Positions 1 through 64,000 are shown, numbered from the stretch's first letter. The stretch is DNA of 64,000 nucleotides from Chiloscyllium plagiosum (GCF_004010195.1 NC_057719.1:20287433-20351432), one strand, 5' to 3'. The notes: generated by a model from the letters alone, not told the origin. Numbers and translations: made by a program.

Positions 1-236
1 AATTCCTGCCTCAGGTGACTGACTGCGTGGAGTTTGCACATTCTCCCTGTGTTTGTGTGGGTTTCCTCCTACGGTCCAAAAATATGCAGGTTAGGTGAAT
101 TGGCCATGCTAAATTGCCTGTAGTGTTAGGTGAAGGGGTAATTGTAGGGGAATGGGTCTGGGTGGGTTGCGATTCAGTGGGTTGGTGTGGACTTGTTGGG
201 CCAAAGGGCCTGTTTCCACACTGTAAGTAATCTAAA
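1..236 (+). mobile_element. HE1-type V-SINE, 5' part cut by window edge
   Basis: V-domain GGAGTTTGCACATTCTCCC...GGGTTTCCTCC...GCAGGTTAGGTGAATTGGCCATGCTAAATTGCC and LINE-like tail GGGCCTGTTTCCACACTGT-AATCT; matches other copies in the window. Confidence 0.9.
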
Positions 237-242
237 AAAGAA

Positions 243-352
243 AAAATGCTGGTCAAAATCAGTAGGTCTGGCAGCATCTTTGGCAAGAAAGTAGAGTTAA
301 CGTTTCAGGTCTAGTGACCCTTCTTTAGAACCTGCTGAGCTTTTCCAGCAAT
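243..352 (-). mobile_element. Penelope-like terminal fragment (family D) with decayed hammerhead motif
   Basis: Minus strand reads CTAAAGA-AGGGTCACTAGACCT-GAAACGTT; same sequence caps the GIY-YIG-bearing element at 39540-40290. Confidence 0.65.
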
Positions 353-2415
353 AACAAACATAAATCTTTGATTTCATCTTAATGAATTTTGATGTGGGTT
401 TGTTTCAAAAATGTAAAGCTGCAACCCAGGATTTGTTAAACACCTTTTGGATTACCTTAACAAGTGATGGGACTAAAAAGGGAAAGGAGTTTATCAAACA
501 ATACCTTCCTGAGTCAGGTTTAAAAAGAGAAAAGTAATCATAATTTGAATTCCCCCTTTATTTGTGACATTTATCCCACCACGTCTCTCCTTTATCAAGT
601 ATTTGAAATGTGCCGCATTTAAAAAGCGCACGTGTCTATAAACTGCGCATCTTCTCATGGTCTTAGTTTTCACAATGAATTTGCGTCTCGCTTGTTTTTA
701 AAAAGAATGTTCTGCATTTTTACATTGTAGCATTATGGGGTAAGGTGGAAAAAGTAGATAAAATGAAATTTCAACTGTTGTATGATGAATAGGGTATAAA
801 TTTGTAACACTAACAGACTGTGTATAAAAGGGGAAGAACATAGCAGATGTGGTCTGACAATCATAATTGACAAGACTGACAAAATCTTGAAGGGTTGTGT
901 AGTGTGAACCCTTTTGGGATCCATCAGGCAATTCAACCAACAGGCTATAAATGAATTTACATAGGTGTCCTTCCATACCAGAATGGTCAAATCACTACAG
1001 ACGCAAGTTGGTACTGATGCAAGTTGTCGCAACTTTATTAAGGAACAGTAAGATGATCCCCTTAGTTGTTACAATACTTACCAGAATCTCTTGTAACTTC
1101 AGTTGGGTTTGTGAAATTTTTCTCTTTCTCTCTCACTCCAAACGGTGAGTTGGTCTTTGCCTTTACCACCCCTATCACTTCTTCTTCATCTCCAGAGGCC
1201 CAAGGGTTTGACCTGCAGGAAAACCCTGTTTTTATGCCCTTTTTTGGAACTTTCTATAGTCCTGGCCATTCAGGATGACTCACTTAATGGTTTGAAACAT
1301 CCCCAATCATTTGGATGGTTTGCTAATGTCTCTTTGTTTGTCCAACAGGGCCTGGTTTCCCTTCTGTCTGGTTTTTAATTTAAAATATGCAATTCTCCTT
1401 TATTTCATTGGACCATTGTTGAGATGTGCCTTTAACACTATGCAAATGTCATTAGCACCTGGCTGCTGTATCTGCATTGTGTCTAATTTCTGGGTTTTCA
1501 ATTTGTAGAGCTTTACTTAGCCAACATGTCATATACCCAGCATCCCTTGCTGTTTGACCAAGTGGCAAAATATGTGTATTTTAACAGTCATGAGACTTCT
1601 ACAGATGGGATAGATGGAATTTGAAATTTAAATCTTTTAAGACTGCTTGGAATGAAGTCTGATTGTTAGTTGAGAGCAATGATCAAAAGTTTCAGGATGG
1701 ACACATGTCTCAGAGTCGAAATAAAATTATGAAGATCTGTGGGTGTGGGACACACTCTAGCAATAGTGCAATTTTGGTGCAATGTAATAGCTAATGACTA
1801 ACAACAGTATATGCAATTATTTTGTCGTGACATTATTGATCATGAAGATGGAGTGACAGACCACTTATATGAAATATCAAATTACAGCTACTTTACAGAA
1901 ATTCTTTGGAAATAAATTAACTTTAAAAGTTGATTGTAATCAGACAGAGCAAACACAATCTGCAAATCATAACCAGTTTAGGCATAATTAAACCAGCCTT
2001 GCATTGAATTGTTTGTTTGATCACAAAAAGAGGTCAGACCCATAAAAGTCGTTGTTGAGTCCAAGAATGAGATTTCACATTGGAACGAAGAGTAGAAATT
2101 AACAGAAAATTACTAACTGATGCAATTATTATCACAACTTTAACTATGGTGCTGTACCTTTGACAGTTGTGCCTTTCTGGAATATCTTCAGTACTTAATT
2201 TATCTCTCTATCTTACTTTGGCTTTTTAAAGCATGCCTTTTTTGCCCAAGAGTTTGGTCATTAAGATACCTCCTCAAATGGATTGGTGTCATATTTGTTT
2301 TATCATGCTCCAGTGAAGTGTCCTGCGACATTTTATTATGTTAAAGGTGCCAAACATACATCAGATATTATGACAGGAGTGTACTCCAACCAGCAATCTA
2401 AAATCTCAATTCAAT

Positions 2416-2510
2416 GAAAACAGAAAGTGCTGGAAATGCTCAGCAGGTCTGGTCAGATCTGTGAAGAGAGAAACAGAGCTAACATTTTAGTTTGTGACCT
2501 TTCACCAGAA
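2416..2510 (-). mobile_element. Degraded Penelope-like terminal fragment (family D)
   Basis: AAAACAGAAAGTGCTGGAAATGCTCAGCAGGTCTGG...CAGAGCTAACATTT similar to 39560-39665. Confidence 0.55.
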
Positions 2511-3093
2511 TTAAAATGGCTCTGGAATAAACCAACCATCCTTCCTTTCTGTGACCTATATGTGACTTCAATCCCACAACAATGTGCTTGATGCTTTATT
2601 GATTTCCAAACATGTCCAATCAGCCACTCAGTTGGATCAAGCAGTTACAAAAGGGTAAGAAGCTTGAGACAAACTCTTCAGATGTGATGTGTATGTGCAT
2701 TACTTTAGATGCAATGAAGACTTCTCCAGCTCCAGTTGATCTTGCAAAGGTTTCCTAGTATTGAAAGGCTGCTGCAAGGTCACTTTGGTCACATGGACAG
2801 GCACCCAGGACATGAATTGGATTGGGTTTCATATTTGAGGTGCTCTTTTGCTCTCTTAGTGCTCACTCACCGAACGCCTGCATGTCTGCAGGATCCGTGA
2901 AGTAACATGTTGTTACTTCATACAGAACATTGAGGCTATCAATCCTGAAATATTGACTTGCTATTTTGCTCAGACACACAGACAGATTGCTTTTCACTCT
3001 TGTCATGAGGAAGCTGTTCTTCTTTATGAGCTGTGCACTGAGATGTCAATCTCATGTCAACTGCCTGCACATCACACTGCATGCTTATTCGAA

Positions 3094-3402
3094 GATTAGA
3101 TTAGATTACTTACAGTGTGGAAACAGGCCCTTCTGCCCAACAAGTCCATACCGACCCGCCGAAGCGCAACCCACATTCCCCTACATTTACCCCTTCAGCT
3201 AACACTACAGGCAATTTAGCATAGCCAATTCACCTAACCTGCACATTTTTGGATTGTGGGAGGAAACCGGAGCACCCAGAGGAAAGCCACGCAGACACGG
3301 GGAGAATGTGCAGATTCCACACAGGCAGTTGCCTGAGGTGGGAATTGAATCCGGGTCCCGGGCGCTGTGAGGCAGCAGTGCTAACCACTGTACCACCGTG
3401 CC
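3094..3402 (-). mobile_element. HE1-type V-SINE, full length
   Basis: tRNA-like head (GGCACGGTGGTACAGTGGTTAGCACTGCTGCCTCACAGCGCC...GGATTCAATTCC on minus), V-domain, (AATCT)n tail. Confidence 0.92.
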
Positions 3403-3668
3403 GTCCACAACCAACTAAATGGTCATTTTAAAAAGTGGAGCTACTCTTGCATCCAGTCGGGGGGGAATTGCTATCTGTTAGTAGTTCTTGATAGCATCAA
3501 AGATAATCCGTGCACAGTCCAGGGGCTTGGCCCATAGACTGTTGACAACTTGGGCTGCTCATTGTTAGGAAGTCTGTCTGACGACAGACAGAGCTTTGAG
3601 TAATGAGCTGAAAATGTGTTGCTGGAAAAGCGCAGCAGGTCAAGCAGCATCCAGGGAACAGGAGAATC

Positions 3669-3696
3669 GACGTTTCGGGCATAAGCCCTTCTTCAG
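3669..3696 (-). ncRNA. Minimal hammerhead ribozyme motif
   Basis: Minus strand CTGAAGA-A-GGGC-TTAT-GCCC-GAAAC-GTC. Confidence 0.8.
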
Positions 3697-3703
3697 GGAT
3701 TCC

Positions 3704-3731
3704 CTGAAGAAGGGCTTGTGCCCGAAACGTC
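3704..3731 (+). ncRNA. Minimal hammerhead ribozyme motif
   Basis: CTGAAGA-A-GGGC-TTGT-GCCC-GAAAC-GTC: intact CUGANGA/GAAA core, 4-bp stem II, GUC triplet; activity untested. Confidence 0.8.
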
Positions 3732-3884
3732 GATTCTCCTGTTCCCTGGATGCTGTCTGACCTGCTGCGCTTTTCCAGCAACACATTTTCAGCTCTGATC
3801 TCCAGCATCTGAAGACCTCACTTTCTCCTTTGAATAATGGTCAATCCTGTAGAGCCGTCACCATCAGTCAGGGGAATCAAGTAT

Positions 3885-4450
3885 TGTCAGTCTGGTAACC
3901 CTGCAGAATACCATTCACTGTACACACCACGCACTGAGAAGGCCGTATCACAATGCAGTGGAATTCATCAGCAAAAGGGCTTCCCTCCATTAATGTGCAG
4001 TGAGTTATGATCATGGCTATCATTTCTTCAAGTATGTGCCCATCACCCTGGCAGCGGGCATGGTTTTCACTGGAACTCTGGAGCTCTATCGTGTACTTGA
4101 TGAATTTGATGGTCTAGGGTGTTTCAAGAGGCCCATTAATTGGGAACAAGGGCTACCACTGTGACCATGGCTCATAATATAATTGCACAACTCCCTAAAG
4201 GATATGCACACAGATAAAGTGCTGCCCATGCTTCGCCCAGGAGCAGATGATAGGGCTGCTGAAGAGACAGTTCTGTTGCTTGTAATAGCCTAGGGGGGGC
4301 CCTTCCAATACAATCCAAACAACGTGCGCTGCATCATTCTGGTGTGGTCTTTCTTTGCATAATTGCAGCAGACAACAGGGCAAAGTGATAGATACAAAGA
4401 GGAAATGAAAGCAATCTTCCAAAGAGGACATTGAGGAAACATAAGCTATC
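3885..4450 (+). pseudogene. PIF/Harbinger (HARBI1-like) DDE transposase fossil
   Basis: Frame-broken peptides IHCTHHALR, KGF..INVQ, FLQVCAHHPGSGH, LIGNKGY, EQMIGLLKRQFCCL, QYNPNNVRCIILV, LHN follow the HARBI1 motif order (IDCTH, KGFHSINVQ, PGSxHD, GDKGY, IGLLKxRFRCL, LHN). Confidence 0.8.
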
Positions 4451-5004
4451 CTTGTGCATTGCAGATGTCTGCTGCATTGGGCACTACAGGCCAGACAGGA
4501 GCTGATTAACATCGATATACAGTTAATGAGAGCTGGATGCAATACACCAAAACGGAATGTGAAATAGTTGTTGTCATGATGACAGCATTTAGTTATAGGG
4601 CTAATGTTCAGCCTCTATTCATTTTGTTTGTGTTTTGTTTGGGAGAGCTCCTTTAGAATTGTCCAATTGGTTATCTGTATGTGATATCATCTTGCTGCAC
4701 AATAACAAGCAGTGAGCATTAGAAACAGAGAAGTAATGATGAAGTGTTTAAATGGGATATAGTTAAGGGTACGTCGACTGTGTGGCCTGGTGGTTACAGA
4801 ACGACTAGGATCAGACAGTGGTGCTCTTTGTGTGAGGGAGTGTTAACCATGCCAGTTATGTGCTGTGAGTAGTGGGGGTTTTATGATTGCTGTGCATTTA
4901 CATTAGCATTGGGCCATTACTGGATTGCCAGTGCTGGTCTGGGTATGGCCATAAGGGATGGCAATTTTTCATTAGATAGCCGGTGAGTGGCAGATTGTCT
5001 AGGG

Positions 5005-5744
5005 CAGAGGTAGGGAACCTGCGGCCTTCTAGGCCATTATGTGTGGCCTTTTGAATGAATCCAAATTTTGCAGAACAAATCTTTTATTTTTTATTAATTT
5101 TTTCATCCTTTATTATTTTTATTTTACTCTTAAAATGAATGTATTTAAAATACCAGAGAGTAAAAGAAAATTCAATGAAATAATCCTCACAGACTAACCG
5201 CCACAATTAAAAAATTGGTAAGTCCTAAGGCTCCTAAAGAACTACAGATGGAATTGATTGAGCTCTCAGAAGATAACATTTTAAAGTCCTATTTGACGCT
5301 AAGAAAGATCCGATTGAAATATAGAAAAATGCAATAGAATCCCCATGCCTTCGGCAACATGCACAAAAAATGCTTTCTTGCTTTTCAACCACTTATTGCT
5401 GCGAATCTACATTCTCCTACTTAACCAAAATCAAGACGGCCTTAAGGTCACAAATGACGGATACCCATCTAGAGGATCAGCTAAAACTGCAGCCCTCCAT
5501 GCTGCAACCAAATATTCAAATGCTTTCCTACAAAAAGCAGTCACAACAAAGTCATTAAAAGGTTAGTTAACTTTAGAATTAATATTTTTTTTCATTTTTT
5601 TAGTGAGTTAGTACATAGTAGTTAGATTTTTACAAAGTAATGTGAATTTTGAAGAATATATAATTGAAGTTTCTTGGATGCAGCCTTATTAGATTACAAC
5701 TAACATAAGGCGGCCTTCCAACATGAAAAGATTCCCCACCTCTG
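5005..5744 (+). mobile_element. hAT (Charlie-like) internally deleted DNA transposon
   Basis: TIRs CAGAGGTAGGGAACCT / AGATTCCCCACCTCTG; 8-bp TSD GTCTAGGG / GTCTAGAG; retains hAT C-terminal dimerisation motif FSTTYCCESTFSYLTKIKTALRS (5370-5558). Confidence 0.9.
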
Positions 5745-6344
5745 GTCTAGAGACTGGCCCCTGGTGAGATGTGGCAAGAATAGGATGAGAGGAATGACAT
5801 AGGTGTAGGGTAGGTTGGTAATGTGGCAAGTTTTGTACAACACTGTGAGAAATCCCATTAGGCCTTGCATTGTAAACCTTTCCTAAAAACCTTAACACAA
5901 CTTGCACTGAAAGAAAACAAATGCAAGATTCAGTCATATAACTCTGAGTTTGATTCTATGTTAAAACCCAATGGTATCATTTGGGATTCAAATGGTTAAA
6001 TTTGAAAATATTTTTCTTTCCATTAAAGCTGAATGAAATATCATTTTTTATTATAAAATATACTGGAGCATGTGGTAACCTTTGAAAAACAATTACATTC
6101 ATCTTAGCGTCAGTGAAAAAAGCTTTTAACTTGGTTTGGCTGCGACCTTATTTCTTGCATCAAAAAGAGGCAACATCAAAGTCTGTTAATCTTGGTGTAA
6201 CTTCAAAAAGAATATTGTTAACATGCAGACAAACTTCTTATTACAAATGCGAAATAATTGTAATAAATATGTCTTGTTTGGCAAGGTTATGTCACAGTTT
6301 TCATATTTCCAACCAGTCATATTATACTCAAATAATAACAGGAT

Positions 6345-6922
6345 ATTGTAAATGTTAGAAGTCTGAAGTTAAAAACAAAGTGCTGAAGAAATTTAGTAGG
6401 TCTGGTTGAATCTGTGGAGAAAGAAACAGAGTTAACATTATGAGTCCAGTACAGAGGAATTTTGAGTATCCAAACAAGATGGGCGGGCACTATTTCGTTC
6501 GGATAATTGATTATTCGGTTAATTGATTCAATGCCTCTCCTTTGGGACTCGGAGTTTTCTGAAGTTTCCTTTCTGCTCGTTCTGCCTGCCTTGCTTCCTC
6601 TCTCTGTCTCAGGGTTTGTTTCTGAGCAGAGACCACATTTGTGTGTAAGGGACCTGCAGCATTGCTGAAGCCTCCCACACCCCACCCCATCAGTTCAAAG
6701 AGATCGACACAGCGAGCACTTGCTAAGTCTGCTCCCCATTCAGGCAGCAGCATACAGCGCGCGAGCGCCACCCCACACTGTCCGTCCCCCCAACCCGTCC
6801 ATTCCAACCCCCGTGCATCCCCACCCCCACGTTCACACCTAATCTCCGCACAGAGGGGCAGCCGGACTGGACACTGACAGTAAGACTGCTGCTGCCTTTG
6901 GGAATTGAGTCTCAAAATAGCG

Positions 6923-6953
<31 letters not shown>

Positions 6954-7350
6954 AGACATTATGCCCATGTGTAAACTCCAGGTAAAATGGGGGGGGAAGA
7001 GAGAGAGAGAGGGCAGGCGGTAGGTCATTTGGAGACGGTGCTTGGGCTCCTATCGATGTCCAAGACTGTTTTCAGCAGCATTTCAGTAAGCTGGGTTCAT
7101 TTTTAATCATTGTAAACAAAAGACGCATTCAGTGTTGGGAACACCTCTTTGATGTAATGTTTCTACCGGGACCTTGAGATCGTCTTCGGATAATCCTAGA
7201 TTCGGATAATCAAGGTTCTTCTATATTACTGCTTTTCAGAACAGTCCAGTTCAAATAAGAATCACAGTGGATTTGAAATTTTAACTTTGCTTCTCGCTCC
7301 ACAGACGCTGCCAGACCTGTTGAGTTTCTCTGGCACATTCTGTTTTTATG
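6345..7350. mobile_element. Penelope-like family D fold-back relic interrupted by a MITE
   Basis: Arm 6345-6451 continues at 7224-7240; opposite-orientation arm at ~7272-7350 (CTCCACAGACGCTGCCAGACCTGTTGAGTTTCTC). Confidence 0.6.
6452..7223. mobile_element. Tigger/pogo-type non-autonomous DNA transposon (MITE)
   Basis: TA-flanked imperfect TIRs CAGAGGAATTTTGAGTATCCAAA / TTCGGATAATCAAGGTTCTTCTA, repeated subterminal TTCGGATAAT; contains (CA)n at ~6930-6954. Confidence 0.7.
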
Positions 7351-7539
7351 TCCTATTATACAGTTCATTTACCAATTAGTTCAAGAAATGAAAATTGTTT
7401 AAAGATATCATGTATTGTAAGTTTGTAATATGATCCCTGGATTTGTCTATCAAAAAATATTTCTTGCAGGAATAAGAGAACAGTTTTTAAACTGTCAGTT
7501 CAAGAATTTAATTGACTAGAATCTAATCTTGGGATGTGA

Positions 7540-8040
7540 AATAGATGGTTAAAAGTGGAGGTTTCAATGATGTCATTCAATTTCAAGGGATGGTGATTAG
7601 ATTCCCTCTTGTTGAAAATGGGCATTGCCTGACATTTGTGACATTTAACATTTGTCAGCCCATCCAGGATATCATCCAGGTTTAGCTGCATTTGAACATG
7701 GACTCCTTCAGTTTCTGAAGAGTCACAAAGTTTGCTGTATATTGTCCAATCATCAATGAACATCCTACTTCTGACTTTGTGATGGAGGGAAGGTCATTGA
7801 TGAAGCAGTTAAGGACAGCTGTGCCTAGCACATGATCCTGATAAACTCTTGTGAAGATGATCTCGAGTTGAGATGATTAATTTCCAACAACTTCAACCAT
7901 CATTCTTTGTGCTGGGCATCTCTCCAAGCAAGTAAGAGTTTACTGCCTGATTCCCATTGAAGATAGTTTTGCTAGGGGTCCTCTTTGTCTCAATTGAATG
8001 AGGCATTACTGTCAAGAGCAATTACTCTTGGTTGACCTGC
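7540..8040 (-). mobile_element. Old CR1/L2-type LINE RT fragment
   Basis: ORF 7500..7763 MFIDDWTIYS resembles the FADDCT RT motif followed by CR1-like downstream sequence. Confidence 0.65.
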
Positions 8041-9275
8041 AATCACTGTTTTAAAAAGAACCAGTACTTGTGTACATATACTAGGAAGCATCATTGTCTT
8101 TATTTTCTTCCCCAAGTCACACACAGGCCATAAGTTAATCCAGGCGAGAGATGTCTCGCAGAGCCAACAAAAACCTTTGAGAAAGGTTCATCCCATCTGA
8201 CCAGGCACATCAGTGGCCAGCAGTGGGCCTTCACTAGTGTCAATAGCCCAGGAACAAATATAGTGTCTCCTAAGACCTGTCAGCCAAATTCAGGACCACC
8301 AGAATTACATTACAGGCAATGCCACCAAGGAGCAGTGGTAACTGCTGGCACTGCACCCACAGAGAGAAACAAGATCAAGAAGGGACCCAGGCTATAGGTG
8401 AGTGAGGCTGGGGTGGGGATCATCGGTGAATGGGCATATGTGAGTCACAAGCAAGGACAGGAAGGTGGAACTCAGCATCCACTTCCCAATATTAGATTCC
8501 TTGCTCTGGCACTGGATGTTATCAAACATGGCCAAACCTTCCTGGGAGCCTGCAAGAAAACATGCCACAGTTTGTTTTCTTTTCTTCATTTTTAGAATTT
8601 CATATTTCTTTTTATATCCAGAGTGCTATTACATACAACTAAATTTTGTTTTGTCCTGCCACCGAATCACCTGTGATATTTTTTCACCAATTAACCACTA
8701 CCAGTAAAACGACCGTGTTTGCAATTGAATAATTTACATGAAAATCCCATTGAGGGCCATGTAGGCCATCAAATGTGAGGGATAGGTAGGGGGAGCAGGA
8801 GGGGGCTGAATCAAAATGGAGTTGGAACAAGGAATGGTTTATTTTTCAGGATCCCCACATGATGAATGCCTGCTGCTACTTCTGAATACCAGAAGGGCTG
8901 GGATGAGGCCCTGAAATAGTCATAATTTACCTATCTGAGGGCCTCAATTGACATGTGGGTGAGAAAGCTGTCCACAAGCCTTCCCATCACATATTTAGTC
9001 TTGGTGGAGGTGGGTAGGTGACCAAATTCCCATCTGGTATCATCTGAGACAATTAGTGAACCATCTCCAAACTCACATCAAGGAGGGCATTAAACTCCAC
9101 AGCATAAAGTTAGATAAAAATTGTAATTTCTTTATCACCATTGGATTCATGTCCCCCACCTTTACTCGAATATCTATGACCATACGCGATTGTAGGGAAG
9201 CACAAAGCATCAGAGCTGAGAGTACAGGTGATGTAGGACAGTGAGAGAGGCAAGGCATTAAGTATCTTACCTTGT

Positions 9276-9310
9276 GGATGTAAGTTTGTTCACTGAGCTG
9301 GAAGGTTTGT
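9276..9310 (-). mobile_element. Tiny Penelope-like fragment (family B-related)
   Basis: GGATGTAAGTTTGTTCACTGAGCTGGAAGGTTTG matches 28630-28663; flanked by T(A/T)TCTTACCTTGT duplication (9263-9275, 9311-9323). Confidence 0.6.
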
Positions 9311-10344
9311 TTTCTTACCTTGTTAGTGTCTTGCCTTGTTAACCATGGTTACAAATTTGAACTTCTTTCTAGAGAACATTCAGGTTATGTTTTCAGTGAC
9401 GTTGGCATTGAGGTCTCAAAGTACTTTTCCTCACTATCAGGGAAGCAGTATCTCCTCGTGTTGACTGCCTCAAAAAAACTGAAATCTGGGCCCCTGATCC
9501 TGCAACTCCTCCACCTTCTGAAGCATTTCCTGCTCTCAGAAGTCCAATGCTTCTCTCCTTTTCAGAGATTCAAGCCGCTTTCAAATGGTTTCCAATGGCA
9601 ACCAGTCTGGGTCGCAGACTGTGTGTGACTACATCAGTGTGCTGAGGTGTGAGAGGAAATTTTATCTCAGACAGAAGACTGCTTATAGTCTGCTGACATG
9701 TATCAAAGTGGATTCATTTCTATTATAGAAAAGCTGACTTCTTGCAGAAGTAAATGTTATCATTCAATTCCATTTTCAAATAAAATTACATTAATGAAAA
9801 TTATTAAACAAACATTTTTGTTGTATCCAATAGCAGCTTTGCCCACACGCTGAGTGTTCCTGAGACTAATTTTGTAAGTTGTAATATTACAATGTGTAGC
9901 CATGATTTTTTGATTAATTACAATTAACTGAGTAAATTAAGTGATCTAAAAGGAAATACCAATGAAGCAAATAATTTTTCACTGATCCTTTCAAGAATAC
10001 AATAACTTAGATACATAAATGTGAAACTAATACAATTGTGTATGCTTATATTGCATAAGCTAATTATTCTCACTATTTTAATTGTCTTTTAATATTAAGT
10101 AGCAAAGGTTTTTGTACAGCATTTACTTCTATCAGCTTTTATAGTTGAGATAGTAGTGGCCAAGCAAGCCATTCGGTTCAAGGGCAATAACTCACAACAA
10201 CTGCTGATCTTCAATTCCTGCATTGCTTGAAAGAATACAAAAATTATAATTTATTATCAATACAAAGAAGAATATTCCAAGGCACCTCACAGAAGTACCA
10301 TCAAACAATGCTTGATGAAACAAAGAATGAAAACAAGAAGATAG

Positions 10345-10913
10345 AAAACATAGAAATAGAAAAACAGGCGTGTGCCACTCACGAAACCTACTCCAACATT
10401 CAAATGATCATAGCTGAACCTGTATCTCAACTCCATATTCCCACTTCCTCTCCATGCCCCTTTTGCTTCTATTTCTTTCTTAAATATATTCAGTGAGTTC
10501 ATCTCCATGGCTTTCTGTGTTTCAACACCATCTGAGTAAATAAAGTTCTCTTAATCTGAGTCTAAAATGGCATATCAGGTGTCCTTAGACCATGACTCCT
10601 TGTTCTGGAAACCCCACCCAGTATGTAACCAGGGGAAACTTTATCCCTTCATCCAGTTTGTCCAGACTTTCACAACTTTATACACATTAATGAGATTCCC
10701 TCTCATTCTTTGACACTCCATTGAATAATGGCCCAGTTGACCTAATCTTTCCTCATACAACAAGCTTGCCATTCCAGGAACCAGCTCAGTGAACTTTCAC
10801 TGCACTCCCTCTATGACTTACAACAGTGTATCTGACCAGTATATATGACTTGTATATATGACCAATATGTATGACCAGTAAATCTGTCTCAGGTAAAAAG
10901 ATCAAAACTGCAC
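10345..10913 (-). mobile_element. Older CR1 LINE 3' part (continues at ~15093-15210)
   Basis: ATAGAAAACATAGAAA tail and CR1 3' sequence; resumes after the younger LINE insertion. Confidence 0.7.
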
Positions 10914-13900
10914 ACAAAGAACAAAGAAAATTTACAGCCCAGGTACAGGCACTTCGGCCCTCCAAGGCTGAGCAGATCCAAATCCACTGTCTAAATCTAA
11001 CGCCCAATTCCTAAGCATCCGTATCTCTCTGCTCCCCACCTACTCATACATCTGTCCAGACACATCTTAAATGAATCTACCATGCCTGCCTCTACTACCT
11101 CTGCTGGCAAAGCGTTCCAGATACCTACCACCCTCCGTGTAAAGTACTTGCCATGTGTATCCCCCTTAAACTTTTCACCTCTCACCCTGAAAGCTTGACC
11201 TCTCGTTATTGAATCCTACACCCTGGGAAAAGGCTTGTCTCTATCCACCCTGTCTATACCCTTTTCTGTTTTTGTAAACCTCAATCAGGTTCCCCCCTCA
11301 ATCTCCTTTTTCCTAATGAAAACAATCCTAACCTACTCAACCTCTGTTCATAGCTATCACTGTCCACACCAGGCAACATCCTCGTAAACCTTCTCTGCAC
11401 ACTCTCCAAAGCGACCAGAACTTGTACACAGTATTCTAAATGCAGCCGAACAAAAGTCTTGTACAATTTTAACATGACCTGCCAGCTCTTATACTCAATA
11501 CCCTGTCCAATAAAGGCAAGCATACCATATGCCTTCTTGACCACTCTATCCACCCATGCAGCAACCTTCAGGGTACAATCGACCTGAACTCCCAGACCTC
11601 TGCTCATCAACTTTTCCCAAGGCTCTTCTGTTTACTGTATAATTTGCTTTAGAATTAGACTTCACAAAATGCATTACCTCTTATTTGCCTGGATTGAACT
11701 CTATCTGCTACTTCTCTGCCCAACGCTCCTGTCTATCTATATTCTCCTGTATTCTTTGATAGTCCCTTATGTTTTCTGCTACTCCACCAATCTTTGTGTC
11801 ATCTGCAAACTTGCTAATCATACCAACAGTGCCCTCTTCCAGATCATTTATGTATATCACAAAAAACAGTGGCCCCAACACTGACCCCTGTGGAACACCA
11901 CTGGTCACCTTTCTCCGTTTCGAGAAACTCCCTTCAACTACTACTCTCTGTCTCCTGTTGCTCAACCAGTTCTTTATCCATCTAGTTCAAACACCCTGCA
12001 CACCATGTGACTTCACTTTCTCCATTAGTTTACCATGGGGAATCTTATCAAATGCCTTACTAAAGTCCATGTATATGACATCTACAGCCCTTCCTTTATC
12101 TATCAACTTGGTCACTTCCTCAAAGAACTCTATTAAGTTGGTAAGGCACTATCTCCCCGACACAAAACCATGTTTTCTATCACTGATAAGCCCATTCTTT
12201 TCCAAATATAAATAGATTTTATCCCTCAGTACCTTCTCCAGCAACTTTCCCACCATTGACGTCAGGCTCACTGGTCTGTAGTTACCTGGAATATCCCTAC
12301 TACCCTTCTTGTACAGGGGGACAATTTGAGCAACTTTCCAGTCCTCCGGTACCTCACCTGTATTTAAGAATGCCACAAAGATATCTGTCAGGGCCCCAGC
12401 TATGTCCTCTCTCACCTCCCTCAGCAACCTGGGATAGATCCCATCCGGTCCTGGGGATTTGTCCACCTTAATAACCTCTAGTCTACCCAACACATCTTCC
12501 CTATTTATGTCAATGTGATCCAGACTAATGAAGCTTCTACCTCTAATCTCAACATTCATCATGTCCCTCTCTTCAGGGAAGACTGATGCAAAGTAATCAT
12601 TCAGAATCTCACACATTTTCTCAGGTTCGACAGACAGCCTTCCTTTCCTATCCTTTCGTGGACTAATCCTTTCCCTGGTAACTTTCTTGCTTCTTATATA
12701 TGAATAAAAGGCCTTGGGATTCTCCTTAATTCTGCTCATTAAAGTTATTTCATGACCCCTTTTAGCCCATTTGATTCCTCAGTTAAGACTAGTCCTACTC
12801 TCCTGATATTCCTCCAGGGCCCGTTTGTTCTTAGCTGCCTGGACCATATGTATGCTTCCCTTTTTCTCTTGGCTATTGGTACAATTTCTCCTGTCATCCA
12901 CGGTTCACGAATCTTGCCTTTCATATCCTTTGCTTTCCACACGACATGCCTATCCTGCACTATCTTTAACCTATCCTTGAAAGCCTCCCACATATCAAAT
13001 GTGGACTTCCCTTCAACTAACTCTATCCAATCCATATTTATAAGCTCCTGCCTAATTTTCATATAATTGGCATTGGCCCAGTTTAGTACGCTTCCCTTAG
13101 GACCACTCTCATCTTTGTCTATGAATATTCTAAAACTTACAGAATTGTGTGCCCAGAGAAATCCCCCACCACAACTTCTACCACCTGGCCTGTCTTATTC
13201 CCCAACACCAGGTCCAATATGGCCCCTTCCCTCGTCAGACTATCGACATACTGCTCTAGAAAACTCTCCTGGACGCTTCTTACAAATTCTGCCCCATCTA
13301 GACCTCTGACACTAAGTGTATCCAAGTCAATGTTGGGAAAATTAAAACCTCCCATCACCACCACCCTATTGTCTCTACATGTTTCCATAATCTGTTTACC
13401 TATTTGTTCTTCTACCACACGCACACTATTGGGAGGCCTGCAATACCGATGGAACTGCATTCTTATTTCTCAGCTCTACTCATAGCGCCTCACTGCTCAA
13501 GCCCTTCATTGTGTCCTCCTTTGGCACATCCCTGACCAGCAATGCAACTCCACCCCCCCCCCCCCTTTTACTTTCCTCCCTGTCCTGTCTGAAGCATCTT
13601 TATCCTGGAACATTTAGTTGCCAGTCGTGCCCTTCCTTCAACCAAGTCTCTGTGATTGCAATAAGATCATACTCCCAGGCACCAATCCAAGCCCTAAGTT
13701 CATCTGCCTTACACACTATACTCCTTGCATTAAAATATATGCACTTCAGGTCACCAGTTCTTTTGTGTTCATCTGCTCTCTGCCTACTCTAGCCCTTATT
13801 AATGTTAACTTCCTGATTCTTACAGTCTCCAGTTTCCACCTCACTGTCTCCTAGTCTTCTCCTCTAGTTCCCAGCCCCCTGCCACATTAGTTTAAAACCT

Positions 13901-15090
13901 CCCCAACTGCAGTACCAAAAACTCCCCCAAGGACATTCGTCACAGTCTGGTTCAGGTGTAGACCGTCCAATTTGTAATAGTCCCACCTTCCCCAGAACCG
14001 GTCCCAATGCCCAACAAATCTGAACCCTCCCTCCTACACCATCTCTCAAGCCACGTGTACATCTTGTCTATTTTTTCATTTCTATGTTGGCTAGCACGTG
14101 CCACTGGTAGAAATCCCGAAATCACTACCTTTGAGGTCTCCTTTTTAACTTCTCTCCTAGCTCCCTGAATTCTTCTTTCAGGACCTCATCTCATTTTTAA
14201 CTTACATCATTGGTGCCAGTGTGCACCAAGACAACTGGCTGTCCACCCTCCCCATTCAGAAAGCTCTGCAGCCGATCAGTGATATCCCTGGCCCAAGCAC
14301 CTGGGAGGCAAAATACCATCCGGGAGTCTTGTTTTCAGCCACAGAATCACCCATCTACTCCCCTTACAATAGAATCCCCTATGATTCTGGCCCTACAAGT
14401 CTTTTTCCTGCCCTTCTGAACAGCAGTGCCCGCCACAGTGCCATGATCTTGGCAACAGCTGCCCTTCCCTGGTGAGCCATCTCCCCCAACAGTATCCAAA
14501 ACGGTATACCTGTTTTGGAGGGAGACAACCACAGGGCTCACCTGCACTGCCTTCCTACTCTTTTTTTGCCTTTTGGTCACCCATTCACTGTCTCCTTCAG
14601 CAATTCTAATCTACGGATAGTTCACTAAATGTGCTATCTGTGACCTCCTCAGCATTGCGGATGCTCCACAGTGAGTCCATCCTCAGCTCCAGAGCTATCA
14701 TGCAGTCAAACAAGAGCTGCAGCTGGACACACTTCCTGCAAGTGTAAGAGTCAGGAATGTCAGCTACATCACAGAACTCCCACATCAAGCAAGAGGCATA
14801 TGCCGTGGGTTTGAGGTCCCCTGCCATTGTAAGCCTTCGCTTTATATCAACTAACTAAAACCAAACAATGCACTTAAATATACAAAAGAAAAGAAAGAGA
14901 AAAAATAAAAGCCTTATGTTACAGAGTCTTTATCTTCTGGTTAGAGGTGGGGAAGATTGAGAGAGGGAGTTACTACATGTGTAGTATCTTGGGTTTAGCC
15001 GCTGCCCAAATATACACGAAGCCCTTACATTCCCGGCACCCTCCTTGTCTCCACGTCACCTCTGCTCTGTCTCCCGTTCCCCCCAGACAG
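10914..15090 (-). mobile_element. Near full-length CR1/HER1-type LINE, frameshifted and inactive
   Basis: ORF1 pieces with Cys motifs (CLMWEF, TCRKC) and esterase motif IIGDSIVRG; endonuclease pieces (YCRPPNS, VMGGFNFPNID, ILDLVLGN); RT pieces ([52 protein letters not shown]). Confidence 0.95.
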
Positions 15091-15227
15091 GAAAAGCATA
15101 TTTCTGGTTTGATCTGACCAAGACCATATACAATTGCAATGTGACTTCCTTACTCCTGTATCAAACCCCCAGTAATGAAGGTCAGCATATTATTCATCTT
15201 CCTAACTGTTTATTTACTTCATTTATG

Positions 15228-15645
15228 TATTCATTCATGGGATGTGGGCATCACTGACAAGATCAGCATTTACAGAACATCCCTAATTGTCCAGCGGGTC
15301 AGTTCCAAGTGCATTATGGTCAGCCAAACAGGTAAGGACAGTATATTCCCTGCCCTATAGGGTCCGAATGAACCAGATGGCATTTTTTTACAGCAGTCAA
15401 ATGTCATTTCACTGAGTCGAGAACGTAGTGCACAGCAGGTCAGGCAGCAGCCAATGAGCAGGAGAATTGACGTTTCAGGCCTTCATCAGGAATTACACAG
15501 AGTAAATTAGGTGAGCATTTTATTCCCTTTTGTTTTTAAAAAAGTCAAGTTTCATCATTTGTTATGGTGGGATTTGAACCCATGTCCCCAGAATATTAGC
15601 CAATGTTCTGGATTATTGGTGACATTTCCACTCCACCACCATCTC
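15228..15645 (-). mobile_element. SacSINE1-like Deu-SINE with a PLE fragment inside (~15418-15495)
   Basis: Tail ATTCATTCATGGGATGTGGGCATCACTG, GAACCAGATGG core, tRNA-like head GGTGGGATTTGAACCCATGTCCCCAG. Confidence 0.65.
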
Positions 15646-17984
15646 CCTTGTTGACAGGTTACTGTCCCTGATGGGAGAGTCTAGTAATGTGCGACATGTG
15701 GGACATAATAAGCGGTCTCCCAATTAAGACAGAGATGTCAAGGAATATTGTCTTTGTTTTTTTTGGAATTCTTTACCAGAGAAAAGTAGACACTGGATTG
15801 TTAAACACCCCCAAGACAGGGGGTTTGATCTACAAGCAAGAGAAAAACAGGTAAGAAAGGGGATTGAAGGCCAAAATTAGACCGGTTTTGATCTTATTGA
15901 ATGGCAGAGGAGGCACAAGAGACAGAATGGCTCATATCTCCTCCTAACTATTGTGACCTTACAATCTTCAGGTGATTGGCTACCAGGAGTCAATGTGGAT
16001 CGGCAGGATTTATTGCAACTTCAGATACAAGAAACAGAATTTTGATTGAGCTGCTATCTGAAGGCCATGGATGGTGGATGAAGGCTATGAAAGCTCAAGA
16101 ATAGTCAAGTATGGATTAGACGGAGGAATGGCTGAGAGTTTCAGCAGTCGATGAACTGAGACAGAGATGATGTACGTTTTTTGTTATGAATTGGGTATTG
16201 AATGGAAATTATTTCTGTTTGAGGTTGCCTCAAAAGATTACAGAGTGTAATTCCATTCCTTTGACCCAAAATTAATATCCAATGTTGTTTAAATGCAAAT
16301 GCGCTCCCTCCCTTTCAGCTCTCAAAGTTTGAATAAATTGAATGTGGGCAATGCAATCATTTGGACCTGCATTCAGTGTCTGAAATGACATGTTATCTAA
16401 CAGGTACAAAAAATGACATAATGGAAAAATGAAGATGTGAAGGTTATACCTTTAAAGATTGACACAGGAAGAGACAGGCTGATTGTAATGCAAAGTGCTG
16501 ATTGCAATTGAGAGAACAACAGGCTGGTGAAGTAATCTTGCATGTGCTGCCTCACAACCTTTTCAAATATAAGCTGTCTGACATGAACAAGAGTGGCAAG
16601 GTGAGCAAACAATGACACATCATTAAACGGAGTCTGCTCTATATAGGCTTTGGATGTTTTTACAACCCTACTTTATGCAGTGAATAGCTGTAAGTGTTAC
16701 AAATGAATTGCAAAGATTGTTGAGAAGCATTTGGGCAAATCTAATGAGGGAAACATAAAGACTGCAGGTGACAAATATTAGTGGCTATGTGCATTATATC
16801 CACCATTAACTGGCAATTAGAATACAATCAGTCAACCTTTGTTATCAGGAAATTACAAGTGCATTGCTCACATATGTCGAACAGGCAAATGAAAGCTTGG
16901 TTTGACATGTTGAGGCATGGAATACTAATACAGTGAGGTGATGCTGAATTTGTCCAAGTCAATGATATGAAAATTGAGCAGTAGGTGCAAATTTGGGCAT
17001 CCTCATGATAAAAAAGCAATTATAGGCAAAATAAGATTGCAACAAGAGGGAATAGGAGATTATAGTTTCAAAAAAGGGCTCCAAGGTTCTCGGAAATGAT
17101 TTCTACATTTAAATGTGAAAAACAAAGGATTGTTTCAACTAATTGGTGAGTCAGCAACAACTGGCCATAATGGACATGTTCAAAAAGTAAGTGAGAAATC
17201 TTTAAATACAAAGGGATTTTCAGAATGACACAGTTTCAGCAGAAGTGCTGATTGGAAAAATGATGATAACGCTCCTTTGAATGGATTTGGATGGTTCTTT
17301 AAAAAAGAAGAATACAAAGTGGCTAGTGTTCCTTCACATTATTGTTTCAGCAGCAAGGAGAGTGAGACCGTCGACCGGGGGTTAACGGGTGTTATGGATT
17401 AGGCCAGATCACTCAAAACACTCTTAAACAGACATCCCAGACTGTAACTTTGCTATTTGTTTCAGTAATTATAAAGTGAAAATTACCCAGAGTAAGTTAG
17501 CTTGGTTTTAAAACAGACAAAAAGTTATTCACAAAATAACAGAATGAAACACAAACATATAGAATACCCACAGAAATCTGTCTATCCAAATTAGATTTCA
17601 TTATGCTGTTCTGAACATACGCAACAGTTCCAATAAACAAAAATCCCTTGAACGCAGAGCAAAAATGAAACAAAGGCTTACAGGTCGAAGTTAGAAGTGT
17701 CAAAGGAGAGAGAGTCGAGCAGCCTGGTTCCACACAGCTCACAGCTGAACTGACTCAAACAAGACTTCAGCTTCCAGGATTGACCACTTCCCTTTTATTA
17801 TACAGGTTACTTCTAAAACATGAAAGCGGTGGCCTAAAGTCTCATCTGTTTACGTATAAACAAAAAGGACTCCCTTTTATCTCTGTACCAACCCAGTCAT
17901 TTTGGAGCCCGGACTGTTTTACGACCCTTTTGAAAAAAAATCAAGGACTCAGTATCCTTGAGAAAAGGAACAGCTTTTAGGAAA

Positions 17985-18688
17985 ACGATCAACCCTGCCC
18001 GTCCAATCGCCACCAGGACAGAACCCCACTGGTCCTCATCTACCACCCCACCAACCTCCAGATACATCGTATCATCCTTCGTCATATCTGCCACCTCCAA
18101 ACAGACCCCGCCACCAAGGATATATTTCCCTCCCCTCCCCTATCAGCATTCCGGAAAGACCACTCCCTCCGCNNNNNNNNNNNNNNNNNNNNNNNNNNNN
18201 NNNNNNNNNNNNNNNNNNNNNNNNNNNNNNNNNNNNNNNNNNNNNNNNNNNNNNNNNNNNNNNNNNNNNNNNNNNNNNNNNNNNNNNNNNNNNNNNNNNN
18301 NNNNNNNNNNNNNNNNNNNNNNNNNNNNNNNNNNNNNNNNNNNNNNNNNNNNNNNNNNNNNNNNNNNNNTCCAGTTTCCTCATTTCCCCTCCCCCCACCT
18401 TGTCTCAGTCAAATCCCTCGAACTCAGCACCGCCTTCCTAACCTGCAACCTTCCTCCTGACCTCTCCGCCCCCACCCCAGTCTGACCTATCACCCCCACC
18501 TTAACCTCTTTCCACCTATCGCATTCCCAATGCCCCTCCCCAAGTCCCTCCTCCCTACCTTTTATCTTAGCCTGCTTGGCACACCCTCCTCATTCCTAAA
18601 GAAGTGCTTATGCCCGAAACATCAATTCTCCTGCTCTTTGGATGCTGCCTGACCTGCTGAGCTTTTCCAGCAACACATTTTTCAGCTA
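17985..18688 (+). mobile_element. Penelope-like element fragment (family A), spans an assembly gap
   Basis: DRTPLVLIYHPTNLQIHRIILRH...DIFPSPPLSAFRKDHSLR (PLE RT-to-GIY-YIG linker); 3' end with decayed hammerhead CTAAAGAAGTGCTTATGCCCGAAACATC. Confidence 0.8.
18173..18369. other. Assembly gap (N run)
   Basis: Ns. Confidence 1.
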
Positions 18689-18849
18689 CTTACTACCTGA
18701 CCCCAACTCTGTAAAAAATGCTGTTCCAGTAACATAATTATAAACATTACATTAATTTAATCTCAAGACCACACCGTCTCTGTCTTCTCCGCTGTCTTCA
18801 ATCTTCAACTGCTAATCTCCCTGGATCATCTTCATTCTTTTTAGTGTGA

Positions 18850-19450
18850 GTACGTTTTGTATGAAAAGGTACCTTTGATAAAGAGTGTCTTCTAATTTCT
18901 TTGACAGCAAGGTGTTTGATGGGCAGTTCGTTCTCCGGCTCTGTGGCAATTGCTTGGCTGGTGGATGGCAGTTGCTCCCTCTCTCACTCTCACTCTCATT
19001 TTTTTTAACTTTTTGCTCAGTTAAAACCTTCTCTCCCTTTCTTTATTGGCTAGCTTCAGTTGCCTCATTTGCAATTTAAGTTTTTCTAACTCTACTGCAC
19101 TTGTTTCTCTGATATACCTAAATGCTTGACCAACTCCATTACAATTTCAGCTTTCTTTTTGTCCCTGGTTAAACCCAATTTTACCCTATTTGTTAATTCT
19201 AAAAGTATATCCTCCCTGTGTCTTTCTAAACTTTCTTGGCAAATTTGACAATGTTTAGCAATGTTAAAAGCCATATCCCTCACTTTTTATTTAACCAACT
19301 ACAAGTAACAAAAATTGAACAAATTTTCTCACTCTAAGTTTTATATAAAGATCTCGGGCACTAATCGCCAAGTGTTTAAATCTGCTGGGACCTTTTGTAC
19401 ACTAAATCTGTTCAAATCGGTCCAAATCCTGTATGACAAGCCCCAGATTT
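18850..19450 (-). pseudogene. Gypsy-type gag N-terminal relic with degenerate tRNA-Pro primer-binding site
   Basis: ILLELTNRVKLGLTRDKKKAEIVMELVKHLG then VELEKLKLQMRQLKLANKERERR; minus strand TGGGGCTTGTC...AGGAT near 19427-19446 resembles TGGGGGCTCGTCCGGGAT. Confidence 0.55.
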
Positions 19451-19485
19451 TTATGATGTGGAAGTCAAACCCCTCTGTTAATTAA

Positions 19486-19692
19486 GTAGGAGGAAATGAG
19501 GACAACAGATGCTGGAGATCAAAGTTGAGAGTGTGATGCTGGAAAAGCACAGCAAGTCAGGCAGCACCCAAGGAGCAGGAGAATCGATGTTTCGAGGATA
19601 AGCCCTTTATCTGGCTTATACCTGAAATGTCGATTCTCCTGCCCCTCGGATGCTGTCTGACCTGCAGTGCTTTTCCAGCATCACATTCTCGA
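19486..19692. mobile_element. Fold-back Penelope-like insertion (family A), ribozyme cores decayed
   Basis: Inverted arms, tail on left arm, perfect 13-bp duplication CTCTGTTAATTAA (19473-19485, 19693-19705). Confidence 0.85.
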
Positions 19693-19828
19693 CTCTGTTA
19701 ATTAACTTTTAATTCCAGACTTGATCTTATTTAAATTTTACCATCTCCTATAAAGTCTGACAATAACATTGAAATCAGTGTCAGTTGTTAAGAGTAATCT
19801 GATTCACTAATTTCTTTTAGAGAAGGAA

Positions 19829-20172
19829 GTGGTGGCTTATTGGATAGCACTGCTGTCTCACAGCATCAGAGATCTGGATTTGATTCCAACCTTGGACAAC
19901 TGGCTGTGAGGAGTTTGCACATTCTCCCATGCCCGCGTGGGTTTCCTCCGGGTGCTCCCACAATCCAAAGATGTGGAGGTTAGGTGAATTGGCCATGGTA
20001 AATTGCTCATAGTGTTCAGGGATGTGCAGGTTAGGTGCATTAGTCAGGGGTACGTGGAGAGAAATAGGGCCAGGGGAATGGGTCTGGATGGGTTACTCTT
20101 GAGAGGGTCAGTGTCGGCTTGTTTGACCTAAGGACCTGTTTCCACACTGTGGGGATTCTATGATTCTATGAT
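19829..20172 (+). mobile_element. HE1-type V-SINE inserted into a Deu-SINE relic
   Basis: tRNA head, V-domain, (ATTCTATG)n tail; Deu-like sequence on both sides (~19740-19828, ~20176-20260). Confidence 0.85.
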
Positions 20173-21611
20173 GATGAAATATGCCACTCCTACCTGATCT
20201 GCCCTATGTGTGACTTCAGATCCTTAGCAATGTCCTTTGCTCCTAACTGCACTCTGGCTAAATCATCTCGCATTTTCAACATTCATTCCCACCATCACCG
20301 AAGCAGTGTTGCACCATCTATAAATTTCACTGTAGAAATTCATCAAGAAGCGTCATTATGCCAAACCCAGGACTGCTATCATCTTGAATCACAAACACAG
20401 CAGATAAGTGAGAACACCTGCAAGTTCCTCTCCAAGCTGCTCACAATCTAGATTTGAAAATATATCACTGTTCCTGCACTGCCACTGGGTTAAAATCCTG
20501 AAACCACCTTCGACAACAGCATTGTGGGTGCACCTGCAGCAAACTGAGTGCAGTGGTTCAAGGGGACAGCTCAGCAGCACCTTGTTTTAGGGTTGGGTAA
20601 TAAAAACTCGACCAATCAGCGGAGCTCATATCTCACAACTGAATCAAGAAACAGTTTCACTGAGCTGAAATCACCCTGTAAATTGCATGCAATTAGTTGA
20701 TTTTGAAGGTCAAAGACATTCCCTTCAGTATTGGAGGGTCCTGCCTGTTTCCTCTCATGCTCCTGACATAACTGGAAACTGATTTTGAGGCACTGGGACT
20801 CTCCAGTGTGATTCTCTGAGCCTGACTGCCATCCTACCCACTCCAACAGCCTTCACATTATACAATCCAATGCACTATCCCTTGATGTATTTTCTCCTCC
20901 TGAAAACATTACTCACAAATCTCTGGTCAGAATTCTAGTTGTCACTTTTCTCCGCATCTGAACAGTCCATTGATATCTCCTTGCCTCTAATAGCTTTCTT
21001 CTTCACTATCGAATGCTTAAACAATTTTTGTAGGACTGAGAAATCGCAGGTACCACCTTTCTGAAGTAAATCCAAGCTGACTGCCCTAATGAATCCATGT
21101 CTTTATTCACTCATGATATGGGGTGTAGGCATACTTTTATCCAAACATACTTCAAATTAGTTAAAAACAATGACTGCTAATCCAGAATACTTCAAATTAT
21201 ACTAGTACAGTAGTATTGCAATGGTTAACGCTTCCAACTTTGAAGCAAAAGCATCCACAGGAGGACTGTCAGCATGATATGAGAGATCCATTAAAAGAGA
21301 AAAGTAATGATATGTCTGTCATCACGACACTATAGGTTGCCATTAATCCTGCAATTTTGCTATGAAGTTGCAACTCCCCTCTCCTAGTTAGAAAGAATAC
21401 ATTTCGATGGGCCTGGATCTGTCATGTATTGATTGATCAAGATCGTTATCATTGTATAGAATAATAGTGGTTGAAAAAATTATTCAGGCAAGATGATTAC
21501 CATAACTTTTGTACATTGTGACACATTAATGTATTGTGGCAGAATTGAGCAGAAATATGACCAGTTCCTCAGTAATCTAAAATGAAGCAAGTATTGTGAA
21601 AAATATATTAA

Positions 21612-22070
21612 AGTCTTAGGGATATACAGCACAGAAATAGGGCCTTTGGTCCCACTCATCCAAGCCGACCAAGTTTCCCAAAATAAATTAGTCCCACTTG
21701 CCTGCATTTGGCCCATATTCCTTTAAACCTTTCCTATTCATGTACGGATCCAAATATCTTTTAAATGTTGTGATTGCATGCATCGACCACTTCCTCTGGC
21801 AAATCATTTCACAAATGAACCACCCTCTGAAAAAAATTGTCCCTCAGGTACCTTTCAAATCTTTCGCCTTTCAGCTAAAAATATGCCCCCTAGTTTTGAA
21901 CTCTTCCACACAAGAGAAATGATCTTTGCTGTTCACCTTATCTGTGCCCCTCATGAATTTATAAACCTCTATAAGGTCACCCCTCAATTTCCCATACTCC
22001 AGTGAAAGAAGTCCCAGCCTATTCTTATAATTCAAATCCTCCAGTCCCAGAAGCAGCCTGGTAAATCTTT
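21612..22070 (-). mobile_element. HER1/CR1 3' fragment
   Basis: AAACCTCTATAAGGTCACCCCTCA (RGDLIEVYK on minus) and CR1 3' UTR. Confidence 0.85.
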
Positions 22071-23004
22071 AGCATTCTTATTGTAAAATATACTCAGTTT
22101 TAAATTGATAATCCATAACAAACAGGGATGAAAAGCAGTCTACTCCAGTAAAGAACAGAGTTAAAAATAAGACAGGCGTTTTAATGTTTTATCTTGTGCT
22201 TTAAACTAATAATGCTCCATATAGATTGAGATACTGGTCTGATGTATCTTGGGCAGTAGCCATTTGCACTTATATATCCTGGAGGCTGTTAGCTCTTTAT
22301 GTCTAAGCTCTTCACCTTCTCAGGTACTGTAATATTCCTTTATTTACAGTTCAGGTCATCATAAAGATCTCTCTAGCATGGTGTCAAAGACCTTGCTTTT
22401 CATGGAGACTGTGTCTTTTCTCTTACTTGTGTCAAAATCATTCAATTACCATAATTTACATGAATCTCATTATACCACGTTTCCATATCCGCCCCTGCCC
22501 CCCACCCCCAGTCAAGATTGTCTCTACATATTTCCAGTCCTTTACCCTTACTTACATATACTGTCTTTGCATCATTTTCATCACTAGGAATATCATCACC
22601 GCCATTATCACTGATGTCACCATTAACACCAACAGCCTCTCAAATGTTTTAACTGCAAATTCTGAATCTCGGAGTTTGAGATAAGGTCGGACTCTGACTG
22701 GATGTTTTATCTGGTTTGCTGGAATTCCACGTTGTGGTGGAGGTCCTGTACAGTGTCCAGAATAATTGGATCATCCTGTCCATTGTCTGATATGGTATGG
22801 GTAAAGCATTCCCATTTTCTGTGATTGTCATTCTCAGTTTCACTTCTTGGCTTAAGAAAAAATAACTGCCTTCTTATTCTAGCTGAATATCCCTTCAGAT
22901 GTTCTGACAGTGTAGGCTGTCAATTAATCTGTTTGCTTGATGGCTGAAGCATCTTCACTTTCTGTATGACCTTAAGGATTTTCAGAGTTTTCTCCCTGTG
23001 CCTG

Positions 23005-23340
23005 GAGTTGTTCCCTCTCTGTCCTGATTTCTGCCTGCATAGTCAATTGAATTGTCTGTTCCAATGTCTGGTCCTCCTTGGATTGAAAGGAGTCTGACAA
23101 CTTCTCATCCCTCACACGAACTACCATATGGCCTGTAATTCATTCAAGCCTCAAAACGGCATACCCATACAATCCAGTGAAATGTTATAAATCCATTACA
23201 AAGGCCTTCTTTGGTTATCCTGAATATTGAGATTGCTGTTTAAATCTCACCCATAATATTGTCTTATTACTGAATTTCTTTGGGACTAAAACATGCATCA
23301 AAGAGTTTAAAGCATGCATTAATGCATCATACTCCATAAT
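23005..23340 (-). pseudogene. Gypsy gag relic
   Basis: HMVVRVRDEKLSDSFQSKEDQTLEQTIQLTMQAE resembles the RDRIVVGIRDxKLSxxLQxxxDLTLEKAI gag motif. Confidence 0.65.
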
Positions 23341-23937
23341 TTTTCTCCCATGCTTTGTCTCATCACTGTCTACAGCATAGAAAAGCATTCTGACTCAATA
23401 GTACTGCTGAATTGCATTTATGCATTATGTGGTTCTGAAGCATTGACACTGCTGCTTCCAGAGCTCTCAATTCTGAACTCATTATGAACCTGCTGGATTT
23501 CAAATGGCTGCGGTTATAGCAAGGTTTCTATAGGAGCTGCCACCCTGACAAACTATTCAGCTTGACTGACCTGGATGCATACAAAGAACAAAGTACAGTA
23601 CAGCCAAGACTGTGCTAACAAATGATGCATTTCTAACTTAAAAATCTTTAACCTCTACAATGTCCATATCCCTCTATTCACAGGGATGCCTATTCATATT
23701 TTTGTCAAGATGTCTCTTAAACAATGTGGGGCATTCCAGGAACTTACCACCTTCTGTGTAAAATGCCTACCTCTCATATCTCTTTTAAACTTTTCCCTGT
23801 TACTTTAAAGCAATGTCGCCTACGAATTGACATTTTTACCTGAGTACTAGTACCCTGAGTTCAAAGTTTGAGAGAAGGTTGTAGCTCGGGTGCTCGTTGT
23901 TGTGGTTCTGTTCGCCGAGCTGGGAATTTGTGTTGCT

Positions 23938-23970
23938 GACGTTTCGTCCCCTGTCAACTGACATCCTCAG
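23938..23970 (-). ncRNA. Hammerhead ribozyme motif (family B)
   Basis: CTGAGGA-TGTCAGTTGACAGGGGAC-GAAAC-GTC; partner at 24765-24798 has mutated core (GAAGC-ATC). Confidence 0.7.
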
Positions 23971-24360
23971 TGCTTGGGAGCCTCCTGTGAAGCGCTTCTG
24001 TGATGTTTCCTCTGGCATTTATAGTGGTTTGTCTCTGCCGCTTCCGGTTGTCAGTTCCAGCTGTCCGCTGCAGTGGCCGGTATATTGGGTCCAGGTCGAT
24101 GTGTTTGTTGATAGAATCTGTGGATGAGTGCTATGCCTCTAGGAATTCCCTGGCTGTTCTCTGTTTGGCTTGTTCTATAATAGTAGTGTTGTCCCAGTCG
24201 AACTCATGTTGCTTGTCATCCATGTGTGTGGCTACTAAGGATAGTTGGTCATGTCATTTTGTGACTAGTTGGTGTTCATGGACTAGGACTCATAGCAGCA
24301 CACAAACCAACAGCCACTCTCAGACAACAACTCACCAGGACAAAGGACCCGATACCCAGC

Positions 24361-24654
24361 ATGAACAAAACCAACGTATTGTACAAAATCCCATGCAAAG
24401 ACTGCACAAAACACTACATAGGACAAACAGGAAGACAGCTAACGATCCGTATCCATGTACACCAATTAGCCACGAAACGACACGACCAGCTATCCTTAGT
24501 AGCCACACACGCAGATGACAAGCAACATGAGTTTGACTGGGACAACACTAGTAATATAGGACAAGCCAAACAGAGAACAGCCAGGGAATTCCTAGAGGCA
24601 TGGCACTCATCCACAGATTCTATCAGCAAACACATCGACCTGGATCCAATATAA
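24361..24654 (+). pseudogene. GIY-YIG endonuclease domain of Penelope-like element (truncated)
   Basis: NVLYKIPCKDCTKHYIGQTGRQLTIRIHVH...HEFDWDN...REFLEAWH. Confidence 0.9.
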
Positions 24655-25014
24655 CCGACCATTGCAGCAGACAGCTGGAACTGACAACCGGAAGTGACAG
24701 AGATAAACAACTACAAATGCTGGAGGAAACATCACAGAAGCGTTTCACAGGAGGCTCCCAAGCACTGAGGATGTCACCTGGACAGGGGACGAAGCATCTG
24801 CAACACAAATTCCCAGCTTGGCAAACAGAACCACAACATAGTACACTGAGTCCTTGGGTTTGATCTTCTTACTATCAAATGATCCTGTGTTCTTACTATC
24901 CAGAATATTTCTGATTTGTGGTAAGGCTTTAAAATTTTGAAGTGCATTTGTTCTGCTTTTGGAGTCTTGCCGCTCTATAAGCTTCTAATCAAAGCCTTCT
25001 GAGATGTTGGCCAA

Positions 25015-25510
25015 CATAAAACATAGAACACAAAACAGTACAGCATAGGATCAGGCCCTTCGGCCAACTTATCTGTGCCGATCATGATGCCATTCTAAAC
25101 TAATCCCACCTGCCTGCACATGGTCCATATCTCTCTATTCTCTGCATGTTCATGTGTCTATCTAAACGCCTCTTAAACATAGACTTTGCATCTGCTTCTA
25201 CCACCTCGCCAGCAGTGTGTTCCAAGCACATACCATCCTCTGAATTAAATATTTACTTCGCATATCTTCCTTAAACTTTTCCACTCTCACCTTAAAGCTA
25301 TGTCCCCTAAAGGCTCCAACGATACATCCTATCCATGCACTTTATAATTTTATACACTTCTATCAGCTTACCCCGGGCTTCCGACACTCTCGTAAAAACA
25401 ATCCAAGTTTGTCCAACCTCTCCTTCTAGCTAATCCAATCCAATCCAGACAAAATCCTGGTAAGCCTCTTTTGCCCCTCTCAAAAGCCTCCATATCATTC
25501 CTATGGTGTA
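25015..25510 (-). mobile_element. CR1 3' fragment
   Basis: ACATAGAACA tail, CAGGCCCTTCGGCC, TTAAACTTTTCCACTCTCACCTTAAA. Confidence 0.8.
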
Positions 25511-27340
25511 CTGCACATGACCTTTCGAGTCTTCCTTCTTTTCACTAGCTGCAACTTCAATGTCTTCTGAGGTTGTGTCCTACTTATGAAGCCTTTTATT
25601 CACAGTTGTTTTCTCTGGAGTCCATTTTAACTTCTGATCCTCGCTCTGGAGATCCTTTCCCAAGACATCAGCATCCTGGTATACTGTGTTCTTTAATCCA
25701 AGATTGCCAATGGCACGTTGAAATACTGGTCTGGAATGTCTTCATCTTTGGGTATCTGTAATAGACTGGAACTGTAGCTGCTTGTTCCTTATCTCTAAGC
25801 AGAGCTGTTCATGCCTTATCTACAGCCTTTATTTCCATCTGTCCATATTAGGTTATCAAATACAGTGGCCTAGTCTAGTCTTTAAGACCTCTCTCTTGAC
25901 ATACTCATTCTAGACTGGTATCTGCCATTTTTCAGATGCCAGACTCATGTGATCAGTTACATCATCACAATTTACATGAAGCTCATATCACAATATGAAA
26001 ATACAGAGATGAGGAAGTGGAAGAAATGCACTTGTTGTGGCCTAATCATCCACAAGGCTTTTAAAGATTCAACACAGTGTCCTTGCTTTTATACTTAGAA
26101 CTTGCATTTATGAAGCCAAAGCATTGCTAACTGCTCTCTCAATGCATCCTACTACCTTCAACAAACTATGCGCATGAAGCCTCAGTTCCCTCCGTCTTTG
26201 CATATTCTTTAATAATGTGCCTTCTAGTTTATATTGGCACTCATTATCAGTTCTTCTAAAATGTATCACCTTGCGCATCTCATTATAGCTGTCAGCAGAC
26301 TCTACCTGATGAGGCAATGTTTTTGTTATCCCTTTTAAGATAAGAAATTAATGGATAATATGTTATTAAAGGATCTAAGATATTTCTTACAGCTGGATGT
26401 AATATGCAATTAATACATTCACTCTCAGGCAGGTTTCTGAGCTCATGTTAAGCTACATTGTAACAAAGAACAGCATGATTGCAGCAGCTTCAAAAGCTTC
26501 CAAAGACAAATAATTTTTCCAAACAGATATACAGGGTTATAGATAGGCATGAGCTATACAACAGTTAAAACAAAGTTTGCAAGATGAACATTTCATATCT
26601 TTGCAGAATATTGAACGATTTGATTGTGTCGCATGTTTTCTGCTCCATCACAATCAGCATGGTTTGAACCTCATGAATTATGACTCCATTAACGATTGTA
26701 TTTTTTGGTAGTCTTCCTAATGTGGGACCATTAGAAAAGTCATTCTCAGTCCTGTGCTGCAACATCTCCTGAGAAACTGTCAATAGACTCTTGTTATTGC
26801 GGAATGCAAGACATGGGTTGAAGTCCATGATTCTTGATATTAATCCTTACCTTGGCCTCATCTTCAAGATCTTCCTGGACATTTCCTGCATTTTTTGGAT
26901 CATTAGTGGAATGGTTAGATGTTCTAATTCAGAGCTTTTGAACTCTCTTCCTGGAATCAAATATCACTTGTTGTATAAAACAGAACTGCATCAAATTTTT
27001 GAATAAATGGTCATGAAGTATTCACTGCCATTTAATTTTGTCTTCATTTTAGAAGTAGAGTGCAATGCAGTGTTTGTTGTTTCACTGGTTTAGTTTCTTT
27101 TTCCTTTTAATTTTGCCATTCCTGCTTCTGTTTTCCTTTCTTTCTGTTGTTGTAGCTCCTTTCCTGACCTTAGGCCATTTATGGAGTCATAGAGTCATGC
27201 GGAAACAGACCTTTGATCCAATTAGTCAGCGTTGACCATGTTCACAAACTAAACCATTCCCACTTACCTGTGTTTGGTCCATATCCCGTCAAACCTTTCC
27301 TAATCATGGACTTATCCAAATGTTTTTTAACTATTGTAAC

Positions 27341-28125
27341 AGCAGAGAGCGGCGGGAGCTGGGCGGAAGTGAAGTCGGAGCGCAAAGCCGGTCGGGAAGG
27401 TAAGTAATTGTTATTTGAGTGGAGAAGGAACCCGAGACACTACACGTGTNNNNNNNNNNNNNNNNNNNNNNNNNNNNNNNNNNNNNNNNNNNNNNNNNNN
27501 NNNNNNNNNNNNNNNNNNNNNNNNNNNNNNNNNNNNNNNNNNNNNNNNNNNNNNNNNNNNNNNNNNNNNNNNNNNNNNNNNNNNNNNNNNNNNNNNNNNN
27601 NNNNNNNNNNNNNNNNNNNNNNNNNNNNNNNNNNNNNNNNNNNNNNNNNNNNNNNNNNNNNNNNNNNNNNNNNNNNNNNNNNNNNNNNNNNNNNNNNNNN
27701 NNNNNNNNNNNNNNNNNNNNNNNNNNNNNNNNNNNNNNNNNNNNNNNNNNNNNNNNNNNNGAAGGATGAGGGGTGATTTGATAGAGGTTTATAAGATGAT
27801 CAGGGGAATAGATAGAATAGACAGTCAGAGATTTTTTCCCTGGGTACAACAGAGTGTTACAAGGGGACATAAATTTAAGGTGAAGGGTGGAAGGTATAGG
27901 GGAGATGTCAGGGGTAGGTTCTTTACCCAGAGAGTGGTGGGGGCATGGAATGCGCTGCCTGTGGGAGTGGCAGAGTCAGAATCATTGGTGACCTTTAAGC
28001 GGCAATTGGATAGGTACATGGATAGGTGCTTAAGCTAGGACAAATGTTCGGCACAACATCGTGGGCCGAAGGGCTGTTCTGTGCTGTATTGTTCTATGTT
28101 CTATGTTCTATGTTCTATATGTTCT
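27341..28125 (+). mobile_element. Young CR1 LINE; putative 5' end and 3' end flank an assembly gap
   Basis: CpG-rich 5' segment; RMRGDLIEVYKMIRG...FFTQRVVGAWNALP; (TATGTTC)n tail. Confidence 0.85.
27450..27760. other. Assembly gap (N run)
   Basis: Ns. Confidence 1.
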
Positions 28126-28628
28126 ACGTACTATGTACTTGCATCCACTATTCCTCTGGCAGTTCATTCCAACACAAACCACTCTCTGCATAAAAATGTT
28201 GCCCCTCATGTCTTTTTTCGAACTTTCTCCTCTCACCTTAAAAATATTCCCCCAGTTTTAAATTCTCCCACCATAAGCAAAAGATCTCACTATTCACTTT
28301 GTCTGTGTCACTCATAATTATATAAAGCTTTGTAAGGCCATTCCTCAAATTCCTACACTCCAGTGAAAACAGTCCCAGCCTGTCCAACCTATTTTTATAA
28401 ATCAAACATCCTGGTATTTTTATAAATCAAACTTCTGAACCCTATCCAAATTTAATAATATCCTTCCTCCAACAGGGCAGTCAGAATGTACACAGTACTC
28501 TAGAAGAAGCCTCATCAATGTCCTGTCAAACGACAACATGATGTCTCAACTCTTATATTCAATGGTCTGAGCAATAAAGGCAAAAATGCCTAATGCCTTC
28601 TTAACCATCCTGTCTATCCGTGACATAA

Positions 28629-28963
28629 TAGATGTAGGTTTGGTCACTGAGCTGCAAGGCTCATTTCCAGACATTTCGTTACCCTACTAGGTAACATCTT
28701 CAATGGGCCTCAGGCAAAGCAATGCTGAAAATTCCTGCTTTCTATTTATATGTTTGGGGTTCTTTGGGTTGGTGATGTCATTTCCTGTGGTGATGTTATT
28801 TCCTGTGGTGAAGTCACTTCTTGTTCCCTTGCTTAGGGGGTGGTCGATGGGTCTAACTCAATGTGTTTGTTGATAGAGTTCCGGTTGGAATGCCATGCTT
28901 CTCAGCGAGCAAACGTACATCCAAAACCTCAACCTGAGCTACAAATCTTCTCAAAATTCACTA
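28629..28963. mobile_element. Penelope-like insertion (family B-related), short fold-back
   Basis: Minus-strand TTGAAGA-TGTTACC-TAGTA-GGGTAAC-GAAAT-GTC (28670-28703), EAWHSN...INKHIELDP end of GIY-YIG, duplication ATC(C/T)GTGACATAA (28616-28628, 28964-28976). Confidence 0.85.
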
Positions 28964-29063
28964 ATCTGTGACATAAATTTCAAAGAATTATATATCCGAA
29001 TGCCTATAGGGTTTTAGATTAGAAAGTCCATGTTTGCACTGGTGGATTTATTTCTCAAGGAAG

Positions 29064-29715
29064 CATAGAACATAGAACATAGAACATAGAAGAATACAGC
29101 GCAGTACAGGCCCTTCGGCCCTCGGTGTTGCGCCGATCCAAGCCCACCTAACCTACACTAGCCCACTATCCTCCATATGCCTATCCAATGCCCGCTTAAA
29201 TGCCCATAATGAGGGAGAGTCCACCACTGCTACTGGCAGGGCATTCCATGAACTCACGACTCGCTGAGTAAAGAACCTACCCCTAACATCTGTCCTATAC
29301 CTACCCCACGCCCCAAGTGCCTCAGTCTTTCCTCATACGATTTTCCTTCCATACCAGGCAACATCCTGGTAAACCTCCTCTGCACCCGTTCCAGTGCCTC
29401 CACATCCTTCCTATAGTATGGCGACCAAAACTGCACAGAATACTCCAGATGTGGCCGCACCAGAGTCTTATACAACTGCATCATGACCTCAGGACTCCGG
29501 AACTCAATTCCTCTATCAATAAAAGCCAGTACGCCATATGCCTTCTTCACCGCACTATTTACCTGGGTGGCAACTTTCAAAGATTTGTGTACATGGACAC
29601 CAAGATCCCTCTGCTCATCCACACTACCAAGTATCCGACCGTTAGCCCAGTACCCCATCTTTTTATTACTCTTACCAAAGTGAATCACCTCACACTTAGC
29701 TACATTGAACTCCAT
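29064..29715 (-). mobile_element. CR1 LINE 3' fragment, 5'-truncated with internal deletion
   Basis: ORF 29254..29715 MEFNVAKCEVIHFG...YKTLVRPHLEYSVQFWSPYYRKDVEALERVQRRFTRM; (CATAGAA)n tail. Confidence 0.93.
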
Positions 29716-30039
29716 AAAGTTATACTAAAGCAGTTATACTAAATAAAGAGTGAGTGTAGGCTTTTGTTTTCATACTGATTTGAAGACAGAAACTGACAGA
29801 ACCAACTGACCTATGGACACAGGTCAACTTTATTAGTATAGAAAACTATTTTATTTAGTATTTTTAGAGTTTTCGTTGTTTTAAAATTTCGGATCAGGAG
29901 ACTACCAGTTCATTTTCATTTTTAACAGAGTGAAAGGAGAGGGATACAACATTAACTGCTTCAGCATGGAGCTGTTCCCTTCAGTTTTACATGAAATTGT
30001 AAATTCAACAATTTTATTTTAAAATAAGGCACTGTTTAT

Positions 30040-30352
30040 GGGCACAATGTTGGCTCAGTGGTTAGCACTGCTGCCTCACAGTACCAGAGTTCCAGATTTG
30101 ATTCCAGCCTCGGGTGACTGTCTGTGGAGTTTGCACATTCTCCCTGTGTCTGTGTGGGTTTCCTCTGCGTGCTCGGGTTTCCTCCCACAGTCCAAAGATG
30201 TGCAGGTCAGGTAAATTGGCCACGCTAAATTGCCCATTGTGTTAGGTACATTAGTCAGAGGGAAGTGAAGCTGGGTGAGTTACTCTTCAGAGGGTTGGTG
30301 TGGACTTGTTAGGCTGAAGGGCCTGTTTTCACACTGTGGGGAATCTAATCTA
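30040..30352 (+). mobile_element. HE1-type V-SINE, full length
   Basis: GGCACAATGTTGGCTCAGTGGTTAGCACTGCTGCCTCACAG head, V-domain, (AATCT)n tail. Confidence 0.92.
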
Positions 30353-30589
30353 ACCTTAACAATTTCTTCTAACTTGAATTAACTTAGATTTGTATCAAAA
30401 AGAAATTAGCTTTTTCTTCTGGCTGAGTCAGTGCCTTCTCTATAGGTCTGTAGAGCTGTCTCTATTCATAGATGCTGATGATGCAGATTGTGTGGATATT
30501 TTAATGTGCTTGGTCTTCAGTTAGTTTTCCAAATGTCTGTTGCCAAGTTTAAAAAAAACAGCACCAGGTTTAATTGGGAACACCGACTG

Positions 30590-30710
30590 TCAGAGCGCTG
30601 CTCCTTCATCAGGTGGTTGTGAAGTATAAGATTGTAAGTCACAGAATTTATAGCAAAAATTTACAGTGTGATGTAACTGAAATTATATATTGAAAAAGAT
30701 CTGGATTGTT
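30590..30710 (-). mobile_element. Penelope-like fragment (family C), partial hammerhead
   Basis: Minus CTGATGAAGGAGCAGCGCTCTGA; adjoining sequence matches 52245-52360. Confidence 0.7.
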
Positions 30711-30711
30711 T

Positions 30712-31350
30712 ACAAATCCTTCCTATTCATATACCCATCCAGATGCCTTATAAATGTTACAATTGTACCAGCCTCCACACTTCCTCTGGCAGCCAATTCC
30801 ACACACACACCTCCCTCTGTGAAAAGGTTGTCCCTTAGGTCTCTTTTATATTTTTCCCCTCTCACCCTAAACCTATGCCCTCTAGTTCTGGACTCCCCCA
30901 CACCAGGGAAAAGACTTTGTCTATTTACCCTATCTATACCTCTCATGATGTTATAAACCGCTATAAGGTCACCCCTCAGCCTCCGACTCTCCAAGAAAAA
31001 CAGCCCTAACATATTTAACCTCTCCCTATAGCTCTAATCCTCCAACCCTGGCAATCCTTGTAAATCTTTTCTGAACCCTTTCAAGTATCAGAACATCCTT
31101 CCAATAGGAAGGAGACCAGAATTGCACACAATATTCCAAAAGTGGCCTAATCAATGCCCTGTACAGCCGCAACATGATCTCCCAACTCCTGAACTCAATA
31201 CTCTAACCAATAAAGGAGAGCATACCAAACACTTTCTGTACTATCCTATCTACCTGTATCTCAACTTTCAAGGAGCTATGAACCTGCACTCCAAAGTCTC
31301 TGTGTTCATCAACACTCCCCAGGACCTTGTCATTAAATGTACAAGTCCTG
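30712..31350 (-). mobile_element. HER1/CR1 3' fragment
   Basis: ORF 30710..31012 RRLRGDLIAVYNIMRGIDRV...RTRGHRFRVRG. Confidence 0.9.
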
Positions 31351-31519
31351 CTTTCCTTAAGAATGGCCAGAACTGCTAATCATGTTGTGAATTTTGCCTC
31401 CAGTAAGATATCTTTGTCTGATGTGGCTGTTGTTATATAGTTGAGACATATAGTTGAACAAGATCAGCCTTTCAACCTTTGCATTTGCAATGCAGTATAA
31501 TTACACCTCAAAGACCCCC

Positions 31520-31752
31520 AAACAGTCACTCTAATGATTCTGAACCAGACTCTTGAATTACCAATCTCAGACTTGCGAATAATTAATTTCTAGACGCTCG
31601 CTTTACATCCTAAACAGCTCGCTTTACATCCTAAACAAAACAATTAAACAGTCATTCTTTACATTCTGAGCCAGACTTTTGAATAGCCAATCCTAGACTT
31701 GCGAATAATTAATTTCTAGATGCTAACTTTCTATGTTAAACAAAACATTTAA
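31520..31752. repeat. Two-copy ~105-125 bp tandem duplication with an internal 21-bp duplication
   Basis: AGACTTGCGAATAATTAATTTCTAGA occurs twice; GCTCGCTTTACATCCTAAACA x2 at 31596-31637. Confidence 0.85.
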
Positions 31753-32314
31753 ATATTTATTAAATACACAATAGGTTTAGCACAGAGAAAATTAAATAAC
31801 ATGGTAAGCTGATTAATGTCTGTGCTTTAAATATGAAGCATTTACTTTCAACCAGCCATTTACACAAAAGACAGACAGACAAGCAATCACATTTAAGGGA
31901 TAAATAAAAGAAAATAACAAAACTGGCCAACCACTTAAATAACTTTCAGGATAAGCTATTTCACAGGCAGAAATGTGGACTCCTTCGCTGCTTTCCTGAA
32001 ATATCAATCAGGGTCACCTTCTCAGTTGACTGAGGCAAAAACAAAAATACTTCTCATTCAGTTTTCTACACTTTGACCAGGGTATCACATTAAGCAGAGA
32101 GCTTTCAAATCTTTATGCTGTCTCAGCAGCAGCCCAGATCTATTACTCAGAAAACATAGTTTAAAAAACTTCAATTCTGTTTCTACCCTGATACACTGAT
32201 TAACTCTTCCCAAGTCCAGAAATACCATTCAGCAACTGCCAACTGCTTGAACAAAGGGTCTTCTCCAGACTTGCCAGAGCTAATTCCCAGGTACATAGAA
32301 TCATAGCGTCCCTA

Positions 32315-32640
32315 CAGTGTATAAAGAGACCATTTGGCACATTGTATCTGCACCAACCCACTGAAGAACATCCCAACCAGATGAAGACCCCAACTGTATC
32401 CTTGTAATCCAGCATTTACCACGGCTAATCCAAATTAACCTGCACATTCCATTCACCATGGACAATGTAACACAGCAAATCCACCTAACTTGCACATCTT
32501 CAATCTGTGAGAGGAAACCAGAGCACTCGGCGGAAACCCACATAGATACAGGGAGAAGGTACAAGCTCCACACAACCAGTTGCCAAAAGCTAGAGATGAC
32601 CCTGTCTCCCTGGTACTGTGAAGCAGCATTGCTAGCCTCA
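32315..32640 (-). mobile_element. Older HE1-type V-SINE
   Basis: GAGGAAACCAGAGCACTCGGCGGAAACCCACATAGATACAGGGAGAAGGTACAAGCTCCACAC. Confidence 0.8.
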
Positions 32641-34639
32641 TTAATAGCCATATTCTGTGTCAGCCTCATTAATAGCCACATTCTGCTATCTGCTTAAACA
32701 CAATGCTCTTCCTGGGATTGTAATGTTTGCTCAAACCTTTTAAATCAAAGTTGAACCAGCCTGTAGGCCTGGCCTCACAAACAAACAATGCCTATTTAGT
32801 CTGTTGCTTTTCTTTTATGAGAAGCTATCTCAAAGTCCCCCAGTCATTTCCAGCTCAATGCAAAATTGATCAAAGAATAAAAGTGAAAATAATGAAAAAT
32901 CATTGAGGATTCGAACACACTGTTTATATTATCTCTTATTACATAAGAAATTAGGCATCAGTTATATGGTATTTAAGGATCCAACAGATATTTATTGCAA
33001 TGAGCTGTTATATACAATTATTACATTCACAGACATTTATGTGTCTGTGTTAAGCTAATTGTTTACAAAGAACAGCATAATTCAAGTGATCGGTTAAGAC
33101 TGATTATGCAATCTTCATGACATCACATTATATAGTATGATGCAGTGTAAATATCATGAACACGTCTTCTACGATATACTAACAATAAGACCTAACACAA
33201 CAAAATTCTAGCTCATCTGCCCATTCTACTTGCCTGTCTATATCCTGTTGTAATAAGATGTGATCATGTTTACTATTTACCACAAGGCCATGCTTGGTGG
33301 CATCAAAATAATTTAACATTTTATTCTGTACTCCAATACCCAAGATATTAACATACATAAAAAATCAATGTTTCTATCAGTGACCCTTAGAGAACGCTAC
33401 TAGCTACCATACTTCAGTATTAACGACAATCATTTATCACAGCTCCCAGTTTCCTGTCCTTAAACCAATTTTTAATGACTTCCTTTTCATCTATTTTTAC
33501 TGTATCCGCTATTGCTGCTGCCATGATGTTACTGCGACATTGTCAATAGTTTGTCTGAAAATGCAAATAACTTATTTTGTGCTGTAACCATGCTCTTTGC
33601 CTTCACAAGAAGATGTCCTTTTCGGTCTAAATTGCAATCACCCCACACTTAACTACCCTTTGATTATTTTTGTGTTAGCAATATATTTATTATTTAATGT
33701 TAGTCACTAATCTCTTTTTACTTTTTGTCTCTGCTTGGTATTATGTTCATTTCTTCACTTTTTTAAAATTTCACCATGCCTCCTTTCTTGTCTTCTTCAA
33801 CCATCTATAACTTCAGTTATCCAGGGAGCTCTAGTTTTGGATTACCTTATTTTCCTTTCTTGGAAGTGTGTCTAATATATACCTGAACCATATCCTAACT
33901 GAAGGCTTCCTATTGTGTAATTGAAATGTTGCTGAACAATTTTTGAATCTAGTCCACCAGGACCAGATCCTATTTCAATTCACTGAAATGAGCTCTCCTC
34001 CAGCTAAATATTTTTATGCTTGACTGCACCTTGTCCTTTACCATTACCCATACCAAACTCAGTGATATTATCAGCGATATTATATATTTTTTGCTGGTTA
34101 ACATCACTCTGAAAAGAACTAGGCCATTAACTTTGATGACTAGGATCACAAAGCCGTGCCGGAGTAAGAGGATAAAATGCCACTGAGGAATCAGTTAGGA
34201 ATTCAGAAGTACAGTGAAGGATTAGACTTCTTATTAATTGCAAAATTCTACCAAGGAATGCTCCTGTTTTCCCATCTGGAAAAAATATCAAAATCACCTA
34301 CACTTGCATTTTCATACTGAGTTCATTCAGTGCTTTAGATTTAGATTTTAGATGTTATTGTTATGTGTACTCAAGTACTTGTATTGCATACCATCTTCTT
34401 CTGGGCTCCTGCTATACTGTAAGCAGTGTTTTTAAAATAAGAACAGTACAAATCTGAAACAAATCAAAGATTTTACTTTCTCTATCGTGTAGTCTGTGAA
34501 TATTGGAAACTCATATTTATTCTTTCTTGAGAATTTAAGCAGAATCGCAAACAAAAAGATTGGCTACATGTAAAAAAGCAATACTTTTACAATATATGAT
34601 TAACTAAGTCTATGTTTCATGTTCAATGTTATTTTTGCT

Positions 34640-35100
34640 ATTCACTCATGGGATATGGAGATCATGGACAGTGCTAGCATTTATGGTCCATTTCCAGTTG
34701 CCCTTGAGAAGGTTGTGATGAGCTGCCTCTGGAACTGCTATAGTTGATGTGTGGAGGAGACCCACAATGCCATTAGTGCACGAGTTCTAGGATTTTGACC
34801 CAGAAACATTGAAGGGTCACAATATATTTCCAATCCTAGATGGTGGGTAGTTTGGAGAGGAATTTGCGCATAGTGGTGCTCCCATGTATCTGCTACCCTT
34901 GTCCTTCTAGATGGATTTGGAAGATGCTGTGTAAGCATTTTTTCAGTGTGTCTTGTAGGTTGTGCACACTGTTGCGACAGAGAGTGGAAGGAATTGAAGT
35001 TAGTGGATCTGCTGCCAATCAAACAAGTTGCTTTATCCTGGATGCTGTCATGTTTCAAGAGGTTGCTGGTGATGGGGATTGTTACACCCCACCGGGGTAG
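34640..35100 (-). mobile_element. 3' end of LINE sharing the SacSINE1-type tail
   Basis: ATTCACTCATGGGATATGG tail; DSIQDKATCLIG; same family at ~20270-20640 and ~35610-36460 (+). Confidence 0.65.
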
Positions 35101-35413
35101 GTAGTTCATTGGAAATCAAGTCTGCTTTTCCTGAAGTCATCTTAAAAGTCATAATACCATCAGACATAAATTTAAGATATGAAAACTGTTAGCAAGTTGG
35201 AGACTGGCCGTGTTTTGAATGGTCAACGACGCACAAACTCACCAAGAAAACAATTAATTTTTCTTTATATAGCATCATTAGGGACATTTAAAAATGTTTT
35301 ACCACAACAGGATCATATTAAACAGCACAGAGATAGGTAATTTTATCCAAATAGTCCCTAACAGCATGTATGGTCAATTTGAGTCCTCTCCTATCCTTCT
35401 TCATCTAATACTA

Positions 35414-35535
35414 ACCACCTGACAAAGGACCAGTACTCCAAAAGCTTGTATCTTCAAATAAACCGGTCAGACCATAACCAGGTGTCGTGTGATTTTCCAT
35501 GTTGTCCGCCCCAGTCCAACACTGGCACCTCCACA
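35414..35535 (+). mobile_element. Short Penelope-like unit (family C), decayed hammerhead plus tail
   Basis: CACCTGACAAAGGACCAGTACTCCAAAAGCTTG...CCCCAGTCCAACACTGGCACCTCCACATCA; flanked by TCATCTAAT duplication. Confidence 0.7.
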
Positions 35536-35744
35536 TCATCTAATTCAATCAGCTCAAAGCCTTTGTCTGAGTTAGTATTATCTCTCTTCTCCTTAAATAA
35601 ACCTATATTGCAGTAAGTAACTCACCTCCTGACTCCCCAAAGCCTGATTACCAGTAACAAAGCACAGTGAGGAATGCTCTCTACTTGCCTAAATGAATGG
35701 TTTCCAACAACACTCATGAAGCTTAACACCATCCAAGACAAAAT

Positions 35745-36098
35745 TATGAGGGACAAGGATAGGAGAAATAGACAAAGTCTTTTCCCTGGGGTGGGTGAGT
35801 CCAGAACTAGAGGGCATAGGTTTAAGGTGAGAGAGGAAAATCTAAAAGAGACCTAAGGGGCAACTTTTTCACGCAGAGGGTGGTACGTGTATGGAATGAG
35901 CTGTCAAATGTGGAGGCTAGTAGAATTACAACATTTGAAAGGCATTTGGATGGGTATATGAACAGGAAGGGTTTGGAGGGCTATGTGCTGGGTGCTGGAA
36001 GGTGGGACTAGATTGGGTTGGGATATTTGGTCGGCATGGACAGGTTGGATCGAAGGATCTGTTTCTGTGCTGTACATCTCTATGACTCTATGACTCTA
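35745..36098 (+). mobile_element. HER1/CR1 3' fragment
   Basis: QSLFPGVGESRTRGHRFKVR; (CTATGACT)n tail. Confidence 0.9.
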
Positions 36099-36195
36099 TG
36101 ATGAATCAACCTACTTCATTGGCCTCTTATCCACAAATATCCATTTCTCCCACCACTGACACTCAGCAGCAGCAATGGGTATCATCAGTAAGATG

Positions 36196-36334
36196 TAGGG
36201 TGATTCCTATTGAAGGAATTTTGCCCAAAACGTCAATTTTCCTGCTCTTTGGATGTTGCCTAACCTGCTGTGCTTTTCCAGCACCACTCTAATCTAGACT
36301 CTGATCGCCAACATCTGCAGTCCTCACTTCTGCC
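36196..36334 (+). mobile_element. Short Penelope-like unit (family A), decayed hammerhead plus tail
   Basis: Perfect 14-bp duplication TCATCAGTAAGATG (36182-36195, 36335-36348). Confidence 0.8.
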
Positions 36335-38769
36335 TCATCAGTAAGATGCATGACAAATTCATCAAAGATCCTGAGGCAGCATCTTCCATGCCCATGACCC
36401 TCAGGAAGGAGAAGGGCAGCACACACAAGTAACACCACCCATGGGTTGAATGGTTTGTTAAAGAAAGTTTTGTATCACCATGATACTTCAAAGATTTATC
36501 CGTATGGAACACTTTTGGACAGTTCAATGTATTAAATGTGTGCCCAAGAATATATTTTTGTAGTGACTAAGAAGGAGAACAAATGCAACTGATTATATCC
36601 AGTTGGTTTTCTAGTACAGGTTCAGCTATGTGTCACATAGATTGATGGAAGTTTAGAATGCCATCAATCAGTACAATTCTATTTTTCCATATAAATTCCT
36701 ATAATTCCTAAAACAGGCTTCTACAATCTATCAAAAAATTCAATAGCAAACCTAAATAAACAATAGTTATAACATCAGCAGATGGAAATTATACCAATCT
36801 AACAGAGTAAATGACCATGGCACAGGACAGAACATGATGGTATATCAGACAGTTGCCATTCAACTCCCACTGAGTAGGATATGAAAAAGCAATGTAGCTT
36901 TTAAATGTTTACTATATATATAAAGCTTGTTAAAGTGTGCATATCTATTTAATTTTAGAGAAAAGTGAATACAGCACCGATCCCTCAACTTTAAGTTTAC
37001 AAAGCATATCTGAACATTTTCTATTATCCCTGTGCACAGTATTAGCTGAAAGCAATGTCCCATGCAGAGATCTAGCAATGCCCATCATAAAACAGGAACA
37101 TAGCATATTGCTTTTGTGTACTGAAACACTTTCAAGATTATGCATTTGGCATACAACAACATTCTATCAGCAAAAAACCTAAAGCAGTTCCTACTGTGTT
37201 TACTGCATCCTGCAGTCAAATTAATGGCAACACCACATGAATAGCTGCTGTCCTTATTCAATGTTACTGACCTGGCAATGTAGAAAGGAGTACAGTTCTG
37301 CTTATAGAGACACTACCACTTGTACCATCTGAAAAGGAAATTAAGAATGAACAAAAACACTTTGGCCTAACAGATTCTCAAATATGCTGAAACAAAAACA
37401 AAACAATGCCACAAAAAAACACTCAACAAATCATGCAGCATTGATAAATCATTAAACATAATTAATGCCTCATGTTGAGAACATTTCTTTAGAAATTACA
37501 CTCTACTGATATCAATTGTAAAGTTAATTTATACATTTTGTACTGCCACCTTAGGCGGTTTATGGACCTGGATCTATCTTAACAGAAGCATGCACCATCT
37601 CTAACTGAGACTATCTTTGTTTAAAATGAATACATCCTTTAAATAAAAAGCAGAACTAAATCCATTCTGGTGTCTCCAGGCATCTCAGTTGACCAATGAT
37701 CATTGATCATTTGTAACAGCTCTGTGGGTTAACAGCACTCCAAAGACTTCAATGGTCGAAGAAGGCACCTCACCAACACTTTCTCCAGGGCAGTTAGAGA
37801 TGGACAATAAATGCTGGGCCCAGACAGTGACAATCACATCCTGTGAACAAACAAAAGAAGTTGATTGAATAATTACTCATCTTCCCATTTGACTAAGATT
37901 CATCAACTCACTTTAGTAGCCACATATGCTTAAGTTCTTATATAGAATCGTGGAATTTTACAGTACAGAAGGAGGCCATTTGATCCATCATGTCAGTGCC
38001 AGCTCCCAAAAGAGCTACAGTTAGTCCCATTCTCCAGCTCTATCTGGGTAGTCCTATAAAATCATTACTTTCAAATATATATTCAGTTCTCTTCAGAAAC
38101 CTCCACTGGAATCCACCTTTACCAATCTCCCAGGCAGTGCATTCCAAATCCTCTGAGTAAAGAAATTTCTCCTCCTCTCACTCCAATCTCTCTTGCTGGC
38201 AATCTTGAAATTATGACACCTACATACTGACACAGCAACTATTGAATGAGAATATCCTTCTTTCCCTCTCTAAAGTGGTCATAATTTTTAGCACCTCAAT
38301 AAGGTCACTTCTTAATCTTCTCCTCTCTTAGGAGAATGAGCTTAATTTCTCTAATCGTTCCTTGTATCTAAAATTGCTCATTTCTGGTATCATTCTAATA
38401 AATTCTTTGCACTCTCTCCAGAGTTTTAATATCCTTCCTTAAATAAGATGTCTAGAACTGAACACAATACTTCTAAATTGGTCTGACCAATGATTTGTTG
38501 AGCTGTAGCATCACTTCCTCACTTTTATATTCTGTGTCTTTATTTATAAACCCAAGGATCCTACAAGCCTTCTTAACAACTCTTTCAACTTGTCTGGCCA
38601 CAGTTAGAGAATTATGCACTTTAACCCAAAAGTCCCACTGCTTCTGTATTCCCCTCAAAGTTGTACCACTGAGCTTGTATTGTCTTTCCATGTTTCTTCA
38701 ACTGAAATGTATTACCTCACATTTCTCTGCATTGAAATTCATCTGCAAGGTGTCTGCCTATTTGGTCCC

Positions 38770-38880
38770 AGTGCCAAGATTAGAGTGGTGCTGGAAAAGC
38801 ACAGTAGGTCAGGCAGCGTTCGAGGAGCAGGAAAATCGACGTTTCAGGCAAAAGCCCTTCATCAGGAATGACGGCATTAA
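38770..38880 (-). mobile_element. Short Penelope-like unit (family A) with near-intact hammerhead at 38838-38865
   Basis: Minus CTGATGA-A-GGGC-TTTT-GCCT-GAAAC-GTC; flanked by GCC(T/C)ATTTGG duplication. Confidence 0.8.
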
Positions 38881-39539
38881 GCCCATTTGGCCAACTTGTC
38901 AATGTCTCTTTGAAATCAGTCAGGATCATCCTCATAATTCACCCTTCTCCCTAGCTTATGATCATTTGCAAATTTAGAGATTTTGTTCTTTACATCCATT
39001 TCCTAATCATTTATCTAAATTAGGAAAAAACAAGGATCTCAACACTGATCTTGGGAACACCACTTGCAACTTGTTTCCAGTGTGAGAAATGCCCATCTAT
39101 ACAGACCTTTTGTTCTGTATCTTTTAGCTAACTTCTAATCCATGCTAACAAGGACACATCTATCAGTTTTCCCACTATTAATATCATGCTGACAGATCTA
39201 TAGTTTTTTGAGTTATCCTTTGTCCCTTTCTTTAACAACAGTGTCACATTTGCTATCTTCCAGTGCCCCAGGACTAATCCAGCGTTCAGAGAGGGTTGGA
39301 AAATTTCTGTCAATGGCTCCACAAGTTTCTCAGCTAACTCTCTCTCTGATTTCTAAAATACAACCCATCTAGGCCTGGCAACTTCTCTAACTGCCAGTCT
39401 TCTGACGCCTTTTCTTCATTTGTCACTATACTGCTCAATTGCTCAACACCCACATTTTCAACTAAGTCATTGTCACCATCATCTAATTTGATTAAGACAG
39501 AAGCAAAGTATTCATTTCACATAAGATAGAAAAAAAAAG

Positions 39540-40290
39540 AACAAGCTGTAAATGCTGGAAATCAGAAACAGAAACAGAAATTGCTGGAAAATCTCAGCAG
39601 GTCTGACTGCATCTGTGGAGAGAAAGCAGAGTTAACATTTTGGGTTCAGTGACCCTTCTTCAGAAATGATGGTAACTAGGAAATAGTTTTTTTTTAATGC
39701 AGAACATAGGCTAGGGATTGGAGGTAAGGAGTAAACAATAGGTGGGAATAGAGCCCAAAGAGAGAAGAACAGTTGGACAGACAAAGGCGTAGATAATAGT
39801 CAGCCTAGAAGAATAACTGGCTGCTAATGGGGACTGCCAATGACTAACAATGGGTAGTGTGTAATAGCAGACCATGTGATAAGAAGGCCTGGTGTGTGGG
39901 GATTGGGGTGAGAACATGGGCAAAGGAGCTGCAAGCCCTAAAGTTGTTGAACTCAATATTGAGTCCAGAAGGCTGTATAGTTCCCAAGTGGGAAATGAGG
40001 TGTTCTTCCAGCTTGCATTGAGCTTCACTGGAGCTCTGCAGCAAGCCTAAGACAGAGGTGTTGGCCAGGGAACAGGGTGCTGAGTTGAAGTGGCAGGCAA
40101 CTGGAAGCTCAGGTTTTTTTTGTGGACAGAAGGGGTGCTCTGTTAAAGAGTTAACCAGTCTATGCTTTGTCTCGAGGAGGCCACATTGTGAACAGCGAAT
40201 GCAGTAGTCTAAATTGTGTGAAGTCCAGATAAAATGCTGCTTCACCTGGAAAGTGCGTTTAGCCCTTGGGTACTGAGAGGGGAGATTCAC
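39540..40290 (-). mobile_element. Penelope-like element 3' part (family D) with GIY-YIG relic
   Basis: ORF 39844..40290 FQVKQHF..TS.NLDYCIRCSQCGLL...PVACHFNS...KLEEHLISHLGTIQPSGLNIEF; terminal CTGAAGAAGGGTCACTGAACCCAAAATGTT. Confidence 0.88.
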
Positions 40291-41529
40291 TTTGTACTTC
40301 TACCATGCACTCTGCTTAAGTGAGCAGCTTACCCTATTCCCTCCTAATCAGCTCCACTGTTTCTTTTACTAATCTTTCACAGTCAGATTTTTGAAGAACA
40401 TTTTGCTATTGATTTAGTGCAGCTTACCATCCTTTTCTCACGTTTCCTCTTAGCCTCCCTGACTGCAGTCTTAGCCTCTCTCCCGCATTTTGGGTACTCT
40501 TCCTGATTTCTATTGCTATTATAATACATCACACTCCTCCCCTTTTTCCTTCTCTTCTCATCAATATTCTTAGTCATCCAGGCTACGGATACCATGGATA
40601 CCATGTACTTATTTCTTTATGGGTATGTACTTAGCGTGCACCTTCTTCATCTCTCTTTTATAAATTTCCCATTTTTCATCCACCGTTTTATTCACCAATA
40701 TGGATTTCTAAGCAACCTGCTCCAATTCAACTTTTAGACTCATAAAATCTGTCCTTTTCCAGCCAGATCTTAATTTTTGTCTGATTTTTGTCCTTTTCCA
40801 AGTTAATGTTGAACCTAATTATATTATAATCAGTGTTTCCCTAGTGCTGCCCTGCTCTGACATTCTCCTGCCTCATTTCCGAGGACGAGATCCAGCTCCA
40901 CTTAGGAATGGGAATGTATTATTCCAGAAAGTTCTTCTGCCCACTTTGCAGGATTTCCTCCCACTCCATGTCCCACACTCTTTCTGTTTCCCAGTATTCA
41001 CTCGGGTAATTTAAATCACCAAATATTACAGCCCTGTTCATCCTGCAGATTTCCATACTCTGCTGATGAATGCTGTCTTCTACTTCAACCCTACTATTTA
41101 GAAGTCTAATCCATGATCTGGTACCAAAGGATGACCCTTCTGTTTCTTCCCTTAAAACATGTATATTCAAATTCAGGTAGTGATCTCAGTTCAGGATTAT
41201 GATACTATCTTCAACGTAGACATCTCCTCTTCCTACTCACCCTGTTTCTACTAAAGAAACATATAACCTTGGGATGTTAAGTATTTGGTTCTCTTCTTGC
41301 TTGAGCCACATCTCTGGCAATGCTACTTTGTCATATCCCGCCAGATTCTAATTCCCCAATTTTGTTCATAATACTCTATGCATTTGCATGCAGATAATTT
41401 GACCCTGCCATTATCTGTTCTTTGCCCACTGGTTGGGGAAGGGACCATTTCTTTGTTCACTGTCAACTCAAATTTTCCCTCCCTTCCTTTTCCCAATTCC
41501 CAATCTTCTCTCTTTTCCCCTGTCCAATT

Positions 41530-41860
41530 GGTCTAGGTGGGTTATTCTTCGAAGGGTCACTGTGGACCTGTTGGGCCAAATGGCCTGTTTCTACACTGTG
41601 TGTGAGGAGTTTGCACATTCTCCCCGCGTCTGCGTGTGTTTCCTCTGGGTGCTCCGGTTTCCTCCCGCAGTCCAAAGATGAGCAGGTCAGGTGAACTGGC
41701 CACGCTAAATTGCCCATAGTGTTAGGTGCATTAGTCAGAAGGAAATGGGTCTGGGTGGGTTACTTTTCAGAGGGTCGGTGTGGACTTGTTGGGCTGAAGG
41801 GCCTGTACCCACACTGTAGGGAATCTAATCTACACTGTAGGGATTCTTTGATTCTATGAT
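41530..41860 (+). mobile_element. HE1 SINE (5'-truncated) inserted in the tail of another HE1 fragment
   Basis: Inner copy 41600-41829 flanked by CTACACTGT duplication (41591-41599, 41830-41838). Confidence 0.85.
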
Positions 41861-42634
41861 ACTTCCAAAAGTATGCCCATTCACTAAACCATCCCTCTAC
41901 CTAACATGTTTTAATCCATCCCAACCACACTGTTTACTCTCTCAGACAGAAGATAAGTTTCATTTCCGTTCAGATGAACAGCCTTTTCTGAACAGCCTTC
42001 ACCTTTCCTATAAGTGATCCCAATGTCTCAAAAATCTTAAATCCCTCCCTTTTACTCTATCCATCAAGCCACACATTCACCTCCCCAATGTGCTTTTGCC
42101 TAAATGGTGAGGCTCATGGCACAGGTAGTATTTCTGAGATTCCTAACCTGCAAATCCTGCATTTCAATCTACTCCATACTCCTGAAACTGATTTTGCAAG
42201 ACCTCCAGGCTGTTTTTCCCTATGTCACTGTTTCCCGTATTAACCACAACCACTGGTTGTACACTCTCCCTTTCCAGAATTTAACTGAACCATTCTGCTA
42301 TGTCCCAAACCTTGTACTCAGGAGGTCATCCTTTGGTACCAGATCATGGACAATTCATTCCTCTGTTATGGTGAGTGAACTGACTTCTCCCAGAATCCTC
42401 AGTCACTTCTACCCTCTGTTATATATTCTTCGTTTGATTTTTCACACACATCTCACTGATTAGTTCATTCGGGCACACATCTACTTCTTTTATTTCATGG
42501 TTGGTTCAAGTTTTAGTGGGATTACATTAAATGCAAGTGACTTCTGGCTATCTCATGTTTTATCAAGACTGCAATAGTCTATTCCTTACATCCCACAGTA
42601 ACACATAGTTTCTCCTTGGTTACTGGATACCTTG

Positions 42635-42762
42635 ATGAAAGTGAGAACTGCAGACACTGGAGATTATAGTCGAGAGTGTGTTGCTGCAAAAGCACAGCTG
42701 GTCAGGCAGCATCCGAGGAGCAGGAGAATCAATGTATCAGGCATAAGACCTTCACCAGGAAA
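42635..42762 (-). mobile_element. Short Penelope-like unit (family A), decayed hammerhead plus tail
   Basis: Duplication ACTGGATA(C/T)CTTG (42622-42634, 42763-42775). Confidence 0.8.
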
Positions 42763-42934
42763 ACTGGATATCTTGTCCAATAGCTAATTTCTGTTAATGG
42801 TCCAATTTCACAGATTGTAATTGACGTGCTTTAGCCACATTAAAGTTATTATTTTATTTTTAGGAATGTTTAACCATATTTCCCCACATTCGAGATGAGA
42901 TCAGAAGCCATAGTACACCATGTTGTAGTCATTT

Positions 42935-43441
42935 CACCTGATGAAGGAGCAGCGTTCTGGAAACTTGTGATTTCAAATAAACCTGTTGTACTATAACTTG
43001 GTGGCATGTGATTTCTAACTTTGTGCACCCCAGTCCAACACAGCACCTCCATATCAAGTCAGGATGAACATAGCACTCACCTTTTATTTTAAGAGCAAAT
43101 TTTAAATTCAATTGCATTTACAAATAAATTTTACGAGGCCTTGTTTTTGGTGTCAATGGGACTCATCAACATTTGGTAAACCCAAGCTAAGTACAGGGGA
43201 GCTCTTGTGGCATGTGTTGCATCATACCCTCTGGAGCAAGAGGCCCAGTTGCAAGTCCCATCTATTCCAGAGCCGAGCGATAGCAGCTCTGAAAAAAAAG
43301 CAAGCAAACTATTGCAAATTCTCGAGATCTGAAATAAAAACAGAGAGAGTACTGGAGAAGCTCAGCAGACTTGGCATTGTGTGTACAGAGTGAAATTGGG
43401 TTAGCATCTTGAGTCCAATGGCTCTACTTTTAAATTTGGAA
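42935..43441 (+). repeat. ~500-bp direct repeat, copy 1
   Basis: Nearly identical to 50610-51110 (about 15 substitutions and 2 small indels by eye). Confidence 0.95.
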
Positions 43442-44627
43442 TTAAACGACAAGTGACTAAACAGGAAAACTGGTGATTGAACCAATGGCAGATTGAGGTC
43501 TTTTCATGATTCTTAATTAACCATTTACAGGCCTTGGTTTGTGTAATGAGAGAAAAGTCCACCATGGACTTTCTTATTGACAATTTAATTGCTGAGGTGG
43601 AAAGTAGTAGGCGGTGCTGGATGATCCACCCTATTTGCCAACTTCCCAGACATTTATAGGGAAGAGTAAATCCCACTCACTTGCCCCAAGTTTAAAACTT
43701 GTACAGAATTATAATTGGGTCCCATGGCTTTAACACATTCCTGATCCTAATCAAATGCCACATACATAAGCTTTTCCTCAAGTTGGTTCTGTCTCCAATC
43801 ATCCTAAATTGATGATCTTTGGTTCTCAATCATTCTGCCAATGCAAGTAGTTTCACTCTATTTAATTTGTGTACTACCCTTGTGGTCTTTAAAATCTCTA
43901 CCAAATTTCTTCACCTTCTATTCTCTAAGTAAAACGACCACAGTTTTTCCAATTGACTAAAATTCTCTTCCCTGGAAGTATTCTGATAAATAATTTCCAC
44001 ACTCTACTCCAAAACCATCACATCCAGCCCTGCACACTGAACTGGATGCAATGCTCCAGTTGAGGATGGAACAGTATTTTCTAAAGCTTCAACAAATGTC
44101 AGTTTTACACACTGGGAGCAGCATTTTTAGAAGCAATGGGTTCTTGTCTGCTGGCTGAAGAGCTGGCAAGGGACCCATGTTGCTATTAATTGAGAACTCC
44201 CTGTATGTCAAGTGCATATTAAGTAATTAAGAGATCACTAGCTGGCTTACCCTGGAATCAAGGACTCCATGGGTGAAAAATCCCTTAAGAGCTACAGGTC
44301 AATCTAGCCTTTCTCTGTTGAAGCAATACCACATTACTGGGGGTAGATGACCGCAATTCAGCCAACAGACCCTCAAGATCCACAAAGATCTTGAGACCAA
44401 AGATGAGTGATGATGGGATTGGATCAATAAAAGTGATATAATTCAAAGTCATGATAAAATGTGACATAGGGGGAAATTGCAGTGATTCCTTCATCTTCTC
44501 AGCACTGGAGAATGCAAGTTATCATGGTGTGTTAGTTGAGGAGGAAGTGAATGTTTATGATGACGGATGGGGTATCAATAAATGGGTTACTCTGACCTAT
44601 CCCTCAAATAAAATCCCTAAATGACCT

Positions 44628-44942
44628 GGGTGACACAGTGGCTCATTTGTTAGTACTGCGGCTTCCCAGCGCTAGGGACTAGGATTTGATTCCAGCCTCG
44701 GGTGACTGTCTGTGTGGAGTTTGGACATTCTCCCGTCTGTGTGGGTTTCCTCCCACAGTCCAAGGATGTGCAGATTCGGTGGGTTGACCATGCTAAATTG
44801 TCCAGGGATGTGCAAGATGGGTGGATTAGTCAAGGGAAATGCATGATTACAGGGATGGGTCTGGGTGGGCTGCTGTTTGGAGAGTTGGTGTGGACTTAGT
44901 GAATCAGATGGTCTGCTTCTGCACTTTAGGGGGTTCTATGAT
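44628..44942 (+). mobile_element. HE1-type V-SINE
   Basis: tRNA head, V-domain, tail. Confidence 0.85.
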
Positions 44943-46445
44943 CTGTTCATTATTACTGGACCTTACTAACTGCATTTCCTACATTACAACATTGCTTAGT
45001 GTCGACACTTCAAACATCCTCTGTTGTCTGTAAAGTGCTGTGGAATATTCAAAGGTTATGAATGGTGCTATCTAAATGCAATTCCTTTTCACAGTTTTTA
45101 GTAACTGAATCTGTAGTGTGATTACTTTAACTTTTAATGTTTGAAAACCAATTCTAAGATTTAAATGGATTCTGCTTTAATTAACCTACAGAATTCCTGT
45201 TTATCTCTTGGGGCCTAAATCTCAGCAAATCCCATTACAAAATAAATGACTATTGACCAAACAAAAATTAGACTATAAATTACAAATTGATGAAAGTAAA
45301 AATTGGGGCAAAGGCACCCAATGTGTTTCCCGAAGCTCTGTTAGTACAACAATGATTTTTTAAAATTACTTCTGTTGAAATGTCGACACTTGACAGAAAA
45401 TGATGCATTAAATTGAATGTATTGTTGAAGGCACGAAACATATGCATAATTGCTAAACTTTTGATCACTTTAACCTGGCTTCAGGCTGGAGAGTGTGGTC
45501 TGGGAATTGACCAGTCTTTTGCAAATTAATAAAAGCTTGAGACAGATATGTACTAGCATCAGAAAAATATAAACCGAGGTCTATCAAATATCAATTTATT
45601 GCAAATCGATTTCCACTAATGTCATCAAATTGATCCTGTTTGCCTTCGATTTCAAAGAAATGTTTCATTGTTTACTACTGTAATACAGACAGTCTCTGTT
45701 CAGAAGTTCATTAGCAAGTTGAGTTATGAGCAAGTCAGAACACAATGCAGGACAATGGAAAGCAATTGTTCATAAAGCCAGGAAACAGTTGTATGTCATG
45801 TCTTTAAAGTCACAACTATGCGTAAGGTCATGTTCGTAAGTACAAGTACTGATAAGTTAGATATCCATAATTTCGAGATCTGCTGTATATAAAATGCTGG
45901 ACTGTTTTTTTTGAGTTTATATGAATAATGCGCTTCTGTAACATCATAGAACACAGAAGGAAGCCATTTGGTCCAGTATTTCTGTGCTGGCTGCATGGAA
46001 AAAAATATTTGAATTGTCCATCCCTCAGCCTTTTTATCCTCTTAGTCTGACAATTATTCCTTTTTTACCTTTTTATCTGGAAAAATAAACATTCCACCAA
46101 GATGTAATTGACACTGAATTGTTTTAACTGAACTTGATCAAATATGGCAACTTTGTACATAATGTACATAATCTGATGAGTTACATTTCCACCCATAAGC
46201 ACAGCCTCCAGTGACTCTTTAATCAGAAGAATTTTTTTAAAATTCAAGATGGCGCTGACACTGGACAATTCTTTGCAAAACTCCCTACAGCAGACCTTAT
46301 TCTAATATTACTTATAACCATTCTGCACTTTTAAATCTAAATTCCAGGTCAGTGAAAATTAGCTTGCTAATGCTGATTTTACTTTGCATGCATCCTGCTC
46401 AATGTAACCTGTCTTGCTCTGTCTAAGCATCCAAAGATCTGTATG

Positions 46446-46548
46446 AAGGGCTAATGAAGGGCTTATGCCTGACCTGATGTGTTTTTTTCAGCACCACATT
46501 TTTTGACTCTGATCTCCAGCATCTGCAGTCCTCACTTTCTCTCACTCT
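46446..46548 (+). mobile_element. Short Penelope-like unit (family A), internally deleted
   Basis: CTAATGAAGGGCTTATGCC...TGATCTCCAGCATCTGCAGTCCTCACTTTCTC; flanked by GATCTGTATG duplication. Confidence 0.75.
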
Positions 46549-47809
46549 ATGATCTGTATGTCCTTGTTTGCTATGATCTGCCTGTACTGCTCATAAGCAA
46601 AGCTTTTCACTGTACTTAGGTACATTTGACTACAATAAATCAAATCAAATCCTGAGCAGCAATCTGGCAGAGACCATTGCTCACATATTAAAGAGATGCT
46701 TTGTCTACTTTTAATTGCCATTGTTTATATTCAAATAGTCTCGTCACACTATTTGGGAACATTATAATGTGACTGTGTTAGGATACAATGTAATTCAGCA
46801 GTGATTACATTTTTGATTTCACATTGTGTTCAATTGTATGAATGTTTCCCATAAATGGATTACATCAGAAATAATCACTGTGTCAAGCCCCATTGTTATT
46901 TTATGCAAAGCCGGTTAAGAAAACTAAGTGTCAAGCGTGGTCTGCTGATTTGCAAATAACCCATCTTGATATTAATGTTGCACAAGAGCCTTTAGCCCCT
47001 GGTCATTTAACACTGACTGTCAGGATAAGTTTTAATTTTAAAATGATTAGATGTTAAGATTATTCTATTACAATCAGCCACAGAAATAAATCCCTGCAAG
47101 TTGTCAAATCGCTTTTGCAAACTGACACTTAGGCAATGAGAAACACCGAGCAGTTTCTAAAAAAAACACTGAAAACGACAAAGACAAGTTTTAAAATGTA
47201 AGACATTCTTCCAGTTAAATTTGTATTACTTGGCACTATAGAAAACAAAAGGTTCCATTAACAGGACATGCCATCCCCATGATGAGAATGCACACTTTGC
47301 CAACTTTGGAGGCTATGCCAATGTAAACCAGCGTGCTGTTGTGATGGCAAGACAAACTTCAACTAACCATTGTAAACTTCAATACAAGTTCAGCTAAAAG
47401 CATCTAACAGTTTTTATATATGACTGTTAAGTACTCTTGTGGGACAGTGGTATTGTCCTTCCCTCTGAACCAGGAACCCTAGGTTCAAATCTCACCTGCT
47501 CCAGAGATGTGTAAATATCTGCTTTTGCTAGCCAACAGATCTGTTGGGGTAAATAAAGGTTGTGATACATTTATGATCTCCCTTGCCTTGTGACAATGTC
47601 TAATATCTGGGTCTACAATGCCTTTCACCAGTTAGTAATGGCAACTCAGAGGTGGGCAGCTTATGGACACAATAAAAAGAAAAGTGAATCATGTGCCATC
47701 TGTCAGGGGACAGCCTGGCAATAATATGACAAAAATTATTAGGAAATCCAGATTAGTCCATTTTAGTTTTGTAACTCATTGCATGTAAGTTTCTCAACAG
47801 TATTCTAGT

Positions 47810-48303
47810 TGTGATGCAGCTGGTCAAACCACGCAGCTTTAACCAAAACACGGTTTATTTAAACACTACAGTTAAAACACAAACAAAATAAAGTGGAATT
47901 TAAGATAACTTAATTATTGGAAAACTTAACCAACCCAAGACAGCAACTTAACTAATTAACTGTTCCAGTCCAGTAATGTCCCATAAACACACCCCTTGGT
48001 AAAACGATAAATTCAAACACAGATTTTTATGGGCAGGACAGAAGAACATCCACAGAGATTTCAGACAAAGTCAGTTAGAAATCATTTAGTGAAGCTTTCA
48101 ACTTTTCTGGTACTCAAATCATCTTGTGACTGCCACAGCTAAAATACAAAGGACCTTAACTGGGAGAACTGGCCACTCCCTTCCATTGTTAAACTGTTCT
48201 GAAAAAACCTAGCTCCCTAGACTCTTTAGCATCTCTGTCTTTACAACCTGTCTTCAAAACACCGAACTGAAAATAACCTTTTTTAAGTGACAGCATTGTC
48301 ACA
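47810..48303 (-). mobile_element. Probable solo LTR
   Basis: TGTGA...TCACA termini, minus-strand AATAAA near 47855, imperfect 4-bp flanks TAGT/AAGT. Confidence 0.6.
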
Positions 48304-49120
48304 AAGTGGTAGAATTGGGTACAATTACAAAGACATTTGAATAGGTACATGGATAGGAAAGGTTTAGAGGGATATGGGCTAAATGTCTATTGGACCATTT
48401 CAGTTTAGGAAACCTGGTCAACATGGATAAATTGGGCCAAAGGGCCTACTTTTGAACTTTATGCCTCTATGATCAATTGTCCCAGAGACTCTCCAGAGGA
48501 AGGTCACTGGCTACTTCTTAACTACTTCAGCCTGTGCAGCTGAAATGACTGGGCTTGCCACATGGCATGGGCAGCCATGAGAGGTAGAATGAGACTCAGA
48601 ACAGTCTTGATTGCCCAAGTAAGGAGGTCTACCCGATGCCTCCCCAATCTGATAAAATTTCAAACCCGTAGGGACAGGAAGATAGCCAGTGGGAAAGTCA
48701 CCCACTGGATTTTTCATTTTCCCCTCCTCTCCTCCTCCCTGGCTACAAACTCACCAATAAGTGATCATAAATTGTTGCCTCGCAAACATTACACTTGAAT
48801 CCAGATGGAACATTATTCCAAGAACTGAACCTTTGACCAGAGACAGTTGTTGAGTAAAGCAGAATATCCTCTCTATGCTGTATCTTTTTACCCTCCTACC
48901 AACACTAATGTTGCCTGAACTAGTGCAACCTCTGCTTTCAGGCACAACTGACTGCCACACTCCCCTGTCCCACTTCCCCAAGACGTATGAAATTCACCAG
49001 TCTATCTGGACAACAAGCACTTCACAGTTCATGGGACTAGGGATGTCACAGCAGCCGTGAGAATGAATTGCGCAGTGAGGTGGAACCATCTTCACGTCAC
49101 CGAGATACTAAGGTGAAGTA

Positions 49121-49335
49121 CAGCAGCCCCCAGATTGTGAATAGTTTCTATTCTGAGTCTGTTCGCAAGTCAATTTGTACGCTAATTGGAACACAATGCA
49201 AGACAATGTAAAGTAACGGTTTGTAAGTACAAGGAATGTTGGTGCTTCGAGTCTATAAATTATAACTTTGTGTGGGAACATGTTCATAAGTATGAATGTT
49301 CATAAGTCAAACTTTCATGAATTGGGGATCGCCTG
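49121..49335. mobile_element. Tigger/pogo-type MITE
   Basis: TA|CAGCAGCCCCCAGATT ... AATTGGGGATCGCCTG|TA; related relic at ~45685-45880. Confidence 0.6.
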
Positions 49336-50334
49336 TATTCATTTTATGCAGTTCTATGATCTCCTGGTAGAAAAGAGGGCCGAATCTGGCAAGCAAGGAT
49401 CTTTAGCATGTTTGAGTTTTGACTCAACAGCAACTTCAGAGGCTCAGTCATGTGAGCAGAAAGCATATAGATTTTATTGGCAAAGACATACTCTGTGGTG
49501 AACTTACCACTGACTTGAGACTGACAGGTTTCCCTTAATCTGCAATACAAGAATATCTGGAAGAGAGATGTCAAGTTGACTGGGGTTGAAGGTGTTACAT
49601 CCGAAGTCTTTGCTGCTGTCCACTGGCCCTGGATACAAGCTGTCAGGAAAAAGGGATGGAAAAAGAAAAGAGCAAACTCCTGAATCAAAGTAGCTAAGAA
49701 GCGCCATAATGAAATCAATTTGCCTACGACATCCTCTGAATCAAAGAACTGCAAACTGAAAACACAGTGAGGCAGTAAACGTGTGAAAAATGCATTTATT
49801 CAATTTGTTTACACTTTATGACCAAACTTTATAAAAGGCATTGAAAACATCCAAAACCCTAGAAAACTCAGTAATTTTATTCAGCTTAGTGTACTGTCTT
49901 TATACCAGAGTGTTACCTTGTACCATGTCATCAATGCAGACAAATATGGTTTTGGTGTTTTTGTGCTCCAGTGTGCAATCTAAGGACATCCTGATAGCCT
50001 TCCGTTCCAAGATGTCAGCCTCGTGCTTCAGAATGGTTGACTCTTTCATGGTGTCCGCCTTTAGCTTCATGCCACGGATTTCCATTTACTGACTTTCTCT
50101 CCAATCAATTGCAATCCTAACTTTCTCACAGATTCAGTTGCACTTTTGGATTCATATATTCTTTAACTAGGAGATCTCAATGACTCAGTGATGGCTCATC
50201 TAGCATTCCATACTTTGTGCTCTTATGTATCCTTACTCAGCTGTGTTGGTCAGTATGGCCACATGACAATCTTGCATATGTTCTGTTAATCTGGATTTAA
50301 CAGTGTCGAATTTTGAATTATCATGTTATCTCCA

Positions 50335-50609
50335 TCTTCTCAGCCCACTACTGTACTTATTGTATACCCATGACTGCATCACCAAATACCAGACTAATGC
50401 TGGTTACAACTCTGCTGATGACACCACCATAGTCAGTTTAATCTCAGATGGTGATGAAACAGACTACAGATGGAAGGTGAAAGACCTGGAAAAATGGTGC
50501 ACTGAGAACAACCTAGCTCTCAATGCCAGCAAATCCAAGGAACTCATTATTGACTTTTGCTGGGATGATACTCATGGTCCCCCCCCCCCCCCCCTCCTAC
50601 AATTAACAG
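50335..50609 (+). mobile_element. Rex1/Babar-type LINE RT fragment
   Basis: LSPLLYLLYTHDC...SADDTTIVSLISDGDETDYR...WCTENNLALNASKSKELIIDF. Confidence 0.88.
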
Positions 50610-51110
50610 CACCTGATGAAGGAGCAGCGTTCTGAAAACTTCAAATAAACCTGTTGTACTCTAACTCGGTGGCATGTGACTTCTAACTTTGTCCACCCCA
50701 GTCCAACACAGCACCTCCATATCAAGTCAGGATGAACACAGCACTCACCTTTTATTTTAAGAGCAAATTTTAATTTCAATTGCATTTACAAATAAATTTT
50801 ACGAGGCCTTGTTTTTGGTGTCAATGGGACTCATCAACATTTGGTAAACCCAAGCTAAGTACAGGGGAGCTCTTGTGGCCTGTGTTGCATCATACCCTCT
50901 GGAGCAAGAGGCCCAGTTGCAAGTCCTACCTATTCCAGAGCTGTGCGATAGCAGCTCTGAAAAAAAAAGCAAGGAGACTATTGCAAATTCTCGAGATCTG
51001 AAATAAAAACAGAGAGAGTACTGGAGAAGCTCAGCAGACTTGGCATTGTGTGTACAGAGTGAAATTGGGTTAGCATCTTGAGTCCAATGGCTCTACTTTG
51101 AAATTTGGAA
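50610..51110 (+). repeat. ~500-bp direct repeat, copy 2
   Basis: See 42935-43441; continues into PLE family D body to ~51330. Confidence 0.95.
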
Positions 51111-51394
51111 CAACAATGAGGGAAACAAAGGGATTGCTGATAGAATCTCAGGAGGGAAAAAAGCAGGTAATGGGGACCATAAGTATGTGCAAATAGGTTG
51201 ATTCTGCTGAAAGCTGCCCATGTCATGACAGGGCCTGGAATGTGGGGATGAGTAAAGAACATGGAATGAAAATCAAATTCAATATTGAGTCTTGAAGGCA
51301 GCCGAATCCCCAAGTGGAAAATGAGTTGCTAAAATGGATGGTGGGTCTGATAAAAACATTTTCATGGACAAAGCTCAGGTTTAAACCAAAGGCA

Positions 51395-51797
51395 AGAGTG
51401 TGGATTAGTGGTGCTGGAAGAGCACAGCAGTTCAGGCAGCATCCGAGGAGCAGTAAAATCGACGTTTCGGGCAAAAGCCCTTCATCAGGAATAAAGGCAG
51501 AGAGACTGAAGCGTGGAGAGATAAGCTAGAGGAGGGTGGGGGTGGTGGGGTTGAAGTGTTCCGAGGTTGAAGATGAGGCGTTCTTCCTCCAGGCGTCTGG
51601 TGGTGAGGGAGCGGCGGCCCAAGACCTCCATGTCCTCAGCTGAGTGGGAGGGGGAGTTGAAATGTTGGACCACAGGGTGGTGTGGTTGATTGGTGCGGGT
51701 GTCCCGGAGATGTTCCCTATAGCACTCTGCTAGGAGGCGTCCAGTCTCCCCAATGTAGAGGATACTGCATCGGGAGCAACGGATACAATAAATGTTG
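51395..51797 (-). mobile_element. Penelope-like element 3' part (family A) with GIY-YIG relic
   Basis: IYCIRCSRCSILYIGETGRLLAECYREHLRDT...QHFNSPSHS...RRLEEERLIFNLGTLQP. Confidence 0.9.
51461..51488 (-). ncRNA. Minimal hammerhead ribozyme motif, intact core
   Basis: CTGATGA-A-GGGC-TTTT-GCCC-GAAAC-GTC. Confidence 0.85.
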
Positions 51798-52144
51798 ATT
51801 TACGGAAGTACAGATATGGGTGGTAGTCAAATTAAAACTGGCTGGTAAATCATTTTTTATATTCATATTTTATATAACAGAACACAGACAGAAACATCTA
51901 CGGCAATTGAAACAGAATCCATCAAGGATTGCATAGAGGAAAGACACCGTGAGAGCATCAGTGGAAACATTTAAACTGCTTCCTGAAGCATAACGTTTAA
52001 AAAAGATGAGAACATGGAGGTAGGGGACATGAAATCAAAGCAATTTCACCAGAAAACCCTAAACAACAGAAAGAAACTTTAAAGTGAAAGGATCTTCGAG
52101 AAAATGTTTATATTTTCACTACAGTCAGAGCTTAAAAATAATCA

Positions 52145-52650
52145 TGATTTGGAGATGCCGGTGTTGGACTGGGGTGTACAAAGTTAAAAATCACACAACA
52201 CCAGGTTATAGTCCAACAGGTTTAATTGGAAGCACTAGCTTTTGGAGCGTCGCTCCTTCATCAGGTGGTAGAGGAGGGTTCAATGCTAACACACAGAATT
52301 CATAGCAAAAACTTACAGTGTGATGTAACTGAAGTTATGCATTGAAAAATTGATTGTCTGTTAAGCCTTTCATCTGTTAGAATACCATGATAACAGCTAA
52401 CCCGAGAATGCAACTTTTTAAAAAACGTTTTGTGAAAGAAGTGAAATTATCACAGTATTCTAACAGATGAAAGGCTTAACAATCAATTTTTCAATGTATA
52501 ATTTCAATTATATCACACTGTAAATGTTTGCTATAAATTCTGTGTGTTAGGATCGAGCCCTCCGCTACCATCTGATGAAGGAGCGACGCTCCGAAAGCTA
52601 GTGTGCTTCCAATTAAACCTGTTGGACTATAACCTGGTGTTATGTGATTT
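52145..52650. mobile_element. Fold-back Penelope-like insertion (family C)
   Basis: ~200-bp inverted arms, ~40-nt tail on left arm, duplication TTAAAAA(T/C)AATCA (52132-52144, 52651-52663); PLE assignment rests on the hammerhead and architecture, no ORF seen. Confidence 0.8.
52572..52600 (+). ncRNA. Minimal hammerhead ribozyme motif (family C), intact core
   Basis: CTGATGA-A-GGAGC-GAC-GCTCC-GAAA-GCTA with CAT/GTG stem I; inverted partner 52236-52264 has GAAA>AAAA. Confidence 0.8.
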
Positions 52651-53599
52651 TTAAAAACAATCAAACTGAGAATTCACTCCAGGCCAGACTCTGTCAGCAA
52701 GTTTAACTTTAGGGAAATTTTTGAAGAAGAACAACAGCCATAACTATTTTTACTATTTTTGCATCAATCAGCAAACAACTTGGAAACGATAATATAGTAC
52801 AGAAGATGAAGCAAATGTACTGAGAATGAAACTATTGAGGCAGTAGAGTGAAAGAATGTGGAGGTATAATTGATGGGATCAAAGAAAATATTTGATGTAT
52901 CTCAAGACCTGGAAATAGCTGCAGCTGACAATTATACAACAGCTTCATAGAACTGAGAAGCTGATGCAATCCCGTTGACCTGAAACAATCTAAAAATGTC
53001 CTTATGTGTTTATATATGTTGTCATCTGGTATTAACCTTTAGCTTAGTGTGAATACTCTTGCCTTTAAGTCAGAAGGTTTTGAGTTTGAACTGTGACTTT
53101 CAAGTGCACCTGAAAAAATAATGACCAAGTCAATATCAGGAATGTCAGAAAGACAATGAATTATTTTGATATACACTGTGAAACAGTGGACATTTTAATC
53201 AATGAAACTGTTCCACTATGACATTCTTGAGTTATCAGGTACTGTAACAGCGGCATTGGGTTAAAACTTAATAGGAAAAGATCACCTTAAGAACATTAAA
53301 CCTTTTATTACTTTTTCTTTGTGCTGAGTACTATCCCTTTGTAATTGCGAGCTTATGCTTGTATGTGGGCATTTTAGATAGATAGAAATTTATTGTTCCT
53401 TGTATTTGGTGCAAATACAGTAAAATGAATGTCATGTCATTTGATGTCTTGTCTGTTATTTTTCTAGTGTGAGTAACTAATAAACTCAGTCTTCCTTTCA
53501 CTGAAGATAACCTTGTTTTTGTGTCTGTATTATTTCTGATTAACTCATTTATTAGATTTAAATTGGAGTGATATATAGCTGTGTGCCAAAAAGAGCATA

Positions 53600-53945
53600 A
53601 ATAATGAAGGGCATGGAGAGAATAAATAGACAAGGTACTTTCCTTGGTGTGGGGAAGTCCTGAACTAGAGGGCATAGGTTTAGAGCGAGAGAAGAAAAAT
53701 TTAAAAGGAACATAGGGGAAAATTTTTCATGCAGAGAATGAACTGCCAGAGGAAGTGTTGGAGGCTGGTACAATTATAACATTTAAAAGGCATCTGGATG
53801 GGTTTGTGAATAGGAAAGATTTAGAGGGATAAGGGCCAAGTGCTGGCAAATGGAACTAGATTAGGTTAGGATATCTGGTCAGCATTGACAAGTTGGACTG
53901 AAGGGTCTGTTTCCGTGCTGTGCATCTCTATTACTCTATGAGTTT
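53600..53945 (+). mobile_element. HER1/CR1 3' fragment
   Basis: GAACTAGAGGGCATAGGTTTA...GGGTCTGTTTCCGTGCTGTGCATCTCTA. Confidence 0.88.
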
Positions 53946-55354
53946 ATGATAAATTGAGGAGGTTGAAGAGAGTAAAGCTGAATCATGCCTCCTTTTCTTG
54001 GCCATAGAAAGTGTTTTCAGCTATTTATGCAATTATTTCTCTTATGTTACGACATGGACTTTGTGGCATAAACAATTGTGTTTATGCACTTGCTTAAAAA
54101 GTTTTGAATTCATTTGAATCTCAAAAATGGCATGGACTGCAGACTATGGTATGGCTGAGAAATACATTTTGCTAGCTTTTATAAAAAATTTTGGAATGGG
54201 ATTCAATGCAGACATGTGAACGTAGATGTTTACTGCCCCAATTTCACTGGGCAGAAGTCAGAGGTATAAATGAATATATTAGTACAAGTATGTACAATGC
54301 TACTGTCAACCCCAAAATAACGGGGTAATTTAAATATAGCTCAGTTCTAGGCTAGCTTAACTGAACTGAAGTCCTGATGAGGGCCATACCAAAGCTTCAA
54401 CTTAATTTCTCTTTCAACAAGATTTAATAGTATTCTTTCCTACCACTTTAAAAGCCACCCAATGTTTAGAGTTAAAATTCACTGAAGCAATATAATGTTT
54501 TCATTTTGCATTACCTTATACTTGGCCTTTTTAAAACAGGACATCAGACTAAGTGGCTGCATCATGGCACGCCAAATCTATAGTATTGTTTATAGCTACT
54601 GGGTAGCAATACAGGATGAATGCCACCTTTACTTATGTCATTTGTGATCAGTCATTGTCATTGGAAGGGAACCTGTGTTTTGAGTTATGTTCAGTCTCGA
54701 TTTTTAACACAACAATAATTTTGAACATTGATCTAATATGACAAGCCTCTTAGTAATACCCTTAAAAGTTTGAGCATTATTGGTGGAGTGTAAATGTAAA
54801 CATGGAACTTATTTGAATGCTTTTTAACAAATGACTTTTTATTGTAGATAACTTGTACATTTATTAAAACCTTTACATTGGGTTCCATACTGAAGTAAAG
54901 TAGCAATTCCAGGTAGCTGCTTTTGTTGTATAACTTATTTTGTTTTTTTCTTTCATTTTATAAGGCTTCAAATAAAATAGCTTTGAAAGTAAATTAAATG
55001 AATTTAAACTGAAATTGAATTGAATATTAATCTCAAATGTGTCTGCAGATGTGCAGGCTGAAAGTTCTTTTGAAATAAGAAATGGAAATATGATTTAATT
55101 AATCAAAGACTTCAGATATATGGAGTCCTTTCATACAAACAATGACTGACATTTTCTCCCACTTTCATATATTGTTAATATTCCAAAATATTTCTTCATT
55201 TTCATTCATGTCCATTGATTCATGTTTTATCAAGTGCTACAAATGTAATTGAGGCAGCTAAAGGCAGGTAAATGGTGTCATTTACCAACCTGATTCACAC
55301 TGTTGGCTTCTAATGAGATCTGCTTCACTTCAAAGAGTATTTCATCTGATTCAT

Positions 55355-55635
55355 CTTACTTTTTTTTTCTTTTTTTCTTTGATTTCTGTCCTTTTTTTCC
55401 TTTCATTTTTTTCCTTTATTTTCTATTTCCCTTTCTCTTTCCCTTCATTTTTTCCCTTTCTTTCCCATCTTCCTTTCCCATCTTTTTTTTCTGTTCTTTT
55501 AATTTTTTCTTTTATCCTTTCATAACCTTCTTTTCTTTCTTTCCTTCCATTCCTTTATTTTCTTACTTTTTGTTCTCTTCTTTTTTCTTTCTTTTTTTTC
55601 CCTTTCTTTTCTTTTCATTCTTTTCTTTCTTTCTA
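55355..55635. repeat. T/C-rich low-complexity tract
   Basis: ~280 bp almost entirely T and C. Confidence 0.95.
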
Positions 55636-55791
55636 CCTTGCTACCTACATGCATCAACTAAAATGGCTGTTTATCCATTGAACATTCGGGACTGCACTGG
55701 CACTGGAGCAGGTGCGTAGTAAAAGGTTGCGTGCGTAATGTATTTCTATTTCTTCATTCTAATAGCAGAAAGTCAGCCATTCTTCACAATG

Positions 55792-56002
55792 ATTTGGAGA
55801 TGCCGGTGTTGGACTGAGGTGTACAAAGTTAAAAATCACACAACACCAGGTTATAGTCCAACAGGTTTAATTGGAAGCACACTAGCTTTCGGAGTGTCGT
55901 TCCTTCATTCACTCTTCACCTGATGAAGGATTGACGCTCCGAAAGCTAGTGTGCTTCCAATTAAACCTGTTGGACTATAACTTGGTGTTGTGTGATTTTT
56001 AA
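55792..56002. mobile_element. Fold-back Penelope-like insertion (family C), minimal form
   Basis: Inverted arms meeting at the hammerhead cores (plus motif 55920-55948); perfect 14-bp duplication CATTCTTCACAATG (55778-55791, 56003-56016). Confidence 0.85.
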
Positions 56003-56839
56003 CATTCTTCACAATGGTCTCCTAATGGACATAGTTGCTCTTGGGAAAATCAGGCCTGTGGCCCTTACCATAAAATGGTACACATTAAAGTTGAAGCTGA
56101 GAAATGAGCTGCAGCGTAAAAACATGGTGCAAATATTACTCCTTAATATACTAACAATGGTGGCAAACAATATAAAACCACCCAACTTGTAAATCACTGT
56201 TCTTGTTATTATTGTATAAATGTAATTGTTGATTGCTTTCACAATGACATGTTCTCGAAGGAGCAACTCTTACAGGGAGAGAGTGCTTAGATTGGTTAAA
56301 AAAAAATAACAGCTCCAATAATTTCTTTGTCAACTGAAGGGCAGAAGTTTGAAGATTGAGGCCAGACTTGTGACCATATAAATCTGTCATTCATTTGTGA
56401 AACCGTCAAACCACAAGGTTCCAGTGAGAAATGAGCTGTTTTGTGACCAGCAGCCAAGACAAATCAATTCATTCAAATGTACCCGTCAAATACAAAGATC
56501 ATCTACTTATCACATATTCAAGGCATCCAAAATGCATTTCAATTAATTAATATCGTTTGTAGCGCCAGGCGTTTTTGATTTGCAGGCAAATGCAAGTGCC
56601 AATTAATATTCAGTAACGGGAAATTGTGAGGTAGGTTGGTATGATATAAATAATTTATTTTAAATTCTAAAATAATATTGTTATTAATTTAGAACTTGGA
56701 TTTGAAAACCAATAGATTAGAATACATTAGAATAGAAAAGTCTTTATTGTCACGATCACTCATTGAGTGAAGAGAAAAGTTTGTAATGTCGCCTCTCGCC
56801 ATCTTAGGTATAGAGTACCTAGGTAGAGAGACCATAAGG

Positions 56840-57045
56840 GTGCCCAGAAGGCAGATGAGGCCAAGTCTCTGGATACTTTCAAGAAAGAGATGGACAGAGC
56901 TCTTAAAGATAGTGGAATCAAGAGTTATGGGGATAAGGCAGGAACAGGATATTGATTGTGGATAATCAGCCACGATCATAATGAATGATGGTGTGGGCCC
57001 GAAAGGCTGAATGGCCTACTCCTGCACCTATTGTCTACTATCTAT
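56840..57045 (+). mobile_element. CR1 3' end fragment
   Basis: GAGGCCAAGTCTCTGGATACTTTCAAGAAAGAGATGGACAG...GAATGGCCTACTCCTGCACCTATTGTCTA. Confidence 0.85.
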
Positions 57046-57171
57046 TAATTGTCAGTTAATTATGAATCCTTTTCCAATATGATGCCCATGCCCACTGGCT
57101 TCAGAACATAAAGCAACGCTGCTTCCTCAGGCTGGTCTCTGTCCAGGACTCCTTCTGCTGCCTCTCCATCT

Positions 57172-60100
57172 CTGGCTCCGTGCCATATCTAGGACTCGGC
57201 CCTGTGCTCGCTCTGCTTCCCGTTCTGGGACCCTGCCCTGTGATCGCTCTGCTCCTCACTCTGGGACTCGGTCCTGTGCTCGCTTTACTTCCCACTCCGG
57301 GACATGGCTCTGTGCTCGCTCTGCTCCCTGCTCCGGGACTCAGCCCTGAGCTCGCTCTGCTCCCTGCTCTGGGATTCGGCCCTGTACTCGCTCTGCTCCC
57401 TGCTCCAGGACTCGGCCCTGTGCTCGCTCTGCTCCCTACTCCAGGACTCGGTCCTGTACTCGCTCTGCTCCCCGCTCCGAGACTCGGCCCTGTACTCGCT
57501 CTGCTCCCTATTCCGGGATTCGGCCCTGAGATCGCTCTAGCTCCCTACTCCAGGACCCGGCCCTGTGCTCACTCTGCTCCCTGCTCCAGGACTCGGCCCT
57601 CTGCCCGCTCTGCTCCCCGCTCCAGGACCCGGCCCTGTACTCGCTCTGCTCCCTACTCCAGGATTCGGACCAGTGCTCGCTCTGCTCCCCGCTCCGGGAC
57701 TCGGACCAGTACTCGCTCTGCTCCCCGCTCCAGGTCCTGGCCCCGTACTTGCTCTGCTCCCTGCTCCAGGACTCGGCCCTGTGCTCGCTCTGCTCCCTAC
57801 TCCGGGACCTGGCCCTGTGCTCGCTCTGCTCCCTACTCCAGGACTCGGAACTGTGCTCGCTCTGCTCCCTGCTCTGGGACTCGGCCCTGTACTCGCTCTG
57901 CTCTGTACTCCGGGACTCGGCACTTTACTCGCTCTGCTCCCTGCGCCGGGGCTCGCCCCTGTGCTCACACTGCTCCCCGCTCCGGGACGCGGCCCTGTGC
58001 TTGCTCTGCTCCCCGCTACGGGACTCGGCCCTGAGCTCGCTCTGCTCCCTACTCCGGGACTCAGCCCTGTGCTCGCTCTGCTCCCCACTCCGGGACTCGG
58101 CCCTGTGCTCGCTCTGCTCCCCGCTCGGGACTCGGCCATTTACTCGCTCTGCTCCTCACTCCGGGACTCGGCCCCATGCTCGCTCTGCTCCCTACTCCGG
58201 GACTCGGCCCTGTGCTCGCTCTGCTCCCTACACCGGGATCGGCCATTTACTCGCTCTGCTCCTCACTCCGGGACTCGGCCCCATGCTCGCTCTGCTCCCT
58301 ACTCCGGGACTCGGCCCTGTGCTCGCTCTGCTCCCCGCTCNNTACTCGCTCTGCTCCCCGCTCCGGGACTTGGCCCTGTACTCGCTCTGCTCCCCACTCC
58401 AGGACTCGGCCCTGAGCTCTCTCTGCTCCCCGCTCCGGGACTCGGCCCTGTACTCACTCTGCTGCCCACTCCAGGACTCGGCCCTGCACTTGCTCTGCTC
58501 CCCGCTCCGGGACGCGGCCCTGTTCTCGCTCTGCTCCCCACTCCAGGACTCGGCCCTGAGCTCACTCTGCTCCCCGCTCCGGGACTCGGCCCTGTACTCG
58601 CACTGCTCCCCGCTCCAGGACTTGGCCCTATGCTCGCTTTGCACCCTGCTCTGGGACTCGGCCCTGAGCTTGCTCTGCTCCCCGCTCCTGGACTCGGCCC
58701 TGTACTCGCACTGCTCCCCACATCCAGGACTCGGCCCTGTACTCGCTCTGCTCCGGGCTCCGAGACTCAGCCCTGTACTCGCTCTGCTCCCCACTCCGGG
58801 ACTTGGCCCTGTACACGCTCTGCTCCCCGCTCCGGGATGCGGCCCTGTACTTGCTCTGCTCCCTACTCCAGGACTCGGCCCTGAGCTCACTCTGCTCCCC
58901 GCTCCGGGACTCAGCCCTGAGCTCACTCTGCTCCCCGTTCCGGGACTCGGCCCTGTACTCGCTCTGCTCCCCACTCCAGGACTCGGCCCTGTACTCGCTC
59001 TGCTCCTCGCTCCGAGACTTGGCCCTGAGCTCACTCTGCTCCACACTCCAGGACTCGGCCCTGAGCTCACTCTGCTCCCAGCTCCGGGACTCGACCCTGT
59101 ACTCGCTCTGCTCCCCACTCCAGGACTTGGCCCTGAGCTCACTCTGCTCCCCGCTCCGGGACTCGACCCTGTACTCGCTCTGCTCCCCACTCCAGGACTT
59201 GGCCCTGAGCTCACTCTGCTCCCCGCTCCGGGACTCGGCCCTGTACTCGCTCTGCTCCTCGCTCCGAGACTCGGCCCTGAGCTCGCTCTGCTCCCCACTC
59301 CAGGACTCGGCCCTGAGCTCACTCTGCTCCCAGCTCCGGGACTCGACCCTGTACTCGCTCTGCTCCCTACTCCGGGATTCGGCCCTGAGCTCACTCTGCT
59401 CCCCGCTCCAGGACTCGGCCCTGTACACGCTCAGCTCCCCGCTCCGGGACCCGGCCCTGTGCTCGCTTTGCACCCCACTCCGGGATTCGGCCTTGAGCTC
59501 GCTCTGCTCCCAGCTCGGGGACCCGGCCCTGTACTCGAACTGCTCCCCACAACCGGGACTCGGCCCTGAGCTCGCTTTGCTCCCGGCTCCGAGACTCGGC
59601 CCTGTACTCGAACTGCTCCCCACTTCCGGGACTCGGCCCTGTACTCGCTCTGCTCCCGGCTCCGAGACTCGGCCCTGTACTCGCTCTGCTCCTCGCTCCG
59701 GGACCCGGCCCTGTGCTCGCTCTGTTCCCCGCTCCGGGACTCGGCCCTGTACTTGCACTGCTCCCCGCTCCGGGACTCGGCCCTGTGCTCGCTTTGCTCC
59801 CCGCTCCGATACTCAGCCCTGTACTCGCTCTGCTCCTCGCTCCGGGACCCGGCCCTGTGCTCGCTCTGCTCCCCGCTCCGGGACCCGGACCTGTGTTCGC
59901 TCTGCTCCCCGTTCCGGGACTCGGCCCTGTGTTCGCTCTGCTCCCCGCTCCGGGACCCGGCCCTGTTCTCGCTCTGCTCCCCGCTCCGAGACCCATGCCT
60001 GTGCTCGCTCTGCTCCCCGCTCCGGGACTCGGCCCTGTGCTCGCTCTGTTCCCCGCTCCGGGACTCGGCCGTGTACTTGCACTGCTCCCCACTCCGGGAC

Positions 60101-63100
60101 TCGGCCCTGTGCTCGCTCTGCTCCCCGCTCCGGGATTTGGCCCTGTGCTCGCTCTGCTCCCTGTTCCGTGATTTGGCCCTGTTCTCGCTCAGCTCCCCAC
60201 TCCGGGACTCGGCCCTGAGCTCGCTCTGCTCCCTACTCCGGGACCCAGCCCTGTGCTCGCTCAACTCTCCCCTCCGGGACCTGGCTCTGTTCTCGCTCTG
60301 CTCCCCACTCCGGGACTCGGCCCTGTGCTCGCTCTGCTCCCCGCTCGGGACACGGCCCTGTGTTCGCTCTGCTCCTCACTCCGGGACTCGGCCCCATGCT
60401 CGCTCTGCTCCCTACTCCGGGACTCGGCCCTGTGCTCGCTCTGCTCCCTACACCGGGACTCGGCCCTTTACTCGCTCTGCTCCTCGCTCCGGGACTCGGC
60501 CCTGTACTCGCACTGCTCCCCACTCCAGGACTCGGCTCTGAGCTCACTCTGCTCCCCGCTCCAGGAATTCGGCCTTGAGCTCACTTTGCTCCCCGCTCCG
60601 GGACTTAGCTCTGTACTCGCTCTACTCCCCAATCCAGGACTCGGCCCTCTACTCGCTCTGCTCCCCGCTCCGGGACTCGGCCCTGTACTCGCTCTGCTCC
60701 CCACTCCAGGACTCGGCCCTCTACTCGCTCTGCTCCCCGCTCCGGGACTCGGCCCTGTACTCACACTGCTGCCCACTCCAGGACTCGGCCCTGCACTTGC
60801 TCTGCTCCCCGCTCCGGGACGCGGCCCTGTTCTCGCTCTGCTCCCCACTCCAGGACTCGGCCCTGAGCTCACTCTGCTCCCCGCTCCGGGACTCGGCCCT
60901 GTACTCGCACTGCTCCCCGCTCCAGGATTTGGCCCTATGCTCGCTTTGCACCCTGCTCTGGGACTCGGCCCTGTGCTTGCTCTGCTCCCCGCTCCTGGAC
61001 TCGGCCCTGTACTCGCACTGCTCCCCACATCCGGGACTCGGCCCTGTACTCGCTCTGCTCCCCGCTCTGGGACGCGGCCCTGTACTCGCTCTGCTCCCTA
61101 CTCCAGGACTCGGCCCTGAGCTCACTCTGCTCCCCGCTCCGGGACTCAGCCCTGAGCACACTCTGCTCCCCGTTCCGGGACTCGGCCCTGTACTCGTTCT
61201 GCTCCCCACTCCAGGACTCGGCCCTGTACTCGCTCTGCTCCTCGCTCCGAGACTCGGCCCTGTGTTCGCTCTGCTCCCCGTTCCGGGACTCGGCCCTGTG
61301 TTCGCTCTGCTCCCCGCTCCGGGATCCGGCCCTGTTCTCGCTCTGCTCCCCGCTCCGAGACCCATGCCTGTGCTCACTCTGCTCCCCGCTCCGGGACTCG
61401 GCCCTGTGCTCGCTCTGTTCCCCGCTCCGGGACTCGGCCGTGTACTTGCACTGCTCCCCACTCCGGGACTCGGCCCTGTGCTCGCTCTGCTCCCCGCTCC
61501 GGGATTTGGCCCTGTGCTCGCTCTGCTCCCTGTTCCGTAATTTGGCCCTGTTCTCGCTCAGCTCCCCACTCCGGGACTCGGCCCTGAACTCGCTCTGCTC
61601 CCTACTCCGGGATTCGGCCCTGAGCTCACTCTGCTCCCCGCTCTGGGACTCGGCCCTGAGTTCGCTCTGCTCCCCGCTCGGGACCCGGCCCTGTGCTCGC
61701 TCTGTTCCCCGCTCCGGGACACGGCCCTGTGTTCGCTCTGCTCCCCGCTCCAGGACCCGGCCCTGTTCTCGCTCTGCTCCCCGCTCCGGGACCCAGCCCT
61801 GTGCTCGCTCTGCTCTCCACTCTGGGACCCGGCCCTGTGCTCGCTCTGCTCCCCACATCCGGGACTCGGCCCTGTACTCGCTCTGCTCCGGGCTCCGAGA
61901 CTCGGCCCTGTACTCGCTCTACTCCCCACTAGAGGACTCGGACTGGTACTCGCTCCGCTCCCCGCTCCGGGACGCGGCCCTGTTCTCGCTCTGCTCCCCA
62001 CTCCAGGACTCGGCCCTGAGCTCACTCTGCTCCCCGCTCCGGGACTCGGCCGTGTACTCGCACTGCTCTCTGCTCCAGGACTTGGCCCTGAGCTCACTCT
62101 GCTCCCCGCTCCTGGACTCGGCCCTGAGCTCACTTTTTTCCCCGCTCCGGGACTCGGCCCTGTACTTGCTCTGCTTCCTGCTCCGAGACTCGGCCCTGGA
62201 CTCGCTCTGCTCCCCACTCCAGGACTCGGCCCTGAGCTCACTTTTTTCCCCGCTCCGGGACTCGGGCCTGTACTCGCTCTGCTCCCCACTCCGGGACTTG
62301 GCCCTGTACACGCTCTGCTCCCCGCTCCGGGATGCGGCCCTGTACTTGCTCTGCTCCCTACTCCAGGACTCGGCCCTGAGCTCACTCTGCTCCCCGCTCC
62401 GGGACTCAGCCCTGAGCTCACTCTGCTCCCCGTTCCGGGACTCGGCCCTGTACTCGCTCTGCTCCCCACTCCAGGACTCGGCCCTGAGCTCACTCTGCTC
62501 CCCGCTCCGGGACTCGGCCCTGTACTCGCTCTGCTCCCTACTCCGGGATTCGGCCCTGAGCTCACTCTGCTCCCCGCTCCAGGACTCGGCCCTGTACACG
62601 CTCAGCTCCCCGCTCCGGGACCCGGCCCTGTGCTCGCTTTGCACCCCGCTCCGGGACTCGGCCTTGAGCTCGCTCTGCTCCCAGCTCGGGGACCCGGCCC
62701 TGTACTCGAACTGCTCCCCACAACCGGGACTCGACCCTGAGCTCGCTTTGCTCCCCACATCCGGGACTCGGCCCTGTACTCGCTCTGCTCCCGGCTCCGA
62801 GACTCGGCCCTGTGCTCGCTCTGCTCCTCGCTCCGGGACTCGGCCCTGTGCTCGCTCTGCTCCCCGCTCCGGGACTCGGCCCTGTATTCGCTCTGCTCCT
62901 CGCTCTGGGACCCCGCCCTGTGCTCGCTCTGTTCCCCGCTCCGGGACCCGGCCCTGTGTTCGCTCTGCTCCCCGTTCCGGGACTCGGCCCTGTGTTCGCT
63001 CTGCTCCCCGCTCCGGGACCCGGCCCTGTGCTCGCTCTGCTCCCCGCTCCGGGACTCTGCCCTGTACTCGCTCTGCTCCCCGCTCCGGGACTCTGCCCTG

Positions 63101-64000
63101 TACTCTCTCTGCTCCCCTTTCCGGGATTTGGCCCTGTGCTCGCTCTGCTCCCTGTTCCGTGATTTGGCCCTATTCTCGCTCATCTCCCCACTCCGGGACT
63201 CGGCCCTGAACTCGCTCTGCTCCCTACTCCGGGATTCGGCCCTGAGCTCGCTCTGCTCCCCGCTCTGGGCCTCGGCCCTGAGTTCACTCTGCTCCCCGCT
63301 CTGGGACTCGGCCCTGAGTTCGCTCTGCTCCCCGCTCCGGGACCCGGCCCTGTTCTCGCTCTGCTCCCCGCTCTGGGACTCGGCCCTGAGCTCGCTCTGC
63401 TCCCCGCTCCGGGACTCGGCGCTGTGCTCGCTCTGCTCCCCGCTCCGCGACCCGGCCCTGTTCTCGTCTGCTCCCTGCTCCGGGACCCGGTCCTGTGCTC
63501 CCTCTACTCTCCCCTCCGGGACCTGGCTCTGTTCTCGCTCTGCTCCCCGCTCCGGGACCCGGCCCTGTTCTCGCTCTACTCCCCGCTCCGGGACTCGGCC
63601 CTGTACTCGCACTGCTCCCCACATCCGGGACTCGGCCCTGTACTCGATCTGCTCCCAGCTCCGAGACTCGGCCCTGTACTCACACTGCTCCCCACATCTG
63701 GGACTCGGCCCTGTACTCGCTCTGCTCCTCGCTCCGGGACCCGGCCCTGTGCTCGCTCTGCTCCCCGCTCCGGGACCCGGCCCTGTTCTCGCTCTGCTCC
63801 CCGCTCCGGGACCCAGCCCTGTGCTCGCTCTGCTCCCCACTCTGGGACCCGGCCCTGTGCTCGCTCTGCTCCCTGCTCCGGGAACCGGCCCTGTTCTCTC
63901 TCTGCTCCCCAATCTGGGACCCGGCCCTGTACTCGCACTGCTCCCCACATCCGGGACTCGGCCCTGTACTCGCTCTGCTCCCAGCTCCGAGACTCGGCCC
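57172..64000. repeat. GC-rich 36-bp minisatellite array, open at window end (about 190 units)
   Basis: Consensus CTCGCTCTGCTCCCCGCTCCGGGACTCGGCCCTGT(A/G); 12-aa periodicity in the ORF track (LALLPAPGLGPV). Confidence 0.98.

Follow-up and report, generated by a model that had tools for sequence, protein, structure and literature searches.

Short, mostly decayed ends of Penelope-like elements bearing minimal hammerhead motifs in a stretch of shark DNA

Main

A stretch of 64,000 nucleotides of Chiloscyllium plagiosum DNA (hereafter the window) carries many motifs resembling minimal hammerhead ribozymes, and it raises the question of how they arose and whether any of them still acts on host RNA. 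These motifs bear on what the hammerhead does in Penelope-like elements (PLEs) and on how the tails, inverted pairs and solo ends of such elements originate. We find that the window is strewn with short, mostly decayed PLE ends bearing an already described minimal hammerhead; the ribozyme class has been known since 2014 (Cervera 2014, PMC4209133), and the shark copies add members to it. We consider it probable (about 0.8 for the explanation as a whole) that these copies are dead-on-arrival 3′ end pieces of endonuclease-bearing PLEs, each a pseudo-LTR (pLTR) with an optional tail, inserted by target-primed reverse transcription and passive.

Four families of element ends

Four Penelope-like families (A, B, C and D) contribute 23 independent insertions, equivalent to 30 element ends (32 if one local duplicate is included), in agreement with the roughly 20 insertions of the initial annotation. 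Ten of the 30 ends are long, and 13 lie on the plus and 17 on the minus strand, with no bias. A strict form of the motif, requiring the core, three or more base pairs in stem II and ACGT or AGCT, occurs seven times in positions 1–57000 and in none of 20 Markov shuffles. Although the core is short and several loose matches belong to no family, chance is hardly a credible source of the motifs: it was rejected on the shuffle test, on the fixed place of the motif within repeat families and on the target-site duplications (TSDs) of these families.

The origin of the motif carriers in PLEs, as previously proposed, is supported by coding sequence 5′ of the motif and by close homologues. GIY-YIG sequence lies upstream of the hammerhead on the same strand in families A, B and D, as annotated; none of the C copies has visible coding sequence on its 5′ side, and a reverse transcriptase (RT) domain of the A–D elements was not found within the window. 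Close homologues in bamboo sharks (82–92% identity) have RT and PF26215 domains, the RT being found in P0001 and P0010. Judged from sequence likeness, A is Neptune-type, B is Poseidon-type and D is Neptune-like, the last on the sole basis of 44% likeness to P0020. This relative of A (82% identity to the A endonuclease piece, 74% to 17981–18172) has a CX2-5CxxC linker, which is deleted in P0021 and lies outside the window copies. The linker had no match in four homologues of family B checked, and B has an ATG at stem II. An Rfam scan gave ten matches up to E 10, all well under the gathering score and none of them a hammerhead; Pfam, applied in search of a host gene to 150 stop-to-stop frames chosen from 216, gave transposon domains and sub-cut-off matches only. 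A metagenome scan for the motif returned 119 loci, none of which resembles the window beyond the motif.

Family A forms two head-to-head pairs. At 3609–3829, both arms have whole cores (3696, minus, tailless; 3704, plus, tailed), stem I is just 1 bp and a 12-bp TSD is present (3594–3605 and from 3828). At 19490–19697, the minus arm (19613) is tailed and the plus arm (from 19614) is tailless; both are damaged, within a 13-bp TSD. The long A copy at 17981–18690 (plus) comprises a Neptune-type coding piece (17981–18172), an N gap, a pyrimidine-rich 3′ UTR and a damaged core (18596), and that at 51401–51793 (minus) comprises GIY-YIG sequence (51793–51548), a shortened 3′ UTR and a whole core (51488–51461) with a 2-bp stem I; both are tailless. 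The short A copies are at 15410–15493 (minus; core 15489, stem II partly deleted, start −4), 36203–36332 (plus; damaged core 36207, start −4, tailed, 14-bp TSD), 38769–38872 (minus, within a LINE RT fragment; whole core 38865, 2-bp stem I, tailless), 42634–42762 (minus; damaged core 42758, start −3, tailed, 13-bp TSD) and 46444–46546 (plus; internal deletion, tailed, 10-bp TSD).

Family B comprises a Poseidon-type pair at 23859–24841, a B2 pair at 28630–28963 and a fragment without a hammerhead at 9268–9315 (minus; 11-bp TSD). The first pair joins a tailed minus arm, with a whole core (23970) that has lost stem I, to a tailless plus arm with GIY-YIG sequence (24265–24654, plus) and a damaged core (24765); it has a 13-bp TSD, an ATG where stem II begins and TATAAA at −53. 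In the B2 pair, the tailless minus arm has a GIY-YIG end (28848–28901) and a damaged core (28703), and the tailed plus arm starts at about 28900; the TSD is about 12 bp with one mismatch.

Family C also forms two pairs. In that at 52144–52654 (13-bp TSD), the minus arm (52264) has one core change and a tail to 52144, and the tailless plus arm has a whole core (52572) with a 5-bp stem II and a 3-bp stem I. In that at 55789–56003 (14-bp TSD), the minus arm starts at core position +3 and is tailed, and the plus arm is tailless with a whole core (55920) and a weakened stem II. A further C copy retains upstream sequence (30560–30710, minus; TATAAA at −40, initiator-like TTCACA at −8, damaged core 30612, ATTAAA). 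Short C copies with a damaged core, AATAAA and a tail are at 35413–35540 (plus; core 35419, 9-bp TSD) and 42935–43058 (plus; core 42938, start −3), the latter duplicated at 50610–50735 (plus), where stem III is deleted.

No intact copy of family D was found in the window. A head-to-head pair (236–352) has a damaged minus-arm core (328, CTAAAGA) and a plus arm that begins at 329, well past the core. The long copy at 39547–40299 (minus) has GIY-YIG sequence (40299–39938), a 3′ UTR, TCATTTC at −4, a damaged core (39663) and a tail, and an old long copy at 50990–51325 (minus) has a GIY-YIG end (51325–51182), a 3′ UTR and a decayed core (51101). The remainder are a short copy (2413–2512, minus; damaged core 2508), a fragment starting within stem II (6345–6452, minus), an old copy (7247–7350, plus; damaged core 7252, A-T-rich stem II variant) and an old end (43321–43441, minus) that duplicates 50990–51110.

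Hammerhead cores and their decay

The core (CUGANGA and GAAANNUH, with a stem II of 3–7 bp) is whole in 7 of 27 scored copies; the rest are still recognisable, and five further ends start inside or past the core. Motifs are indeed present where they had been annotated in families A (3704, plus; 3696–3669, 38865–38838 and 51488–51461, minus), B (23970–23938 and 28703–28670, minus), C (52572, 55920 and 42938, plus) and D (328–299 and 39663–39634, minus). The statement that most insertions have the motif is nevertheless too generous: among these very copies, both D copies, 28703 and 42938 (loop AGC, end GGAA-ACTT) are damaged, 55920 has a weak stem II and 23970 has lost stem I.

The minimal type I fold is supported, as is the reduction of stem III to a palindrome: positions 15.2/16.2 are palindromic without a helix III, being ACGT in A, B and D and AGCT in C. 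Stem I reaches at least 3 bp in C (CAC/GTG), B (GCA/TGC, CCA/TGG) and D 328 (4 bp). It has 0–2 bp in every A copy, below the at least 3 bp of the published descriptor, which A fails with a helix I of only 2 bp at best and which only two copies, 52572 and 55920, pass (Cervera 2014, PMC4209133). The proposed covariation holds in part: read by eye, stems I, II and III differ between families, and between B1 and B2, yet still pair, whereas among A copies the changes are decay without compensation. Non-CpG mismatches affect 11 of 160 core positions and 75 of 768 tail positions (p 0.30; 16 of 32 copies), and the core is thus not better conserved than the tail; the tail has no CpG sites, and the CpG split was unused. 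The decay of the cores resembles that of flanking sequence and is neutral-looking.

Five of the seven whole cores belong to inverted pairs and would be sequestered in long hairpins formed with the inverted arm, in which stem II has a probability of 0.0. The other two have a 2-bp stem I and are 12.6 kb apart. Designed double hammerheads lie 10–17 kcal/mol above the best two-strand fold.

This organisation is that of the minimal hammerheads of metazoan PLEs (Cervera 2014, PMC4209133), which share the type I core with an extra base after A9, the G10.1–C11.1 pair, the lack of helix III, the palindromic 15.2/16.2, the short helix I and the presence of many families per genome, mostly as single truncated copies and close opposite-strand pairs; sharks are unnamed in the portions of its text and supplement searched. 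Coelacanth and Xenopus carry 4,000 and 9,000 motifs per genome (Cervera 2014, PMC4209133); the two descriptor matches in 57 kb correspond to 4–127 per Mb, so the shark density would be higher if the window is typical. Contig depth over A and C bins reaches 3–5 million against about 14–17 on unique contigs, a measure that differs from copy number and is read as ‘very many’ only; it supports the earlier suggestion of very large motif numbers in sharks. A literature search, with most subscription papers and the Repbase and Dfam entries outside its scope, found no paper on shark PLE hammerheads and no report of a pLTR poly(A) signal or of strong-stop-like PLE copies.

Family B further resembles PAc, the Anolis Poseidon (Frangieh 2024, PMC11167929), in its ATG where stem II starts, with a frame open to the element end, its two 3′ ends 30–40 nt apart, its lack of a Zn-finger linker and the uncleaved hammerhead kept in copies. 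The cut site lies 28–29 nt after the ATG (26 in PAc), and the tail end lies about 103 nt into the frame (111–118 in PAc). Unlike PAc, the window copies of B are dead.

Boundaries of the insertions

TSDs are 9–14 bp long. A TSD score of at least 9, for which the null rate is below 0.8%, was obtained at 10 of 17 insertions tested, and a significant TSD was absent at the other 7. There are seven head-to-head pairs, and all six that are resolvable, C included, consist of one tailed and one tailless arm; arm-to-arm identity does not discriminate between fold-back and two-template origins. The two alternative 3′ ends are 30–40 nt apart. In DNA contigs of two organisms, the top loose ends are those at 52183 and 52144 in family C and at 46541, 51401 and 51492 in family A, the pile at 51492 being confounded because two A subfamilies also split there.

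The 5′ ends of short copies cluster: 15 of 20 lie between −6 and +5 of CUGA (expected 0.6; none at the cut site), in an interval picked after the data were seen and with three boundaries placed by eye. TATAAA occurs at −40 in two of three long C copies and at −53/−47 in two of three long B copies. A TATA-like match is missing upstream of D 51101 and C 52264, and family A has TTATCT at −34/−36 in place of a true TATA. Both long A copies and D 39663 have YYANWYY with its A at −4, a short match searched for post hoc. Short C copies mostly begin at −3, against −8 to −10 predicted from TATA, and no short B copy in the window starts near the predicted start. Unrelated metagenome families have sharp, family-specific upstream limits, at 22–26 nt in one and 14–18 nt in another.

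Neptune and other EN+ PLEs, as described in the available portions of two reports (Craig 2021, PMC8557442; Arkhipova 2013, PMC3846280), share 5′ truncation, an adjacent inverted copy, TSDs, a one-sided 30–40-bp tail, palindromic junctions, TATA/Inr-like pLTR motifs and the CX2-5CxxC linker of A's relative. Neither report, in those portions, mentions a build-up of 5′ ends at the edge of the hammerhead or, between it and the tail, a poly(A) signal that is used.

A used poly(A) site in family C

Shark RNAs were seen to terminate at a poly(A) signal within the family C end. A(A/T)TAAA is present in all eight C copies and in none of the five A, B and D copies checked. In one RNA sample, 1,164 of 8,418 reads end in poly(A) 12–15 nt past this signal. 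In the pair at 52144–52654, the plus-arm ATTAAA and addition site (52612–52632) have 344 reads and are followed by a GU-rich stretch, and the minus-arm ATTAAA (52206–52226) has addition at 52209 in 309 reads and at 52206 in 511. The library was 3′ poly(A), and 2% of run X21 was read; the unique bins, 11 of the 30, had zero depth, and run X22 gave 0 reads. This library, which is unsuited to showing cleavage products, gave no pile of read ends at the cut site and none that would mark a transcription start. The X21 reads thus speak for family C and not for expression of the window loci. Reads span family C from 5′ of the core through the poly(A) site, and uncleaved family C RNA therefore exists.

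Discussion

Under the preferred reading, target-primed reverse transcription would insert each piece at staggered nicks 9–14 bp apart. In PAc, RT begins internally at the two sites of the tail, extension proceeds from each nicked strand and the template is uncleaved RNA, the hammerhead cleaving only with the PLE protein (Frangieh 2024, PMC11167929). It is about an even call that the RNA of the element begins a few bases 5′ of the hammerhead and that C RNA ends 27–30 nt past the cut site. Such an RNA would bear one hammerhead per end, as a double hammerhead requires. RT starting 80–130 nt from the RNA 5′ end would run off, and integration of the short cDNA would resemble that of retroviral strong-stop DNA. 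The order would be LTR-like (putative start, hammerhead, poly(A) site, RT start), and the hammerhead would have served the parent element's own RNA, leaving scattered copies passive. More tentatively, the PLE pseudo-LTR may act like a retroviral U3-R-U5, with the short copies as strong-stop-like cDNAs and the C copies as portable poly(A) sites at which host RNAs terminate; we hold this stronger proposal to be possible rather than probable. Against a start close to the hammerhead and run-off copying count the start site in D. virilis, more than 120 nt upstream and ahead of an intron in the parts of the sources available (Schostak 2008; Cervera 2014, PMC4209133), and the long ends (10 of 30), which need read-through or strand transfer under run-off.

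The 5′ pile-up might instead arise where RT, copying a long read-through RNA, stalls or is released at a hammerhead that is folded or bound by protein, or where the element endonuclease cuts an intermediate at that point. In A, C and D alike, the ends coincide with the 5′ arm of stem I although the sequence upstream is unrelated, and head-to-head junctions lie within or beside the core; A and D moreover have ATT at −4, and PAc prefers 5′-ATT-3′ (Frangieh 2024, PMC11167929). The C boundary, however, lacks ATT, the double hammerhead is unstable unaided, and the family-specific stops 14–18 or 22–26 nt upstream in other families are unexpected for a structural stall, which leaves this alternative doubtful. 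Less likely still, the short copies could be SINE-like or retrozyme-like non-autonomous families whose masters begin at the hammerhead by chance and are mobilised in trans. That they are uniformly short, carry TSDs and reach a very high contig depth would fit, and PLE-derived non-autonomous monomers are known, one chondrichthyan included (Li et al. 2026, bioRxiv 10.64898/2026.07.22.740005). Those non-LTR retrozymes are likewise non-coding and dispersed as monomers with a type I hammerhead, but they are defined by at least two tandem units with a complete hammerhead each, and no head-to-tail tandem array of the motif occurs in the window; short and long copies also share ends and subfamily marks, and a short copy lacks the upstream TATA region.

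That some copies are active ribozymes cleaving host transcripts as dimers is very improbable. There are seven whole cores, family RNA is abundant, and 52572 and 55920, separated by 3.3 kb on one strand, have stems I and III in common; each of these two, however, lies 3′ of its own inverted arm and folds into it, and the lack of excess core conservation, the lack of strand bias and the uncleaved C RNA all speak against activity. Minimal hammerheads showed no activity as monomers and low activity as dimers (Cervera 2014, PMC4209133), and eight of nine Xenopus dimers were uncleaved (Li et al. 2026, bioRxiv 10.64898/2026.07.22.740005). The initial annotation's suggestion that some copies remain competent to cleave host transcripts is thus unsupported, because the motif needs a partner and, in one PLE tested with its protein, that protein (Frangieh 2024, PMC11167929), and because the whole cores are either buried in hairpins or left with a 2-bp stem I. 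Cutting of host RNA by scattered copies appears unlikely, as judged from these folds and comparisons, and an effect on host RNA is likelier through 3′-end formation than through self-cleavage.

Sharks thus join the ribozyme class described in 2014, at a density that, extrapolated from one window, is possibly the highest yet counted. Where a genome contains very many copies bounded by TSDs, both termini of the RT product are preserved in it, and the 5′ pile-up together with the used poly(A) site makes an LTR-like PLE cycle accessible to a specific and inexpensive test. If the U3-R-U5 reading is true, hundreds of thousands of short shark copies would be integrated run-off cDNAs, each head-to-head pair would consist of two of these cDNAs, one primed from either nicked strand, and each full RNA would have precisely the pair of hammerheads that a dimer requires.

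Hammerhead motifs and their density

The hammerheads in the window are real and belong to an already described kind. Direct scanning recovered in place the motifs located by the initial annotation. A strict motif (core, ACGT or AGCT, and a stem II no shorter than 3 bp) gave 7 matches in bases 1–57000 against 0 in 20 shuffles, and allowing one mismatch gave 9 against 0–1. Element ends of four Penelope-like element (PLE) families (A, Neptune-type; B, Poseidon-type; C; and D, Neptune-like), collected by searches seeded with 7 copies and by alignments, number 32, or 30 once a 500-bp local duplicate is removed. They represent 23 insertions, close to the roughly 20 first proposed. The accompanying claim that most carry an intact motif did not hold: only 7 of the 27 ends with a scorable core are whole, namely 3696, 3704, 38865 and 51488 in family A, 23970 in family B, and 52572 and 55920 in family C (copies are named by the window position of their core), with none among the scored ends of family D. 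The published descriptor, which additionally demands a 3-bp stem I in the supplement of Cervera 2014 (PMC4209133), is passed by 52572 and 55920 only.

The 30 ends in 57 kb correspond to 525 per Mb (354–750), whole cores to 123 per Mb (49–253) and descriptor matches to 35 per Mb (4–127). If the window is typical, and taking the host genome to be a few Gb, genome-wide descriptor matches would number 10^4 to 10^5. Such a total would exceed the 4,000 coelacanth and 9,000 Xenopus matches of this type given in Cervera 2014 (PMC4209133). Contig depth agrees with a high copy number, qualitatively only.

Other repeats are also present. The stretch 57192–64000 is taken up by 189 copies of a strongly strand-skewed, G+C-rich satellite with a 36-bp unit, which continues past the window end and gives rise to long spurious ORFs. 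A SINE of roughly 300 bp that resembles HE1 occurs seven times, at 1–235 (adjoining the family D pair at 236), 3092–3390, 19830–20160, 30048–30352, 32436–32637, 41526–41832 and 44634–44942. Many fragments of LINE elements, from RT and endonuclease regions (Pfam RVT_1, Exo_endo_phos_2), lie within 11000–13500, 21600–22070, 27800–29700, 30700–31300, 35740–36100, 50267–50610 and 53600–53950; copy 38865 is embedded in a LINE fragment. A hAT transposase dimerisation domain at 5325–5555 (+) scores above the Pfam cut-off, and a Bunya_G2 match below it at 25886–26095 (+; E 3e-4 in a 150-protein scan) is probably due to chance. Two copies of an unclassified low-copy repeat (45738–45888 and 49189–49338) are 68% identical.

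Coding sequence and family identity

As initially annotated, families A, B and D are physically joined to GIY-YIG sequence, which lies upstream of the hammerhead on the same strand at 51793–51548 (A), 24265–24654 and 28901–28848 (B), and 40299–39938 and 51325–51182 (D). Of 74 candidates, 19 are homologous to the family B piece; the best of them are 91–92% identical, are named from Chiloscyllium punctatum and carry RT and PF26215 domains. For the family A piece there are 3 homologues among 95, the best at 82%. The host is thus probably a bamboo shark or a near relative. P0020, a protein related to family A, has the CX2-5CxxC linker given for Neptune (Craig 2021, PMC8557442), which is absent from the four family B relatives checked. 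In family B, an ATG at stem II opens a frame running to the element end, as the ORF of PAc, a Poseidon element of Anolis, likewise opens in its hammerhead (Frangieh 2024, PMC11167929). No family C coding sequence was found in the window; the architecture of family C matches that of the coding-linked families. Four annotated carpet-shark host isoforms (P0003, P0014, P0017 and P0019, from MAP3K7, NT5DC1, CUEDC2 and one more gene) contain family B GIY-YIG sequence, which forms the C-terminus of P0003; they reflect either exonisation of PLE ends or artefacts of gene prediction.

Structure of the insertions

Target duplications (TSDs) of 9–14 bp flank 10 of the 17 insertions tested, with scores exceeding those of 99% of 2,900 randomly drawn pairs of flanks; an eighteenth insertion has one as judged by eye. 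Every family has two 3′ ends, at +81 and +120 in C, about +73 and +103 to +109 in B, and about +93 to +99 and +123 to +130 in A (counted from the C of CUGA). DNA contigs of two coded organisms confirm family 3′ ends among the best six loose ends per run, at 52183 (488 contigs), 52144 (1,068 and 1,087), 46541 (2,211 and 2,434) and 51401 (434). Seven insertions are head-to-head pairs, and in all six that could be resolved one arm is tailed and the other tailless. TSDs, paired 3′ ends and one-sided tails in such pairs are PLE anatomy as described in Arkhipova 2013 (PMC3846280) and Craig 2021 (PMC8557442).

A 500-bp unit at 42935–43441 and 50610–51110 (95% identity, 7.2 kb apart) comprises a family C copy, about 270 bp of unique sequence and a reversed family D end; each of its borders coincides with the 5′ edge of a hammerhead (C −3, D −9). 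Contigs cover the unit at about double the depth of unique sequence, which suggests two copies, in a second organism too.

Cleavage of host RNA

The proposal that some copies cleave host transcripts is unsupported, and we consider it very improbable for the copies in the window: most whole cores are predicted to be buried, dimer folds are predicted to be unfavourable, the core is no better conserved than the tail, and published activity is weak or protein-dependent. Five of the seven whole cores are predicted to pair with their own inverted arm (stem II probability 0.0). For 38865 and 51488, each with a 2-bp stem I and 12.6 kb apart, the predicted probability is 0.03 and 0.6–0.7, respectively. 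The best two-strand fold scores −21 to −28 kcal/mol, whereas designed double hammerheads reach just −5 to −15 kcal/mol. Across 16 copies, the mismatch rate is 6.9% in the core and 9.8% in the tail (the latter including subfamily differences), which is no significant reduction (p 0.30). Strand use of the ends is even (13 to 17), and a Pfam scan of 150 stop-to-stop frames found no host exon. In published work, minimal hammerheads were inactive as monomers and weakly active as dimers (Cervera 2014, PMC4209133), one of nine dimers cleaved (Li 2026, bioRxiv 10.64898/2026.07.22.740005), and a PLE hammerhead cleaved only with the PLE protein, insertion using uncleaved RNA (Frangieh 2024, PMC11167929).

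A poly(A) site in family C

One single-cell poly(A) run, aligned to 45400–53200 at 85% likeness, yielded 8,418 reads, nearly all on repeats, which may therefore derive from any genomic copy; a second run of the same RNA sample yielded zero in this interval. On the hammerhead-sense strand, reads carry attached T or A runs at 52206 (511), 52209 (309) and 52632 (344). Attachment occurs 12–15 nt 3′ of ATTAAA and ahead of a GU-rich stretch, features read by the general consensus rules for poly(A) signals, and the window has no genomic A run at these sites. AATAAA or ATTAAA stands at this place in 8 of 8 family C copies and is absent from the 5 of 5 family A, B and D copies checked. The site lies 27–30 nt past the cut site and falls short of the ends of the element's DNA; reverse transcription therefore cannot start on RNA that terminates there.

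5′ ends at the hammerhead

Of the 30 ends, 20 are short, and the remaining ten extend further upstream into the element. Fifteen of the short ends start at −6 to +5, against 0.6 expected under a uniform-loss model (p about 1e-18, with the range picked after seeing the data and three boundaries placed by eye); the others start at +10, +13, +43, +44 and +61. None of the 20 short ends starts at the cut site (about +28). Judged by their TSDs, 36207, 42758, 46451 and 35419 at least were already short when inserted. Seven metagenome clusters (52 matches, selected for a whole core) include 48 informative copies; best upstream sharing is at most 30 nt in 24 of these and exceeds 60 nt in 14, four of which match the copy's own inverted arm; the upstream limit is 22–26 nt in one family and 14–18 nt in another. 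Metagenome contigs of animal origin (L070 at 401–481, L083, L071 and L038/L039) hold the same head-to-head hammerhead pairs; L038 and L039 are themselves two identical motifs on the same strand, about 5 kb apart on a single contig, the pattern expected of a whole element.

Most likely, the PLE protein would nick the two strands at positions about 13 bp from each other, and reverse transcription would start at one of two internal sites, following Frangieh 2024 (PMC11167929). If the element RNA begins just 5′ of the hammerhead, as we infer, reverse transcription would run off after 80–130 nt; promoter-like motifs upstream, read by the initiator consensus rule, fit imperfectly. Run-off cDNA from one strand would give a solo copy and from both strands a head-to-head pair, and long copies would require read-through transcripts or strand transfer to the 3′ end. 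The pile-up might instead arise because reverse transcription stalls at the hammerhead or an endonuclease cuts there, which we regard as unlikely. Descent of the short copies from SINE-like master copies is less probable still. With run-off from an RNA starting near the hammerhead, the family C poly(A) site would complete an LTR-like order and put one hammerhead at each RNA end; in retroviral terms, the order would resemble U3-R-U5 and the run-off cDNA strong-stop DNA. The clustering of 5′ ends, together with a poly(A) site that is in use, lifts these hammerheads slightly above the ordinary.
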